IMG/VR virus record: IMGVR_UViG_3300042934_000398
Span: 35,444 to 99,443 of that record
Direction: 5' to 3' (one strand)
Source: a virus
DNA length: 64,000 bases
Part shown: in pieces, positions 1 through 64,000 of the stretch
Layout: each line of letters begins with the position of its first letter
How positions within the stretch are numbered: position 1 is the stretch's first letter
Translations under genes and position numbers: made by a program
The notes under the pieces: generated by a model
Seen by the model: the letters and a program-made list of their open reading frames with translations, nothing else
Database searches by the model: none
What the model was told of the DNA's origin: nothing

Positions 1-1
1 A

Positions 2-727
2 GAAGGAAATGAAGAAAAAACTGACAAAACAGAAGAAGAATGGATTTGGGTAGAAGGTTATAAAGGTACAGATAAAGACATGAAGTGCCGTGATATGCAA
101 TATGAGTTAAATAAGACGTATGAACACGAAGGTAAAATTGAATTATGTGAATCAGGGTTTCACTTCTGTAAAGAATTAAGTAATGTTTTTGGATACTATT
201 CATTAGATAATGGTAATAGATTTTTCAAGGTAAAATGTCTAGTAATTAAAGATAAATGGGAGTCGGGCGACAATAAATTCACTGCCAAAGAAATTATTTT
301 TACAGAAGAATTAGGATATAAAGAATTAGAAAAATTTATTATTAAAAAATATTCATTTGTACATAACAAAAATGAATGGAATGAACTAAGTGAAATTGGT
401 ATTAAGAAATTTTACAGAAAGTATTTTATGAGTATTATGTCAGATGCTGGTTATGGAGAAACATTTTCTAATATCTTATATGATGATATAAATAAGAAAA
501 TCGAAGAAATAGAGTCTGAAAATAAGAGAAGATACATAGAGGCAAATTCTTATAGTAACATATATTATCCAAACCAATATATTTCAAAGCCTGTAAGAAA
601 TCCATTTTATATTTATGAGCCATCATATGATTATACTAGATTCGACGAATTGATTAATAAAGTAAAAGCATTTCAAGAAGAGGGATTATCAAAAGATATG
701 TCGGTTTATTTACTACTGAAAAGGTAA
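2..727 (+). CDS. Phage hypothetical protein (DUF7666-like N-terminal region), 5' truncated by the window
   Basis: Frame is open from base 2 (EGNEEK...WVEGYKGTDKDMKCR); GYKG...C.SGFHFC motif common in phage proteins. Confidence 0.7.
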   Translation, partial: EGNEEKTDKTEEEWIWVEGYKGTDKDMKCRDMQYELNKTYEHEGKIELCESGFHFCKELSNVFGYYSLDNGNRFFKVKCLVIKDKWESGDNKFTAKEIIFTEELGYKELEKFIIKKYSFVHNKNEWNELSEIGIKKFYRKYFMSIMSDAGYGETFSNILYDDINKKIEEIESENKRRYIEANSYSNIYYPNQYISKPVRNPFYIYEPSYDYTRFDELINKVKAFQEEGLSKDMSVYLLLKR

Positions 728-767
728 TCAAAAGCGCATTTCATTTGGAATTTGAAAGGAGAGAATA

Positions 768-833
768 ATGAGGAAATTAGCAAGTGTTAAAGTAGTAAGT
801 GATATGATGCCAATTGAAGGAATGTGGATGTAA
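768..833 (+). pseudogene. Orphan 5' remnant of an RNA ligase gene (MRKLASVKVVSDMMPIEG)
   Basis: Strong RBS GAAAGGAG; peptide parallels the N-terminus MRKLAHIEKIEWLSPI of the intact ligase at 1428. Confidence 0.7.
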
Positions 834-1450
834 TGGGTAAATATAGTGGTTTAAAAATTGGTGATAAATACAATAATTGGACTGTTGATTCAGAATGTTA
901 CAAAGACAAGAACGGTTCTGATGTTTACATGTGCAACTGTATTTGTGGAGAAAGAAAGCAAGTAGAAGGAAAGGCTTTAATTCTTGAAAGAAGTAAATCA
1001 TGTGGGTGTATAAAAAGAGTAAATGCCGAAGAACAAAAGAAACGCATTAAGGAATATAAAGCAAAATATTTTCAGGAAAACAAAGATAAAATTTATAAAA
1101 GAACTATTAATAATCAAAGATTACAAAGAGAAAAAGATATATAAGAATTTGGTATAGATAGGTATTCTTTAAAAAGTAGATATAATATTTCACTTGAACA
1201 ATATAAAGATTTATTAGATAAACAAAATAACAAATGTTGCTTGTGTAATGTCTTATTTGATAAAGAAGATAATTCAAAAAGACCATGTATCGATCATAAC
1301 CATGAAACACAAATTATACGCGGAATCATATGTAAGAATTGTAATTCTGCACTTGGTATGTTTAAGGATAATACTTTAGTTATGAAAAATGCAATAGAAT
1401 ATTTAGAAAGAGATGGTATATATAATGATGAGAAAATTAGCGCATATTGA
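833..1450 (+). pseudogene. Endonuclease VII-family homing endonuclease with an internal TAA at 1142-1144
   Basis: ORFs 824-1144 and 1241-1450 share a frame; read-through gives CxCG...SKSCGC followed by KYNISLEQY-like stretch, CCLC, IDHNH, RGIICKNCNSALG. Confidence 0.8.
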
Positions 1451-2507
1451 AAAAATTGAATGGTTAAGTCCTATTAAAGATAGGGATAAAATTGAATTAG
1501 TAGGGGTTTCTGGTTGGCAATGCATAGTAAAAAAAGGGGAATTTAATATTGGTGATAAATGCTGTTACATAGAAATTGATAGTGTAATGCCAGAGACTGA
1601 ACAATTTGAATTTCTAAGAAGTAAAAAGTTTAGAATTAAAACTATGAAGATGGCAGGAGTAATCAGTCAGGGTATTTGTTTCCCATTAAGTATTTTGCCA
1701 GAAGGTGATTATGAATTAGATCAAGATGTTACTGAGATTTTGGGAATTAAACAGTATGAAGAAACAATGGACATTGAAAGAAATGCACCAGCATCATCAG
1801 ATAGTAAAAAGAAATATCCTAATTTCTTAATGAAATTTAATTGGTTTAGAAAGTTGGTATTACCAAAGAAACAAGCTAAAGGATTTCCAGAATTTATTAG
1901 TAAAACAGATGAAACTAGAATTCAGAATGCACCATTTTATTTACAAAACAAAAACGAATGGACAGCAACAGAAAAGGTTGATGGTCAATCAGGAACGTTC
2001 TTTTTAAGAAAAGAAAAATGTAAACGAATATTTAAAAAGACTACATATGAGTTTGGAGTATGCTCTAGAAATCTTAGAATCTGGAATGAAGATAGTTCTT
2101 CATATTGGACTGTAGCTAAGAAGTATAATATTAAACAAGTGTTATTAAATAATATTGGTGATAATGAGTTTATGGCTATTCAAGGTGAATGTATAGCTGC
2201 TAATGTACAAGGAAATAAATACAAGGTTACTGCGCCAGATTTATATGTGTTCAATGTATTAACTCCAAATGGAAGATTAGGCTCTGTAGAAGCAAAAGAA
2301 TGGGCTGAACAGAATGGATTGAAATTTGTACCTATAATTGATGAACATTATATCTTACCTGATAGTGTAAAAGAAATATTAGCATATGCACATGGAGAAA
2401 GTAAATTATATCCAACATTAAGAGAAGGTATCGTGTTTAGAAGTAAAGATGGAAAACAGAGTTTTAAGGCAGTTGATCCACTTTTCTTACTAAAACATGA
2501 TGAATAA
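1425..2507 (+). CDS. RNA ligase, DRB0094/Rnl family
   Basis: MRKLA N-terminal OB-like region, KTDETRIQN, EKVDG adenylation motif, GEC, REGIV, SFKA. Confidence 0.9.
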   Translation: MMRKLAHIEKIEWLSPIKDRDKIELVGVSGWQCIVKKGEFNIGDKCCYIEIDSVMPETEQFEFLRSKKFRIKTMKMAGVISQGICFPLSILPEGDYELDQDVTEILGIKQYEETMDIERNAPASSDSKKKYPNFLMKFNWFRKLVLPKKQAKGFPEFISKTDETRIQNAPFYLQNKNEWTATEKVDGQSGTFFLRKEKCKRIFKKTTYEFGVCSRNLRIWNEDSSSYWTVAKKYNIKQVLLNNIGDNEFMAIQGECIAANVQGNKYKVTAPDLYVFNVLTPNGRLGSVEAKEWAEQNGLKFVPIIDEHYILPDSVKEILAYAHGESKLYPTLREGIVFRSKDGKQSFKAVDPLFLLKHDE

Positions 2508-2552
2508 TACTATAAGATCATTCTTTGAATCGGTTTTGAGAAAGGGGTAAAT

Positions 2553-2816
2553 ATGACAGAAGAAAATAAGAAAAGATGTAGAGAAGAAATTGAGTTAAGA
2601 AACTGGAATAAGTTAGGGATTATTGAACCAAATGTATCACCTTTAGTATGGAATAAAGAAGTTGAATTAATGTATGAGGATATGGATGGGCAACCATGTA
2701 GATGTAATGCAATTTATGTTCATAATAGTTTTGGTTCAGATTATTTTCAAGCGACAAATGGGATGGCTAAAGGGAATCGTATGAGTAGTTGTATCGCTTA
2801 TAGAGAATTAAAATAA
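2553..2816 (+). CDS. Hypothetical protein
   Basis: ORF with RBS. Confidence 0.65.
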   Translation: MTEENKKRCREEIELRNWNKLGIIEPNVSPLVWNKEVELMYEDMDGQPCRCNAIYVHNSFGSDYFQATNGMAKGNRMSSCIAYRELK

Positions 2817-2835
2817 ACTTATAGAGGTAGATAGT

Positions 2836-3072
2836 ATGAAATATTATTACAGTGAAGACCTGATAAATATTATTATGATATGTAATCAAGATGAAAGTGA
2901 TATAAATAATATTGTTGCTCAAAGCCTTATAAAGAGATGTGAAAAAGCAATGGCTTGTAGTGATATAAAAATACGTTTTACTAAAAGAGATAGAGATTTT
3001 CTTTTGGATAAAATGTGGAAAGATATAGATGAAAATGCTAGGTTTACAATTATGCGAATTATGGGAGTGTAG
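2836..3072 (+). CDS. Hypothetical protein
   Basis: ORF with GAGGT RBS. Confidence 0.6.
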   Translation: MKYYYSEDLINIIMICNQDESDINNIVAQSLIKRCEKAMACSDIKIRFTKRDRDFLLDKMWKDIDENARFTIMRIMGV

Positions 3073-3115
3073 ACACAATAATAATTTAAATAAAGTAGAC
3101 TTATAAGGAGGATTT

Positions 3116-3292
3116 ATGAGTAGTGATTTTAAAGATAGACTTTTAAAACGATCAGATAATAATTGTGAAAATGTTTTAGATAACCATGATGTAGATGACT
3201 ATTATGAGGACGAAAATAACTACAATGATGATGATTGGAACGAATACGTAAATGACTATTATGAGAATTATGTAGCAAAATATTCGGATTAA
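3116..3292 (+). CDS. Small acidic protein (58 aa), not in ORF track
   Basis: AAGGAGG RBS; MSSDFKDRLL...DDYYEDENNYNDDDWNE. Confidence 0.65.
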   Translation: MSSDFKDRLLKRSDNNCENVLDNHDVDDYYEDENNYNDDDWNEYVNDYYENYVAKYSD

Positions 3293-3337
3293 TTACGATG
3301 AAACTATACTTTGATAGGAAAATGAAAGGAGAAATAA

Positions 3338-3733
3338 ATGAAATTTGAAAGTAAATTTGAGTTAGGACAGCAAGTATGGGGTACAGTTATTAATGATAAA
3401 AGTACATATGAACCAGTGGAATGTGATTTATGTGATAGCACAGGGTTTGTCATCGTAAAAGGGAAAGATGTAGAATACATTTGCCCTCAATGTTTTGGAG
3501 ACAAACAATATAAGAAATTAGGTAAAGAAATGACAATCTGCAAAACTGGTAAAATAGGCAAAATATGTGTAGAACAGTATGATAGTCAATATAAAAATAC
3601 AAGTGGAACAAAATATATGATCGACAAAACAGGAGTAGGAAGTGGAACTGTGTGGCGTGAAGAAGAATTATTTGCATCCGAAGAAGAAGCTCAAAGGGCT
3701 TGCGATGAATTTAATAAAAACAATTTACTATAA
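3338..3733 (+). CDS. Hypothetical protein with CxxC...CPxC zinc motif
   Basis: RBS; CDLCDSTG and CPQCFG. Confidence 0.7.
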   Translation: MKFESKFELGQQVWGTVINDKSTYEPVECDLCDSTGFVIVKGKDVEYICPQCFGDKQYKKLGKEMTICKTGKIGKICVEQYDSQYKNTSGTKYMIDKTGVGSGTVWREEELFASEEEAQRACDEFNKNNLL

Positions 3734-3771
3734 AGGACGAATTTTATCGTGAAATAGAAGGGATGTGACAG

Positions 3772-4962
3772 ATAATATATAAAACAAAAATAATACCAGT
3801 TAAGTGTAGCAAAACTGATTATCATTATTTATTGAGACTGAACAAATTGTCAGCCGAAGTTTGGAATTATTGCGTGAAGATTGATAAAGAATATTATACA
3901 AATAATAAAAAATATATGGATATGAGAACTATACAAACAGCAGTTAAGTGTTATAACAATCTTCACGCAAAAGGAATTTACTATGTTTATAGAAAGTATA
4001 TGTTTGCAAGAGATTCAATGTTTAGGTCAATTAAAGCAAAGCATGATACAAGCAATAAAGTAAAATTACCTTATAAGAAAAAGAAGTATTTTAATACAGG
4101 TTGGGATTATCAAAGTATTAAATATGATTTTGAGAAAGGATTGATAAAATTATCAAGACCAATATCGCATGATGAAAATGGTAAGAAAATAAACAATCCA
4201 CCTGTCAAATGTTATACAAAAAACATTCCACAAGATATTAAAGAGATTGAATTGGTATATCGTAATGGATTATATTTAGTAATTAAATATAAGGAAGAAG
4301 ATATACAACAATTAATTCAATCCAATAATTCAGCGGCTATTGATCTTGGAGAAATACATAGCATTACATCTATAGATAATAATGGACATGCAATAATTAT
4401 TACTGGAAGAAAATTAAGAAGTATCAAGAGGTTAAGAGATAAAGAACAAGGTAAATTAAGAAGTAAAATGTCGAAATGTAAAAAGCATAGTAAACAATAT
4501 AAGACATATAGAAATGCATTATGGAATTTAAAGTATAAGACAGAAAGGCAGATATTTGACTGTGTTCATAAGATATCAAAATTATATCTCGATTACTGCT
4601 TAGAGAATAATATTTCTAAAGTTTACTATGGTGATTTAGACAACTGCACTCGAAATTCATCTGAAAAGATTGGTAAAATGGTTGGTCAGAAATTAAACGA
4701 ATGGAACTATGGAGAACTCACTTTACAGCTACGAAACAAATTGGAACGATATGGAATAGAAATGATAAAAGTAAGTGAAGCATATAGTTCTCAGACCTGT
4801 CCTCATTGTGGAAAGCGTCACAAGCCAAATTCTCGTAACTATGATTATAGGTGTGGTTATCATCAGCACAGAGATTTGGTAGGAGCAATAAACATTCTTA
4901 ATTTCAATGAAGACATTAAACAAGAATATCATACAAGTTTTAAGTATCTACGGATAGAGTAA
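3772..4962 (+). CDS. tnpB: Solo TnpB RNA-guided endonuclease (IS200/IS605/IS607 superfamily), no TnpA
   Basis: RuvC-I AAIDLG, YYGDL plus VSEAYSSQTCPHC (rearranged catalytic Glu), RuvC-III HRDLVGAINI; frame open back to ATA at 3772. Confidence 0.9.
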   Translation: MIYKTKIIPVKCSKTDYHYLLRLNKLSAEVWNYCVKIDKEYYTNNKKYMDMRTIQTAVKCYNNLHAKGIYYVYRKYMFARDSMFRSIKAKHDTSNKVKLPYKKKKYFNTGWDYQSIKYDFEKGLIKLSRPISHDENGKKINNPPVKCYTKNIPQDIKEIELVYRNGLYLVIKYKEEDIQQLIQSNNSAAIDLGEIHSITSIDNNGHAIIITGRKLRSIKRLRDKEQGKLRSKMSKCKKHSKQYKTYRNALWNLKYKTERQIFDCVHKISKLYLDYCLENNISKVYYGDLDNCTRNSSEKIGKMVGQKLNEWNYGELTLQLRNKLERYGIEMIKVSEAYSSQTCPHCGKRHKPNSRNYDYRCGYHQHRDLVGAINILNFNEDIKQEYHTSFKYLRIE

Positions 4963-5045
4963 TCTAAAGTAGTAGATGGCTAGGTTGGAGTCCTAAGTAG
5001 TCCGTTGTAATTTGACGAGAAATTTTCAGTAATGAAAAAGCCAAC
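4950..5045 (+). ncRNA. Putative omegaRNA scaffold of TnpB
   Basis: GC-richer non-coding stretch at and after the tnpB 3' end, the expected omegaRNA position; boundaries approximate. Confidence 0.45.
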
Positions 5046-5087
5046 CAAATATAATTTTGATTTGATTAGAAGAAATGAGGTGATTTT

Positions 5088-5501
5088 ACGATATTTTATT
5101 GTCCAAAATGCAAGAAGTTAGATATTAATTTTAAAATGAATTCAGACATTCCACATGTAGTAAACATCAGAGATGGTTACGGACACCCTCTTTATCATAT
5201 GAAGTGTGAATGTGGAAATTATCTATCAGCAGGAATCCATTTTACAAAGGAAGAAGTAGAAAAGGATTCTGGTTTACTTGATTATATTAAAGAGGTTATC
5301 ACTGGTTATAACAAAGATGGATGTTTTTATATGGATGGCTATTATAAATATGTGGAAGATAGAATAAACAAGATAGAACAACGAAATAAAGAAGTATTAG
5401 AAGAACGAGCAAGAATTTCTGTTATGAGTGAATTAGAAAAGAAAGAATATTTTGAAAAGAAATATGAAGAAATGATGAAACGGCTAGGAGAGGAGAAATA
5501 A
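5088..5501 (+). CDS. Hypothetical zinc-binding protein; probable ACG/ATA start
   Basis: Frame extends 5' of the tracked ATG to IFYCPKC, pairing with CECG; SD GAGGTGA. Confidence 0.65.
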   Translation, partial: TIFYCPKCKKLDINFKMNSDIPHVVNIRDGYGHPLYHMKCECGNYLSAGIHFTKEEVEKDSGLLDYIKEVITGYNKDGCFYMDGYYKYVEDRINKIEQRNKEVLEERARISVMSELEKKEYFEKKYEEMMKRLGEEK

Positions 5502-5502
5502 T

Positions 5503-5799
5503 ATGGAAAGATTAACTAAGATTACGACAAGTGGATTTGATAATAAGAAAGTTGACACAGAAGATTATAGCGTATATGAATTATTACAAATGGTATTAGG
5601 CAAGTTGGCAGCATATGAAGATACAAATTTAATGCCTGATGAAGTGGAAGAACTACAAGGACGAATTGAACATTTGCAAAAATTCTATGATTACTTTTGC
5701 GAATTATATGGTACAGGTTTAGATGTCGCTAACTGGCATTTAAATGGAGATCTAGAACCGTTTGATAACTTTTTCGATAGTGCGGAAGAGTCAGAATAA
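5503..5799 (+). CDS. Phage protein (MERLT...KLAAYED family)
   Basis: Common phage motif; paralogue at 35166. Confidence 0.7.
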   Translation: MERLTKITTSGFDNKKVDTEDYSVYELLQMVLGKLAAYEDTNLMPDEVEELQGRIEHLQKFYDYFCELYGTGLDVANWHLNGDLEPFDNFFDSAEESE

Positions 5800-5842
5800 A
5801 TGTGACATTTTATTATGATATTTAATAAGAAAAGGAGATAAT

Positions 5843-6334
5843 ATGAGACAAATAAGAAGAAATGTATTTGAAACAAATTCAAGCAGCACACATAGTATTT
5901 GTATTACCAGTAGAGATAAGTTATTAAATATTCCTAAATCAATCCACTTTAGATTAGGTGAATTTGGATTGGAATGTGAAAATTATCATGATAGCTCATC
6001 TAAAGCAGAGTATCTATATACAGCAATTATGTGTTGTGAAAGAACAAAACTATTAGAAAAGATTAAAGAATACTTAGATAAAAATGGAGTTGAGTATTCG
6101 TTTGATGAACCAAGATATTATACAGGAACATATGGCACATGGATTGATAACGCAAGTATTGACCATACAGAAGATTTACCAGAAATTATTAATGATATTT
6201 GTGGCGATGAAGTTAAGTTGCTTAGATATTTATTTTCAGAAGAAAGCTTTGTTTTAACAGGAAATGATAATGATGACGAAGATGTAGATATTAACGTTGA
6301 CTATGAACATGTAGAATATTATAAAGGAAATTAG
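5843..6334 (+). CDS. FETNSSSTHS-motif protein 1
   Basis: N-terminal MRQIRRNVFETNSSSTHSI; strong RBS. Confidence 0.8.
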   Translation: MRQIRRNVFETNSSSTHSICITSRDKLLNIPKSIHFRLGEFGLECENYHDSSSKAEYLYTAIMCCERTKLLEKIKEYLDKNGVEYSFDEPRYYTGTYGTWIDNASIDHTEDLPEIINDICGDEVKLLRYLFSEESFVLTGNDNDDEDVDINVDYEHVEYYKGN

Positions 6335-6347
6335 GAGGATAAATAAT

Positions 6348-6734
6348 ATGAAACAGATTAGACGTGGAGTTTTTGAAACAAATAGTAGTAGTACTCATTC
6401 AATTACAATGTGTTTAAAATCCGATTATGATAGATGGGTAAAAGGTGAGATTCTTTTATTTAAAGGAAGCGGATGGTCATTTGAAGAAGGATATAAACCA
6501 CAAAAGAATAATTTTTATACAAGAGCTGAAGCCATTGAGTTTATGAAACATGATAAGTATTGTTCTAATGATACTAATTGGGACGACAACGATGCGGTAG
6601 ATGAAATACTTAGAGAAAATGAGTTTGTAGATTCTGATTATGAAAATGACGAATTAGAATGGTACGAAGAAACATACATCACACCATCAGGAGAAGAAGT
6701 AATTGCTTTTGGTGAATACGGATATCAGGGTTAA
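6348..6734 (+). CDS. FETNSSSTHS-motif protein 2
   Basis: N-terminal MKQIRRGVFETNSSSTHSI; strong RBS. Confidence 0.8.
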   Translation: MKQIRRGVFETNSSSTHSITMCLKSDYDRWVKGEILLFKGSGWSFEEGYKPQKNNFYTRAEAIEFMKHDKYCSNDTNWDDNDAVDEILRENEFVDSDYENDELEWYEETYITPSGEEVIAFGEYGYQG

Positions 6735-6748
6735 GAGGAGAGAATAAT

Positions 6749-7648
6749 ATGAGACAATTGGGAATGTACATAAACGGTAATTATAAAGTAAAGATATTTA
6801 GTGATGGAACAAAGGTAAGAGAAACAAATGAAAATGAGTTTATCGCTGCATTCCCTGAGAATATGGATGTAAAGATAACAAATCAATGTGATATGGGATG
6901 CATCTTCTGTCATGAAGATAGTAAGATTGATGGAAAACATGGAGATATTCTTAATCAAATATTTATTAATACTTTGCACCCATATACTGAAATGGCAATA
7001 GGTGGTGGTAATCCATTATCTCATCCAGACTTAATTCCTTTCTTAGAGAAGCTAAAAGTGAAGAAGATTATTGCAAACATTACAGTTAATCAAGTTCATT
7101 TTGAAACTAGTCAAGAATTAATTAAGAAGTTGGTTAATGAAAAGTTGATTTATGGACTAGGTGTGTCTCTTGTAGATGCTTCAAAAGGATTTGTAGAGTT
7201 GATTAAGCAATATGATAATGCTGTAATTCATGTTATTAATGGAGTTTTGAAACCTTCTGATATTGAAGTTTTAAAAGACAATGATTTAAAAATGCTTATT
7301 CTTGGATACAAACACTTTAGAAGAGGTATTAGTTGGTATGAAGTAAGACAGGACGATATTACAACAAAACAGGAATGGCTATATAAAAATCTAGCAGAAA
7401 TCACAAAGCAGTTTAAAGTAGTTAGTTTCGATAATCTAGCGATTGAGCAACTTAATGTAAAAAGATTGATGAGCGAGAAAGATTGGAATGAGTTTTATAT
7501 GGGAGATGACGGCATGTACACCATGTATGTTGATCTTGTTAATCAGAATTTTGCTAGATGTTCAGTGGCAGAAAAAAGATATGGGTTACTAGATAATATT
7601 GAAGATATGTTTAACATAGTTAGAGATGAAAAACTGGCAATGAAATAG
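6749..7648 (+). CDS. Radical SAM protein
   Basis: CxxxCxxC (CDMGCIFC), GGGNPLSHPD. Confidence 0.9.
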   Translation: MRQLGMYINGNYKVKIFSDGTKVRETNENEFIAAFPENMDVKITNQCDMGCIFCHEDSKIDGKHGDILNQIFINTLHPYTEMAIGGGNPLSHPDLIPFLEKLKVKKIIANITVNQVHFETSQELIKKLVNEKLIYGLGVSLVDASKGFVELIKQYDNAVIHVINGVLKPSDIEVLKDNDLKMLILGYKHFRRGISWYEVRQDDITTKQEWLYKNLAEITKQFKVVSFDNLAIEQLNVKRLMSEKDWNEFYMGDDGMYTMYVDLVNQNFARCSVAEKRYGLLDNIEDMFNIVRDEKLAMK

Positions 7649-7679
7649 AAAACTTATTTGCTTTTGGAAAGGAAGATAT

Positions 7680-7847
7680 ATGACCATTAAAGATTTATAT
7701 GTTTATGCTCAAGAACGAGGTATTGAAAACTGCGAAGTAGAAATTCAATATGCTGATGGCGGTGGATGTTATCATGGTACAAGAGATTTAAATGAGCACG
7801 ATATAGAAGTAAAAGAAGAAAGTTATGGTAAGATAGTTGTTTTGTAA
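7680..7847 (+). CDS. Small hypothetical protein (55 aa), not in ORF track
   Basis: GAAAGGA RBS; MTIKDLYVYAQERG. Confidence 0.6.
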   Translation: MTIKDLYVYAQERGIENCEVEIQYADGGGCYHGTRDLNEHDIEVKEESYGKIVVL

Positions 7848-7893
7848 AAATAGAATAAATTCGATATTCGATTAAGAAAGGAGAGTTATTATA

Positions 7894-8064
7894 ATGGAAA
7901 ATGATAAATGTGTATTCTTTAGTAAAGATGATTTCAGTGAAGAATCATGGGAAATACTTTGTTCAGAGTTTGAAGTAGATTCAGAACAATCAAGTTTTTG
8001 TGGACATATTATTGTAGAGGAAGATGATTCATTTGACTTGGATGATGACGATGATGAAGAGTAA
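7894..8064 (+). CDS. Very acidic 56-aa protein, not in ORF track
   Basis: AAGGAG RBS; 23 of 56 residues D/E. Confidence 0.6.
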   Translation: MENDKCVFFSKDDFSEESWEILCSEFEVDSEQSSFCGHIIVEEDDSFDLDDDDDEE

Positions 8065-8124
8065 TAAATAATATTAGACAACAAAACAAGTGATTGATGT
8101 TCTTATTGGAAAGGAGGAGTTGCC

Positions 8125-8367
8125 ATGATGTCGTCATCTTTTACAGCAGGTGGTAGGTTATTTTGCTCTTATTGCGGCAAAGAAATGCTTAATTGTAAGT
8201 GTAATTGTGAAAAAGCTAAAAAGGATATCGAAATTCAAAACGATATATTTATAAGTCAAGAAAATTTAAGAATTTTAATTTCAGAGAGACTTTCGGAAAA
8301 AGATATTAGAAAAATACAGATTGAAGAAGATATTAAAGCATTAAATAATGAACTTAAATCATTATAA
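8125..8367 (+). CDS. Hypothetical Cys-rich protein
   Basis: AAGGAGG RBS; CSYC...CKCNC. Confidence 0.65.
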   Translation: MMSSSFTAGGRLFCSYCGKEMLNCKCNCEKAKKDIEIQNDIFISQENLRILISERLSEKDIRKIQIEEDIKALNNELKSL

Positions 8368-8405
8368 ATTGAGCCTTTTATCGACTTTGGAAAGGAGTAA
8401 TTAAA

Positions 8406-8672
8406 ATGTGTACTGAGAAACAAAATGGTTATCAACCAACAAATAAAGTATCAGGATGTGTACCACCTTCAAATGGTTCAGTTTTTGATGTTAATTCAGA
8501 CGATAAGACATGTGACAATTGTATCAAATCTGACGTTTGTAATATAAAAGAAGATATAATCAAATCGACTGAAGATATCTTTAAAATTGTTAATAGTATA
8601 GAGGATAAAATAAAAGTTTCTATTTCTTGTAATAAGTTTGCAGCAAAAAATAAATATACAGGAATAAGATAA
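8406..8672 (+). CDS. Hypothetical protein
   Basis: RBS; CDNC...C motif. Confidence 0.65.
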   Translation: MCTEKQNGYQPTNKVSGCVPPSNGSVFDVNSDDKTCDNCIKSDVCNIKEDIIKSTEDIFKIVNSIEDKIKVSISCNKFAAKNKYTGIR

Positions 8673-8717
8673 AGTTTACTAATTTTCAAATTAAATACAA
8701 ATAATATCAAACAAGTA

Positions 8718-8746
8718 TTGACAATATATAAATAATAATATACAAT
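8718..8746 (+). promoter_or_regulatory. SigA-type promoter
   Basis: TTGACA-N17-TACAAT; spacer contains the AAATAATAATATAC repeat. Confidence 0.75.
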
Positions 8747-8780
8747 AAACAAGTAGCAAGCGATTGGTTAGTTTTGGAAG

Positions 8781-9062
8781 GTGGTGAGAGATATAACAAG
8801 GAGCAGATTACCTACATATAAACAAATTGAAAAGATGATAGACGAAGAGATAATTAAGAATCCAATTTCAGATACAAATGGTATTAATCCTGTAGTATTT
8901 GAACCAAACAAAAAATATACTCACTTAATTAAACTTGATTATGAGAAGAAATTGGATAGCATTGAAATTATTAGTTCAGAAATAAGACGAGCAGTATTTG
9001 AAGAATATTTTAATGCATGTATCAAAGTAATAGGAGAAATGAATCAGTTAATAAAACATTAA
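8781..9062 (+). CDS. Hypothetical protein
   Basis: ORF downstream of promoter. Confidence 0.55.
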   Translation: MVRDITRSRLPTYKQIEKMIDEEIIKNPISDTNGINPVVFEPNKKYTHLIKLDYEKKLDSIEIISSEIRRAVFEEYFNACIKVIGEMNQLIKH

Positions 9063-9107
9063 ATATAAATAATAATAAACATATAAAAGAAAAGGAGAAT
9101 ACATATT

Positions 9108-9368
9108 ATGATTATTACAGTAACAAATCCATTCAAATCAATGTATATTGAAGATGCAGAAGGTTCTTTAAGAATTGATGAAGGTATGAAGATTAAATTC
9201 GTAGCAGAAACAGGTGAAGTAATTAGTGGTACATTAACTAAGATTTCTGGCAAAGGTGAGAAAACAAAATTACAGATTATTCCTTATGGAGCACAGAAAG
9301 AAGAAATTTGGGCATTGACTGTTATGCAAGAGTCATCACTAGGTATAGATGAGGATGTTTGTGATTGA
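9108..9368 (+). CDS. Hypothetical protein
   Basis: Strong RBS. Confidence 0.7.
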   Translation: MIITVTNPFKSMYIEDAEGSLRIDEGMKIKFVAETGEVISGTLTKISGKGEKTKLQIIPYGAQKEEIWALTVMQESSLGIDEDVCD

Positions 9369-10780
9369 GAAAAACGTTCTTAGATGATTTACCTGTAAAT
9401 TATAAGGGAATAGATTGGACTCATTGTTTGGGATATGAAATTAATTTTATATATGACGATATAATAGGAATAATTAAAATTATTAAGTATAACAAAGATA
9501 AGCAAACTTTAATAGTAAAATACAAAGATAAAATAAAACTAATAAAATGTAATAGTTTAAAAAACGCTTATTTAGCAAATGTTATTGGAAAACAATCTAA
9601 ATGGTTTAAGCTTGAAATTAGTACAAAAATCAAAGATAACAAGCGTAATTTAACTATATTAGATCAAGAATATCGCCGAGATAGTAAAGAACGGAAATGG
9701 AAATGGTATAGATATAAGTGCAATGTATGTGGTTGGGATAATGGATGGATTGAAGAAAATCGTTTATTATCAGGAAAAGGATGTTCATGTTGCGATGGCA
9801 AGACTGTTGTTGAAGGAATTAATGACATCCCAACTACTGCTCCATGGATGATTCCATATTTCAAATGTGGTTATGATGAAGCGAAGTTATATACACGTCG
9901 ATCACAGCAAAGAATATATCCTATTTGTCCTGATTGTGGAAGAGTAAAACAAAATAGTATACAAATATATTCGATTTATGAAAATCATTCAATAGGATGC
10001 ATCTGTAGAGATGGTATATCATATCCAAATAAATTAATTTATTATGTTATAGAACAATGCAAAAATCAATTTTATTCTTATGTAAGAGAATATAGTCCAG
10101 AATGGGCGATGGGTAAATTTTATGATTTATACTTAAAAACATTAGATAATAAAGAATATATTATTGAAATGGATGGTGCTATAGGTCATGGTAATAAAAT
10201 ATTACCTAATTCAGAGATTACATTACAAGAAAGCATAGAAATAGATAATTTAAAAAATAGCTTAGCCAATGAACATAAAATTGATATAATCAGAGTTGAT
10301 TGTATACAAAGTGATTTAGAATACATAAAAAATAATATTTTAAATAGTAGAATTAATAATATCCTAGATTTATCAAGTGTTAATTGGAAACAATGTGATG
10401 AAATGGCAACAAAAAGTTTGGTTAAAATAGTATGTAATATTTACAGTAAAAACACATTATTATCGACGGCAGATATTTCAGATATGGTAGGTATTCATCA
10501 AAGCACTGTGAGAGTATATTTGATTAAAGGTACAAAATTTGGTTGGTGCAAATATAATCCTGAAGAAGTCACAAATAAAAATCACATAAAAATTTGGGAT
10601 AATAATCGTAAAAAAGTTATATGCACAACAACAAATAAAAAATTTAATTCAATAATAGAAGCGTCAAAATATTATGGATTAAAATCTTCATCTGGCATAG
10701 GTGAATGTTGTAATAAAAAAATAAAGTCAGCTGGAAAATTGCCTGACGGAACAAAGCTACAATGGGAATATATTAGATAA
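9365..10780 (+). CDS. Free-standing putative homing endonuclease (Zn ribbons, Vsr/DUF559-like PD-(D/E)xK domain, NUMOD-like C-terminus)
   Basis: CNVCG, CSCC, CPDCG; FYDLY...IIEMDG..H; KKVICTTTNKKFNSIIEASKYY. Confidence 0.7.
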   Translation: MRKTFLDDLPVNYKGIDWTHCLGYEINFIYDDIIGIIKIIKYNKDKQTLIVKYKDKIKLIKCNSLKNAYLANVIGKQSKWFKLEISTKIKDNKRNLTILDQEYRRDSKERKWKWYRYKCNVCGWDNGWIEENRLLSGKGCSCCDGKTVVEGINDIPTTAPWMIPYFKCGYDEAKLYTRRSQQRIYPICPDCGRVKQNSIQIYSIYENHSIGCICRDGISYPNKLIYYVIEQCKNQFYSYVREYSPEWAMGKFYDLYLKTLDNKEYIIEMDGAIGHGNKILPNSEITLQESIEIDNLKNSLANEHKIDIIRVDCIQSDLEYIKNNILNSRINNILDLSSVNWKQCDEMATKSLVKIVCNIYSKNTLLSTADISDMVGIHQSTVRVYLIKGTKFGWCKYNPEEVTNKNHIKIWDNNRKKVICTTTNKKFNSIIEASKYYGLKSSSGIGECCNKKIKSAGKLPDGTKLQWEYIR

Positions 10781-10824
10781 GCAGACCAATGATGCTTTTT
10801 ATTGGGATTTAGGAGGTGAGACAA

Positions 10825-11265
10825 ATGAAATTAAAGGATAAAATTAGGCATAAACTAATAAAGTTTCTATTGATAGACGAGGTAGAAAAAAATTGTATTG
10901 AAGAAACTAAAAACGTCAAAAGAGAATTAGATAAAGAAATACTTCATTTAAATAGTGGATGCGATAATTTATTTCAGTCTATAAGGCAAATAGATGCAAA
11001 TGTTAAAAATAATAAAGAATCAATAGATATATTACATAATACAATCAGAAATGTAGTTTCGGTAGGAGCAGATGTAATTCCATATGAAAATAATAGAAGT
11101 TGGGCGGTAGTTTGTATAGAAGGAAATTATAATCTTGTCAAATTTATTGATTTACATGGTGCAGACTATAGGCAGATTTTAAACTTTCTCAAACAATATG
11201 AAGGTTCAAGAATGGTTGTTGATGCACCTAACCCAAGATATTTTGAGAGTATGTTTAAGTTTTGA
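10825..11265 (+). CDS. Hypothetical protein
   Basis: AGGAGGTG RBS. Confidence 0.7.
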   Translation: MKLKDKIRHKLIKFLLIDEVEKNCIEETKNVKRELDKEILHLNSGCDNLFQSIRQIDANVKNNKESIDILHNTIRNVVSVGADVIPYENNRSWAVVCIEGNYNLVKFIDLHGADYRQILNFLKQYEGSRMVVDAPNPRYFESMFKF

Positions 11266-11315
11266 TAAAAGTTGTATTTTATTGTAAATAATATAAATCA
11301 TAGGAGGTGAAATAA

Positions 11316-11543
11316 ATGAGTAATAGTAGTTCAAAAAGTAGTAGTGGAATGGGAGTATTGGGAGTATTGCAGATAGTATTTATTGTTTTAAAGTTATGTG
11401 GAGTTATTAAATGGTCATGGTTAACTGTATTTATTCCGCTTTGGATTGAATTAGCTTTAGTAGCAATTGTATTAATTATTATTGCAATAGCTGGTAAATC
11501 AGTTGGTGGAAGGAAGAATAGGAGCAATAAAATCAAATGGTAG
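11316..11543 (+). CDS. Small membrane protein (LKLxGVIxWSW family)
   Basis: Two hydrophobic segments; paralogue at 11743. Confidence 0.75.
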   Translation: MSNSSSKSSSGMGVLGVLQIVFIVLKLCGVIKWSWLTVFIPLWIELALVAIVLIIIAIAGKSVGGRKNRSNKIKW

Positions 11544-11725
11544 AATACATAGTTAAGAGTCAATTAAATCAATCACAATCAAACTTAGTAGATGCATTTA
11601 AATTAGAATGTTCTGCTTCTGATATTAAGCAAAATAAAGAAGCTAAAAGGCTTGCGAGATATATCAATAAGCATGGTAAAAGAACTGATAGGATTTGTAA
11701 CATGATATCTAAGTTATGTAAATAA
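11537..11725 (+). CDS. Hypothetical protein
   Basis: Overlapping ORF with RBS. Confidence 0.5.
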   Translation: MVEYIVKSQLNQSQSNLVDAFKLECSASDIKQNKEAKRLARYINKHGKRTDRICNMISKLCK

Positions 11726-11742
11726 AATTTGGAGGAATTAAG

Positions 11743-11943
11743 ATGGGCATTTGTGAAGTGCTAACAATTATTTTTGTGATCTGTAAGTTATTAGGTGTTA
11801 TTTCTTGGTCATGGTTTTTAGTATTATTACCGGAGATTATTGCAGTGGTGTTGTATGTTTTGATTTTTGTATTTCAAGTATCAATATTTAAGAAAGCTAC
11901 AAAGAATTTTGATAAATTCGATGACAAATTTTTTAAGTTCTAA
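11743..11943 (+). CDS. Small membrane protein (KLLGVISWSW family)
   Basis: Hydrophobic; paralogue of 11316. Confidence 0.75.
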   Translation: MGICEVLTIIFVICKLLGVISWSWFLVLLPEIIAVVLYVLIFVFQVSIFKKATKNFDKFDDKFFKF

Positions 11944-12158
11944 TTAAGGAGAGAGATGATATGTTTAGGATTAACAGTCCACCTAATTACAAATAATAAT
12001 AGACAACATATGGTGTATTGCAAGTAATCAACAACAATATATAGACGATAAAAGCACATCAATTCGGGGTTTTATTCGGTATTTATAACCACATAAATAG
12101 ATAATAATAAACAAGGCAACTATTAAAAATTATAATACATAATAAGGAGAAATAAAAT

Positions 12159-13352
12159 ATGGCAAAGTATGAACGCAAGAAATTAGAAAAGAAAAATTGG
12201 ACAGCAAATTTCGCATTAATCGGAGAAGCAAAAGTTAATGATTTTACATTTAAGATTGATGAAAAATCAGAAAAGTCTGATTGGGTTTACAATGTATTGA
12301 ATCTCGGTGTTGACTGTGGAGAAAAACATGGTGTAGTTTACACAGAGTTGATGGGGGGATATGGTTCTGAGAGAGACAATATTCTATATGTGCATGGAAA
12401 AAAAGAAGATGGAAAAGATGATTTTGATAACAGATTTACTATTGATTGGGATGATCGTTTTGATGAAAGTGTGTTATCTGAAATCGGAGAAATGTGTTTC
12501 TTAACTGTAGGACTTGAAAAAGATAAGAAAGATAAAACATTCTACAAGAAATTCTTATCTCCATATGATGCAATTGCATATATAAAAGAAAACCTACAAG
12601 AAGGAACAGTGTTAAATGTTAAAGGTAATTTAAAATATCAGTTATATAACGATAATGTAACTGTTAAGAAAGAAATTACAAGTATTGTACTTTCAGGAGC
12701 AGAAGATTCAAGTAAGTATCGTGCTAAATTTACACAAACTCTTCTATTAACAAAAGATAGTCTTGACAAACCAGACAAAGATAAAGGTGTATTACCTGTA
12801 TATGCAAAGGTTCTTGAGTATGTTAAAGATTACAAAGGCAAGGAAGTAAAACAGTTTATTCCTATCACTAGATTATTTGAATATGAAGTTGACTTAACAA
12901 AAAGAGAACTTGTTGAAAAAGTCGTAGCTAAATTATTCAAAGTAAAAAAAGGTGTTACAGAGATTACATTCGAAGGAGATTTCGTTGAGGGTGGTGCTGT
13001 GGTAACTGCGACAGAAGATGATTTGCCACAGGATATTAAGGATTTGATTGAAATTGGAGCATACACACTTGAAGAAGCACTTGCAAAATGTACTGTAGGT
13101 GGTGGCAAAGAAAGACGAATGATTCTTAGAAAACCTGTATTCAAGATGGTTGGCGAAGAAGGCAAGGAAGTTCCTGTTGTACAAAAAACAGAAGAGAAAT
13201 ATGCAGAAGAAGATTTAATTCTTGATTTTATGATTGAGTTTGGCGAGGAAGAAGAAGCAGAAGAAGATCAAGATGATAACAATGAAGACGATGCAGAAAA
13301 TGTTGAAGAAACTTCTACAGAAGAAGATAATTCTTGGTTGGATAATCTATAA
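12159..13352 (+). CDS. Putative phage single-stranded DNA-binding protein
   Basis: Heads the replication operon; beta-rich body, long acidic tail ending SWLDNL. Confidence 0.6.
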   Translation: MAKYERKKLEKKNWTANFALIGEAKVNDFTFKIDEKSEKSDWVYNVLNLGVDCGEKHGVVYTELMGGYGSERDNILYVHGKKEDGKDDFDNRFTIDWDDRFDESVLSEIGEMCFLTVGLEKDKKDKTFYKKFLSPYDAIAYIKENLQEGTVLNVKGNLKYQLYNDNVTVKKEITSIVLSGAEDSSKYRAKFTQTLLLTKDSLDKPDKDKGVLPVYAKVLEYVKDYKGKEVKQFIPITRLFEYEVDLTKRELVEKVVAKLFKVKKGVTEITFEGDFVEGGAVVTATEDDLPQDIKDLIEIGAYTLEEALAKCTVGGGKERRMILRKPVFKMVGEEGKEVPVVQKTEEKYAEEDLILDFMIEFGEEEEAEEDQDDNNEDDAENVEETSTEEDNSWLDNL

Positions 13353-13382
13353 AAAATAATAATATACACAAAACTATTAACT

Positions 13383-13410
13383 TGCTACTGTCTGAAATAT
13401 GGCAGTAGCA
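13383..13410 (+). terminator. Intergenic hairpin
   Basis: TGCTACTG...CAGTAGCA. Confidence 0.5.
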
Positions 13411-13438
13411 TACAACATGAATATAAGGAGATTATTGA

Positions 13439-14551
13439 ATGGGAAAATACGGAAAAAAGAATCATGTTAAACTAGATCCATTAGCTTATAACTTATGCCT
13501 TCTTGGAGAATCAAAAGTTGGAAAAACTACACTTATTAAAGAAGTATGTGAAAAGTTGGCAGGAGATGATGGATACTTATTTTTAGAATGTTTCCACGAA
13601 GCAGGTGCAGACGCAATTGAAGGAATTAATTATGAAGATGTTCCTGATTGGGAGTATTTTGAGGAAATTTGTGAAGACATTATTGATAACAAGACTAAAG
13701 ATTATGCAGAATTAAAAACAGTTGTCATTGATACATACGATCAATTAATTACTCTAGCAGAACAGGAGTCAATTAGATTGTGGAATAGAGACAATCCCGA
13801 CAAAAGAGCAGATAGTATTAATGCTGCATGGGGAGGTTTTGGTAAAGGAGAAAAGAAAGCAATTGAACTTATGTTTAATAAGTTTGCCGAGTTAAGGAGA
13901 GTTGGGGTTGCAACAATTATTATTGGTCACGTAAAAACAAAAGATGTTACAGATGTTGTTAGTGGTGAAACATATCAGACACTTACAAGTGATCAACAAC
14001 AGAATTATTTCAACGCTTTAAAGAAAAATCTTCACTTCTTGGGACTTGCATACATAGATAGAACTATCATAAAAGAAAAAACTGGAAAGAAAAATATTGT
14101 TACAAAGAAAGAAGAAACTGTAAGTAAAGTACAGGAAGAAACAAGGAAAATTAAGTTTAGAGATGATAATTTCTGTGTAGATAGTGGTTCAAGATTTGCT
14201 GAAATTGTTTCTGAAATTGATTTGAATGCAGATCAATTTATTAAGGCGATTACTGACGCAATTAAAGCAGAACAGTCTAAGTCTGGCAAAACATTAGAAC
14301 AGACCAAAGAAGAACAGGCAAAAGAAGAGGCTGATAAGATAAAATCTATTGCTAAAGCAGAAGAAGATAACAAATCAAAAAAAGCTTTAAACGAAAAAAT
14401 TGCTATGATTACTGAATATATCAAAGAGAATAAGTCAGATATGAGCTTAATTAAACCTATTTTAGAGTTAAGCAAAGAGTTGGGTTATTCAAAACCAACA
14501 GATATTACCGATGTTGATGATGCAGATAAAGTATTAGAACTCATCAAATAA
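13439..14551 (+). CDS. AAA-family ATPase (Sak4/AAA_24-like)
   Basis: GESKVGKTT Walker A, VVIDT Walker B, IIGH. Confidence 0.85.
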   Translation: MGKYGKKNHVKLDPLAYNLCLLGESKVGKTTLIKEVCEKLAGDDGYLFLECFHEAGADAIEGINYEDVPDWEYFEEICEDIIDNKTKDYAELKTVVIDTYDQLITLAEQESIRLWNRDNPDKRADSINAAWGGFGKGEKKAIELMFNKFAELRRVGVATIIIGHVKTKDVTDVVSGETYQTLTSDQQQNYFNALKKNLHFLGLAYIDRTIIKEKTGKKNIVTKKEETVSKVQEETRKIKFRDDNFCVDSGSRFAEIVSEIDLNADQFIKAITDAIKAEQSKSGKTLEQTKEEQAKEEADKIKSIAKAEEDNKSKKALNEKIAMITEYIKENKSDMSLIKPILELSKELGYSKPTDITDVDDADKVLELIK

Positions 14552-14614
14552 CTAGTTTGAATTAGAAATAGGGAGTGTTTATTGCACTCCCTTAATATTA
14601 AAGGTGGTGAATTT

Positions 14615-15070
14615 ATGGCAAAAATGACAAAGGAAGAATTAAAACAATGGGATGATTTATATTGGTATGTAAAAAAAGAGATAATGCTATATGATGAAAA
14701 TCAGGCATTACCAAACAATATTGTATTAAGGTTAAAAGGACTGACGCAAGGTAAATTAATAGCAAATAATAAAACAGAAAACAAAGCTAAATATACATAT
14801 GAAACAATTTTATATACATTCAAAATATGTAAAACAACAATTATGAGTGCATTATATGGTAAAACATTTAAAAATGAAATGAGTAAATTTATATATATCG
14901 CAGCAATAGTAGAAAACAATATTAACGATGTTTATATGAGAATTAGCAATGCTAAGAAATCACAAGAAAAAACAGAAGTAATTAACATAGATACTGTTTG
15001 TCATGAATGTGCTGAATACACAAGAAAGACAGATGATAAGGTAAATAAAAAATTAGAGGGGTTATGGTGA
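14615..15070 (+). CDS. Conserved phage replication-operon protein
   Basis: Lies between ATPase and helicase as in SPbeta-like phages; AAGGTGGTG RBS. Confidence 0.65.
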   Translation: MAKMTKEELKQWDDLYWYVKKEIMLYDENQALPNNIVLRLKGLTQGKLIANNKTENKAKYTYETILYTFKICKTTIMSALYGKTFKNEMSKFIYIAAIVENNINDVYMRISNAKKSQEKTEVINIDTVCHECAEYTRKTDDKVNKKLEGLW

Positions 15071-15071
15071 T

Positions 15072-16571
15072 ATGGCGACAAATAAAAGTATAAAATTGAC
15101 ACCATTCCAAGAGGAATTGGTTGCAACTTTAAAAAAAGTGAATGAATTTAAAGAGGCTTGTGAAGCCAATGTTGTTGCTATTTTATATAAACAACCTGAA
15201 TTAATATATGAAACAAATTTAAAGTTGGATGATTTTAATAGTAATGTATGGAGAGTTTATTTCACAATAGCCAATGATTTAATTCAAGTTGAGGATAAAA
15301 AGATTTTAGACGAGATTACAGTTGGTCTATACCTTGAGAAGCACTCAAAATTAAGTAAACAATATGATGAGTATAATGGGTATGAAACAATTTCAAAAGC
15401 TGGTTCATATGTAAAGGTTGAAAATTTTGATGGATATATTAAGGATTTAAAAAAATGGAATAAAGTCATTCAGTTAGCTAAGTGGGGTTTTCCAGTAAAG
15501 GATAGATTGAGTGATTATTGCGATATGAAAGCTGAAGATATCTATAACGAATTTGAAACATTTATTAATCATATGTTTATGGACGTTGAAGGAGAAGTTA
15601 AAAGTTATAATGCTTTTGATGGATTACATGAGTTAATAGATGAGCTTGATAAGGGTGCAGGTATTGGATTGCCATTACATAATTGTGAAATACTTAATAA
15701 GGAAATAGGTGGTTTAAATCCAAACGGAAACATATATGGTCTAGGTGCTAACTCTGGAATAGGTAAATCAACAACTGCAATTAACTATATTTTCCCATCA
15801 ATAATTAAATACGACGAAAAAATAGTTATGATGATCAATGAAGAAGATCAAACAAAAGTACAAAAAGAGTTATTAATATGGGTAGCAAACAATATTTTCA
15901 AAGAAGAATTGCATAAATACATATTAAGAGATGGAAAATTTAGTGAAGAAACAAAAAAATTACTTAGAAAATGTGCTGATTGGTTGGCAGAAAAAAAAGA
16001 CAATAAGAATATTACAGTTATACCTCTTGAAAGATATTCAGCTAAAACTGCAATTAAGATTATTAAGAAGTACAGTGGTTTAGGATGTAAGTATTTTATA
16101 CTTGATACTCTAAAAGAAAGTTGTGATGCTAAATCAGACGAAATATTTAAATCCATGATGCGTGATACAGTGGAATTATATGATGTTGTAAAACCTTCAG
16201 CAAAAAATGTATGCCTATTTATGACATATCAGTTAGGAAAGGCAAGTATTAAACAAAGATATTTAACTAACAATGAAATAGGACAGGCAAAGTCTATTGT
16301 CGATGTAATGTCTGTAAATCTTATGATGAGAAAACCTTTTGATGATGAGTATGCAGGTGGAAAACGTGAAATAGTGGGATATAAGTTAGAAGGAAAGAAT
16401 GGCAAAAGTAGAATACCATTTAAGCTAGACAGAGAGAAACATTATATGATTATGTTTATTCCTAAGAACAGATTTGGACAGACAGACGCATTTCAAATTA
16501 TTAGTGAATATAACTTATCAACAAATGTTTATAAAGATATTGGTATTACAAATATAGTACAAGACTTCTAA
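15072..16571 (+). CDS. DnaB-like replicative helicase
   Basis: ANSGIGKS Walker A, ILDTLK, TYQL, KNRFG. Confidence 0.9.
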   Translation: MATNKSIKLTPFQEELVATLKKVNEFKEACEANVVAILYKQPELIYETNLKLDDFNSNVWRVYFTIANDLIQVEDKKILDEITVGLYLEKHSKLSKQYDEYNGYETISKAGSYVKVENFDGYIKDLKKWNKVIQLAKWGFPVKDRLSDYCDMKAEDIYNEFETFINHMFMDVEGEVKSYNAFDGLHELIDELDKGAGIGLPLHNCEILNKEIGGLNPNGNIYGLGANSGIGKSTTAINYIFPSIIKYDEKIVMMINEEDQTKVQKELLIWVANNIFKEELHKYILRDGKFSEETKKLLRKCADWLAEKKDNKNITVIPLERYSAKTAIKIIKKYSGLGCKYFILDTLKESCDAKSDEIFKSMMRDTVELYDVVKPSAKNVCLFMTYQLGKASIKQRYLTNNEIGQAKSIVDVMSVNLMMRKPFDDEYAGGKREIVGYKLEGKNGKSRIPFKLDREKHYMIMFIPKNRFGQTDAFQIISEYNLSTNVYKDIGITNIVQDF

Positions 16572-16610
16572 TAATAAATAATAATAAACAATGGAAAGGA
16601 TGATATTTAC

Positions 16611-17708
16611 TTGGATGTTGTAAGTTTAAAAGAATACATATACAAAGAAAACAAAATTGAATACATATTAGAACAGATTGGATGTCATTCGATTAAATAT
16701 CATCCTAATAAAGAGTATTTTTCATGTGGAAACATTAGTAATAAAGATGGCGATGGAGATAATATCAATGCAATTAATATTAAAAACAACATGTATTTAA
16801 ATTGCGTTAATTATACAAGAAAAAAACATTTTGATGATAAATCTGATTTGATTACATTAATACAATACAACAAAGATTTATCATTTAAAAAGGCTATGAG
16901 ATATACACATAATTTATTAGGATTGCAATTTACATATAAAAAAGAAGAAGAAAAGAAAAAGGATGTTTTTGATCCACTTGCAGTATTTAAGAAAGTTAAA
17001 AAATACAGAAAGCAAAACAATGTATCAGATATAGAAGTGTTAGATGATGAGATACTAGAAGATTATACACCATGTATTCATGTTAATTGGGTTAAGGAAG
17101 GAATTACTCAATATACAGTAAACAAGTTTCAATTAGGATATAGCTTTAGAAGACAGAGAGTTATAATCCCTGTTAGGTATTGGCTTACTGGCGAATTAAT
17201 TGGTATCACTGGAAGAACTATGGTAGAAAACTATGATGAATTTGATATACCAAAATATTTTGCTATTAAGCCATATACAAAAACTATTAATCTGTATGGA
17301 TTGTATGAAAACTATGAAACTATTGAAAAGGCTGGATATGCGATAATTTGGGAGTCTGAGAAATCGGTTTTAAAACGTCATAGTTTGTTGGATGGTACTG
17401 GTGTTGCAGTTGGTTGTCATGATATTTCTGATGAACAAGTAAGAATACTATTAGGATTAAATATTAGTGAGATAATTATAAGCTTTGATAAAGGTATAGA
17501 TATAGATTATATAAGACATTGTTGTGAAAAGTTTTATCACTTACGAAAGGTAAGTTATATATATGATAAATGGGATTTATTAGAAGACAAAGAAGCTCCT
17601 GCCGACAAGCCAAATAAGATATATGAGTTTTTATTTAAGTATAGGACAGTCTATGATGAATTTGAACATAAAGAATATTTGAAATCACTAGAAAGGAAGA
17701 TTAAATGA
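16611..17708 (+). CDS. DNA primase (TOPRIM, phage type)
   Basis: RVIIP...GITGR, NLYGL, WESEKS, ISFD; follows helicase. Confidence 0.8.
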   Translation: MDVVSLKEYIYKENKIEYILEQIGCHSIKYHPNKEYFSCGNISNKDGDGDNINAINIKNNMYLNCVNYTRKKHFDDKSDLITLIQYNKDLSFKKAMRYTHNLLGLQFTYKKEEEKKKDVFDPLAVFKKVKKYRKQNNVSDIEVLDDEILEDYTPCIHVNWVKEGITQYTVNKFQLGYSFRRQRVIIPVRYWLTGELIGITGRTMVENYDEFDIPKYFAIKPYTKTINLYGLYENYETIEKAGYAIIWESEKSVLKRHSLLDGTGVAVGCHDISDEQVRILLGLNISEIIISFDKGIDIDYIRHCCEKFYHLRKVSYIYDKWDLLEDKEAPADKPNKIYEFLFKYRTVYDEFEHKEYLKSLERKIK

Positions 17709-18874
17709 GAAAAACATACGAAGAGTTAAATAATATAAAAGATAAATATGGAGTTGATACACTATGGAGTTGGTCACGATATTATAAATACAAGACTTCT
17801 CCATATGAATATTTCTTATCATATGTAGTAAATCCTAAAGTAAAACCAGATAGAGATGATTCAATATATGGTGCTAGTGGAGGATTTGCACACGACATCT
17901 TAGAGAAGTTTTATAAAAAAGAAATTACATACAATGAATTAGCTACTGAATTTGACGATGCAGCAATTACATTAGAAGTTGCAGATTTGAAATTTGATAG
18001 AAGTAATGAAGAAAAGAACGATACAATCAAAGAAAAGTATATGGCTAATTTAAAACACTTCTTCAAGAATCATAAACCTATTACAGTAAAAGTAGATTTA
18101 GAAAGATTTATTACAATTAAAGTAGGTAAATATATATTTCAAGGATATATTGATCTAACAAAGAAGGATTCAGATGGTAATTTTATTATTCAGGATTGGA
18201 AAACATCTTCAATTTATAAAGGAGAAAAAGCAATTGGAGAGGCAGGACAGCTTATTTTATATGCAGAAGGATTACGACAATTAGGTATTCCACTAGAAAA
18301 AATTAAAATATGTTGGAACTTCCTTAAATATGTTAACGTTACAACTGAATTAAAGAATGGTAAAAATAATATTAGACAAATAGAACGATGTAAGATAGGA
18401 GAAAGTTTAAAAGCAAACTCAAAAACATGGTTGAAACATTTCGGTTATAGCGAAGAAGAGATTGACGACTATATTGAATTGCTAATCACAACCAATGACA
18501 TTAAATGTCTACCAAAAGAAGTGCAAGAAAAATATATTATTGATGATTGTTATATATTTGTAGATTTAACACAGGATCTTATTGATGAATTGAAAGAAGA
18601 TATTGTTAAAACTCTTGATGAGATTTGTGACATAGAAGAACGATATAAAATAACTAAAGATGAGTCACTATTCTTTGATTCAGATGAAAGCGTAGATAAA
18701 CAAAGTTATTATTTTGCTAATTTATGTTCTTATTCAGCAAATTTACATAAACCATATAAGAAATATTTAGATAAATTAGAAACCAAAAAGAATGGAACTG
18801 ATATGTTTGGTGGAGTTGGCAGTGATTTAAACGATAATGAAACAGATGATTTGGAATGGTTAAATAGTTTATAG
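17705..18874 (+). CDS. PD-(D/E)xK nuclease (RecB/AddB-like)
   Basis: SWSR, GYIDL, DWKTS, QLILYA. Confidence 0.85.
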   Translation: MRKTYEELNNIKDKYGVDTLWSWSRYYKYKTSPYEYFLSYVVNPKVKPDRDDSIYGASGGFAHDILEKFYKKEITYNELATEFDDAAITLEVADLKFDRSNEEKNDTIKEKYMANLKHFFKNHKPITVKVDLERFITIKVGKYIFQGYIDLTKKDSDGNFIIQDWKTSSIYKGEKAIGEAGQLILYAEGLRQLGIPLEKIKICWNFLKYVNVTTELKNGKNNIRQIERCKIGESLKANSKTWLKHFGYSEEEIDDYIELLITTNDIKCLPKEVQEKYIIDDCYIFVDLTQDLIDELKEDIVKTLDEICDIEERYKITKDESLFFDSDESVDKQSYYFANLCSYSANLHKPYKKYLDKLETKKNGTDMFGGVGSDLNDNETDDLEWLNSL

Positions 18875-18885
18875 GAGGTGGTTAA

Positions 18886-21800
18886 GTGGATAATAATTAT
18901 ACGGTGTATCATTTACATGACGATACAAGTAATTGTAATGGATACGCAGATTCATGTTCTAATTTTAAAGAGTATATTAAACTTGCAAAAAAGCAAGGAA
19001 TGAAAGCGATTGCATTTAGTAATCATGGTGGAATATATGATTGGATAAAGAAAAAACAAGAGTGTGATAAAGCAGGAATTAAATATATTCACGGAGTAGA
19101 GTTATATTTGTGTGGGAAATTAGAGGATGATGATAGAGGCGGACATATTGGTTTATATGCAAAGAATTATAAAGGTGTACTTGAGCTAAATGAATTGATT
19201 TCATTATCCACATCAAAAGGTGTTTGTGAAGATAATTCTGATAGACACATGTATTATAATCCACGTATTTCGCTTGAAGAATTGATGAATACAAGTGACA
19301 ACATTATGGTTGTTACAGCTTGTTTAGCTTCGCCATTGAATAAATGGGACAATAATGAAAAAATAAACGATTATAATACAATTGTTGAATGGTTGTCAAA
19401 AAACAAACATAGATGTTTTCTTGAAATACAATACCATAATTGTGAAGATCAAATTAGATATAATAATAAGTTGTATAAATTAAGTTTAGAAAAAGGTATA
19501 CCTTTAATTGCTGGAACAGATACACATTCATCAAGTAAATACAAAGCAGAATGCAGAAAGATATTACAGATATACAAAAAAAGTTTCTATGGCAGTGAAG
19601 ATGAATTTGATTTGACGTGGAAAAATTATGATGAGTTGGTTGAAGCATTTAAATTACAAAAATCACTAGCAGAAGAAGTTTTTATGAATGCAATTAATAA
19701 TACTAATGTATTTGCTAATATGGTTGAAGATTTTAAGTTTGATAAGAATTTTAAATATCCGACATTATATGGTGATAATGTAAGACAGCAGTGGATGGAT
19801 TTGATTTATAGAAAATATGAAGAAAAAAAATCTAATAATTGTTTAGACTTAATAAATCATACTGAAAAAGAGTATAAAGAAAAGATAAAAGAAGAATTTA
19901 AAGTAATGTGTAAACTTGGAATGGAAAGCTTTATGATGTTTATGTCTGAATTGTTAGAATGGTGTACAAACAATGGTATACCATATGGTTTTGGAAGAGG
20001 TAGTGTGGCCGGTAGCACTATTGCTTACATAACAGATATTACAGATACAGATCCTATTGTGTGGAAAACAGTATTTTCTAGATTTTGTAATGAAGATAGA
20101 ATATCGCTTGGAGATATTGATGTAGACTTTGCACCAGAAGACAGAGAAAAAGTTTATAAATATATTATCGAAAGATTTACTCCACAAAAAACAGCATATA
20201 TTGCTGCATTTTCAACATTACAAGATAGAGGATGTATAGATGTATTAGCTGGTGGACTTGGATATAAAGATTTGGGAAAAGTAATGGATATTAAAAACCA
20301 ATTTGACGAATTATTTAATACATATAGTAAAATTATGCAAGAAGAAGTAAATAGCGAAGAATTGGTTGAAAACGGTATATTAGAATCATCTACAATCACT
20401 TTTGATAATCATAATATTTATATGACTAGAATTAATAACAAGGATGCGAAAATAAAAGCAGAAAAAACTAAAAATTCATATGACTCTTTAATTAATGATA
20501 ACCAAGACTTATTCTACTATTTAAAAGGATTAAAAGGTACTATAGTTGCAAAAGGAACTCATCCTAGCGGTATTATAGGATCACCTATAACACTGGCTGA
20601 TAGTATTGGATTATTCTATAAAGATGGAGATTTAAACATGCCTGTATCAACATGTGCGATGAAAGCTGTCGATTCGCTTAACTACGTAAAATTTGATATA
20701 TTAGGACTTAAAACAGTTGGAATTATTAAAGATGCTTGTAGATATGCTGGAATACCATACCCAAAAGCTCACGAAATAAATTGGGAAGATGATAAAGTTT
20801 GGAATAATATGATAGAGACTCAACAAGGGGTGTTTCAGTTTGAAGGTGATTATGCATTTGATTTGTTGAAGAACTTCAAACCACACACAGTTAACCATAT
20901 GTCTATGGTAAACGCAGCACTAAGACCGTCTGGCAAATCATACAGAGATAAAATGATTGCAGGTGAATTTAATAAAAATCCATCAGAAGAAATTGATAAA
21001 TTACTAGAAGATAATAATGGATATTTAATATTTCAAGAGGATACAATTAAATTCTTAACAGATATTTGTGATTTTACAGGTTCTGCCGCAGACACTACTC
21101 GTAGATGCTTAGATGAAAATTCTTTAGTGTTAATGTCTAATGGAAACAGAAAAAGAATAAAAGATGTTGAAGTTGGTGATAAGGTTGTATGTATTGATAA
21201 CAGTAATAATATTACACATAAACCTGTTATCAATAAATTTAATAATGGTATAAAACAGACTTATAAAATTTATACACAACAAGATAATTATATTATTGCT
21301 ACAGATAACCACAAAATATTAACACAGAACGGATGGAAACAAGTAAAAGAATTAACAAATAATGATTATGTAATGACACCATCTGTAATACATCCTACAT
21401 CTGATAATTTAAAACCAAATCAGAGACTTTCTGAAAACGAAATGTTTTTATTAGGGTTATTAATTGGAGATGGCTCGATTGGAGATATAAACAATATACA
21501 TTTTACAAATTCAGAACTTTGTGTTATAGAAAAATTTAAAAACTGTGTATCTGAATTATCAAGATATAATAAAAATTGTGAGTTCACAGATCATATTCAA
21601 AATGGAGTTGAAGTTGACTATATATACTCAATTTATATTAAATCAAAAAATCATAGAATGATTTTACAAAACTTATTAACAAAATATGACCTAGTAAAGA
21701 AGGCTGGATTGAAAAGAATACCTTATGAAATTATGAATTATCCAGTAGGTAGCAAATTAACAAATCTACTTGCAGGATTGTTTAATACTGATGGTGGTTA

Positions 21801-23490
21801 CAACTTAAAAAATACTTGTATTGAATATTATACAACAAGCAGAGAACTTGCCTACCAAATAAAGTCATTGTTAATGAAGTATAATATATATTCATATGTA
21901 GAGTCAAAAAATGTAAAAGGATATGATTATATGTGCTATCATTTAATCATACGACAAGTTGATTCAGTAGAAAAGTTTTGTAACACAATAGCAACATTGA
22001 TTGTTGGAAGAAAAAAGGATGATTATTTTAATATTTTAGAGTTAGCAAAAAATAGAACATTACAATATGATTACATTCTTCCAGAAGAGTGTTATGAAGA
22101 AATTATAAAGAATGCCAATGATAGAAATATCAGTTTTTCAGATATAGGAAATCAAATTGGAGGATATAAACACAATGGATTTAAATTAAATAAAAACAGC
22201 ACAATAACAAATACTAAAGCATTAGATATTGTAAAGTTTGTATACAGTCCTAAAACTTATGAATTATTAATGGCTGAATATATACCGTTGAAAATAATTA
22301 AAATAGAAGAATATGGTATTTCAAATGTTTATGATATTGAGGTAAAAGACAATCATAATTATGTTGCCAACGAAATAATAGTACATAATTGTATAGGCAA
22401 AAAGGATCAAGAAGGTTTGAAAGAACAATTACCTAAAATCCTCGAAGGATACTGTAAACACTCTAGTAAACCAAGAGAAATAGCGGAAAAAGAAGCAGAA
22501 CAATTTGTTCAGATTGTAGCCGATAGCTCGGAATATCAATTTGGATTTAACCATTCTACCAGCTACAGTATGAATGGATATGCTTGTGTAAATTTGAGAA
22601 CATATTATACAATTGAATTTATTACTGCTTACTTGAATAGAGCTGAAAACGAAGAAGATACAAATAATGGTATTAATCTTGCAAGATATTTTAATATAGA
22701 AATTAAACCAATACAATTTGGTAAATCTCTTTCAGAATATACCATAGACAGAAAAGACAATACTATCTACAAAGGAATATTATCAATTAAGTATTGTAAT
22801 TCAAAAATAGCAGAAGAACTAATGGAGTTATCCAAAAATAAATATAATAACTTTATTGAATTATTAACAGATATACATAAACAAACTTCAGTAGATGCAA
22901 GACAATTAACAATTCTTACAGGTCTTAACTTCTTTAGTATGTTTGGTAATAATAAATACTTGCTTAATGTAATTGAGGTTTATAATAATCTCTACAATGT
23001 AAAACAAATTAAAAAAGCTGATTTTGATAAACTTCAACTTAATGAGTTTTTGATGAAAAAATATAGTAGTAAAGAAACAGAGAAATTATACAAAGAACTC
23101 GATACAAAAGGACTTGTAACAGAAATGTGTTCTAAATTAGAAGATAAACCAATGTCAATCATTGAACATATTAAATTTGAAATGGAATATTTGCAATATA
23201 CTACATACGCAAATCCAAAAGTAAGTAAAGATTATTACGTAGTATTGGACTTTAAAACTTATAATAATCCAGCTACTCCATATTTATTAGTAAGAAATAT
23301 TAAGACTGGAGAAGAATTTAAAACAAAGATAACATCAGCAAAAATATTTAAACTTAGTCCATTTGGTCAATATAGTATATTGAAGATATATGAGTTTAGA
23401 GAACAGTTTAAAAAGAGAAAAGTTGGAGAAGAGTGGATTCCAACAGATGAAACAGAGAAGATTATAACTGCATTTGAGTGTATAAAATAA
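18886..23490 (+). CDS. dnaE: DNA polymerase III alpha subunit (phage DnaE) with intein
   Basis: PHP domain HLH, GRGSVAGS, DIDVD, KFDILGL, FQED, YQFGFNHS. Confidence 0.95.
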   Translation: MDNNYTVYHLHDDTSNCNGYADSCSNFKEYIKLAKKQGMKAIAFSNHGGIYDWIKKKQECDKAGIKYIHGVELYLCGKLEDDDRGGHIGLYAKNYKGVLELNELISLSTSKGVCEDNSDRHMYYNPRISLEELMNTSDNIMVVTACLASPLNKWDNNEKINDYNTIVEWLSKNKHRCFLEIQYHNCEDQIRYNNKLYKLSLEKGIPLIAGTDTHSSSKYKAECRKILQIYKKSFYGSEDEFDLTWKNYDELVEAFKLQKSLAEEVFMNAINNTNVFANMVEDFKFDKNFKYPTLYGDNVRQQWMDLIYRKYEEKKSNNCLDLINHTEKEYKEKIKEEFKVMCKLGMESFMMFMSELLEWCTNNGIPYGFGRGSVAGSTIAYITDITDTDPIVWKTVFSRFCNEDRISLGDIDVDFAPEDREKVYKYIIERFTPQKTAYIAAFSTLQDRGCIDVLAGGLGYKDLGKVMDIKNQFDELFNTYSKIMQEEVNSEELVENGILESSTITFDNHNIYMTRINNKDAKIKAEKTKNSYDSLINDNQDLFYYLKGLKGTIVAKGTHPSGIIGSPITLADSIGLFYKDGDLNMPVSTCAMKAVDSLNYVKFDILGLKTVGIIKDACRYAGIPYPKAHEINWEDDKVWNNMIETQQGVFQFEGDYAFDLLKNFKPHTVNHMSMVNAALRPSGKSYRDKMIAGEFNKNPSEEIDKLLEDNNGYLIFQEDTIKFLTDICDFTGSAADTTRRCLDENSLVLMSNGNRKRIKDVEVGDKVVCIDNSNNITHKPVINKFNNGIKQTYKIYTQQDNYIIATDNHKILTQNGWKQVKELTNNDYVMTPSVIHPTSDNLKPNQRLSENEMFLLGLLIGDGSIGDINNIHFTNSELCVIEKFKNCVSELSRYNKNCEFTDHIQNGVEVDYIYSIYIKSKNHRMILQNLLTKYDLVKKAGLKRIPYEIMNYPVGSKLTNLLAGLFNTDGGYNLKNTCIEYYTTSRELAYQIKSLLMKYNIYSYVESKNVKGYDYMCYHLIIRQVDSVEKFCNTIATLIVGRKKDDYFNILELAKNRTLQYDYILPEECYEEIIKNANDRNISFSDIGNQIGGYKHNGFKLNKNSTITNTKALDIVKFVYSPKTYELLMAEYIPLKIIKIEEYGISNVYDIEVKDNHNYVANEIIVHNCIGKKDQEGLKEQLPKILEGYCKHSSKPREIAEKEAEQFVQIVADSSEYQFGFNHSTSYSMNGYACVNLRTYYTIEFITAYLNRAENEEDTNNGINLARYFNIEIKPIQFGKSLSEYTIDRKDNTIYKGILSIKYCNSKIAEELMELSKNKYNNFIELLTDIHKQTSVDARQLTILTGLNFFSMFGNNKYLLNVIEVYNNLYNVKQIKKADFDKLQLNEFLMKKYSSKETEKLYKELDTKGLVTEMCSKLEDKPMSIIEHIKFEMEYLQYTTYANPKVSKDYYVVLDFKTYNNPATPYLLVRNIKTGEEFKTKITSAKIFKLSPFGQYSILKIYEFREQFKKRKVGEEWIPTDETEKIITAFECIK
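21106..22389 (+). mobile_element. Intein (428 aa) with LAGLIDADG homing endonuclease in DnaE
   Basis: TTRR|CLDENS...LLGLLIGDG...LAGLFNTDG...VYDIEV...IVHN|CIGKK. Confidence 0.95.
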
Positions 23491-23500
23491 GTGAGGTGAT

Positions 23501-25780
23501 TTGGTGAGTGATAACGGAACAAAAGAATTTGAGTTTCAGTGTAGAGTAGTTAGATGTATTTATGATACAGAAGATTATAGAGTGTATGCAGTGGATGTAG
23601 ATAAAGATAAATATAATTTTATTAAGTTTACTAAATATGGAACAGCAGTTATAAGTGGCAATCTACATCAACTTGGAGAAGGAATTTTGTATTCAGTAAA
23701 AGCAACAGAAGAAATAACTAAGAATGGTTATGGATATAAAGTAAATAATATTAAACGAGACAGACCAAACACCTCTCTTGATATGCAGTTGTTCTTACAA
23801 GAAATATTAACTCCAATGCAAGCAGATACATTATTTAAAGTTTATCCTGATATAGTGGATAGAGTAATTAATAATAGACTAGAAGACATTGATTTATCAT
23901 TAACTAAAGGAATTAAAGAGTATACGTTTGAGCGTATCAAAGAAAAGATTGTTGAGAACTTTGCATTAGTAGAGCTGGTATCAGAGTTTCAAGGATTACT
24001 TAGTCTAAATATGGTTAAAAAGTTGTATGATAAATATCCATCTACAGAAAAAATTAGATATGAAATGAAGAATAATCCTTATAAATGCCTGTGTGTAATC
24101 TCAGGCATTGGATTTAAAAAAGCTGATGGATTACTATTGGAAATAGAAAAGGCTTCTATAGAAAATGTTTCAAAAGGGTTAAAACCTATTATAGATTTTA
24201 ATTCTGATTTAAAGACAAGCAAGCAAAGATGTTTATCATGTATCTTATTCTTATTAGAAGAAAACGAAAACAACGGTCATACTAAAATGGATCTAGTAGA
24301 TTTAAAAAACCAATGTGATAAACTAGTGCCAGCTTGTGCTTATCATTTCATAGATGCAGTAAAAGAAGAAAGTATATATTATGATAAGAGCAGTAGAAAT
24401 GTTGCATTAAAAGAAACATATAATACTGAATTATATATAGCAAAGAATATTTCATATGGATTATCTGTTAAAAACGAATGGAATATTAATGTAGAGAAAT
24501 ACAGAAATTCAAGTGAATTTTCACTTACAGACGAACAGCTACAATCAATTAATTATTTATGTAAATACAATATAAGCATATTGAACGGGTTTGGTGGTAG
24601 TGGTAAGAGTTCATGTACACAAGCAATAATTCAGATGTTAGATGATAATAATAAATCGTATGTGTTATTATCTCCGACAGGTAAAGCAGCAAAAGTATTA
24701 AAGGAATATTGCAAGAGAGAAACATCAACTATTCATAGAGGTTTAGCTTATATTCCACCTAACACATGGACATATTGTATGAATAATAAACTCGATAGTG
24801 ATGTTGTGGTTATTGATGAGTTTTCAATGACAGATATATTTTTATTCAAACATGTAATCGATGCAATAGATTTTAATAGAACTAAGTTGTTAATGGTTGG
24901 TGATTCTGCTCAGATACCTTCAGTTGCTTGTGGTAATCTATTGCACGACTTTATGCAATCTAAAGTTATACCAACTACGTCATTAACTAAAATCTTTAGA
25001 TATGGTAAAGGTGGATTAATGACGGTTGCTACAGATGTTAGGAATTGTAAGAAATATCTGTCTGACAGTTTAAGTCAGTGTACATACTTTGGAGATAATA
25101 AAGACTATGCTTTTATTAATGTAGATGACAAGCAATCAGTTAAAAACGTTCTTGCATTATATGAAAAATTATTATCACAGAATTACAAAGTAGAAGATAT
25201 ACAGGTGTTAACAGCATATAACAAAGGAGAATATGGTACAGTTGTATTAAACAACCACCTTCAGAAGATAGCTAATAAAAATTTTGGATCAGACACATTT
25301 CTTAAATATGGTGAAACAACTTACTATGTTGGTGATTTGATTATACAGAAACAGAATAATTATAAAGCAAAAGTATATATTGACGATGATTTCTGTATTG
25401 ATGACGAGAATTTAAATACTACGTTTATTGCAAATGGAGAGTGCGGAATTGTATTAAGCATAAATAGATTTGAAATGATAATTGACTTTGATGGTGTGAA
25501 GGTTAGTTATTCAAGAGAAGATTTGCAGAGTGTTGGATTGGGATACGCTATTTCAATTCATAAATCTCAAGGTAGTAGTTCAAAGGTAATTATTCTACTG
25601 ACACCAAAGTCTCATACATATATGCTTAATTCAAATCTAATTTATGTTGGACTCACTAGAATGAAAGAGCGTTGTTTTCATATTGGTGCTGCATCAACAG
25701 TTAATACTTCTATAAAAAATAAAGAGAACTTTAACAGAATGACATTTATGCAATCCATGTTAAAAGAAAATACAAAGTAA
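23501..25780 (+). CDS. recD2: RecD2-like SF1B helicase
   Basis: HhH ISGIGFKKAD, GFGGSGKS, DEFSM, GDSAQIPSV, AISIHKSQG, YVGLTR. Confidence 0.9.
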   Translation: MVSDNGTKEFEFQCRVVRCIYDTEDYRVYAVDVDKDKYNFIKFTKYGTAVISGNLHQLGEGILYSVKATEEITKNGYGYKVNNIKRDRPNTSLDMQLFLQEILTPMQADTLFKVYPDIVDRVINNRLEDIDLSLTKGIKEYTFERIKEKIVENFALVELVSEFQGLLSLNMVKKLYDKYPSTEKIRYEMKNNPYKCLCVISGIGFKKADGLLLEIEKASIENVSKGLKPIIDFNSDLKTSKQRCLSCILFLLEENENNGHTKMDLVDLKNQCDKLVPACAYHFIDAVKEESIYYDKSSRNVALKETYNTELYIAKNISYGLSVKNEWNINVEKYRNSSEFSLTDEQLQSINYLCKYNISILNGFGGSGKSSCTQAIIQMLDDNNKSYVLLSPTGKAAKVLKEYCKRETSTIHRGLAYIPPNTWTYCMNNKLDSDVVVIDEFSMTDIFLFKHVIDAIDFNRTKLLMVGDSAQIPSVACGNLLHDFMQSKVIPTTSLTKIFRYGKGGLMTVATDVRNCKKYLSDSLSQCTYFGDNKDYAFINVDDKQSVKNVLALYEKLLSQNYKVEDIQVLTAYNKGEYGTVVLNNHLQKIANKNFGSDTFLKYGETTYYVGDLIIQKQNNYKAKVYIDDDFCIDDENLNTTFIANGECGIVLSINRFEMIIDFDGVKVSYSREDLQSVGLGYAISIHKSQGSSSKVIILLTPKSHTYMLNSNLIYVGLTRMKERCFHIGAASTVNTSIKNKENFNRMTFMQSMLKENTK

Positions 25781-25804
25781 TTACAAATAATAATAAACAA
25801 GATG

Positions 25805-25833
25805 TTGACAACATAGTTAACCTGTGATATGAT
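25805..25833 (+). promoter_or_regulatory. SigA-type promoter upstream of ligase
   Basis: TTGACA-N17-TATGAT with extended TG; AAATAATAATAAAC just upstream. Confidence 0.75.
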
Positions 25834-25933
25834 TAATTCAAGCGAAAGAGATAAGGCTAGATTAATGGCATCACAGGTTTTTAGTACATATTGAAAATAA
25901 TAATAAACAGAAAACATTTAAAAGGAGAATGGA

Positions 25934-27886
25934 ATGAATAATTTAGAAGAAATGAAGTCATTAATTAAACAGTTAAACGAAGCATCAACAGCATATTATA
26001 AGTATGATAAGCCTATTATGTCGGATAAAGACTATGATGCGCTCTATGACCGACTTGAACAGTTAGAAAAAGGCACAAGTATCATTATGGTAAATTCACC
26101 TACTCAGAAAGTACAAGGTGAAATACTAGAAGGATTAACTAAAGTAAAACATAGTAAGCCTATGTTATCCGCTAACAAAACTAAAGATATTAATGAAGTA
26201 AAGAGATTTGTAGGAAATCAATTGTGCGTAGAAATGTGGAAATTGGATGGATTGACAATTGTAATACGTTATGAAAATGGTTTATATAAACAAGCCATTA
26301 CAAGGGGTGGAGGAGATACAGGAGAAGATGTTACACATACAATCAGACATTGTATTAATTTACCTTTAAAATTGCGTACAGATGTTAATATAGAAGTACG
26401 TGGAGAGTGTGTAATATCGTGGGAGAATTTTGATAAAATCAATGAAACACTAGAAGAACCATATAGCCATCCACGTAATTTAGCTGCTGGTAGTGTTAGA
26501 CAATTAGATTCAAACGTAGCAAAGGAAAGATATTTAGAGTTCATAGCATTTGAATTAGTACAAGATAATAATATTGAAAAACTTGATACAGATGTTTCAT
26601 TAGGATGGTTATCTGATTTAGGATTTCAGGTTACTGAAAGAGAATTCGTACAGAATGGTGTTGCTAATGTGGAAGATGTAGATTTAAAATTTAATCCAAT
26701 AAACTATAAATATCCAGTAGACGGAACTATTTATAAATATGAGTTTTATGATTATGGCGAATCACTAGGAACTACAGTACATCATCCTTTGAATATGATT
26801 GCTAGAAAGTGGAAAGATGACACATACGAAACAACACTTGTGGATATTGAATGGAATACTTCTCGCACTGGTTTAATTAATCCTGTTGCTATTTTCTCAC
26901 CTGTAGATTTGGGTGGTGCAATTACAACTAGAGCAACATTACATAATATCAGTTATATGGAAGATTTACAGTTAGGAATTGGTGATACGATTACGGTTTA
27001 TCGTGCCAATATGGTTATTCCTAAAGTTGATGATAATTTAACTAAAAGCAATACATTTAAGATTCCAGATAAATGTCCTGAGTGTGGTAGTGATATAGAA
27101 GTAAAAAATGACAATGGATCAAAATTCTTATATTGTACTAATCCAAATTGCAAAGCCAAGTTGATTAGTAGATTAACCCATTTCGTAAGTAAATATGCGA
27201 TGAACATTGATGGGATGTCAGAAGCCACTATTGAAAAATTTGTTGAATTAGGATGGCTTAATGAGTTGGTAGACATTTATAATCTGAAACAACATAGAAA
27301 TAAAATGATTACATTAGATGGTTTTGGTGTAAAGTCTGGTGATAAATTATTAGCTGCAATTGAAGAAAGTAAGCATGTGAAGCTAGAAAATTTCATTTAT
27401 AGTTTAAGTATCCCACTAATCGGTAAAACAGCAAGCAAAACAATCAGTAAGTATTGTAAAGGAGATACAATTAATTTCTATAGATTGATTAATGAAGACT
27501 TTGATTTTACTAACCTTGACGACTTTGGTGGTACAATGCATGAATCTATTGCAAACTGGTTTAGAAATAATTATGAGATATACAGAAGTCTTGCTACTAT
27601 AATGAATTTTGTAATAGAAGATAAAGCAAATAATAATACACAGAATAGTAAATCGTTGGACGGTATGACATTTGTAATTACAGGATCAGTTAATCGTTAT
27701 AAGAATCGTGAGGAATTAAAAGCGGATATTGAAAGTAGAAATGGTAAAGTTGCAGGAAGTGTCAGTAAGAGTACATCATACCTTATAAATAACGATAATA
27801 CATCAACGTCTGGTAAAAATAAGAAAGCACAAGAGTTGGGAATTAAGATTATTACTGAAGATGAGTTTTTAGAGATGATTAAGTAA
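25934..27886 (+). CDS. ligA: NAD-dependent DNA ligase
   Basis: KLDG, TRG, Zn finger CPEC...C, HhH motifs, C-terminal BRCT. Confidence 0.95.
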   Translation: MNNLEEMKSLIKQLNEASTAYYKYDKPIMSDKDYDALYDRLEQLEKGTSIIMVNSPTQKVQGEILEGLTKVKHSKPMLSANKTKDINEVKRFVGNQLCVEMWKLDGLTIVIRYENGLYKQAITRGGGDTGEDVTHTIRHCINLPLKLRTDVNIEVRGECVISWENFDKINETLEEPYSHPRNLAAGSVRQLDSNVAKERYLEFIAFELVQDNNIEKLDTDVSLGWLSDLGFQVTEREFVQNGVANVEDVDLKFNPINYKYPVDGTIYKYEFYDYGESLGTTVHHPLNMIARKWKDDTYETTLVDIEWNTSRTGLINPVAIFSPVDLGGAITTRATLHNISYMEDLQLGIGDTITVYRANMVIPKVDDNLTKSNTFKIPDKCPECGSDIEVKNDNGSKFLYCTNPNCKAKLISRLTHFVSKYAMNIDGMSEATIEKFVELGWLNELVDIYNLKQHRNKMITLDGFGVKSGDKLLAAIEESKHVKLENFIYSLSIPLIGKTASKTISKYCKGDTINFYRLINEDFDFTNLDDFGGTMHESIANWFRNNYEIYRSLATIMNFVIEDKANNNTQNSKSLDGMTFVITGSVNRYKNREELKADIESRNGKVAGSVSKSTSYLINNDNTSTSGKNKKAQELGIKIITEDEFLEMIK

Positions 27887-27917
27887 TAATAATATTAAAC
27901 GAAAGGAATGATGATTT

Positions 27918-28478
27918 ATAGCTATACCTAAGAAATTTAGAAACAAATACATAATAAATGGGGAAACAACAACCATAGAAATGAAAAAGAGAGATGGAAG
28001 AACGTTTTATACGACCATTGATACTGACGATCTACAAAGGCTAATAGACTTAAAAGTTACATGGCATGCAATATTAAATCCAGTAAACGGTTTGTGGTAT
28101 GCACAAGCAGGAATTTATTTGGGTTGTGAAAATGGAAAATACAAATATTCAAGTATGATGATGCAGTGGTTTATTGGAAATCCAGATAATATTAAAGGAA
28201 TTCAAGTAGATCACATTGACCATGATGGACTGAATAATAGAAAATCAAATTTAAGGATTTCTAAGTATGAAGAAAATTTAAGAAACAGAAAATCAAAGAA
28301 TATAACCAATAAGTCAGGATATAGAAATGTAAGTCAAAATGGTAAATGGTGGGTAGTAACTATGAGAGTTGATGGAAAGCATGTGGAATTAGCTAAGTTT
28401 AAAAATGTAGATGACGCTGGTATATGTGCTGAGATTTTACGTGAAAAATATTATGGAGACTATGCAGGAGAAAGCTAA
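27918..28478 (+). CDS. HNH endonuclease with AP2-like domain; probable ATA start
   Basis: VDHIDHDGLNNRKSNLR, SGYRNV; frame open to ATA after GAAAGGAATGATG. Confidence 0.85.
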   Translation: MAIPKKFRNKYIINGETTTIEMKKRDGRTFYTTIDTDDLQRLIDLKVTWHAILNPVNGLWYAQAGIYLGCENGKYKYSSMMMQWFIGNPDNIKGIQVDHIDHDGLNNRKSNLRISKYEENLRNRKSKNITNKSGYRNVSQNGKWWVVTMRVDGKHVELAKFKNVDDAGICAEILREKYYGDYAGES

Positions 28479-28519
28479 TAAGTTAATACTTTGGAGTGCT
28501 TTTAGAAAGGAGAAATTTA

Positions 28520-28798
28520 ATGACAAGTGCAAAAGACGCAAGAAAACAATTAAATGATTTACTCGGCATAAATAATAAACCACTATTGGAAACATATTTA
28601 GAACAGTTTGAAGAAAAATTACAACAATCTATAAAAAATAAAACATCAAAAGTAGTAATAACTATTCCAGATGTGGTTGCAAAAGATTTTGTTGATGCCT
28701 TAGAGTATCATAAATTTACGATTGATAATGTATACAGAGGAGTAGATATTTTTTCTATTGAACCAAGAGAATACTTTGCATTAGATATCAGTTATTAG
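28520..28798 (+). CDS. Hypothetical protein
   Basis: GAAAGGAG RBS. Confidence 0.65.
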   Translation: MTSAKDARKQLNDLLGINNKPLLETYLEQFEEKLQQSIKNKTSKVVITIPDVVAKDFVDALEYHKFTIDNVYRGVDIFSIEPREYFALDISY

Positions 28799-28844
28799 AA
28801 AGAGCTAACAAACGACGATTTGTTTAAGAAATGAGGTGATTAAA

Positions 28845-29015
28845 ACGGATAGATATAAAGTTAAGTGTATAGACGGACTTCATTATGTTATAGACACGAA
28901 GAAAAATGACACGATTGTAAGCTCAGGATATTATAACGAAGAAAGTGTAAAAACAGTATGTGACAAAAAGAATGTAATATCTGATTTAAGTGGATACATT
29001 AACATCAAATTATAG
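28845..29015 (+). CDS. Small hypothetical protein with ACG start, not in ORF track
   Basis: GAGGTGA SD, open 56-codon frame fills the gap between two junction motifs. Confidence 0.5.
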   Translation, partial: TDRYKVKCIDGLHYVIDTKKNDTIVSSGYYNEESVKTVCDKKNVISDLSGYINIKL

Positions 29016-29044
29016 CTTTATTGGGTTTAGAAAGGAGAATAAAT

Positions 29045-29404
29045 ATGATAGTTATTGATCCAGAAAGAGGAGGATGTGTGTTGTGGAAAGATTTAAATGT
29101 AACACATATCAGAGGTAATATTGAAGATTGTGCTGATGCAATTTTTAGAAGAATAATGATTCCGATTGAAGATGATGAAAATGTTATTATTGGTTATTAT
29201 CAAATTGAAGAAGTTGGTTTAGACGTTGCTGGAATTGGCAGAGCTTGGAAAGATGAATTTACTAAAATAGGTATTAAAACAGATGACATTATCGGAAAAC
29301 AAATTGACAATTTTCTACCACAGATTAAAAGAAGGATAAGTAAAGAAGTTTATGACATGTATGAAAGCGCATCAAATTTTAAGATAGGCTTAAAGACACA
29401 ATAG
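29045..29404 (+). CDS. Hypothetical protein
   Basis: RBS. Confidence 0.65.
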   Translation: MIVIDPERGGCVLWKDLNVTHIRGNIEDCADAIFRRIMIPIEDDENVIIGYYQIEEVGLDVAGIGRAWKDEFTKIGIKTDDIIGKQIDNFLPQIKRRISKEVYDMYESASNFKIGLKTQ

Positions 29405-29443
29405 AATCAGGTTTTTATTAAGACTTAGAAAGAAGGTGAGTAT

Positions 29444-29647
29444 ATGGGTATTAATGTAGAAGAATATAAGGTAATTTATAAGGATGTTGTTTATAATCCA
29501 CTGACAATTACACCAATATTTAAAGGCAACGAAGATTTTTCAAAATCTGATAAAATACAATTTATTGAAATGTTTTATATTAATGAAGATGGAGAGTTGA
29601 GATTCATAAGTGACGAAGCGTGGTGCTTTAAATTTGTAAGAAGATAA
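29444..29647 (+). CDS. Hypothetical protein
   Basis: RBS. Confidence 0.65.
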   Translation: MGINVEEYKVIYKDVVYNPLTITPIFKGNEDFSKSDKIQFIEMFYINEDGELRFISDEAWCFKFVRR

Positions 29648-29690
29648 TCAAATCAGATATTGTTTGGAACTTTGAAATGAGGTGACACAT

Positions 29691-30146
29691 ATGAAATGTA
29701 ACTGTTTTACTTGTCCACTAGGGAAAGATTGTTATAATCATCGGTTAGATTTGTATGAAAATATGGGAGAAGAGCCAGATTACAACGAAATAGCGTATTC
29801 AATCTGGTGTGATAAAATAGGTTCAAAATGCGGTTGGTATGGATTTTGTGATGAAGCATTTGAAGAAGATATTACACACAGTAAAGCAAATAAAAAACAA
29901 TCTAGTAAGCGTTCAAGACGAGAAAAACACAATAAGAAGATATCTGACATTTATTCATTTACAAAAAGAATATGGATGATTCCATACTATGAACATAATA
30001 GCAGATTAATCCAAAACAATTTTTCATGGAGAACAAAGCGGTTTTATAAGAAATATTCTCATAAGCAGATCAGAAAATACGAAGGAGAAATTTCTAATGG
30101 CAATTGTTATCGTAAGGTTTGGAATTACAAATGTGAAATAAGTTAG
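29691..30146 (+). CDS. Hypothetical Cys-rich/basic protein
   Basis: RBS GAGGTGA. Confidence 0.65.
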   Translation: MKCNCFTCPLGKDCYNHRLDLYENMGEEPDYNEIAYSIWCDKIGSKCGWYGFCDEAFEEDITHSKANKKQSSKRSRREKHNKKISDIYSFTKRIWMIPYYEHNSRLIQNNFSWRTKRFYKKYSHKQIRKYEGEISNGNCYRKVWNYKCEIS

Positions 30147-30186
30147 TACAAAATAACTCTTTGATTCTAATAGAAAGGAATGTTAA

Positions 30187-30381
30187 ATGACTAATTTTGA
30201 ATGGGTAAAAAATTTAAACGAAGATCAGATGGCAGCTTTTATTACACTATACAGACCAGATTGTAATGAATTATGTAAAGATGCAAAAGCAGGATGTAAT
30301 TGGGGTTGTAAACATCATAGTGGGAGAGATATTATTCGGAAATGGCTAGATAAAGACGTTAATGATGATGAAGAAATATAG
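30187..30381 (+). CDS. Phage protein (MTNFE...WL family)
   Basis: RBS; common phage motif. Confidence 0.65.
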   Translation: MTNFEWVKNLNEDQMAAFITLYRPDCNELCKDAKAGCNWGCKHHSGRDIIRKWLDKDVNDDEEI

Positions 30382-30427
30382 AGCATATGAAACAATGTTT
30401 TTATCAGGATTGTGAAAGGAGATTACA

Positions 30428-30748
30428 ATGAAAAAATTTAAATGTACTGTTACAAAAGTTTATGAGTACGAAGTTGAATTAGATGAGAGAGTATGGACTG
30501 AAGAAGAACTAAAGAACTGGTCAGAATGTTTTTGTGATATCGATGATCTACGAGAGTTAGCAGAACAATTGTCATTAAGAAAGACTGATTATGAAGATGG
30601 AGAGTTTATTGAAGGGTTTGGTGTTCCTATGATTAATGGAAATAAACCTTTTGTGTGGGGTGATAATAAGGATGTTATTAATGAGAGTGTAAATATTAAT
30701 ATTATCACTGATGGAGAAGCTGATGTTGAAAGTGAAATAATTAATTAA
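30428..30748 (+). CDS. Acidic hypothetical protein
   Basis: RBS. Confidence 0.7.
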   Translation: MKKFKCTVTKVYEYEVELDERVWTEEELKNWSECFCDIDDLRELAEQLSLRKTDYEDGEFIEGFGVPMINGNKPFVWGDNKDVINESVNINIITDGEADVESEIIN

Positions 30749-30818
30749 GATGTGATTTTGATTAGGTTTCACTACAGTAGTGAAAGTAACATAAATAATG
30801 AAAGTGGAGGTGAATTAA

Positions 30819-31064
30819 ATGACAATTGATATTGTAAAATGAGAGAATTGGGAAGGTTTATATGTTGACGGTAATCTTTGTACTGAAGGACATCACATAG
30901 AACAAGAAGATATTCTTGAATGCATTAAAGAAACGGTAAACACATGCGAAGGAATAAGTGATTTTGAGTATGTGATTACATATGTATCATCTAAGTGGAT
31001 GGAAGATATATGTTCTTTCCCTAAATATATAGCTAATATACCAGATGAAGCAATTATTGAATAA
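30819..31064 (+). pseudogene. Small phage gene with in-frame TGA at codon 8 (30840)
   Basis: GGAGGTGA RBS; MTIDIVK*ENWEGLYVDG...; frame stays open to 31064. Confidence 0.65.
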
Positions 31065-31138
31065 TAAATAATAATATACATAATCAATCCTAATAATAGG
31101 TTGATATAAATAATACATAACAAGGAGGAATTAAAAAA

Positions 31139-31339
31139 ATGGAAGTAACACTATATTCAAATCATTGTCCACAATGTAAAGTTTTGGAAACAAAATTAAA
31201 AGATAAAAACGTAGTTTATACAGAGGTAAATGATGTTGATTTAATGTTATCAAAAGGATTTATGTCAATGCCAATGTTGGAAGTTGACGGAAATGTGATG
31301 AACTTTGCAAGTGCTTTAAAGTGGGTAAATGAAAACTAG
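31139..31339 (+). CDS. Glutaredoxin/NrdH-like redoxin
   Basis: CPQC, MPMLEVDG; precedes nrdD. Confidence 0.85.
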   Translation: MEVTLYSNHCPQCKVLETKLKDKNVVYTEVNDVDLMLSKGFMSMPMLEVDGNVMNFASALKWVNEN

Positions 31340-31360
31340 AAGACTAAAGGAGAACAAATT

Positions 31361-33190
31361 ATGCTAGAAAGTTATAGAAGAAATGTCAATTTTATTAAAA
31401 AATACGCAAGTGCAGTTAATGCGTCAAGTGGTAGTGAAGTAGATTCAAACGCAAATGTAGAGAATAAGAATATTACAACTTGCATGGGCGAAATTCCTAA
31501 GAGAGAAATTATTGGAACAAACAGATTATTAATGTGTGACAAACTAACTGAATTATATGGTGAAGATTTTGCAAATGAGTATATTAGACAGTTAGAATCA
31601 CATGAGATTTACAAACATGATGAGACATCAATAATGCCATATTGCGTTTCTATTACAATGTATCCGTTTTTATTTGGTGGATTAAAGGATATCGGTGGTA
31701 TTTCATCTGCACCTACTAATCTACAAGCATTTCAAGGATCATTTATTAATTTAGTCTTCGCTATTGCTAGTCAGTTTGCAGGTGCAGTAGCTACACCAGA
31801 GTATCTTATGTATTTAGATTATTTTATCAGAAAAGAATATGGAGAAGATTATTATAAACGTGTAGATGATATTGTAGTACAATCCATTAAACCTAAAACA
31901 ATTGACAAAGTTATTACAGATGGGTTTGAGCAAGTAGTATACTCAATGAATCAACCAGCCGCAGCAAGAAACTTTCAGTCAGTATTTTGGAATGTAGCAT
32001 ATTTTGATAAGCCATACTTTGAAGGAATGTTTGACAATTTTGTATTTCCTGATGGAACATGCCCAACATGGGAAAGTGTTGATTGGTTACAGAGAAGATT
32101 TATGAAGTGGTTTAATAAAGAAAGACTTAAAAAAGTATTAACATTCCCGGTTGAAACATTAAACTTACTTAATGACGGAGAAGATTATGTAGATAAAGAA
32201 TATAAAGAACTTCAAGCTGAAATGTATGCTGAAGGACATTCATTCTTTACATATACAAGTAATAGCGTTGATTCATTGGCTAGTTGTTGCCGATTGAAAA
32301 ATGAATTTCAGGATAATACATTCTCATATACTCTTGGAGCTGGTGGAGTATCAACAGGTTCTAAAGGTGTTATAACAATAAATCTGAATAGACTCGTACA
32401 AAACGCTACTAAAAATAATATAGATATTTCAGATGCCGTATCAGAGCAAGTTGAAAAAGTACATAAATATTTAACAGCATATAATGAAATCATTACAGAC
32501 TATTTTAATGCAAGAATGTTGCCTATTTTTGATGCTGGTTATATTTCATTAGAGAAACAATTTTTAACTATCGGCATCAACGGATTTGTAGAAGGAGCTG
32601 AGTTCTTAGGAATCGACATTTCTCCTAACGAAGAATACTTTGAATATGGAGAAAGAATATTAAAACCTATTTATACGTTAAATAAACAAGCTAAAACAAA
32701 AGAACTGATGTTTAACACGGAGTTCGTGCCAGCGGAAAATCTAGGAGTTAAGAACGCTAAATGGGACAAGAAAGACGGATATTTTGTACCAAGAGAATGT
32801 TACAATAGCTATTTCTATAAAGTGGAAGACGAAACATGTAATATATTAGATAAGTTTATCTTACATGGAAATAAACTTACTAAATATTTAGATGGTGGAT
32901 CTGCATTACATATGAATTTAGATGAACACTTATCTAAAGAACAATATTTACACTTAGGAAAAGTTGCTATCAAAACTGGCTGCCAGTATTATACATACAA
33001 TATTCCAAACACAATTTGTAACAAGTGTGGACATATTAGCAAGCATAGATTAAATACTTGTGAAAAATGTGGAAGTGAAGATTTGGATTATGCAACCAGA
33101 GTTATTGGATATCTAAAGAGAGTATCTAAGTTTGCTGAAGCTAGAATTAGGGAAGCGGCAAGGAGATTTTATGACAAATTTAAAGCTTAA
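31361..33190 (+). CDS. nrdD: Anaerobic ribonucleoside-triphosphate reductase
   Basis: PYC, SCCRL, PAENLG, CNKCG...CEKCGS, RVIGY glycyl radical motif. Confidence 0.95.
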   Translation: MLESYRRNVNFIKKYASAVNASSGSEVDSNANVENKNITTCMGEIPKREIIGTNRLLMCDKLTELYGEDFANEYIRQLESHEIYKHDETSIMPYCVSITMYPFLFGGLKDIGGISSAPTNLQAFQGSFINLVFAIASQFAGAVATPEYLMYLDYFIRKEYGEDYYKRVDDIVVQSIKPKTIDKVITDGFEQVVYSMNQPAAARNFQSVFWNVAYFDKPYFEGMFDNFVFPDGTCPTWESVDWLQRRFMKWFNKERLKKVLTFPVETLNLLNDGEDYVDKEYKELQAEMYAEGHSFFTYTSNSVDSLASCCRLKNEFQDNTFSYTLGAGGVSTGSKGVITINLNRLVQNATKNNIDISDAVSEQVEKVHKYLTAYNEIITDYFNARMLPIFDAGYISLEKQFLTIGINGFVEGAEFLGIDISPNEEYFEYGERILKPIYTLNKQAKTKELMFNTEFVPAENLGVKNAKWDKKDGYFVPRECYNSYFYKVEDETCNILDKFILHGNKLTKYLDGGSALHMNLDEHLSKEQYLHLGKVAIKTGCQYYTYNIPNTICNKCGHISKHRLNTCEKCGSEDLDYATRVIGYLKRVSKFAEARIREAARRFYDKFKA

Positions 33191-33629
33191 ATATATAAGC
33201 TATTCAATTGCATTACAAGAAGTTCCTGACGAGATTTCGTTAGTGATTAATATTAGTGGTTGCCCTCATTTATGTGAGGGTTGCCACTCTCAATATTTAA
33301 CTAAATACGAAGGAAATTATTTGCTAGATGATTTAGAAGAACTAATTAATATCTATTATGGAATGATTACTTGTGTTTGTTTTATGGGTGGCGACCAAAA
33401 CATGATTGAATTAGACACTGCAATAGAATACGTACATAGAAAAGGATTGAAAACTTGTGTATATAGTGGCTCAGATGACTTTAGTATATTTAAATGTTCA
33501 TTGAAGTATCTTGATTGGTTAAAGATAGGCTCATACAAACAAGAACTAAGTGTTGATAATAATATACAACACGGAATTAAATTGGCGACAAGCAATCAAA
33601 AGTTATATAAAAGAGGTATAGATTACTAA
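33171..33629 (+). CDS. nrdG: Anaerobic RNR activating radical SAM enzyme
   Basis: SGCPHLCEGCHS, FMGGD; follows nrdD. Confidence 0.9.
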   Translation: MTNLKLKYISYSIALQEVPDEISLVINISGCPHLCEGCHSQYLTKYEGNYLLDDLEELINIYYGMITCVCFMGGDQNMIELDTAIEYVHRKGLKTCVYSGSDDFSIFKCSLKYLDWLKIGSYKQELSVDNNIQHGIKLATSNQKLYKRGIDY

Positions 33630-33671
33630 ACCAATATCTTGTTTTATGTGCTTTTTTGAAAGGAGTTAAAA

Positions 33672-33827
33672 ATGGCTAGATATGAAGTTGAAGTACATGC
33701 CTATCAAATAGTGGAAGTTGAAGCCAATAGTGAAGAAGAAGCAATTGAAAAGGCGATTGAAGAAGGTGTAGATCTTTCAAGTTGTGAATGGAGTCATGAA
33801 AGATGCAGTAAAATCAAAAACGAATAA
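33672..33827 (+). CDS. Small protein with VEVEANSEEEA motif (DpnD/PcfM-like), not in ORF track
   Basis: GAAAGGAG RBS. Confidence 0.6.
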   Translation: MARYEVEVHAYQIVEVEANSEEEAIEKAIEEGVDLSSCEWSHERCSKIKNE

Positions 33828-33848
33828 TATACAACAATAAAAAGGAGA

Positions 33849-34421
33849 GTGATTATTATAGGAGCGAATGTAGGATATTTAACCGCAGCTAAAACGGATG
33901 AGTCGAATGAAAACTATACACCTTATTACGCTGTTGAACCAATAATGAAATATATAGATAAGAAGTTAAAGGTTTGGCTACCGTTTGATGAAGAATGGTC
34001 GGCATACTATAACACATTTAAAGATAATGGATATGACGTTATAAGAAGCTGTATTCAGGAATGTCAAGATTTCTTTACATATGAACCAGAAGAATATGAT
34101 GTGATTGTTAGTAATCCACCATTTAATGTAAAGGATAAAATACTAAAACGGTTAGATGAATTAGGGAAGCCATTTGCAATTTTGCTTCCAATGAATTCTC
34201 TTCAAGGAGCAAGCAGATATAAGTGTTGTTTTAAAAATGGAATACAATTATTAGCATTTGATCAAAGAATAGGATTTCATTCACAAGACAAAATGGACGA
34301 ACCAATAGAAGGAAGTCCATTTGCAAGTGCATACTTTTGTAGAAATGTATTACCGAAAGATTTGATAGTAGAAGAGTTAATTAAATATAAGAAACCATTA
34401 ATAAATAATAACAGACGATAA
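33849..34421 (+). CDS. Putative phage DNA N6-adenine methyltransferase
   Basis: YTP, WLPFD, DFF, IVSNPPF, PFAILLP. Confidence 0.75.
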   Translation: MIIIGANVGYLTAAKTDESNENYTPYYAVEPIMKYIDKKLKVWLPFDEEWSAYYNTFKDNGYDVIRSCIQECQDFFTYEPEEYDVIVSNPPFNVKDKILKRLDELGKPFAILLPMNSLQGASRYKCCFKNGIQLLAFDQRIGFHSQDKMDEPIEGSPFASAYFCRNVLPKDLIVEELIKYKKPLINNNRR

Positions 34422-34456
34422 AATGAAAATTTGATTAACTCTTGAAAGGAGATAAG

Positions 34457-34735
34457 ATGAATTTAGCATATTATAACGACCATAAAGAAAAGTGGCAATC
34501 ACATGAAATTTCTTTATTAGACGAGAACTTCTATAATACAGAGCACGATGTATTTAGCCATGATCCATTTAATATTACAGGTTATGGAGAAACAAAAGAA
34601 GAAGCACTTAGTAATTTCAAAATGAAATTTGAATATACAATGAATGAACTTAAAGCGTTTGAAACAATGTTGTTAGATACAAGTGTTATTGAAGATAATA
34701 TTGTTCAAGTGGATTGTTTTAAAAAGAGAATATAA
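34457..34735 (+). CDS. Hypothetical protein (GYGETKEEA, HicB-like motif)
   Basis: RBS; motif. Confidence 0.6.
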   Translation: MNLAYYNDHKEKWQSHEISLLDENFYNTEHDVFSHDPFNITGYGETKEEALSNFKMKFEYTMNELKAFETMLLDTSVIEDNIVQVDCFKKRI

Positions 34736-34779
34736 TATAGAACTACTATTTTAATTACTTGCAGGAAAGGATGTGAGTT

Positions 34780-34965
34780 ATGAGATTATTTAAAGTGGAC
34801 TATATGGATGATTGTGATGATGATTCTTATTTAACTGTAGGTAATAATTTAGAAGAAGTAGAAGAAAGAGAATTAATTAAATTACAGTCTGAATGTTCTT
34901 GTTTTATGGGATGTTGGGTGTTTGAAGTAAAAGAAGTAGATGGGCATAAAATAAAAGTAGAATAA
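34780..34965 (+). CDS. Small acidic hypothetical protein
   Basis: RBS. Confidence 0.6.
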   Translation: MRLFKVDYMDDCDDDSYLTVGNNLEEVEERELIKLQSECSCFMGCWVFEVKEVDGHKIKVE

Positions 34966-35165
34966 TACGACAAATTTATCAAGAATGACAGCAAAAAAGG
35001 GTGCCAATCGTCGATACACCCCTTAATGCTGATTATATTCTTAAAAAATATAGTTTTTTATAGGTGCGCACTACCTACAATAAATATATATGTTAATGTT
35101 CCAAAAATATGTTTATAAGTTAAAAATAATTTTAAAATTATAATTAATTAAGAAAGGAGTAAATA

Positions 35166-35477
35166 ATGGAAAGATTAACAAAATATAATGCTACAGGAGT
35201 AGCAGTTTTAAAGCAACCATTTGTATGTGATAAGTGTGATGAAATTTTTTATAGGTTACACGATTTAGGATATGGAGAACCTATTGCAAAATTAGCTAAG
35301 TATGAAGATTTAGAAGAAAAGTTGCATTATCTATGCAAAAATGGAGATGAAAATATTGTTGAAAATATTATCAATGTTTTTATTGAAATAATATTCAAAG
35401 GACAGAAACATGAAGGCTTTGAAATATTAACAAATGAAGATGCAGAGTTATATAATGAATGGTTAAAGACCATATAG
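35166..35477 (+). CDS. Phage protein (MERLT...KLAKYED family)
   Basis: Paralogue of 5503. Confidence 0.7.
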   Translation: MERLTKYNATGVAVLKQPFVCDKCDEIFYRLHDLGYGEPIAKLAKYEDLEEKLHYLCKNGDENIVENIINVFIEIIFKGQKHEGFEILTNEDAELYNEWLKTI

Positions 35478-35532
35478 AAACATAATATCATAAAAAAAAT
35501 AGAGAACACTCTACGCATTCTCTACCTTAATA

Positions 35533-35952
35533 TTAATCTTTTTCGTAGATGTTATATAACACTACGTAAATACAATAGATAAAAATTACGGCAATACTTG
35601 AAAAAATTATTGATAAATTTTTATTTAACCAAAAATGTATTAACATAAAAACTGCTGACCAACACGCAGTCATACCTAAAAGATAGTAATAAATTAACAT
35701 TTTAGCTCGGTGTATTATACCAATAATTGGGAAAAAGGTATTAGTTATACCAATTAATATTATAGTAATTATATAATAGTTTTCTGTTGGCATTAAGTTA
35801 AAAGGTATGATTAAGTATAAACTTAATATTAAAGCAGATGTTATTAAATAAAATCGAAAAAGTGTATTATAAAATTCAAGTTTTACTATTAGCTCTCTTT
35901 CGTCAAGTACATATCCTTTTTTCATAGTAGTTTTAAAAAGATTAATTTGCAT
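35533..35952 (-). CDS. Multi-pass membrane protein
   Basis: About four hydrophobic segments; AGGAGG RBS; coupled to XRE gene. Confidence 0.7.
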   Translation of the reverse strand: MQINLFKTTMKKGYVLDERELIVKLEFYNTLFRFYLITSALILSLYLIIPFNLMPTENYYIITIILIGITNTFFPIIGIIHRAKMLIYYYLLGMTACWSAVFMLIHFWLNKNLSIIFSSIAVIFIYCIYVVLYNIYEKD

Positions 35953-36166
35953 TATTTAAGTCCTCCTTGTTTTTCCAAAATAATTCGTCGAGCGATTTAT
36001 CTAATGCCCAACAGATTCGTAAACATAATTCAATTGTAGGATTATATTTACCAGTTTCAATTAAGTTGATAGTTTGTCTTGATGCCTTAACAAGTTCAGC
36101 TAATTGATCTTGTGATAAATCTTTAGCAACACGAGCAAGTTTTAAATTAATATTTTTGTCATTCAT
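35942..36166 (-). CDS. XRE-family HTH regulator
   Basis: LKLARVAKDLSQDQLAELVKASRQTINLIETGKYNP. Confidence 0.9.
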   Translation of the reverse strand: MNDKNINLKLARVAKDLSQDQLAELVKASRQTINLIETGKYNPTIELCLRICWALDKSLDELFWKNKEDLNNAN

Positions 36167-36185
36167 ATATTCACCTCCATGACTT

Positions 36186-36214
36186 ACTATACTATATAAT
36201 ATATGAAATGTCAA
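36186..36214 (-). promoter_or_regulatory. SigA-type promoter of the XRE cassette
   Basis: TTGACA-N17-TATAGT on - strand. Confidence 0.7.
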
Positions 36215-36273
36215 TTATAATGTACTAAAAATATAATATAAATTATAAATGTATATAGAAAGGAACAAAACAT

Positions 36274-37017
36274 ATGAGTATTTCATTAGAAGAAGCCAGA
36301 AATAAGCTTGATACTTTAGAAAAATTAGCAGGTAATCCAGAGTTAATATTAACAGATTTATTTACAGAAGGTGTATCAGGAAGTAATTTTTTATATCAAA
36401 TTAATATAGATGGTAAATATATATTAGATTATTTAAAAGAATATCTTCAAAAAATATCAGTTTTATCAGATTGTATAATTACTAATAGTTCATATGATTT
36501 TTATATTTACATACAGTCATTAAAAATTGTAGAATATTACAAATATGATTCAAATGATTGTATTGTACGTATAAACGCCGACAAAAGAACGTTTAAAATT
36601 ATTAATCGATGCATTGAAGATTATGAAACCATTATGAATAAAAAATACATAAAAGGAATTAAAACATTAGACGGATATTGGATAAGGTTTCAAAATTTAA
36701 ACTTTAAAAAAAGAATTAAAAATGCTATTAATTCATTCTCTTCAAATAAGAAGTTTTACGTAAAGATTCTTGATTTTTTATTTTGGCTGAGAATAAAACA
36801 AAGTAAGGTTGATAAATTACTTAATCAAAAAATTACCGAAATCAATGAATCTAATAAGTATAATGAAGAATTTTATAATGAAGAAATTGAAAGACAAAAT
36901 TATTATTTACAATATGCACCAAAACAAATACAAAAAATTAAAGAAAAACAAAAAGAAATTTCTACATATCTATTAAGTATTGGATATAAAGAATATAAAG
37001 AAATGTCAGAACACTAA
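36274..37017 (+). CDS. Hypothetical protein
   Basis: 247-aa ORF with RBS. Confidence 0.7.
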   Translation: MSISLEEARNKLDTLEKLAGNPELILTDLFTEGVSGSNFLYQINIDGKYILDYLKEYLQKISVLSDCIITNSSYDFYIYIQSLKIVEYYKYDSNDCIVRINADKRTFKIINRCIEDYETIMNKKYIKGIKTLDGYWIRFQNLNFKKRIKNAINSFSSNKKFYVKILDFLFWLRIKQSKVDKLLNQKITEINESNKYNEEFYNEEIERQNYYLQYAPKQIQKIKEKQKEISTYLLSIGYKEYKEMSEH

Positions 37018-37064
37018 ATAGCAAATAAAAGGTAGATTTTAACATGTTTTAGAAAGGAATAAAT

Positions 37065-37226
37065 ATGACTGTAAAAGAACTTAGAGACAAACTAAATAAA
37101 TTGATAGACGCAGACGAATCAGATTTATTAGTTTATTTTAACGATGGTTGTTCTTGACTTGAAGAAATTATAGAGATAAAAGAAGAATACAATGAATGTG
37201 ATAGAGAACATATTCAACTAATGTAA
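37065..37226 (+). pseudogene. Small MTVKEL-type gene with in-frame TGA at 37155
   Basis: RBS; frame continues 22 codons after the TGA. Confidence 0.55.
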
Positions 37227-37271
37227 GAGCTGATAAAACAGAATTTTATCAGCTCTAAGGAAGGAGAATTT

Positions 37272-37469
37272 ATGGATATTTTTCAATGTATCAATAAAAA
37301 GAAAAGTAATGTTCATTGCCAATATAATAAATGTAAACATAATTATGATGGTATTTGTATCCACGAATATGTTATGGAAAAATACAAAGATTCTGAATAT
37401 GTTCTTATGTCAGAATGCGATATAGCATATGAAAAAAGTAGCAACTATGATGACATGTATTGGTACTAA
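37272..37469 (+). CDS. Cys-rich hypothetical protein
   Basis: RBS; C...CKHN...C. Confidence 0.6.
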   Translation: MDIFQCINKKKSNVHCQYNKCKHNYDGICIHEYVMEKYKDSEYVLMSECDIAYEKSSNYDDMYWY

Positions 37470-37724
37470 GAGTAAATCAGTTGTATCTTTGATTATGTAA
37501 TGTCAAAATCCCACATAATACTCACAGTAATATTGTTCGGATACTACATGAAAAAAAGGTGACTTTGACAATGAAATTAGTGATAAATTGTGTAGAACAA
37601 TATCTTATATCGCAACTATAATTAATGAATTGCTTACACATATTTATGTAACTAGTATTAACTGAATTAAAAAATATATACATATAAATACAGATTTCTA
37701 TTACAAAAACAAAAGGAGATATAA

Positions 37725-37925
37725 ATGAAAGTAAAATTTATTTTTGACGCACAATTTTATAGTTACATGGAAGAAATAGTAGACTTGCAAGATAATCTAT
37801 CTGAGTCTGATATTAAAGCCATGTTTCCAATCGTATTGGGTATAGAATATAACGATAATTGTTCATTCGAAGCTATTAATGGGAAAATTGTATGTGACGA
37901 AGAAGTGTTAGCTTATACAGAATAA
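37725..37925 (+). CDS. Hypothetical protein
   Basis: RBS. Confidence 0.65.
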   Translation: MKVKFIFDAQFYSYMEEIVDLQDNLSESDIKAMFPIVLGIEYNDNCSFEAINGKIVCDEEVLAYTE

Positions 37926-37940
37926 TAAAGGAGAAAAATT

Positions 37941-38528
37941 ATGGCAAGAGGAAAACAAAGTTTACTAGAATTAACTGCACCAGAAAATATTATAGAAACA
38001 AATGAAGAAGTTGGTTCAATACCGTTTTTCGATATAGATGACGAATATGCGATTTCTGGTTGTTATGGAGATTATGCACTGGTGATTAGAAAGAAAGCAA
38101 GTAAAACTGGGAAAGAAGAAAATGGAGAAGATAACACTAAAGTTTATACATATTATCGTTGGGATGAATTAAAATATGATAGTAAAGTATATGGTATATT
38201 TGATCTTTATTTAAAAGCGAAAAGATTACATTCGTTTAAAAACATGAAACGCACCAATGACATCAAAGAGCTTATTAAAATTGAAAAAGAAATTTCAGAC
38301 TATGTACATAACATACTAGATATTAATACAAGTGAACAGTTTAAAACAGTTTGTGATTTAACTGATACAGTTTTGTTTTTAAAGAAACAAATAGAAGAGG
38401 CAAGGAATACACTATCTGAATATAAGAAACTAATACATGATACACAATTAGAATTTAAAGAGTCTAAAAAATTAATTGTAGAAAATATGCCAAAAACAAA
38501 GAAACATCCAATTAAGGAGGAAGAATAG
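37941..38528 (+). CDS. Hypothetical protein
   Basis: RBS; coupled to dUTPase. Confidence 0.7.
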   Translation: MARGKQSLLELTAPENIIETNEEVGSIPFFDIDDEYAISGCYGDYALVIRKKASKTGKEENGEDNTKVYTYYRWDELKYDSKVYGIFDLYLKAKRLHSFKNMKRTNDIKELIKIEKEISDYVHNILDINTSEQFKTVCDLTDTVLFLKKQIEEARNTLSEYKKLIHDTQLEFKESKKLIVENMPKTKKHPIKEEE

Positions 38529-38529
38529 A

Positions 38530-39030
38530 ATGACACTAAAAGAAAATGAATTGCTATTTGCAAAAGTAAGAGATGGTGCTATTATACCAAGCAAGAGAGA
38601 AGAAGATGGTTGTTTCGATATATACGCATGTTTTAATGAAGAATATATGGTAATTCCGCCACACACAAATAAGTTAATTCCTACTGGTATAGCTTCGGCG
38701 TTTACTCCAAAATATCGTTTAGCTATTAGGGAACGTGGCAGTAATACTAAATCAACACTAATCACAATGGCAGGTCAAGTTGATAGTGGATACAGAGGAG
38801 AAATATTTGTAAGTCTATATAATGGAAACGATATTCATATTGAAATAACTAAAAATATTATAGAGGTGGAAAAGACAGAAGATTTAATTCGTGTACCTTA
38901 TACAAAAGCAATTGCTCAATTTGCTATAGAAGAAGTTCCTGTTATGAATGTTAAAGAAATTAGTTATGAATACTTGGTTAAAATAGAATCAGAACGTGGT
39001 ATTGGCAAATTAGGAAGCAGCACAAAGTAA
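38530..39030 (+). CDS. dut: dUTPase (trimeric)
   Basis: IPTGI, ERGS, GQVDSGYRGE, IAQ, ERGIGKLGSS. Confidence 0.92.
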   Translation: MTLKENELLFAKVRDGAIIPSKREEDGCFDIYACFNEEYMVIPPHTNKLIPTGIASAFTPKYRLAIRERGSNTKSTLITMAGQVDSGYRGEIFVSLYNGNDIHIEITKNIIEVEKTEDLIRVPYTKAIAQFAIEEVPVMNVKEISYEYLVKIESERGIGKLGSSTK

Positions 39031-39060
39031 AATTAAATACAAATAATAATAAACAAGTTA

Positions 39061-39089
39061 TTGACATTTGATTAAGAACGTGTTATATT
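39061..39089 (+). promoter_or_regulatory. SigA-type promoter
   Basis: TTGACA-N17-TATATT with extended TG; AAATAATAATAAAC just upstream. Confidence 0.75.
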
Positions 39090-39198
39090 TAGTTCATGGC
39101 AGAAATACAAGCTATAGAATATAAGTATATCACGTTTTTAATTTCTGTCTTACATAAAAAATATAACAAAGATAATAATAAACAAGAAAGGGGGAAAT

Positions 39199-39561
39199 AT
39201 GAGATTTAAGGATTATAAAGCAATGTTACATAAAGAAGAACGAATGCTTAATCGTATTCACACAATGGACATGAGTTTAAATGGTGGTGATGAATTAGTA
39301 GATATCTATGATATTACAATACCAGAAAACTTCAAATTAACAAAGCCAAAAAGAAAGAAGATTTACAGAGCCTTTAATTACTTTATCAGAAATGGATTCT
39401 TTGACAAACCAATAAGTGTTATTATTGAAAGCAATGAGAATGGTAAGGCTAATAGATTTGTTTTGGTAGATGGGTATTCAAGATATGTGGCTGCAAGGTG
39501 GATGTATATGAGGTTTATTCCGGTTAAATACATAGATATTAACGATGTTATAATTAAATAA
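39199..39561 (+). CDS. ParB/Srx-like domain protein
   Basis: PISV...LVDGYSRYVAA. Confidence 0.65.
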   Translation: MRFKDYKAMLHKEERMLNRIHTMDMSLNGGDELVDIYDITIPENFKLTKPKRKKIYRAFNYFIRNGFFDKPISVIIESNENGKANRFVLVDGYSRYVAARWMYMRFIPVKYIDINDVIIK

Positions 39562-39598
39562 GAAATGTAAATAATAATATACGAGGTAAGTAGAATTT

Positions 39599-39964
39599 AT
39601 GAGAGATAAAAATAGGATTAAACCATTCTTAGCAGAACTAGAAAAAGCATGGTTATACAGCCCTGATTTAAGATTTACGCAGCTTGTTATTAATCTACTT
39701 GGAATTGATTCATATTATATGGAAGACGAAGATGCTTTGAAGGTTATTCAACGATATAATGGAACTAAGGACGATGAGATATTTAAAGTTAGATGCAAGT
39801 GAGAATCTTGTGGTAAAGAAATTAAGGTAGGTGTTCCAAAGAAAGATTACTACGGTGGCGATTTTGATTGTAGATTTGGAAATACATGTAATGAATGCGT
39901 ACCGTCAGATAGTGTTACTAGGGATGGAATGTGCGAAAGTACATATTTAGAAATCGAAGAATAG
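39599..39964 (+). pseudogene. DUF1040-like N-terminus fused to a Zn-ribbon, interrupted by TGA at 39800
   Basis: MRDKNRI...W..PDLRF; read-through RCK*ESCGK...CNEC continues to TAG at 39962-39964. Confidence 0.6.
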
Positions 39965-40009
39965 AAGCCAAAACAAAGATGTACTTTATTAGGAGTTGAA
40001 AGGAGATTT

Positions 40010-40165
40010 ATGAAAAGAGAAGACGAAATTACTAGGTTAATATTATTATGGGGATATGAAACAATAGGTGATTTATCGGATGGGATTCCATTCTGCACAT
40101 TATCTTCATTATCAAGTTACTTAGCAGATAATATGATTTTAAAATCTGAAATAGAAAATCAATAA
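40010..40165 (+). CDS. Small hypothetical protein, not in ORF track
   Basis: GAAAGGAG RBS. Confidence 0.55.
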   Translation: MKREDEITRLILLWGYETIGDLSDGIPFCTLSSLSSYLADNMILKSEIENQ

Positions 40166-40212
40166 CAAATCTAAAATTGGTGTGCTTATTAAAAGAAAGA
40201 GAGGAATAAACA

Positions 40213-40641
40213 ATGGGATTGGATAGAGAACCTATAAAGATTGCAAATGCTTTAAAAATTGCAAAAGAATATTATAACGAAAAAACATACCAACATGCTT
40301 TAAGAGTTATGCAATACGTAGCAGATAATGAAATGATTCAAAGTGAGTATAAAGATGAATGTGTGGCATTAGCTATAATGCACGATCTATTAGAAGATAC
40401 AGATTTTAATAGTGCTTATTTTCCAGAATACTTCAATAAAGCATTAAAATTACTAACCAAACCAAAAGAACAAGACTACATTGATTACATTAAGAACATT
40501 AAAGATACTGGCTACACAAATTGGAGAATGTGTGCTTATTGGGTTAAATTAGCAGATATGAAAGATCATTTAGCACAGACCGAAACACTTACAGATAAGT
40601 TGAAAGAAAAGTATTTAAAAGCGTTACCATATTTACTATAA
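40213..40641 (+). CDS. HD-domain protein, small alarmone hydrolase/Mesh1-like
   Basis: HALRV, AIMHDLLEDT, LLTK, VKLAD. Confidence 0.8.
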   Translation: MGLDREPIKIANALKIAKEYYNEKTYQHALRVMQYVADNEMIQSEYKDECVALAIMHDLLEDTDFNSAYFPEYFNKALKLLTKPKEQDYIDYIKNIKDTGYTNWRMCAYWVKLADMKDHLAQTETLTDKLKEKYLKALPYLL

Positions 40642-40681
40642 AATGTGCATTCGATTTGCTTATTAGAAAGGGGAAAGAAAT

Positions 40682-40879
40682 ATGATTGTATCTAAAACTA
40701 GAATGTCCAAGATGCCAACTTCATGTAGTAAGTGCTCTTATTATGAAGTAGAAAGAGAATTCGGTCATGCTGACATTAGAATATGTAATGGATATGGTAA
40801 AGGATTTGATATTGAAAAGAATATTAAACCAACAGTTGAACGTTCCAAGAAATGTCCATTAATTGAAATTGAAGAGTAA
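40682..40879 (+). CDS. Phage protein (MPxSCxxC...RxxxCPL family)
   Basis: Common phage motif. Confidence 0.65.
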   Translation: MIVSKTRMSKMPTSCSKCSYYEVEREFGHADIRICNGYGKGFDIEKNIKPTVERSKKCPLIEIEE

Positions 40880-40922
40880 ATAAAAGCATTGATTGATGTA
40901 CTTATTAGAAAGGATAAAGAGT

Positions 40923-41114
40923 ATGAGTAGAATTATAAAATCGATTGCAAAATCAATCACATTAGTAACTCTTGCAATAATTATTGCTTTGGTGATACGT
41001 GTTGTTTGCAACTTGGCAATTGGTTTAATCGGTGTTTATCCATGTCTAATCATAGTTATTTTAATAATGATTATAACGGCAAGTGCAATGTTTTACAAAG
41101 ACAGTAACAGATAA
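40923..41114 (+). CDS. Small membrane protein
   Basis: Two hydrophobic segments; RBS. Confidence 0.65.
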   Translation: MSRIIKSIAKSITLVTLAIIIALVIRVVCNLAIGLIGVYPCLIIVILIMIITASAMFYKDSNR

Positions 41115-41132
41115 TAAGAAAGGAGATAAATA

Positions 41133-41351
41133 ATGAGCCAACCATGTAAATATAACAGTTTTAGTCCATGTGAGGAATGCGATAAGTGTTATGGTATCAA
41201 AAATCATACTCATGTATATTGTACAAACTGTAGGCATTTCAGATTAGATGATGAAGAAATTCCTTATTGCCCTTACGAAGAAAAAGAATGTGATATAAGA
41301 GACTGTGAAGATAGCAGACCATTTAGTGAAAGACCAATGTATGAAGAATAA
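41133..41351 (+). CDS. Cys-rich hypothetical protein
   Basis: RBS. Confidence 0.65.
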   Translation: MSQPCKYNSFSPCEECDKCYGIKNHTHVYCTNCRHFRLDDEEIPYCPYEEKECDIRDCEDSRPFSERPMYEE

Positions 41352-41394
41352 TTGATGTTACCGACACGAATGTCGGGAAGAAAGGACGAATTAG

Positions 41395-41577
41395 ATGAAA
41401 CTAGAACATGAATTATTAGAAGAATACATATATATAAATTTCCCATACGAAGAATATGGAGATTTAACAATAGAAAATATGTTAACCATATACGACTCAT
41501 TGGGATACAAATCTTATGTATTAAATGTCGCTGCTAAAAACTTGGGAAAAGATTTACTGAAACTATTTAAAAGATGA
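41395..41577 (+). CDS. Hypothetical protein
   Basis: RBS. Confidence 0.6.
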   Translation: MKLEHELLEEYIYINFPYEEYGDLTIENMLTIYDSLGYKSYVLNVAAKNLGKDLLKLFKR

Positions 41578-41615
41578 TAGATCATTGATTTTATTAGGTT
41601 GAGAAAGGAGAAAAT

Positions 41616-41723
41616 ATGTTAGACAAATTATTATGTAAGATACAATTATATAGTTATTTATTACCAACATGTAGAATTGGTAATGCTATCATGGATTTTA
41701 GAAAACAACACACAATCAAATAA
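41616..41723 (+). CDS. 35-aa hypothetical peptide, not in ORF track
   Basis: GAAAGGAG RBS; bounded by junction motifs at 41576 and 41714. Confidence 0.5.
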   Translation: MLDKLLCKIQLYSYLLPTCRIGNAIMDFRKQHTIK

Positions 41724-41757
41724 ACCTTCTAATGGGTTTGTGGAAAGGAAGTGAAAA

Positions 41758-42009
41758 ATGAATCTAATAGATTTCCATGTAACTAAAATCATATCTGAAG
41801 AAAAAGATGTAGTATATAAATTATTAAATATAACAAAAGAACAGGTAGATAACGAAACAGAAGAATTGTGGAAAAACTTTCTTCTTGGAAATGGTGTAAA
41901 ACAGACATACGAATATTGGGATGATGGTGGGACAAGAATAGATACAGAAATATTTAACTTAGATAAAAATCAGAAACCATATTATGTAGGTTATGTTGGG
42001 CAACATTAA
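41758..42009 (+). CDS. Hypothetical protein
   Basis: RBS. Confidence 0.65.
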   Translation: MNLIDFHVTKIISEEKDVVYKLLNITKEQVDNETEELWKNFLLGNGVKQTYEYWDDGGTRIDTEIFNLDKNQKPYYVGYVGQH

Positions 42010-42048
42010 AAGATAATAATAAACACAATAATTAAAGAGGAGGATTGC

Positions 42049-42636
42049 ATGAACGAGAAATTTAACTTTGTTTTCTGTAAATACGCACATGGAAAGAATA
42101 AAAATTATATAAAATGTGCCAACTGCAAAAAAGATATGTGTCCAAGTGTTAGTAATATTTTATACGGTAAAGTATTCAAGTTACCTGTAATCAAACAAAT
42201 ATATAAATTAATCAGTAATATTTATTATGATATTGAAACAAAGAGATATGAAAATGACTACATAAACGAGTACGAAATAGGTGATATGAAACACATATGG
42301 GGACTTAAATCATATGATGATTTATCTTCAAGTAGCGGAGCTAATATACATATAATGAATGATATCGAATTACTCTATCATAAAGATACGGAAGATTATT
42401 CTATCAGTATTGAAACAATCTATATGTTTGAATTAAAAGATGGAGATATAAAATATCTTAAATGTCTATTGGATAACTTTACTAAATGGATGGACGAGCA
42501 TGGATATAGAACAGATAGCAGGGTTAATTTATACGAAGTATTTACATATGGTAACAACATCAACACGCATTTTAAGACAATAGAAGAGTGTTATGCAAAC
42601 TTTAAGATGCTAGTTAATGGGTATTGTAGTTTATAA
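42049..42636 (+). CDS. Hypothetical protein
   Basis: GAGGAGG RBS. Confidence 0.7.
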   Translation: MNEKFNFVFCKYAHGKNKNYIKCANCKKDMCPSVSNILYGKVFKLPVIKQIYKLISNIYYDIETKRYENDYINEYEIGDMKHIWGLKSYDDLSSSSGANIHIMNDIELLYHKDTEDYSISIETIYMFELKDGDIKYLKCLLDNFTKWMDEHGYRTDSRVNLYEVFTYGNNINTHFKTIEECYANFKMLVNGYCSL

Positions 42637-42684
42637 AAGCAAACTGAATTAGGATTTTGTTGACATTTTTATGAAAGGAGAGCA

Positions 42685-42900
42685 ATGGAAAAATTAATTG
42701 TAATATGGGGCAACGGATATGTTGGTGAATATGAGAAACGAGGAAAAGGATATTACCAGATATCAAACTTACATGAAGAAGTTTTCTGGGAAGTATTTAG
42801 AAAAGGTGTATTTAAAGATAAAAAAGATACTGCAAGATTTAAATTTATTCGTGGCAATGACATGGAGAAATTTGCAGCTACTAGAGATTTTATATTTTAA
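42685..42900 (+). CDS. Hypothetical protein
   Basis: RBS. Confidence 0.6.
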   Translation: MEKLIVIWGNGYVGEYEKRGKGYYQISNLHEEVFWEVFRKGVFKDKKDTARFKFIRGNDMEKFAATRDFIF

Positions 42901-42942
42901 CATCAATTGTAGTATCGATTTGAAGATTAGAAAGGAGTACAT

Positions 42943-43260
42943 ATGGAACAATCAGACGGTAATAAAGCCGGAGAAGCATTAAGAACTATATTAAACAGGT
43001 TAAAAACGATTAAAGATGAACCAGTAGAAGAATGCAAGAAGAGAGGATGTTTCCACTGCAAGAACTACGTTAGAAGAGAAGGATATAATCAGCAATGGGG
43101 AATGTATCAATTCTATAATAACTATTGTAACAAGGGCGTAGAAGAAGATAAACACATGTATATGGATAAAGATTGTGTATCATTTGAATTAGGTGAAAAT
43201 CAGTATATTTATATGTCTGACAAAGAAAAAAGAAGGATTGAGCGAGGTTGTAGAATATGA
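42943..43260 (+). CDS. Cys-rich hypothetical protein
   Basis: RBS. Confidence 0.65.
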   Translation: MEQSDGNKAGEALRTILNRLKTIKDEPVEECKKRGCFHCKNYVRREGYNQQWGMYQFYNNYCNKGVEEDKHMYMDKDCVSFELGENQYIYMSDKEKRRIERGCRI

Positions 43261-43535
43261 AGAAAATTAAAGTAGTTGATTTTATTAAAACATTAGAAGA
43301 AATTTGTTTTGATGATGAAACAGAGTTAGTTTTCGACACACTAGATGGAACTACAGGAGAGCCGTATGATTTAGAATTAAATGAGTTTTATTTCGGTGAT
43401 GCTTTATGTGTACCTAACGTGAATGAAATTAACATTGAATTTATGGTAAGCGATGAATTTATCAAGGCAAAATCAAGTGAATTGGTTAGTGATCTTGCTG
43501 AAGAAATCAGGGATGTAATTAATAAGTACAGATAA
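43257..43535 (+). CDS. Acidic hypothetical protein
   Basis: ATGA overlap with previous gene. Confidence 0.65.
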   Translation: MKKIKVVDFIKTLEEICFDDETELVFDTLDGTTGEPYDLELNEFYFGDALCVPNVNEINIEFMVSDEFIKAKSSELVSDLAEEIRDVINKYR

Positions 43536-43583
43536 GACAACCAAATCAACAATTGCTTTGGTTATGAGAAAGGAGTGATAACA

Positions 43584-43807
43584 ATAATTCAAGCACCATG
43601 TAAAGGCTGTCCAGATAGATATTTGGACTGTTATGATAAATGTAGTAAATTCAATACATATAAGTTAGAGAGTGATAATATTAAACAAATGAAATGAAAT
43701 TGCGAGAAAATATATTTAGAAATTATATGGGGCAACAATCAAAAATAAATGACAAGAATAAGTTTGAGAAAAGTAAATTTCACAGACCTAGCGGATGTCA
43801 AAGTTAG
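43584..43807 (+). pseudogene. Small PCKGCPDR...C protein frameshifted by a 5-bp ATGAA duplication near 43689-43698
   Basis: AGGAGTGA SD plus ATA start; removing one ATGAA restores a single frame to TAG at 43805-43807. Confidence 0.55.
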
Positions 43808-43816
43808 AAAGGAGTA

Positions 43817-44017
43817 TTGAAAATGAGTGATATCACAAGAAAAGGTTGGAAATGTGATGCTTGTGAAAAAGAATTTTTTGAAGGTCAGTATGGATATGCT
43901 AATAGATATAAAGTAATAATAGAGCATCATTCAAATACCATTGATGGTAATAATACAGATTTAAAAGATGTGTGTAAAGAATGTGTTGATAGGATAATAG
44001 ATGCTTTAAATATTTAA
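43817..44017 (+). CDS. Zn-ribbon hypothetical protein
   Basis: CDAC...DVCKEC. Confidence 0.65.
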   Translation: MKMSDITRKGWKCDACEKEFFEGQYGYANRYKVIIEHHSNTIDGNNTDLKDVCKECVDRIIDALNI

Positions 44018-44041
44018 TAACCGGCTTAAAAAGGAGAGGTA

Positions 44042-44245
44042 ATGAATAGTAATATAACACGAATTAACTGTAATGAACCAAGATCAATGTATTTATTCTT
44101 CAGTAGAGTACAAAGGATACTATCTAAAAATCATGGTGGAGTGGCACCAAAAGGATTGTGGAATGAATTAAAAGAACTTGAGATGGATGCACTAAATTAT
44201 TACTTCTATGATGCATACTTAGATAAACAAAGAGAAACCAAATAA
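44042..44245 (+). CDS. Hypothetical protein
   Basis: RBS. Confidence 0.6.
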   Translation: MNSNITRINCNEPRSMYLFFSRVQRILSKNHGGVAPKGLWNELKELEMDALNYYFYDAYLDKQRETK

Positions 44246-44306
44246 ATGCGTTATTCGATTAGCTTAGTACAAATAATAATATACAATAATAAAGGAGAAT
44301 GAAACA

Positions 44307-44531
44307 ATGCAAGATGAACGTTATGTAATTGTAACAAAGGGAAATATTAAGAAATTTCCAATAGACAAAAGAAACAGATTTACATTAAAAGGTGACACCA
44401 CAATGGATATATTTGAAGGTTATCTCTATATTTCTGAAGATTTAGCTTTGGAAGATATGGCAGATATGAATCTTAGTCCAAAGGAATACGAAGTTAAAAA
44501 ATATAAATTTACAGTAGAAGAGGTTAAATAA
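44307..44531 (+). CDS. Hypothetical protein
   Basis: RBS. Confidence 0.65.
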   Translation: MQDERYVIVTKGNIKKFPIDKRNRFTLKGDTTMDIFEGYLYISEDLALEDMADMNLSPKEYEVKKYKFTVEEVK

Positions 44532-44693
44532 ATGGATATAACAATGTGTACTTCAAAAAATTGTGCGTATAAAGATTCTTGTCTTAGACATGATGACAGT
44601 AAAGCAAATAAACAGTACCAATCATATTGTAACTTTGAGATAGATTGTTACTTGGAAAATGGTTATGAATACTATATAGCACAGCAAAAATAA
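44532..44693 (+). CDS. Small Cys-rich phage protein (MDITMC), not in ORF track
   Basis: GAGGT RBS; common phage motif. Confidence 0.6.
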   Translation: MDITMCTSKNCAYKDSCLRHDDSKANKQYQSYCNFEIDCYLENGYEYYIAQQK

Positions 44694-44736
44694 TTAAATA
44701 ATACATAATAATATACATAATAAAAGGAGAACCAAT

Positions 44737-45390
44737 ATGAGAATGAAAAGCATACTAAGCATCTTAATTGTTATATTAGGTGTGACCGCACTTATTCTCT
44801 CATATCAAAGTGGAACAAATCGTGCCGCTGCAAATGGATATGTGAGTAGAGGCACTATACAGGGCGAAAAATATTACGACATAAGCAAAGAAGAAGTTAA
44901 TGATTTAGAAATGGCAAATGACAATACAGATATATATGAGCAAAAAGTTGAAGTAGGTGAAAGAGAAGTAGTGTCGCTCAAAACTGCTAAAATTGAAATA
45001 ACCAATCGATGGAATATCACTTTAACTGATGAAGAAATCGATTTGCTTGCTAAAATTGTTTGGCTTGAAAGTCAAGGAGAAATTGATAAAGGACAGCAGG
45101 CTGTTGTGGAAGTAATATTTAATCGTATGAAGCATTGGGAATTTAAAGGTTCATTATATGATGTGTTAAGTGAAAAGAATGCATTTTCGACTTGGAAAAA
45201 TAGAAGTATAGCTAATCCAACTGAAAAAGAATATGAAAATATTCAAAAGGTGTTAGATGGGAAAACAGATATTACAACTGAAAATCATGTATATTTCTCA
45301 ACTTCCCCAAGAAACAAAAAAGATGTAATTAAAATAGGGAATCACTATTTTTGTAGTTATGAGTATGATTCAAAAGAAGATAAGGAGTGA
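44737..45390 (+). CDS. SleB-like cell wall hydrolase (Hydrolase_2) with N-terminal membrane anchor
   Basis: LLAKIVWLESQGE...QAVVEVIFNR, IGNHYF. Confidence 0.85.
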   Translation: MRMKSILSILIVILGVTALILSYQSGTNRAAANGYVSRGTIQGEKYYDISKEEVNDLEMANDNTDIYEQKVEVGEREVVSLKTAKIEITNRWNITLTDEEIDLLAKIVWLESQGEIDKGQQAVVEVIFNRMKHWEFKGSLYDVLSEKNAFSTWKNRSIANPTEKEYENIQKVLDGKTDITTENHVYFSTSPRNKKDVIKIGNHYFCSYEYDSKEDKE

Positions 45391-45396
45391 TCATAA

Positions 45397-46122
45397 ATAG
45401 GTAAATTTAGAGATTTAACAGGAAAAACTTTTGGTAGATTGACTGTGATTAAAAGAGTAGATACTCCATCGCATGTAAGCAAAAATAATACAGATGTATA
45501 TTGGTTATGTAAGTGTAATTGTGGGAATGAAAAAGATGTCTTTGTTAGAACCGCCAATTTAAACAATGGTAGAGTTTCTTCATGTGGATGTTGGCAACAA
45601 GAATCAAGATTAATACATAATCGAAAATATAATAAATTCGAATTATCAGGAGACTTTGGCGTGGGATACACTGAAGATAATCAAAAATTTTATTTTGATT
45701 TAGATGATTATAAACTAATAAAAGACGTATACTGGTCAATTGACAAAGATGGATATGTTTATAATTTTAAATCACAAACTAGAATGCACAGATTGGTTAC
45801 AAATTGCCCAGAAGAATTCCAAGTTGATCATATTAGTCATTGTAAAGAAGATAATAGAAAATGCAATTTAAGAGTAGTTAATAACCAACAAAATCAAAGA
45901 AATAAATCTGTACATAAAAATAGTCAGACTCAAGTACAAGGCGTTAGAAAACAAATAAATAAGTATATGCCTTATATAGTTGTAGACGGAAAATATATTC
46001 ATCTTGGTTCTTTTGAAAAAATTGAAGATGCTATATCGGCACGTAGAGAAGCTGAAGATAAGTATTTCGGAGAATTTAGTTATTATAAAAGCATAAACAG
46101 AAATCATAGTTTTTACAAGTAA
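45397..46122 (+). CDS. HNH-AP2 homing endonuclease; probable ATA start
   Basis: GKFRDLTGKTFGRLTV, WLCKCNCG, SCGC, MHR, VDHI...DNRKCNLR, HLGSF...AISAR. Confidence 0.85.
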   Translation: MGKFRDLTGKTFGRLTVIKRVDTPSHVSKNNTDVYWLCKCNCGNEKDVFVRTANLNNGRVSSCGCWQQESRLIHNRKYNKFELSGDFGVGYTEDNQKFYFDLDDYKLIKDVYWSIDKDGYVYNFKSQTRMHRLVTNCPEEFQVDHISHCKEDNRKCNLRVVNNQQNQRNKSVHKNSQTQVQGVRKQINKYMPYIVVDGKYIHLGSFEKIEDAISARREAEDKYFGEFSYYKSINRNHSFYK

Positions 46123-46126
46123 AGGA

Positions 46127-46321
46127 GTGATACATATAAGAGATTATTATGAAACAGTAGAATCTAATCTTCAAGGTGATGATAGTTATAACAGTGAACG
46201 TTGCCCTGAATGTGGAGGTATGATGGATTACACGTATGAAACTGGTGAAGCATGGGGTGGATATTTTAGACAGAAAATAAGATATTGTCTACATTGTGAT
46301 TATGAAGAAACAGTAAATTAG
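46127..46321 (+). CDS. Zn-ribbon hypothetical protein
   Basis: CPECGG...CLHC. Confidence 0.6.
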   Translation: MIHIRDYYETVESNLQGDDSYNSERCPECGGMMDYTYETGEAWGGYFRQKIRYCLHCDYEETVN

Positions 46322-46335
46322 AAAGGTGGTTTAAT

Positions 46336-46548
46336 ATGACAATCGAGTTAATAATAATGGCTTTATTTATATTAATTGTGTTATTAAGTACAATTATGGT
46401 TAGTGGATATTATAACAAAACAGAAGACAAGCAACACTACTTTGATAGTTTTACATTAGAAGAATGTGAACAACTATATCAAAAAGATATAACAACTGAT
46501 ATTAATAATGGCAAAATAACAGGATTTGAAATGAATTTAAATAGATAG
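46336..46548 (+). CDS. Small membrane-anchored protein
   Basis: N-terminal hydrophobic helix; RBS. Confidence 0.6.
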   Translation: MTIELIIMALFILIVLLSTIMVSGYYNKTEDKQHYFDSFTLEECEQLYQKDITTDINNGKITGFEMNLNR

Positions 46549-46559
46549 GAGATACATAA

Positions 46560-47129
46560 ATGAAAATTAATAATTTACAAGTATATGGATTAAATAATGC
46601 TATTAGATGTAGTAAATTTCCTATGGCAATTGATACTAATCAGATTAATGAATCTGTTACACAAACAGTAATTAATTTAGGCAATTCAGATATAGGACAT
46701 GGTCATGACCAATTTATTACAGGGATAATAACACAATTTGATTTAACATTTTCAATTAAGGCATGGGTTGAAGCTGAAAGGTATCACTTCTTTGATTTTA
46801 TTTCAAGCCAATCTACAATGCATAGAATAGCAAAATTTGATATTAAATCTCAATGTAATGAGTATGTAACAGAAAATACAATTAATGAAGCGAATAGATT
46901 AAAAAATATATATTTAAACACGCAAGATAAAGAAGATTATTTAACACTGCTATATAATGTTCCAACTGGATTCCAATTAACTGCTGGTATGACAACTAAT
47001 TATAGGCAATTAAAAACAATTTATACACAAAGAAAACAACATCGATTGCCAGAATGGAGACATTTTTGTGAATGGATTGAGACATTACCACATTTTAAAG
47101 AGTTATGCTTAGGAGGTGAACAATGTTAA
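46560..47129 (+). CDS. Divergent ThyX-fold (FAD-dependent thymidylate synthase-like) protein
   Basis: GH...ERYHF...SSQSTMHR...NYRQLK...R..HRLPEW; next to Gmk. Confidence 0.6.
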   Translation: MKINNLQVYGLNNAIRCSKFPMAIDTNQINESVTQTVINLGNSDIGHGHDQFITGIITQFDLTFSIKAWVEAERYHFFDFISSQSTMHRIAKFDIKSQCNEYVTENTINEANRLKNIYLNTQDKEDYLTLLYNVPTGFQLTAGMTTNYRQLKTIYTQRKQHRLPEWRHFCEWIETLPHFKELCLGGEQC

Positions 47130-47674
47130 TCTTAACAGGTAAAAGTGCTACAGGAAAAGATTCTATCGCCGAAGAATTAATTAAACTTGGATATTCACGC
47201 ATTATTACTTATACAACTAGACCTATGCGTGATGGTGAAGTTGATGGAGAAACATATCATTTTATTTCCGTAAGTGAGTTTTTAAAGAAATACATAGATG
47301 GTGAGTTTTTAGAAGTGAATTACTATACCACAAAATTAGGTGTTTGGTTTTATGGATCTAGTTTAGCTGATTATCAAAAATCAGATAATAATACAATTTG
47401 TGTACTTACCCCTTGTGGTATTAAAAAACTAAAGCAAAATAATATTAAACATACTAGTTTTTTAATTAATGTATCAGATAATGAAATACTGAAAAGACAA
47501 ATTATGCGTGGAGATAATCAGGATGAAGCCGAAAGAAGATTTATGGCTGACAAATTAGATTTTGCTGATATTGATGATTTAGTAGATTGTACAATTCAAA
47601 ATGAAAATAAAAATGCTTTTGATGCTGCAAAAGAAATTGATGCAATATATAAATCTTTAAAGGAGAGTGAATAA
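47123..47674 (+). CDS. gmk: Guanylate kinase
   Basis: GKSATGKD, YTTRPMRDGEVDGETYHF, FYG. Confidence 0.9.
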   Translation: MLILTGKSATGKDSIAEELIKLGYSRIITYTTRPMRDGEVDGETYHFISVSEFLKKYIDGEFLEVNYYTTKLGVWFYGSSLADYQKSDNNTICVLTPCGIKKLKQNNIKHTSFLINVSDNEILKRQIMRGDNQDEAERRFMADKLDFADIDDLVDCTIQNENKNAFDAAKEIDAIYKSLKESE

Positions 47675-48102
47675 TGGAAACGTTTAGAATATATACCTGC
47701 GGTGGTATGAGTGGGCTTGATTGGAATTCTCAAAATGCATGGCGTTCAACTGTAAAAGAATATTTAGAACGTGTTGAGTGCCCTTATAGAGTAGTAGTAT
47801 TAAACCCATGTGACTATTACAACTTTGAAACAATCACACATCGTACAGAAAAGGAGGTGATGAATTTTGATCTTAATTTAGTTCGTAAATCAGATTTATT
47901 ATTAGTTAACTTTAACAATCCAAATAGCATAGGTAGTGCCATTGAACTCTTTGCGGCTTATGATAAACACATCCCTGTGGTAGCAATTTGTGAAGGTAAT
48001 GAGCTGGAAATTCATCCATGGTTATTAGAATATGTAGATAGAATGTTCTATACAATGAAAGATGCATTGAAATACATAAAATCATTTTATTTGGTGGAAT
48101 AA
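47674..48102 (+). CDS. Nucleoside 2-deoxyribosyltransferase-like protein
   Basis: IYTCGGM, LNP, DLNLVRKSD, SIGSAIEL. Confidence 0.8.
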   Translation: METFRIYTCGGMSGLDWNSQNAWRSTVKEYLERVECPYRVVVLNPCDYYNFETITHRTEKEVMNFDLNLVRKSDLLLVNFNNPNSIGSAIELFAAYDKHIPVVAICEGNELEIHPWLLEYVDRMFYTMKDALKYIKSFYLVE

Positions 48103-48125
48103 ATAAAAGATTCAAATCATACTTA
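48097..48125 (+). promoter_or_regulatory. Possible sporulation (SigE-like) promoter
   Basis: GAATAAA-N14-CATACTTA upstream of the small ORF at 48147. Confidence 0.35.
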
Positions 48126-48146
48126 TGAATAGTATATTTAGGGAGC

Positions 48147-48293
48147 GTGATAAATATAGAAAAATTAATAATTAATAAAGAAGAAAAAGATGAAATGATT
48201 ATACTTACAAAATTTCTATTAAAAAAACAAAAGATTTCAGAACAAGAATATAGGAGAATCATTGATGTAATAGGTACATATACAAATAATTAA
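48147..48293 (+). CDS. Small ORF upstream of integrase; candidate recombination directionality factor
   Basis: GGGAG SD; 48 aa ending KQKISEQEYRRII; not in ORF track. Confidence 0.5.
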   Translation: MINIEKLIINKEEKDEMIILTKFLLKKQKISEQEYRRIIDVIGTYTNN

Positions 48294-48299
48294 AACATG

Positions 48300-48330
48300 A
48301 AAAGAACTTATACATTGTATAGGTTCTTTT
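48300..48330 (+). terminator. Rho-independent terminator
   Basis: AAAAGAACTTATAC-att-GTATAGGTTCTTTT. Confidence 0.65.
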
Positions 48331-48356
48331 AACTTTATATGAAACACAAGTATGAG

Positions 48357-48385
48357 TTGACAAATGTAAACAGAAATGATAAATT
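48357..48385 (+). promoter_or_regulatory. SigA-type integrase promoter
   Basis: TTGACA-N17-TAAATT with extended TG. Confidence 0.7.
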
Positions 48386-48413
48386 ATAAGTAATAAATCG
48401 CTGGAGGTGTAAA

Positions 48414-50108
48414 ATGAACGCAGTATACTATTGCAGAGTTAGTACAGAAGAAGATAGTCAAGTAAAAGCAATGGAAAGTCAAATTCAAGAAGCAAAAAAA
48501 TGTATTGAAAATAATGATTGGATTGAAATAGATGGTTATGTTGATGAAGGTAAAAGTGGTACTGCAACAACTAAAAGAGATGAATATAATCGACTATTAA
48601 ATGATTTAGAATCAGATAAATTTGAAATTATTGTTATTAAATCGCAAGACAGATTAATGCGTAATACAAAAGATTGGTATATTTTTATCGATAAACTTGT
48701 TACTAATAATAAAAAATTATTTTTTTATTTGGAAAATAAATTTTATACACCAGATGATGCACTAATTACAGGAATAAAAGCCATTCTTGCTGAAGAATAT
48801 AGTCGTGATTTAAGTAAAAAACTCAATAATGCTCATAGAAATAGGCAAGAAAAAGGGAATAGTGTTGTAATTACGTCTTCTACATGGGGATATGATAAGA
48901 TAAATAAAGAAGTAGTTGTTAATGAAAAAGAAGCTGAAATTGTGAAGTTAATATATGATTTATATATACAAGGTTATGGTAGTAGAACAATTAGTAAGGA
49001 ATTAAGTAACAGAGGAATAAAAAGCAGAACTGGCAAAGATTTTGCTGAAATTACAATAAGAAGGATTATTAGAAATCCTCTATTTAAAGGAACAGCGGTA
49101 ATGAATAAACGCCATATGGATTTTAACACAAAGAAAACTTATCACAATCCTGAAAGTGAATGGATATATCACGAAAACGCTGTACCACCTATTATTTCAT
49201 CAGAAATTTGGGAACAAGCTAATAAAATAATGGATACAAAATCTAAAGAAGTACATGGAGAAGAATTTGGTAAAAGAAGACAGGGTAAAAATTTAGGAAA
49301 ATTTAATTTATCAAGTAAAATAATCTGTGGAGAATGTGAATCAGTTTATTGGAGAAGATATCGCAAAAATACTAAAGGTGAACAGATAGTTGATTGGAGT
49401 TGCAGTGAATATGTTAAAAGAGGTCGTAAAAATAAAATTGATTCAAGAGGAAAGAATAAAATTAAATTAAATGCTAAAGAAGGTGGATGTGACAATATCC
49501 ATATAAATGATAATGATATATATAATATTATTGTTAAAATATCAAATAAAGTATTTAATAAGGATAAAAACAATATTATCGATAAATACACTGCCGTTTT
49601 AAATATTGCTTTCTCAAATGAAACATTACAAGATGAAAAACAACAGTTGGAATCAGAGAAAGTAAAAATATTAAACCAAAAAAATATATTATTAGATAAA
49701 CTACTTGATGATATAATAACAAATGATGATTATAAACGAAAAGATTATGAGTTAGAAAATAGATTAAATCAGATTATAGCCAAAGAAGAGACTCTAACAG
49801 AACGAGAAAAAGAAGCATCTAGTCAAGAAAAAAGAATTAATGAACTAAAAGAACTATTAGAGATAGAAGGTAACGATGAGATAAAGGTTGACAAAATTAT
49901 AAGCCATATAGAGAAGATAGTTATATTCCCAGATTACATGAAAGTTTACTTAGATTTTTATGATGAAATAAATATTAATATTCAAAAAGGAGAAAAAGGC
50001 AAAAAAGAATATCTGTATGTAGACACAGGTAAATACCTGATACCACATACAGACAAATATCACTACGATGGACAAGCCAAAGAAGTAAGAGTTAAGTTAT
50101 ATATATAA
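48414..50108 (+). CDS. Large serine recombinase (integrase)
   Basis: YCRVST catalytic Ser, DRLMRN, recombinase domain, Zn ribbon CGEC, coiled coil. Confidence 0.95.
   Translation: MNAVYYCRVSTEEDSQVKAMESQIQEAKKCIENNDWIEIDGYVDEGKSGTATTKRDEYNRLLNDLESDKFEIIVIKSQDRLMRNTKDWYIFIDKLVTNNKKLFFYLENKFYTPDDALITGIKAILAEEYSRDLSKKLNNAHRNRQEKGNSVVITSSTWGYDKINKEVVVNEKEAEIVKLIYDLYIQGYGSRTISKELSNRGIKSRTGKDFAEITIRRIIRNPLFKGTAVMNKRHMDFNTKKTYHNPESEWIYHENAVPPIISSEIWEQANKIMDTKSKEVHGEEFGKRRQGKNLGKFNLSSKIICGECESVYWRRYRKNTKGEQIVDWSCSEYVKRGRKNKIDSRGKNKIKLNAKEGGCDNIHINDNDIYNIIVKISNKVFNKDKNNIIDKYTAVLNIAFSNETLQDEKQQLESEKVKILNQKNILLDKLLDDIITNDDYKRKDYELENRLNQIIAKEETLTEREKEASSQEKRINELKELLEIEGNDEIKVDKIISHIEKIVIFPDYMKVYLDFYDEININIQKGEKGKKEYLYVDTGKYLIPHTDKYHYDGQAKEVRVKLYI
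50012..50053. other. Candidate attP site inside the integrase 3' end
   Basis: TCTGTATGT-N5-CAGGTA-[AA]-TACCTG-N5-ACATACAGA: symmetric arms around a 2-bp core. Confidence 0.65.
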
Positions 50109-50126
50109 TTATATTCGTAAAAAATA

Positions 50127-50155
50127 GGAGATAGACGAATAAACAATCTATCTCC
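50127..50155. terminator. Hairpin at the convergence of the early and late arms
   Basis: GGAGATAGA...TCTATCTCC. Confidence 0.7.
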
Positions 50156-50186
50156 ATACATAAATTCCACTAATTAATCCTCTCTT

Positions 50187-50798
50187 TTATACCAACAGTC
50201 TACGTAAAGCTTCAGCTCCCAACTTTCCGTTTTTTAACCATCCATTTTTCTTTCTAAAATCATTAACCGCTGCTGTAGTTAAAGAACCCCATTTGCCATC
50301 CGTAACTAAATGTATATCTAGTTTTTCATTTAGTGCTTTTTGTATTATTTTAGTAATAAATATATTGTTGTTTTTTGCATCAAAAGTTGTACCGTTTATA
50401 CCCACATTTGCAATTTGGAAATGAGGTGAATCTACATTGGTAGACCAGTTTGCTCCAGCCTCAAATCCATATTTTGACATTATTTCAATTATCTTTTGAG
50501 TTTGTTTATCTTTTGTATTCCAAATAGCTGTCATCTCCCCATCAATTTTTCTTTGTGGAATTAAGTCAACTGCATTCTTTTTTGTATGTATACTATTAAG
50601 CGTCCATGTGATTTTACTACCTTCTCTAGTACGACCTTGTGCATATAGATAATTTTGTCTTTCTTGACTTCTGTAAGTTTCAACTATTAGTGGTGTAATA
50701 CCATTTTTCTCTATTTCATCAATTGCTAAATTTAATAACACTTGACACAGCGGATTAAGTTTTTTTATATCTCTGCATTGTTCTATATTTTTTGCCAT
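50187..50798 (-). CDS. Endolysin: M15-family L-Ala-D-Glu peptidase with peptidoglycan-binding domain
   Basis: ETYRSQERQNYLYAQGRT, SIH...AVD, DSPHFQ, DGKWGSLT. Confidence 0.9.
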   Translation of the reverse strand: MAKNIEQCRDIKKLNPLCQVLLNLAIDEIEKNGITPLIVETYRSQERQNYLYAQGRTREGSKITWTLNSIHTKKNAVDLIPQRKIDGEMTAIWNTKDKQTQKIIEIMSKYGFEAGANWSTNVDSPHFQIANVGINGTTFDAKNNNIFITKIIQKALNEKLDIHLVTDGKWGSLTTAAVNDFRKKNGWLKNGKLGAEALRRLLV

Positions 50799-50825
50799 TA
50801 TAATTCTCCTTTCATTACATTAAAA

Positions 50826-50849
50826 AAGAGTGGGAGATTAGCCCACTCT
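50826..50849 (-). terminator. Rho-independent terminator
   Basis: AGAGTGGG...CCCACTCT followed by T-run on - strand. Confidence 0.65.
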
Positions 50850-50865
50850 GATAATATATGTATTA

Positions 50866-51192
50866 TTATTTTTTGTTGATTGTATACCCACTTAACTCAG
50901 TTACTAATCCTTCAATCAGAATATCTATTTGTTCTTGTGTAATTTTAATACCTTTTTGTGTTGCATAATGACTTATTGCATCAATGACATAAGCCTTCTT
51001 TTCTTCACCTGATTTCGGTATGTTTTTATAAATTGATTCAGCAGCATTAACGCATTTTTCAATAAAATCTAATACGTCAGCATATTTAGAGTTTTCTAAT
51101 TTTAATTTAACAAATGGAATTATGTATCTAAATACCACTAAAGCTAAAATACCTATTGTATACTTAATAATTGTAAATAATGTTTCATTCAT
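50866..51192 (-). CDS. Phage holin, LL-H family
   Basis: N-terminal TM; VNAAE...GEEKKAYV...ITQEQIDILIE. Confidence 0.8.
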   Translation of the reverse strand: MNETLFTIIKYTIGILALVVFRYIIPFVKLKLENSKYADVLDFIEKCVNAAESIYKNIPKSGEEKKAYVIDAISHYATQKGIKITQEQIDILIEGLVTELSGYTINKK

Positions 51193-51204
51193 AATTTATT
51201 CCTC

Positions 51205-51486
51205 CTATTGATTTATAATCTGATTAATATCAACTTGATCTTTAAATTCTTGTGGCAAAGAACTTATAATTTTTATTCGATTTTCCACTTTACTTTTTAT
51301 GTAATAAAATGTATTCGCAGCTGTAACTTCTCCCCATGATGCTAAGGTAATATTCTCGATTGGAGATACATCAATTTTAAAAATAATACCAACTAACATA
51401 AATAAAGTGAGAGATATAGCAATAATATAACTTGTAACTAAAATTTTTTTACTGAATTCCATTTTCTTTTTATTTTCTTTAATCAT
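51205..51486 (-). CDS. Lysis-cassette membrane protein
   Basis: EFSKKIL, two TM segments, FYYIKSKVEN. Confidence 0.7.
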   Translation of the reverse strand: MIKENKKKMEFSKKILVTSYIIAISLTLFMLVGIIFKIDVSPIENITLASWGEVTAANTFYYIKSKVENRIKIISSLPQEFKDQVDINQIINQ

Positions 51487-51495
51487 TACATCACC

Positions 51496-51930
51496 TTACT
51501 TCCCATCGTAAAAACTATTATGCTCAAGACAATATTGATATTTATTTGAGATATACTTAAAAGCCAGGTCTATTTGACCATTAGTTAATCCTTTTGTCTC
51601 AACATAGTTATTATATCTATCATGTAATGATATAATATTAACATAATTTTCCTTACTCTTTTCTTCACCTCTCATTAATTCATCGGCAAAGTTTAATATG
51701 TTTCTACGCATACTTTCAACTTTATGATCCTGAAGATCATACTGTAATGTTTTTACATCAGATTGAATTTGTGAAATATCTTTTTTGACATCTCTATTCA
51801 ATCTATTACCAATCCATCCTAATAACATTGATATTGGGTTAAATTTAATTGGAGATATTTCAAATAGCATCCCACTCCCAAATAGTATCCAACCTCCGTA
51901 TTTTATATAATCTAATATTTCTTTTTCCAT
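51496..51930 (-). CDS. Lysis-cassette membrane/holin-associated protein
   Basis: EISPIKFNP...RRNILNFADE...NG family seen in Firmicutes phage lysis modules. Confidence 0.7.
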   Translation of the reverse strand: MEKEILDYIKYGGWILFGSGMLFEISPIKFNPISMLLGWIGNRLNRDVKKDISQIQSDVKTLQYDLQDHKVESMRRNILNFADELMRGEEKSKENYVNIISLHDRYNNYVETKGLTNGQIDLAFKYISNKYQYCLEHNSFYDGK

Positions 51931-51968
51931 CCCTCAATTTACACTCATCCTTTCTTTTTTATTGTAAC

Positions 51969-52066
51969 TTGAAACTTACTGGATTACGTGTTATAATTAA
52001 TTAGCACGAATCATTAGTGTTAGAGGATGTTGGTAAATCCCAAAATGCGTCAACATCCTCTTTAAT
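51969..52066 (+). ncRNA. Putative ~60-nt antisense sRNA (promoter included in coordinates)
   Basis: TTGAAA-N17-TATAAT with extended TG on +, then hairpin TAGCAC/GTGTTA and strong AGAGGATGTTG/CAACATCCTCT stem; no ORF. Confidence 0.5.
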
Positions 52067-52240
52067 TAAAAAAACATTAAAATAAGAGCCAATATAAGGC
52101 TCTATAATTTTTTACCCATAATCTAATACCTAATTTACATTTTAATGCCTATATAAAGGCTGTACAAATTAATATAATACTTATAATCAACAAAAATTCC
52201 ACTCTGGATAAAACACAGATTTTATAAAGAATTACATAGT

Positions 52241-52313
52241 AAAAGAGTGGCAGAATATAACCACTCTTTATTTTTATGTTATTTAGTTGCTTCGCAATAG
52301 TATCCTATTGCTA
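52241..52313. repeat. Terminator plus TTCGCAAT site, copy 1 (3' of tail fibre gene 2)
   Basis: AAAGAGTGG..CCACTCTT...ATTTAGTTGCTTCGCAATAG; direct repeat of 54426-54495. Confidence 0.8.
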
Positions 52314-54401
52314 TCTAAATAATGCAATTTCTTTGATTTTGACTGTTCCTAAATTAGTTAAAACTAATTCCACATATCCAGTACCGTATACGTCAGATAT
52401 ATCGACCCACAATTCATAATTTGTTGTATCATATTGGTAAGTCCCCTTTTTAATAAAAGTATTATAAATCGTAGCACTAGTATTAACACCAGTTCTTGCA
52501 TCTGATGTAAGTCTAATATCTAATGTATTACCTGTAGTATTTATAAAATCAATATCACACATCAAATAAAGACGACTATAATTATCAAATTTTAACTGAT
52601 CATCAAATACAAGTCCTTGATAACCATTTCCAGTTGCACCAGACATAGTAAATATGATTTGATTATTTGTCGTATCTTCTACAACTGTTGATGTATTTCT
52701 ATCTTCAGCCAAAACCGAACTAGACACGTACGCCATATATGTATGTTTTGTGACACTTAAATGATGCCTATCAGTAACTACTTTTTTTTCTGTATCTGCA
52801 AGTTGTACTGGAGTATATGTTGCGTAATCATTTCCTGTAAAGTACGGATTATCCCAAATAATTCTACTATCTGCACTGCATTGATATAATTTTCCTTGTG
52901 GTGTAGTTGGTAATGCATCATATTCTATGGTTACTATTTTTGGATCAATTATATGTAATGTGCTATATGCTTCAAGCCATAATGTAGGATTCGTCGTAGA
53001 TAAAGGTCTTTGAATGCTACAATTAATCATAGTTATTCTACTTTTACTCCAGACAGTAGATCCTATAACCCTCAATACTCCACTACTAGCAGGGCTTTCT
53101 GAATGACAATTTAATAATGTTGCTCTACTCGCATATAGGTAATATGCAACTAAAGCCCCTCCATCATTAGAACAATTTATAAAAGTTACGTTCCCTTTTA
53201 TTTTATATCCATATACGTTGACTCCATTTAAATGACAATCTTTAAACATAAGAGTAGTTGCTCCAGAACTATCAGACCATGACACAAATCCATTTAATAA
53301 TAAATTAAATTCAATATTTTCAAATAAATCAAAAGAAGCATATCTGCTTGATTCAATTCCAGTGTTCATATTATGAAAACCCAAATTAATAAATCTAGCA
53401 AACATCAATCCATATGAATATATTCCATAAGATACACGAGTGCTTGCAGTACTTTTTAATGTTAAATCACTTATGTGAACATATTTACTTATAGATTGAT
53501 TGCTCCAAATACTTGTAATTGCAGTATTTGATTTTGTAAGTTCGTTACCTATTATAAATATCGCATCTATGTCAGTATAATCAGACAAGGTAGATGTTGT
53601 ATTAGTATTTTTTATAATATTAGTTATATCTCGACCAGAACCAAATATAATGGTATTAGTTCCTGAATTATCAAATTGAGTACCATATATTATTAGAGGT
53701 GCTGATATTAGATAATCTCCTTTAGGTAAAAATAACTTCATCTTGTTTTCATATGTATAATTAATAATTGATTGCAATGCAGAAGTATCGTCTGTAACGC
53801 CATCTCCTACTGCGCCTACTAAAGGCAATGGTGGATATTTTGCATTTATAGCTGTTAATAACAATCGAGACGTGTTAGATGCCAATTGCGAACTAACTTC
53901 ATTTACAGCACCAACTAAATTGGATTTTTCAGTAGTATTTAATACTGTTTTATCTCCAATATCAGTAGTATTGGTATCAATTCTACCTTTATTTTCATTA
54001 ATTGCCCCAACCAAATCAGTATTTGATGTGGTATTTAGATTTGATAAATTACCTACTCTTTGTCCAATTTCTTGCAATGCTGCATTTGTATTATCAGTAG
54101 TATAATAATTTCCAGTATCTAATATAGGTAATTGGCTTGCGTTTTCTAATCCAGCACCAGCAGAAGCAATTATCATCCAATAATTTATATCAGTAGGTAA
54201 AACACCTTTACATGGTACTTTGTTTAAATATGAACTACCATTATATGTAACTTTATTGCCTACGACATATGATGTTGTTGGATTATACTCTTCCCAAAAG
54301 TTTCTTGCATTCTCATTTGTTTTTCTCTGATTCTCGTTTATAATCATTTCTGCATTCAAAGCTTCAGAAGTTAATACTTTATTTGCTTTAACAATCTTCA
54401 T
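52311..54401 (-). CDS. Tail fibre/tailspike with pectate-lyase-like beta-helix (receptor binding or depolymerase)
   Basis: CBM-like YVVGNKVTYNG, L.TT.K..LVGAINE repeats, SQLA junction, GAVGDGVTDDT. Confidence 0.85.
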   Translation of the reverse strand: MKIVKANKVLTSEALNAEMIINENQRKTNENARNFWEEYNPTTSYVVGNKVTYNGSSYLNKVPCKGVLPTDINYWMIIASAGAGLENASQLPILDTGNYYTTDNTNAALQEIGQRVGNLSNLNTTSNTDLVGAINENKGRIDTNTTDIGDKTVLNTTEKSNLVGAVNEVSSQLASNTSRLLLTAINAKYPPLPLVGAVGDGVTDDTSALQSIINYTYENKMKLFLPKGDYLISAPLIIYGTQFDNSGTNTIIFGSGRDITNIIKNTNTTSTLSDYTDIDAIFIIGNELTKSNTAITSIWSNQSISKYVHISDLTLKSTASTRVSYGIYSYGLMFARFINLGFHNMNTGIESSRYASFDLFENIEFNLLLNGFVSWSDSSGATTLMFKDCHLNGVNVYGYKIKGNVTFINCSNDGGALVAYYLYASRATLLNCHSESPASSGVLRVIGSTVWSKSRITMINCSIQRPLSTTNPTLWLEAYSTLHIIDPKIVTIEYDALPTTPQGKLYQCSADSRIIWDNPYFTGNDYATYTPVQLADTEKKVVTDRHHLSVTKHTYMAYVSSSVLAEDRNTSTVVEDTTNNQIIFTMSGATGNGYQGLVFDDQLKFDNYSRLYLMCDIDFINTTGNTLDIRLTSDARTGVNTSATIYNTFIKKGTYQYDTTNYELWVDISDVYGTGYVELVLTNLGTVKIKEIALFR

Positions 54402-54425
54402 TTTTACCTCCTTTTGTGTATAATA

Positions 54426-54495
54426 AAAAGAGTGGTGATTAACCACTCTTGAGTTATGTGATATTTAGTTACTTCGCAATAGAATCCAATTTCTA
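54426..54495. repeat. Terminator plus TTCGCAAT site, copy 2 (3' of BppU gene)
   Basis: AAAGAGTGG..CCACTCTT...ATTTAGTTACTTCGCAATAG. Confidence 0.8.
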
Positions 54496-54496
54496 A

Positions 54497-57076
54497 TTAA
54501 ACCAATGGAATTGTTTGTGATCCGCTATTTGTTAAAACATATACTTTAACACTATCAATCCATATACTAACATCTTGACCGATAATCGGTTCTATTATAA
54601 AGTATGGATAATACGTTCCAGCACTTGCGACAACTGATGAATAATGAATATATTCACACCATTTTTTATTAATGTGCATTATTTGAGGATTTCCCAATCC
54701 TGCCGATCCTGTAAACCTCATTTTAATATTTGATTGAACATTAGATTTTAATTTTATAAAACATAATAAAGTATCGCCAATGTTTGCTGTAAAACTAGTT
54801 CCATTTAATGAGCCTTGTTTAGTAACACCATTTCCAAGAACATCAATTCTATAGCTTTGCATTGCTGTTAAAAACGTAGATGTGTCAACAACTCCACTTA
54901 ATCCAGTATCCGTATTAGTTTCGGAAGAATCAAAATCTCTATTGATTGTTGGTGATTGCGTTAACCATATAGGGTTAATATCGGTTGATAATCCATTTTT
55001 TGCTACGCTTGACATAGTAGTTATGGCGTTAGAATTTATATTAATATTTTCTAATATTGGTATTCCGCCATGTACAGTCGCACTACCAGAAGTAACTTTA
55101 AAATCTTCGAGTTTAATAACCGTATTATCATAATCAGTACATATAAATCCTTTTCCTGAGTAATTTGCCATAAATATAGATTTCATATGTAGCGTACCAC
55201 ATTTATTTATCATATTTATAAAATATTTATGATTCTGCAATGTGTCAGCCAGTGATAAATGGGCGTTTTCAATTTTAATATTAAAACAATTATCAAACGT
55301 TATAATTGATGAATCACTGGATGTTATAACACGTTCAAACCACGGACTATTAAAATAGATTTGTTCACAATCTTTCATTCTTAAAACTTCATTATTGTAG
55401 AAATTTTCAATAGAAAAACTTCTAAATTCTACTTGTTTTACTATTTCCATATAAACCACAGGAGATAAAGTTACTGTGTTATCACCTTGAATTTCTACTT
55501 TATCAAATATTAGTATATTGTTCTCATTAATGCCAGTATCTCGTTTTTCTGCTCTAAAGCCACACTTTTGAAAAAATACATTTTTCATTGAAACCCATAG
55601 AACGCCCTTGTATTTCAATGCGTATTTATTAGTATTAGCGAATATTATATTTTCTATGTGGAATCCTGCGCAGTTTTCAAGGCTTAATACGTCATTTCCT
55701 GTAAATTTTCCGTTTTTGATAACCGAGTTTAATCTAATTGCATCGCTATAATTCAACCAATAGCCAGTTCCTGTGTAATTTATAGTTGCACCGTTCAAGT
55801 TTAGTACAATTTGTTTTGTTACTAAAATAGGAGTTGTTACTTCGTAAATCTTGCCGCCACTAAATATTATTTCTTGACCGTTTATCGCCTTTGTGATAGC
55901 ATTAAAAATCTTTTCATCATCTGTATCACCTTCTTTTTCCACATGGATAATCTCTGCCAATTGCGAATTAACTTCATTTACTGAACCTACTAGATTTGTT
56001 TTTTCTATCGTTGTTAAAGCAGATAAATCACCAATTTCAGTGTCGTGTTCATTAATTGCATTAACTATATTTTCTTTGTTTGTAGTATTAAGAGTTGCTA
56101 AATCACCAGTTTTAGTATCAACTTCAGTTTTTGTATATACATTAGTTATGCCTAAGTCAGCAATAGCAGTGGGAGTAGTACCACTTTGAACTCTACCCTT
56201 AATATCAGTAGTGACTTTTGTATATGTACCGACTGTGCCAAAATCAGATAATACACCATCGGCAGCTTGATTTGCAGCATCAGTAGCAGCTACAGCGTTG
56301 TCAATTAAATTTTGCAATTCAGTAGGTAATACACCATCATTATCAGTAATTTCATAAATATTTTTCGGATTATCTTTATCTGTTTGTGGAAGAGCATCAT
56401 ATTCAGCTTGTGTTACATAAAAATAATCAGGTCTTAATTCTTCACTAGCAATACGCTGATTTTCGGTTTGTATACGAATATCTTCAGCATTCTGTACATT
56501 TATATTTGTTTGATTTATTATATTTGTGGCATTTATAGCATTTTCTGTGGCAATTTCAGCATTCGTAATAGCAGTTTCAGTTCTACTAATTGCATCATTC
56601 ATATCAAATATTAAATCACCAACAGAATTCATAGCATCTGTTAATGCATTAAATTCATTTGTACTAATAACTGTATTATCATCTAAAGCTGATTTGTCTA
56701 CTCGTATTTTAAATTTAGGGGTGGATAATAATTTCTGCATTGTAGTGCCATCACCATTATCTATTGTTTTATATAATCTAAATTCAGCATCCAAATTACC
56801 ATCCAATATAGTAGTTTGTAATGAAATTGGATATATAATTTGATTATTCTCAATGATACACTGATTAAAAATACCATTGTTATCACGTTTAGTACATGCA
56901 AATATTGCAATAGCACCATCTGGTATAGTGTAGATCTCGCTGTCTTTCCATACGTTTGCGACAATGTATCTCGAATTCTCGTCATATTGTTTTGTATAAA
57001 CAACATCTAAATGTTTTAAACTGTGGAAATCTACGTCTATGTTATAAACAATATCTGATTCATAATTAATCGCCAT
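54497..57076 (-). CDS. BppU-family upper baseplate/tail fibre protein with C-terminal beta-helix
   Basis: KQYDENSR N-terminal BppU motif, GTYTKVTTDIKGRV, SQLAEI junction, beta-helix repeats. Confidence 0.85.
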   Translation of the reverse strand: MAINYESDIVYNIDVDFHSLKHLDVVYTKQYDENSRYIVANVWKDSEIYTIPDGAIAIFACTKRDNNGIFNQCIIENNQIIYPISLQTTILDGNLDAEFRLYKTIDNGDGTTMQKLLSTPKFKIRVDKSALDDNTVISTNEFNALTDAMNSVGDLIFDMNDAISRTETAITNAEIATENAINATNIINQTNINVQNAEDIRIQTENQRIASEELRPDYFYVTQAEYDALPQTDKDNPKNIYEITDNDGVLPTELQNLIDNAVAATDAANQAADGVLSDFGTVGTYTKVTTDIKGRVQSGTTPTAIADLGITNVYTKTEVDTKTGDLATLNTTNKENIVNAINEHDTEIGDLSALTTIEKTNLVGSVNEVNSQLAEIIHVEKEGDTDDEKIFNAITKAINGQEIIFSGGKIYEVTTPILVTKQIVLNLNGATINYTGTGYWLNYSDAIRLNSVIKNGKFTGNDVLSLENCAGFHIENIIFANTNKYALKYKGVLWVSMKNVFFQKCGFRAEKRDTGINENNILIFDKVEIQGDNTVTLSPVVYMEIVKQVEFRSFSIENFYNNEVLRMKDCEQIYFNSPWFERVITSSDSSIITFDNCFNIKIENAHLSLADTLQNHKYFINMINKCGTLHMKSIFMANYSGKGFICTDYDNTVIKLEDFKVTSGSATVHGGIPILENININSNAITTMSSVAKNGLSTDINPIWLTQSPTINRDFDSSETNTDTGLSGVVDTSTFLTAMQSYRIDVLGNGVTKQGSLNGTSFTANIGDTLLCFIKLKSNVQSNIKMRFTGSAGLGNPQIMHINKKWCEYIHYSSVVASAGTYYPYFIIEPIIGQDVSIWIDSVKVYVLTNSGSQTIPLV

Positions 57077-57108
57077 TTAAACACTTCCTTTCGTATAATA
57101 TTGTTTGT

Positions 57109-57495
57109 TTATTCTTCTATCATAAATTCCAAATTAAATAGGGTAGTAGCTTTAACATCTACTTTATCTAAGTCAGAAAGTTTAATTTTATGTACATCAA
57201 TCGTATCCTCACAATTTAATAAATCTTGTTTTTCTTTTGTAAATTCATGTACATATTTAGGTGCAATTTTAAATTGATTGCTTTCATCAATCTTAACTTC
57301 GCCATTTTCATCTTTAAGAGCATATTGTTCAATTAATTTTTTTTCGCAATCACTAAAATCTTTAATAGCATCAGTTAATTTACGATAATTTTTATTTAAA
57401 TTCCAACTGATTTTACTTGGTAATTTTTCATTCATTAACTCCTCAATTGCGTGTATAGCAGATATAACCTCATAATTTTTTAAAGTAATTTCCAT
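57109..57495 (-). CDS. Phage tail-associated protein (DUF1617-like)
   Basis: KLPSKISWNL.KN, KLIEQYA.KDENG. Confidence 0.7.
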   Translation of the reverse strand: MEITLKNYEVISAIHAIEELMNEKLPSKISWNLNKNYRKLTDAIKDFSDCEKKLIEQYALKDENGEVKIDESNQFKIAPKYVHEFTKEKQDLLNCEDTIDVHKIKLSDLDKVDVKATTLFNLEFMIEE

Positions 57496-57595
57496 TCAAA
57501 TATTCCTTTCATTTGCTTTTATATTTTTGAGCATAATAAAAGAGCCTGATATTAATCAGACTCAATTAGCTTGTACCATATTTAGTTATCATTTT

Positions 57596-57970
57596 TTAAT
57601 AAAATATTCTTATAATAATTCCATATGACCTATCGTTTCCTATTGTGAGCGTCACTGTTTGCAATTCTTCATTATATGTTATATAATCCAAATCTTCTGT
57701 CAAAATAGTATGTAAGTAGTGTTTTTCATTCCATAATTTTTCTTCACTATCAGATACAATTAATATACCATTTTTTAACTCCATTGTTATATTTTTTAAT
57801 TCATAACATATAAGTGGGAGAGTACCATTGCTATCGGTATATAATTCAAATACCTTATATAGATGTGGGTATTCTTCGTTGTACATTGTATCAAAGAATG
57901 AAATTAAGTCTTCTATATCTTCTTTAGTAGCAGTAGGATATGGAGTTATTTCAATATGAGTGTTAGGCAT
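57596..57970 (-). CDS. Hypothetical protein
   Basis: AGGAGG RBS inside the antirepressor 3' end. Confidence 0.6.
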   Translation of the reverse strand: MPNTHIEITPYPTATKEDIEDLISFFDTMYNEEYPHLYKVFELYTDSNGTLPLICYELKNITMELKNGILIVSDSEEKLWNEKHYLHTILTEDLDYITYNEELQTVTLTIGNDRSYGIIIRIFY

Positions 57971-58790
57971 TAGCGGATACCTCCTGAAGTAAAGTAGTAT
58001 CAAACTCATCCAATAACTGATTCTTCTTGATTAGTCGATATATAAACTTTAATCCTTTTGGAATTACTAATGTTACGATTGAAATATGCTTAGTTTTTTC
58101 ATTTTCTTCAACAACCGTTTTAAAATATGGCGACTTTATGTATTTACCCATTGGCTCGTTATACCCAGTTTGTTTCGATAATATTTTCTTTTCACGTAGA
58201 AGAGAACAGAGAGTAGTTCTACCTATTTCAATATTATCAGCAACTTGCTTTAATGTTAATAATCCTTTTCGCTGCATTAAATTTCGTGCTAGTTCTGCAT
58301 CTGGTTCAAGTTCTGAAATACGTTTTTTATATTCTTCATTTGACTTGATTAAATCATTTACCATTGATTTTTTAGTTGTATCACTAAAAGAAGAGAAGTT
58401 ATTATTCACAAATTCTTCTTCTCGACCTTCTTGAACAACGCCACCAGTTAATCTGATTTGTTTAAGATAAGCTTTGATGTCTTTTCTAAGTGTTTTAGCA
58501 ATTGCCTTACGAGAAGATATTAAAGTATCATACATTCCATCTTCATTTATAAATAAAGATTTTTGTTCTCCTCCAAGGGTGTATTTTAAAAATATACCCT
58601 TTTGATCTTCCGTTAACTCTGCTTGTTTAAGCATTTGACTAACATTTTGTACACTTAGCCAATTTGCAATATCAGACGCTAGAAAATATGGATTTTCATA
58701 ATCACCATAAAAATCTATTTCTAATTTCTTGCTTACTAAGTTCATTGTTCCTGCTAACTTTAATACTTTTAATTCATCTTTCATATTCAT
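57963..58790 (-). CDS. Phage antirepressor (BRO-N plus KilA-C/ANT domain)
   Basis: PYFLASDIA, FINEDGMY...SRK, IRLTG, IGRTTLCSLLR, TLVIPKG. Confidence 0.9.
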   Translation of the reverse strand: MNMKDELKVLKLAGTMNLVSKKLEIDFYGDYENPYFLASDIANWLSVQNVSQMLKQAELTEDQKGIFLKYTLGGEQKSLFINEDGMYDTLISSRKAIAKTLRKDIKAYLKQIRLTGGVVQEGREEEFVNNNFSSFSDTTKKSMVNDLIKSNEEYKKRISELEPDAELARNLMQRKGLLTLKQVADNIEIGRTTLCSLLREKKILSKQTGYNEPMGKYIKSPYFKTVVEENEKTKHISIVTLVIPKGLKFIYRLIKKNQLLDEFDTTLLQEVSANA

Positions 58791-58807
58791 TTCCTCCTAA
58801 AATATAA

Positions 58808-58908
58808 TTGATATTATTTTAGAAGTATGATAATATAACAATATAAGAGTAACATCCTTATGTATGACAGTCACTTATCTTTTCGAGGGAGTAGTGACTG
58901 TCTTTTTT
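58808..58908 (+). ncRNA. Putative ~65-nt antisense RNA to the antirepressor leader (promoter included)
   Basis: TTGATA-N17-TAATAT with extended TG on +, small hairpin, then GACAGTCACT/AGTGACTGTC stem and T6. Confidence 0.55.
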
Positions 58909-59110
58909 ATTTACCACGTTTTAAGTTAGATTTAATCACGTTTATTGCATTATCATTAAATAAATAACTTCCTTTCGCTGTTTCTCTAAAATCTGATTCA
59001 TTTAAATTTAATGATTTTGCCAGTCTGATTAAATATGCTGTCGTAATATCCAGCATTCTTGAAACTTCTGTAGTAATGTATACTTTCCTTACATCGTCAT
59101 TCATATACAT
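58907..59110 (-). CDS. Small HTH DNA-binding protein
   Basis: VYITTEVSRMLDITTAYLIR...YLF. Confidence 0.75.
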   Translation of the reverse strand: MYMNDDVRKVYITTEVSRMLDITTAYLIRLAKSLNLNESDFRETAKGSYLFNDNAINVIKSNLKRGK

Positions 59111-59130
59111 ACCTCCTTGTTACAAGATTA

Positions 59131-59159
59131 ACTTTATCATCATTAAGGCTAAATGTCAA
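59131..59159 (-). promoter_or_regulatory. SigA-type promoter of the HTH-antirepressor operon
   Basis: TTGACA-N17-TAAAGT with extended TG. Confidence 0.75.
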
Positions 59160-59196
59160 TACTAAATATGAAAATTTTACTAATTATTTTTCCATC

Positions 59197-59228
59197 AAAA
59201 AGCACCTACTTTTTTAAGGTAGATGCTT
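59197..59228 (-). terminator. Rho-independent terminator of the DUF3800-associated RNA
   Basis: AAGCATCTAC...GTAGGTGCTTTTT; duplicated at 60306-60337. Confidence 0.8.
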
Positions 59229-59450
59229 AATTTTTTATTAATTTTATAAAACAAATAAGACTGAAACAGAATTGGCTACACCATATCTGAAACAATCTTA
59301 TCTATCGCTTTCGCTAAGAATCATGGCTACACCAGTCATCCTATATAAAGTATATTACTAAAATTCAAAATTATGCAAGTATCATGGTTACACCAGTTAA
59401 TTACTTACAAGACTATACAAAGAAATGGCTACACCTTAGTTTGTATGTCT
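59197..59450 (-). ncRNA. DUF3800-associated structured RNA: four hairpins capped by GGUGUA(G/A)CC
   Basis: Motif at 59427, 59386, 59325, 59274, each inside a different but well-paired stem; own promoter and terminator. Confidence 0.8.
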
Positions 59451-59456
59451 AATTGA

Positions 59457-59485
59457 ATGTTATCACAATTAAATGTTTAAGTCAA
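59457..59485 (-). promoter_or_regulatory. SigA-type promoter for the ncRNA
   Basis: TTGACT-N17-TAACAT with extended TG; predicted +1 near 59450, the first base of hairpin 1. Confidence 0.75.
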
Positions 59486-59498
59486 TATAGTTTTTACC

Positions 59499-60230
59499 CT
59501 ATTCTAAAAGATTTTTAAATCCAAACCTACTCTCTGTACAATCATTATATCCTTTATATACTTTATCTTTAAATATTGCATATAATCCACAATAATCATT
59601 ACTATTAATCAAATGCCTTACAAAAGCCATTGGTATAAAATCTGCCAATTGAACTCCTAAGTTGTTATCTGATTTTAATGGGAAACTCAATATAGACAAT
59701 CTATCCATTATAGTCATAGAATCAATAAATAGCGTACCACCAGTGATTAAACGATAATAGCAAATTTGAAGATATTTATTTTCTTTGAGATTCCTTGATT
59801 CTATAAAGAATGATCCAGTTGCGTTTTTACTCAAAAGAAAATGAACAAAATTTTCTAAAATAATTTGAAGCGTAATATTATAAATATCATTTGTATGATT
59901 ATTAAAGTACATGTCACTATATTTTTTAGTATCTATAGATGATACGAATACTTCGATATCAAGTTCTTTTATCAATTTCTTAATTCCTTCAAATAATTTT
60001 ATACGGATAGTGTTATCTGTTAGAAACTCAAATCCTTTTCTATTTTTACGCATATCATATAAATGAAGAGGTAATTCTGGATTTGGCATATTCTCAATTT
60101 TAATCTTCTGTAATTTAGGTTTTAAGATATTTTCATAATCATCTATTTTAATTGCATATCCCCCTAGAGCAAAATATGTTCCAAACGCATTTGGTTTTAT
60201 TTCATCTAAAAATAAATAGTATTCGTCCAT
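59499..60230 (-). CDS. DUF3800 family protein (RNase H-like fold, putative nuclease)
   Basis: YYLFLDE, LH, IESR, K...LGVQLADF; GAGGAG RBS. Confidence 0.85.
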   Translation of the reverse strand: MDEYYLFLDEIKPNAFGTYFALGGYAIKIDDYENILKPKLQKIKIENMPNPELPLHLYDMRKNRKGFEFLTDNTIRIKLFEGIKKLIKELDIEVFVSSIDTKKYSDMYFNNHTNDIYNITLQIILENFVHFLLSKNATGSFFIESRNLKENKYLQICYYRLITGGTLFIDSMTIMDRLSILSFPLKSDNNLGVQLADFIPMAFVRHLINSNDYCGLYAIFKDKVYKGYNDCTESRFGFKNLLE

Positions 60231-60265
60231 TTCAGCTCTCCTCATCAGTATTTAATAATAATGCC

Positions 60266-60294
60266 ATTATATACCAAATATGGAGAAAATACTA
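60266..60294 (-). promoter_or_regulatory. Moron promoter (shared with the P63C cassette)
   Basis: TAGTAT-N17-TATAAT; near-identical block at 61380-61408. Confidence 0.65.
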
Positions 60295-60305
60295 GAGTAA
60301 CTTAT

Positions 60306-60337
60306 AAAAGCAACTACTTTTTACGGTAGATGCTTAA
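60306..60337 (-). terminator. Terminator, near copy of 59197-59228
   Basis: AAGCATCTACC...GTAGTTGCTTTT. Confidence 0.75.
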
Positions 60338-60465
60338 TGATTTATATTAATATGCAAATATTGTTAAAAGCGGGTCCGCATCGATAAATCCTTATTTTAA
60401 GCCTATTGTAGCGATTTTTTATCGATAAAAATAGCCATTTTGACTACTTTTAGTCCGCCTCATTT

Positions 60466-61338
60466 TTAAATTTTTTCATCAATTGGTACAGCAAAAGAAC
60501 GTCTAAACATAGTTTCTAATTCATCCCATGAGTCGCATGCTCTAAACAAAGCCATATCAGAATAAATCAAATCTCTAAGCTGAATATAACCATATTCTTT
60601 AGAAAGTCTTTGATGTAGTTTATTCTTTCTATAGTTCTTTCCTTTAATAATAGGATTAAGACGTTTTAATTCATCTAATACGCCATCTGGTAATCTATGA
60701 TAAATTAAAAAATTTGTTAATTTACCAACATAAGAATTATGATAGTGACCATTATATTCCCATTGTTTTAATCTATATAATTCTTTGTAAAATTCATCTG
60801 GAAAAACCTTAGTCCAAGGTAATAATTCTGCACTAATATATGCAGCTAATATTTTTTGTAGTTCTTCCTCTTCCCGATCTTTTTCATATCCTGTGGCTTC
60901 ATCAATCAAAGCCGTAATACCAACTTTTGATAATGCTCTAACCAAAATACCACTCATTATAGCTAGTGGCTTTTGACTATCGGTTAATACTTTATCATCA
61001 TCTGCTTGTAAATAAACTTCACATATTAATGGGAGTATTTCTGCATTATACCCAACATATTTAACTTTACCATTTTTAGAAGTATATTTAACTTCTAAAT
61101 CAAATCCATCTGAAAATACATTATTAATATACGGTTCTAGATTTTTAGCATCCAAAAAACTTGGCATATTTTCTAATCTCTTATCTGACAAAGATTTTCC
61201 CTTTCTTGCCCTGCCAAAAGCTTCAAATACTGCTGTCGATGTTAATACTCTTGTCTTATCATCTAAAACTGCACAACCTAGCTCTTTCCCATTGATTTTA
61301 ACTTTACCTGAATATAATCGTTTTGGTAATTCACTCAT
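60466..61338 (-). CDS. P63C-domain protein
   Basis: CAVLDDKTRVL, VGITALIDEATGY, LLPWTKVFPDEFYKELYRL, KLHQ. Confidence 0.9.
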   Translation of the reverse strand: MSELPKRLYSGKVKINGKELGCAVLDDKTRVLTSTAVFEAFGRARKGKSLSDKRLENMPSFLDAKNLEPYINNVFSDGFDLEVKYTSKNGKVKYVGYNAEILPLICEVYLQADDDKVLTDSQKPLAIMSGILVRALSKVGITALIDEATGYEKDREEEELQKILAAYISAELLPWTKVFPDEFYKELYRLKQWEYNGHYHNSYVGKLTNFLIYHRLPDGVLDELKRLNPIIKGKNYRKNKLHQRLSKEYGYIQLRDLIYSDMALFRACDSWDELETMFRRSFAVPIDEKI

Positions 61339-61379
61339 TATTTTATCCTCCTCATTGGTATATAATCTTATCATATTAC

Positions 61380-61408
61380 ATTATATACCAAATTGGAATA
61401 AAATACTA
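61380..61408 (-). promoter_or_regulatory. Moron promoter of the P63C gene
   Basis: TAGTAT-N17-TATAAT. Confidence 0.65.
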
Positions 61409-61420
61409 GAATAATTTAAA

Positions 61421-61452
61421 AAGAGCCGAAGATTTGGGAATCAACGACTCTT
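61421..61452 (-). terminator. Terminator after the Ig-like gene
   Basis: AAGAGTCG...CGGCTCTTTTT on - strand. Confidence 0.55.
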
Positions 61453-61482
61453 GGGGATAACTTGTTATTTTATTGTTATTAT

Positions 61483-62445
61483 TTATTCTACTACTACATC
61501 ACATAAAAGAACTATTACTTCTTTGTTTGGATTTGTAATTGTACACTGTATCTTAGTATTTCCTTTTTTCAATGCTGTTACTATACCACCAACAGATGTG
61601 ACTTTTGCAACAGATTTGTCCAATGATACAAATTTTACTTTAGCTTTTGTAAGTTTATTTTCAACATCAATATCAAAAGTGTCATTAACAGTTAACTCTA
61701 ATTCAGAATCAGATAATGTAGTAACGTCTTCAATTTCAGAAATATTATCAACTGTTACATTGGAATTTAATTCATAAACTTTATCATCAACAGTAGTAAC
61801 TTTACATGTTATTTTAGCTTGTCCATTTTTTAAGCCTTTAACAACACCTTTTTTATTAACTGTGGCTATTTTAGTATCACTTGACGACCATTCGTATGTT
61901 GCACCATCTTCCCTGTCTATTAGATTAATATCATATGATGCAGAAGTTTCTAGTAGAAGAGAAGTAGATGTAAGTGTGGTAGAAAAATATTTTTGTTGAG
62001 TACTATTATCTGGTTCTGATTGACGTATATCGTCGTTTATAACTGGTACAACTATTTCATCTGTTCCTATAATTTTAATTTTAATTGGAATTAGTTCTGG
62101 TAAATATGTGTTATAATCAATTATAATTAAATGAGCATCAACAATTTGTTCTCCATAGACAATTTTATCTAGTGGATTATTCCATCCAATATCAGCTATA
62201 ATTGTATCACCATTGAATTTAACTGTAGTTGCCAAAACTCTGTACCTCATCAATTCCTCTCCGGCAATTGCTTCAAGAGGAGATGAACTATCTTTTGTAT
62301 CATTTACCTTAAATGAAATTTCATATTCACTAGGACACTCTTTTAATGTAAATGGTTGCATATCAGTGGCATTAACTATATTAAATGGTAATATAACTAA
62401 GATAAATAATAAAAAAGTACTAAATAGCTTGTAATATTTTTTCAA
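61483..62445 (-). CDS. Secreted protein with two Ig-like (Big_2) domains
   Basis: Signal peptide ending VNA; WSSSDTKIATVNKKGVVKGLKNG and second repeat. Confidence 0.85.
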   Translation of the reverse strand: MKKYYKLFSTFLLFILVILPFNIVNATDMQPFTLKECPSEYEISFKVNDTKDSSSPLEAIAGEELMRYRVLATTVKFNGDTIIADIGWNNPLDKIVYGEQIVDAHLIIIDYNTYLPELIPIKIKIIGTDEIVVPVINDDIRQSEPDNSTQQKYFSTTLTSTSLLLETSASYDINLIDREDGATYEWSSSDTKIATVNKKGVVKGLKNGQAKITCKVTTVDDKVYELNSNVTVDNISEIEDVTTLSDSELELTVNDTFDIDVENKLTKAKVKFVSLDKSVAKVTSVGGIVTALKKGNTKIQCTITNPNKEVIVLLCDVVVE

Positions 62446-62498
62446 TTTATACACCTCCTAATAATATTATACCACTAATTTTACAAAATACAACAATA

Positions 62499-63998
62499 TC
62501 ATAATAACTTTTCTTCAATATTTTTTAGTTTTTTCATTATTATAGGTATAAACTCTTCATATCTTAAAAAATATTTGTAATCAATAATTTCACTTGTTGT
62601 GTCATATTCACCGTCATCATTTTTAACTAAATATATTGGCTCTTTTACTAAACCTCCAAATTCCTGTGTGGTAATGCCATTTTTCAACAATAACCGTTCA
62701 ACATCTTGTGCTTTCATACCAGCGTGAAATCTATCGCTTGTTCCTTCATTATATTTAAATAAATACGGAATTAATTCATCTAACATTTTAATATATCTAT
62801 CATCAATTTCTACAAAACTATTTTTCATTCTTTCGTCTGAACTAGTAATTATTCCAGATGAATTATAAACATTATTTGCATATACACTTGCCCAGTAAGC
62901 AGCACTACTCCCTAATCCCATACTACTGGAATTAGCATTTAAATTATATGCTGTACTAATAAAAGCAAAATAATACATTTCACTACTTGAACGTGTTAAT
63001 TGCCCAGCTGTGGTCGCCCAACCAGTAAATTGTGTACTAGATATATAATTGCTACTTATAGTTGAATTACCAACGGTAATTCCAACTGGTGTAATAGTTG
63101 TGTTTGATCCTCCTTGTGATACATTGATATAATTAGTTGATAATATTCCACCAGATATTGTAGTAGAGTATGATGCTCCACTTGAATTTATGGTCGCTCC
63201 TGTTATTGTTCCACCTGTGATTGTTGCAGAAGACGTAATATTACCACTAAAAGTTCCACTGTTTAATGTAGCATTATTAGCAGTCAAATTTCCTAGTGAA
63301 TCCACAATAAATTTATTATTAATATTCATTAAACCACCTGTAATAGAGCCGCTAAATGTACCATTTGTAAACGTACCATAGTTAGCTGTCAAATTTCCAC
63401 TGCTATCAACAATAAATCTATTGTTAATATTCATACTACCACCAGTAATTGTACCATTAAACACAGCATTGCCACTACCATCAATATAAAATTGATTCAC
63501 ACCACTCTTAGTTAATTTAATGCCATCTGTGGCATTTAATCTTATAGAATTAGTACCTTTATTAATAGTAATATCACAATTTGTAAATGTTGCACCATCT
63601 TTATTTAAAACGATAGAACTATTTGCATTCTCAACATATAAATTTTCAGTGATTGTTACTCTACCGATTAGATAGTCTACATTAATCCCCATGACTGTAT
63701 TTCCATCTGGGGCAATCATTCTACCAAATGCACTATTAGCACTAGCGAATCCATCATCAGAAAACATCATCACATTACTCGTTAACCACATTTGATAAGG
63801 TGAATAATCGTTTATATTTTCATCAAATTGTCTTGCTCTTAATCCAAACGTACCAAATGTAATTTCTTCTTTATCACTTGAAATCAATTTATTATATGTA
63901 GCATTAAGCATACCGTTTTTAAATTCAAGAAAACTTGAAGTATTCCTTACTGCCGAATCATAAGGTATCTTATTCATAGAAAATGAGCTAGAAGTTCT
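62499..63998 (-). CDS. C-terminal part of a tail spike/fibre protein with intramolecular chaperone (peptidase S74) domain
   Basis: Gly/Thr-rich GTITGG repeats, SSDERMKN, GMKAQDVE, LRYEEFIP; frame open to window edge. Confidence 0.85.
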   Translation of the reverse strand, partial: RTSSSFSMNKIPYDSAVRNTSSFLEFKNGMLNATYNKLISSDKEEITFGTFGLRARQFDENINDYSPYQMWLTSNVMMFSDDGFASANSAFGRMIAPDGNTVMGINVDYLIGRVTITENLYVENANSSIVLNKDGATFTNCDITINKGTNSIRLNATDGIKLTKSGVNQFYIDGSGNAVFNGTITGGSMNINNRFIVDSSGNLTANYGTFTNGTFSGSITGGLMNINNKFIVDSLGNLTANNATLNSGTFSGNITSSATITGGTITGATINSSGASYSTTISGGILSTNYINVSQGGSNTTITPVGITVGNSTISSNYISSTQFTGWATTAGQLTRSSSEMYYFAFISTAYNLNANSSSMGLGSSAAYWASVYANNVYNSSGIITSSDERMKNSFVEIDDRYIKMLDELIPYLFKYNEGTSDRFHAGMKAQDVERLLLKNGITTQEFGGLVKEPIYLVKNDDGEYDTTSEIIDYKYFLRYEEFIPIIMKKLKNIEEKLL

Positions 63999-64000
63999 AC

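Follow-up and report, generated by a model that had tools for sequence, protein, structure and literature searches.

Described systems of repeated intergenic elements

Heterospecific lox and FRT sites, used with Cre and Flp in recombinase-mediated cassette exchange, recombine solely with sites of the same centre. The junction palindromes that we describe here, from an SPbeta-like phage with a YonO-type RNA polymerase and an MrpR-like repressor, resemble lox/FRT in having inverted arms around a centre (6 to 8 bp in lox/FRT) and in that two joints would swap the intervening segment with order and orientation kept. The arms would likewise move with the swapped segment and leave the centre common, which is the pattern seen at junctions between the present phage (G000, a 99,443-bp record) and its one close relative (G001). 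Unlike the lox/FRT variants, which are engineered and have 13-bp arms, the present sites occur in natural arrays, have 6 conserved bp per arm, and would be served by a putative recombinase. The pdif sites (dif modules) of Acinetobacter plasmids, substrates of XerC/XerD, have 11-bp arms matching the host dif and alternate in orientation. As in our phage, many sites of the tyrosine-recombinase type with a 6-bp centre dot the replicon and flank discrete gene modules, but the phage arms are 6 bp and show one polarity throughout. Integron attC sites are also imperfect inverted repeats bordering small promoterless gene units, but they are 57 to 141 bp long, are active as single strands in folded form, move together with their cassette, and need IntI and attI/Pc, none of which holds here.

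In T4-type phages, promoter-early stem-loop (PeSL) cassettes contain sigma-70-like promoters and terminator hairpins, and PeSLs recombine with one another as repeats to give mini-circles (Arbiol et al. 2010, PMC2839356). The junction palindromes, too, are short, repeated, and intergenic, are concentrated where small non-essential genes lie, and coincide with insertions, deletions, and replacements separating close relatives; unlike PeSLs, they have neither promoter hexamers nor a stable hairpin, their centres are unique, and exchange apparently involves one and the same joint in two phages. Cluster A mycobacteriophages have stoperators, asymmetric 13-bp sites that vary together with the immunity repressor from one close relative to another (PMC6550527). 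They share with our sites a number of 20 to 30 or more copies, a location in short intra-operon intergenic regions, and an orientation along transcription, but they have no free centre, whereas our dyad is constant from SPbeta to the present phage and its centres differ from copy to copy. SPBRE of SPbeta is a 15-bp non-palindromic promoter box bound by a monomer, and its binder, MrpR, has a tyrosine-recombinase fold (PMC10516654). An MrpR homologue is present in our phage genome. SPBRE, too, is a repeated intergenic element of SPbeta-like phages, but its role fits a separate 15-bp element, AAATAATAATA[AGT]ACA, which adjoins the -35 boxes of the present genome, and not the junction dyad. No paper describing the junction palindrome was found in the literature.

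Anatomy and copy number of the junction palindrome

The initial annotation of the window (the whole 64,000-nucleotide stretch analysed) had reported 33 copies of a quasi-palindrome in the accessory gene arrays. This repeat proved real by unseeded motif discovery, by comparison of PWM matches with shuffled sequence, and by a spacing test. ZOOPS-EM motif discovery in the -62 to -13 regions of 130 + strand genes recovered ATAAAA..a..aTTTgATT.gg in ~42% of these regions. The element is a dyad of 18 bp, ATMAAA-N6-TTTKAT, accompanied by weaker positions (G/C at -3, GG at +21/+22); inverted arms and fixed spacing were described correctly at the outset, but the layout is 6-6-6, the proposed 6-8-6 being off by one base. 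In the 99,443-bp record, PWM matches on the + strand numbered 50 at 12 bits or more and 82 at 10 bits or more, where first-order Markov shuffles predict 5 and 18, respectively. The spacing of ATMAA-Nk-TTKAT peaked at k=8 (24 versus ~10 at other k). As the strict pattern was weakly enriched (10 versus 4.1), the signal needs a degenerate model. The record contains ~60 copies and the window ~36, which are listed below in window coordinates with their PWM scores.

727-744, + strand: junction palindrome, centre AGCGCA, 15.9 bits; same site and centre in G001
2512-2529, + strand: junction palindrome 3' of RNA ligase gene, 12.8 bits; G001 homology stops at the preceding stop codon
3298-3315, + strand: junction palindrome, centre CTATAC, 12.5 bits; 47-nt island common with G001, genes on either side differ
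3730-3747, + strand: weak junction palindrome upstream of tnpB, 7.5 bits; strict pattern matched
5044-5061, + strand: junction palindrome downstream of tnpB, centre TATAAT, 14.4 bits; centre, arm 2, and right flank common with G001, arm 1 different
5796-5813, + strand: junction palindrome, centre GTGACA, 13.5 bits; arm 1 and centre common with G001
7645-7662, + strand: junction palindrome 3' of radical SAM gene, 11.6 bits
7855-7872, + strand: junction palindrome, 13.6 bits
8081-8098, + strand: junction palindrome, centre CAAGTG, 15.1 bits; centre alone common with G001
8364-8381, + strand: junction palindrome, centre TGAGCC, 14.9 bits; centre and arm 2 common with G001
10785-10802, + strand: junction palindrome, centre GATGCT, 16.4 bits; border of arm 1 and centre is the start of a G001 block
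11265-11282, + strand: junction palindrome, centre GTTGTA, 13.8 bits; last base of arm 2 is the end of a G001 block
12058-12075, + strand: junction palindrome, centre TCGGGG, 16.8 bits; arm 1 is the start of a G001 block
28478-28495, + strand: junction palindrome, newly found, 10.3 bits
28807-28824, + strand: junction palindrome, 10.3 bits
29004-29021, + strand: junction palindrome, 15.5 bits
29401-29418, + strand: junction palindrome, 15.2 bits
29647-29664, + strand: junction palindrome, 11.7 bits
30148-30165, + strand: junction palindrome, 11.3 bits
30387-30404, + strand: junction palindrome, 14.3 bits
30745-30762, + strand: junction palindrome, 12.2 bits
33630-33647, + strand: junction palindrome, 10.5 bits
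34418-34435, + strand: junction palindrome, 16.8 bits
34737-34754, + strand: weak junction palindrome, 9.9 bits
37025-37042, + strand: junction palindrome, 12.1 bits
37476-37493, + strand: junction palindrome, newly found, 12.6 bits
39972-39989, + strand: junction palindrome, 14.1 bits
40164-40181, + strand: junction palindrome, newly found, 11.9 bits
40638-40655, + strand: junction palindrome, 19.0 bits
40880-40897, + strand: junction palindrome, 14.1 bits
41577-41594, + strand: junction palindrome 5' of 35-aa ORF, 16.3 bits
41715-41732, + strand: junction palindrome 3' of 35-aa ORF, 15.4 bits
42902-42919, + strand: junction palindrome, 11.7 bits
43540-43557, + strand: junction palindrome, 15.6 bits
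44242-44259, + strand: junction palindrome, 15.5 bits; followed by the 15-bp element AAATAATAATATACA at 44271
52208-52225, no strand assigned: isolated palindrome between - strand genes of the - strand structural module, outside the arrays, 12.8 bits

Of the 33 positions given originally, 31 score at least 10 bits, those at 3729 (7.5) and 34736 (9.9) fall short, and three further junction sites (28478, 37476, and 40164) had been missed. The centres of all 59 G000 sites are distinct, and their G+C content exceeds that of the remaining intergenic DNA (37% versus 28%, p=2e-4); the genome as a whole has 28% G+C.

Placement relative to genes

Nearly all copies belong to the small-gene arrays, where they occupy the gap from one gene's stop codon to the Shine-Dalgarno (SD) sequence of the next; each small SD+ORF unit has one site, and the junction sites share one polarity, along the coding strand. 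Arm 1 lies at -8 to +9 nt from the upstream stop codon, which overlaps it at about ten sites; the SD core begins 3 to 19 nt past arm 2, mostly 11 to 13 nt, and the next start 17 to 26 nt past it. This arrangement agrees with the initial description, as does the lack of sites at the junctions of the replication operon (13.4-27.9 kb; 0 of 7), where matches are solely intragenic. The sites are nearly missing from both the replication and the structural operons. Several sigma-A-type promoters lie inside the arrays, each preceded by the separate 15-bp element, and as these internal promoters are present, no single attI/Pc end was found in the arrays. The junction sites themselves have no promoter hexamers.

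Covariation between the arms was not found: Watson-Crick pairs occurred at the rate expected for independence in all six arm pairs (Fisher p=1.0 for positions 3 versus 16). Nor was a stable fold, as the arms were paired in the minimum-energy fold of 12 of 59 sites, with a mean z-score of -0.23. Independent arms and the lack of a fold therefore argue for double-stranded DNA rather than a hairpin, with the two half-sites of the duplex read by a putative protein of two-fold symmetry.

Conserved centres between changed genes

In two stretches with unrelated genes, G000 and G001 agree in their site centres and in the order of these. At six consecutive junctions the centres are identical at 35 of 36 bases, whereas the arms (53 of 72) are no more alike than those of unrelated sites, for which the baseline is 71%, and the same goes for the flanks (Fisher p=0.003). 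The genes flanking these junctions are unrelated (protein alignment Z of -0.7 to 1.6). The second replaced stretch has five more collinear centre matches, and 30 site centres are common to the two genomes versus a null of 4.4. Homology blocks begin or end at sites, and a 1-kb insertion in G001 has one and the same site at both ends. A four-gene indel joins two sites with differing centres, an observation that counts against exchange joints.

The initial annotation had suggested comparing breakpoints between related phages with the motif. A specific link was seen in the better-sampled SPbeta group, of which six phages (~20 kb each) were compared; as these are related, the counts that follow do not represent independent events. 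The six phages have the same centres in the same order. Sites make up only 1.7% of the sequence, yet 73 of the 236 unique homology block ends are no more than 12 nt away from one; block starts cluster at -6 to 0 and block ends at 0 to +2 relative to the sites. A block end was present at 37 of 43 junctions with a site versus 61 of 161 without (odds ratio 10, p=1e-8), and the alleles of the left flank and those of the right occur in reassorted combinations at 8 of the 10 common sites. The comparison of G000 and G001 alone showed no such enrichment: block ends occurred at 7 of 30 motif junctions versus 5 of 28 without motif (p=0.75), which counts against exchange joints. So do two observations on other phages. 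The related pair G002/G003 shows ORF-precise replacements at SD/ATG and stop codons, mostly without palindrome, and gene-boundary mosaicism therefore does not need the site; in laboratory phi3Ts x SPbeta hybrids, 15 of 16 junctions lie in long homologous regions (bioRxiv 10.1101/2020.05.06.055103).

Tyrosine recombinase

As stated originally, the window contains no tyrosine recombinase, and a search of the whole genome revealed one gene (PF00589) 11 kb upstream, in the accessory region (genome positions 23570-24541). At least one PF00589 protein was found in all five genomes checked, including SPbeta, but as this family is widespread among phages, little can be concluded from that. The enzyme, the sole one of its kind in G000, shares just 35% identity with its G001 counterpart, whereas the two genomes have the same sites, which counts against exchange joints.

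Interpretation of the sites

We favour, with moderate confidence, the reading that the sites are fixed exchange joints addressed by their centres, a pattern that a reaction of the tyrosine-recombinase or cut-and-rejoin type would yield. The two inverted 6-bp arms (ATMAAA and TTTKAT) would be read by a two-fold symmetric protein, and the 6-bp centre, different at every junction, would remain in place as an address. A joint would pair solely with the same joint of another phage, so that gene order is preserved, and the exchanged unit would consist of arm 2, SD, ORF, stop codon, and arm 1. Exchange of the tyrosine-recombinase type between identical centres would produce breaks on either side of the centre, as in cassette exchange with lox/FRT variants; the pattern would look no different if the centre were cut with a stagger and the ends rejoined. 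Motif, placement, arm independence, family-wide presence, and the pattern of conservation and reassortment are observations, from which we infer the binding of a protein to the site, the kind of protein, and the chemistry of exchange. Recombinase arms measure 9 to 13 bp in lox, FRT, and dif, and the 6 conserved bp per arm, short for a recombinase arm, count against exchange joints.

An unlikely alternative is that the sites are operators of a conserved dimeric regulator, for example a stoperator-like silencer of read-through in the lysogen or a nucleoid-type organiser, with breakpoints arising at the sole homology remaining between diverged arrays, the conserved 18-bp patches, by homologous recombination of the ordinary or a relaxed kind. 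A dyad whose arms do not covary suits a dimeric binder, the many copies in short intra-operon linkers recall the stoperators of cluster A mycobacteriophages (PMC6550527), and the weak GG past arm 2 and the narrow SD distance give a polarity matching transcription. The phage also has recombination proteins of its own (a Sak4-like AAA_24 protein and a PD-(D/E)XK nuclease), and the G002/G003 swaps occur without palindromes. However, the arms of an operator should outlast its free centre, and the reverse was seen; homologous recombination across the whole site would leave the arms common. Moreover, an immunity-type operator would not stay constant from Bacillus SPbeta to a phage of 28% G+C, the role of promoter operator is already taken by the 15-bp element beside the -35 boxes, matching SPBRE/MrpR (PMC10516654), and the near-absence from the replication and structural operons does not fit.

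An mRNA element in the intercistronic leaders (a processing site, protein-binding site, or translation enhancer) would account for the fixed stop-to-SD position, with arm 2 mostly 11 to 13 nt ahead of the SD core, and for the polarity with the coding strand, and some G002/G003 linkers do carry self-cleaving ribozymes, including a pistol ribozyme (Rfam). We consider it improbable, since the arms do not pair and reverse-complement symmetry is meaningless in RNA left unpaired, since Rfam gave no match in the window, and since the ordered conservation of centres amid changing arms and genes would be left unexplained.

The integron-like system suggested in the initial annotation would, if worked out in full, have promoterless cassettes, each with an attC-like site folded as a single strand, an IntI-type integrase, and attI near a common promoter. 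The inverted arms around a variable centre, one site per small SD+ORF unit, a tyrosine recombinase gene in the accessory region, and the G001 insertion between two copies of the same site would agree with it. The idea of the initial annotation that the sites bound exchangeable SD+ORF units is supported: G001 blocks begin and end there, and centres are kept. The integron-like mechanism is largely refuted by the lack of fold and covariation, the static centres, and the lack of an attI/Pc end: the genes on either side are replaced around centres that keep place and order, so the sites do not travel with cassettes, and several internal sigma-A-type promoters are present. With a site of 18 bp versus 57 to 141 bp for attC and a recombinase poorly conserved between genomes with identical sites, such a system is highly improbable. 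A by-product of composition, an A-rich stop context followed by a T-rich leader, might be suspected from the 28% G+C, the merely 2.4-fold enrichment of the strict pattern, and the stop codons overlapping arm 1 at about ten sites, but it has next to no probability and is ruled out by the spacing test, with its sharp peak at a single spacing in both the present genome and SPbeta, PWM matches being 10-fold above shuffles and ordered centres conserved across genomes.

Spread in the phage family

The top junction motif in the relatives G018 and G008 is ATAAAA-N6-TTTTAT, and Bacillus phage SPbeta has 8 ATMAAA-N6-TTTKAT sites at N6 versus 0 to 1 at other spacings; judged by these motifs, the element is family-wide. 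The site centres are not common to more distant relatives, so centre conservation could simply reflect recent common descent, which counts against exchange joints. The linkers housing the sites are ~45 bp long and separate the small genes, early and accessory, of SPbeta-like phages. As centre-addressed exchange joints, the sites would be fixed joints for swapping genes among related phages.

Results

The studied phage is SPbeta-like. Its record is 99,443 bp long, with the window spanning bases 35,444-99,443, and has a G+C content of 28% and an estimated completeness of ~61%; small genes on the plus strand occupy genome positions 11 to 85.5 kb, and the structural genes lie on the minus strand at both ends. 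YonO is a single-chain RNA polymerase related to the multisubunit polymerases, and the phage encodes a protein of this type that shares 24% identity over 829 residues with SPbeta YonO (E = 2e-16). It also encodes a homologue of MrpR, a repressor with a tyrosine-recombinase fold, recognized by PF22822 and by matching SPbeta YopR over its full length. The 421-aa gene ahead of the mrpR homologue belongs to phrog_5732, of unknown function; from its position we take it as the yopQ counterpart. Further genes encode a large serine recombinase, a PolIII alpha-type polymerase (related Clostridioides phages annotate dnaE), a RecD2-like helicase, an NAD-dependent ligase, a Sak4-like AAA_24 protein, and a PD-(D/E)XK nuclease.

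Polymerase and repressor loci of the studied phage (L001 and L002 are stretches of its genome)
L001:3749-6358 (genome, outside the window), minus strand: YonO-type single-chain RNA polymerase, 869 aa
L002:10514-12764 (genome 28514-30764): gene pair of the 421-aa gene and the MrpR-like gene

Several other features of the genome were recorded. In the left arm, a tRNA gene lies beside a skipping-rope RNA (RF02924, 66 bits) at L001:2218-2508 on the minus strand. The minus- and plus-strand modules are separated by ~2.6 kb without an ORF of at least 100 aa (L001:8404-11054); this region carries copies of a 15-bp element, treated below, on both strands and may be an early control region or an origin. 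A TnpB gene (OrfB_IS605 plus Cas12f-like TNB domain) at window positions 3832-4962 is flanked by two junction sites, and no TnpA was seen adjoining it. In G001, the sole close relative, the MrpR-like protein is 100% identical and its 421-aa neighbor 99.8% identical, and a 1.5-kb insertion with a 413-aa ORF lies within the Shine-Dalgarno (SD) region of the first gene of the pair.

Unseeded motif discovery returned the junction palindrome, described by the initial annotation as ~33 copies of a 6-8-6 quasi-palindrome, upstream of ~42% of 130 plus-strand genes, and a position weight matrix gave 50 matches of at least 12 bits where 5 were expected. Alignment of 59 intergenic sites yielded the 18-bp consensus ATMAAA-N6-TTTKAT, with weak preferences for G/C at −3 and GG at +21/+22. 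The arms stand at a single spacing, seen as one sharp peak, and form a 6-6-6 dyad; arm 1 lies at −8 to +9 nt from the stop codon, and the next SD core starts 3 to 19 nt past arm 2 (mode, 11 to 13). The motif itself was thus confirmed. Among the 33 positions first proposed, 31 score at least 10 bits and two are weaker, and three further junction sites had been missed. The absence of the site from all junctions of the replication operon, likewise reported before, was found again. The top-scoring match (20.1 bits), at window positions 54010-54027 on the plus strand, falls within the minus-strand tail-fiber gene 52311-54446 and could be due to chance or be a joint inside the fiber gene.

In integrons, attC is a folded single strand whose R''/R' and L''/L' boxes are paired, and this pairing is maintained. 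At the six symmetric arm positions of the junction palindrome, Watson-Crick combinations occurred at the frequency expected from independence, and the A/C and T/G alternation at positions 3 and 16 would create a mismatch in 28 of 50 sites (Fisher p = 1.0). Minimum-energy folds paired the arms in only 12 of 59 sites, with a mean of −1.8 kcal/mol that was no better than that of shuffles (z = −0.23), and an Rfam scan of the window detected no known RNA family. An RNA hairpin or attC-like fold was ruled out by this lack of covariation and of a stable fold. Operators and recombinase core sites combine reverse-complement symmetry with halves that vary independently, which reflects the binding of a protein of two-fold symmetry to duplex DNA. 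As the junction palindrome combines the same two properties, its sequence points to a duplex DNA site for such a protein and not to a hairpin.

The same dyad was the best junction motif in the relatives G018 (167 kb, with terminal repeats) and G008, and many relatives identified through their polymerase gene had more copies of it than of a reversed-pattern control. The first 100 kb of SPbeta contains 8 ATMAAA-N6-TTTKAT sites compared to 0 to 1 at each other spacing, and a 20-kb early stretch contains 10 TAAAA-N6-TTTTA sites compared to 0 to 1 at other spacings. By this distribution, the dyad belongs to the whole SPbeta-like family. Sharing of centers with G018, G008, G002, G003, and loci found with the RNA ligase was at the null level, and we therefore dropped the idea that the center, as an address, is conserved across distant relatives. 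Among viral and metagenome contigs, no further close relatives were found for the array at 28-44 kb, and our literature search found no paper describing the palindrome.

G001 is a 38.5-kb IMG/VR contig with a 95% identical polymerase and is a mosaic of the studied genome (G000). Homology blocks between the two start at arm 1 (genome positions 27289, 27665, and 47501) or at the border between arm 1 and center (46234) and end just past arm 2 (25122 and 46726), and a 1-kb insertion in G001 is bordered by two copies of one site. Two stretches show no detectable gene homology (G001 3951-6596 versus G000 25122-27289 and G001 18563-27983 versus G000 37951-44491). Both keep collinear junction sites with identical centers, while corresponding slots encode unrelated proteins (Z between −0.7 and 1.6) of unequal length. 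In the first stretch, with its six consecutive junctions, 35 of 36 center positions were identical, whereas the arms matched at 53 of 72 positions (74%), close to the 71% baseline of unrelated sites, and the flanks were likewise at baseline (Fisher p = 0.003 for center versus arm). As the six-base center alone is common, the arms would have moved with the genes, with breaks on both sides of the center. The RNA ligase gene is followed in G001 by a gene for 235 aa whose HNH-like Cys/His motifs were recognized by eye (L133:18620-19327, in a stretch of G001), with a TAATAATAATAGACA element and an SD ahead of it, and in G000 by three small genes; the junction site beyond this slot (center CTATAC) is the same in both.

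In the relatives G002 and G003, genes are replaced exactly at SD/ATG and stop codons, mostly without a palindrome, which shows that mosaicism at gene boundaries does not need the site. An intergenic linker of G002 contains a pistol ribozyme (L137:18241-18308, corresponding to G002 58241-58308; Rfam, 62.6 bits), and hammerhead-like CTGATGA...GAAAC cores occur in nearby linkers (G002 59138-59250); both adjoin replacement points of these two genomes. The pistol ribozyme alone passed the Rfam threshold, the hammerhead-like cores in G002 and G003 linkers remaining below it.

The SPbeta group has few sites, which makes a test of breakpoints more powerful there, and SPbeta was compared with Goe13, SPbetaL8, SPbetaL4, phi3T, and SPR. 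All six phages have the same centers in the same order. Although sites make up 1.7% of the sequence, 73 of 236 unique block ends lie at most 12 nt from one, with block starts clustering at −6 to 0 and block ends at 0 to +2. Junctions with a site carried a block end in 37 of 43 cases and those without in 61 of 161 (odds ratio 10, p = 1e-8), counts that overstate the number of independent events because the six phages are related. The combination of left and right flank varies at 8 of 10 shared sites, one of which has six different right flanks. One slot of the compared stretch holds a gene annotated as Gad1 in SPbetaL4. Enrichment of breakpoints at the motif was seen in the SPbeta group but not between G000 and G001, where junctions with the motif were no more often block ends (7 of 30) than those without it (5 of 28).

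A separate 15-bp non-palindromic element, AAATAATAATA[AGT]ACA, either precedes a TTGACA −35 box by 2 to 14 nt or adjoins an SD on its 5′ side.

Start positions of the 15-bp element
Window 8730, 9067, 11991, 12099, 13354, 16576, 25785, 25895, 31066, 39041, 39170, 42011, 44271, and 44705, plus strand: AAATAATAATA[AGT]ACA

This element is likely what corresponds to SPBRE in the studied phage, serving its MrpR-like repressor. In SPbeta, the operator bound by MrpR is SPBRE, a 15-bp non-palindromic box at sigma-A promoters (PMC10516654), which we re-derived from SPbeta as about AAAAATATGTATATA.

A tyrosine recombinase gene was found among the accessory genes.

Candidate recombinase of the studied phage
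Genome 23570-24541 (L002:5570-6541), within the accessory array: tyrosine recombinase, PF00589

The catalytic residues R, K, HxxR, H, and Y could be picked out by eye in its sequence, and its N-terminal part is short. The protein is 35% identical in G001, BLAST against SPbeta YopP and YomM gave no similarity, and a sequence search of the PDB gave no relatives. A PF00589 gene was present in every genome checked. This recombinase and SPbeta YopP are candidate enzymes for the site, but only as leads.

Discussion

The best reading of these data, and one that we consider somewhat probable, is that the sites are center-addressed exchange joints, in which the centers would stay fixed and ordered while arms and genes are exchanged around them. 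Variants of lox and FRT allow cassette exchange between sites with identical centers, and recombination of this kind would give the observed pattern; a staggered cut within the center followed by rejoining would give the same. The core sites lox, FRT, and dif have inverted arms around a 6- to 8-bp center, an architecture shared by the dyad. Their exchange points flank a center common to both partners, which the near-identical centers, baseline arms, and block ends at the site edges would parallel. All 59 centers of G000 are mutually distinct, a count without statistical power, and the G+C content of the centers exceeds that of the remaining intergenic DNA; both properties fit an addressing role. 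Independent sharing of half-sites within the genome was rejected as weak: only 2 of 1,711 site pairs had at least 12 exact bases in common on their right side, and no pair did so on its left.

The main rival, which we regard as unlikely, is a conserved protein-docking site at which recombination is incidental. Four points speak against exchange joints: strong conservation covers only six bases of each arm, compared to lox, FRT, and dif arms of ~9 to 13 bp that each hold one monomer; distant relatives do not share centers; one four-gene indel connects sites with unlike centers; and laboratory phi3Ts x SPbeta hybrids formed mostly in long homology (bioRxiv 10.1101/2020.05.06.055103). On the other side, an operator is disfavored because its arms should be its best-kept part. 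Homologous recombination through the whole site is disfavored because it would have left the partners with common arms.

Among systems already described, those nearest to the junction sites are PeSL cassettes, stoperators, SPBRE/MrpR, pdif modules, and integrons. The initial annotation had proposed integron-like cassette borders; the sites do border exchangeable units, but the integron mechanism does not apply, as they neither form a stable fold nor travel with a cassette. Each integron cassette carries its own site, with an IntI-type integrase beside attI and a common promoter Pc at one end of the array. If this were the case here, the site would move with its cassette, whereas the order of the centers persists even where the flanking genes are different on both sides; moreover, the PF00589 gene lies within the array, which has several internal TTGACA-type promoters. 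The pdif sites of Xer modules are 11-6-11 sites that match the host dif and are bound by XerC/XerD, and they share only the length of the 6-bp center. PeSL cassettes of T4-type phages combine a sigma-70-like early promoter with a terminator stem-loop (PMC2839356), unlike the junction motif with its lack of promoter hexamers and of a fold better than shuffles. Stoperators are asymmetric fixed sequences that covary with the immunity repressor (PMC6550527), whereas the dyad is symmetric, has a free center, and keeps the same arms in SPbeta, G018, and G008. The MrpR operator was rejected because the separate 15-bp element fits the SPBRE role better, the dyad being palindromic and located in promoterless linkers. 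A YonO promoter was also rejected, as YonO starts the late operon from one promoter (PMC5467207), which cannot account for 60 early-array sites.

Returning to the exchange joints, we tentatively propose a natural system of cassette exchange extending from Bacillus SPbeta to its low-G+C relative, with dozens of heterospecific sites of common arms and private 6-bp centers. A phage enzyme, either a tyrosine recombinase or a center-cutting nuclease plus ligase, would swap single genes in register between co-resident phages. If true, phage mosaicism would have a programmed mechanism behind it, and the system, should it have a dedicated enzyme, would be a natural analogue of recombinase-mediated cassette exchange. 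It is an old question why phage mosaics break exactly at gene borders, explained either by chance illegitimate recombination followed by selection or by conserved linkers between modules. The junction sites would give such linkers a concrete form, complete with an address. Their presence in SPbeta, a model phage amenable to genetics, makes the idea directly testable, and the slot with the gene annotated as Gad1 in SPbetaL4 suggests that the joints may set the rate at which counter-defense genes are reshuffled.
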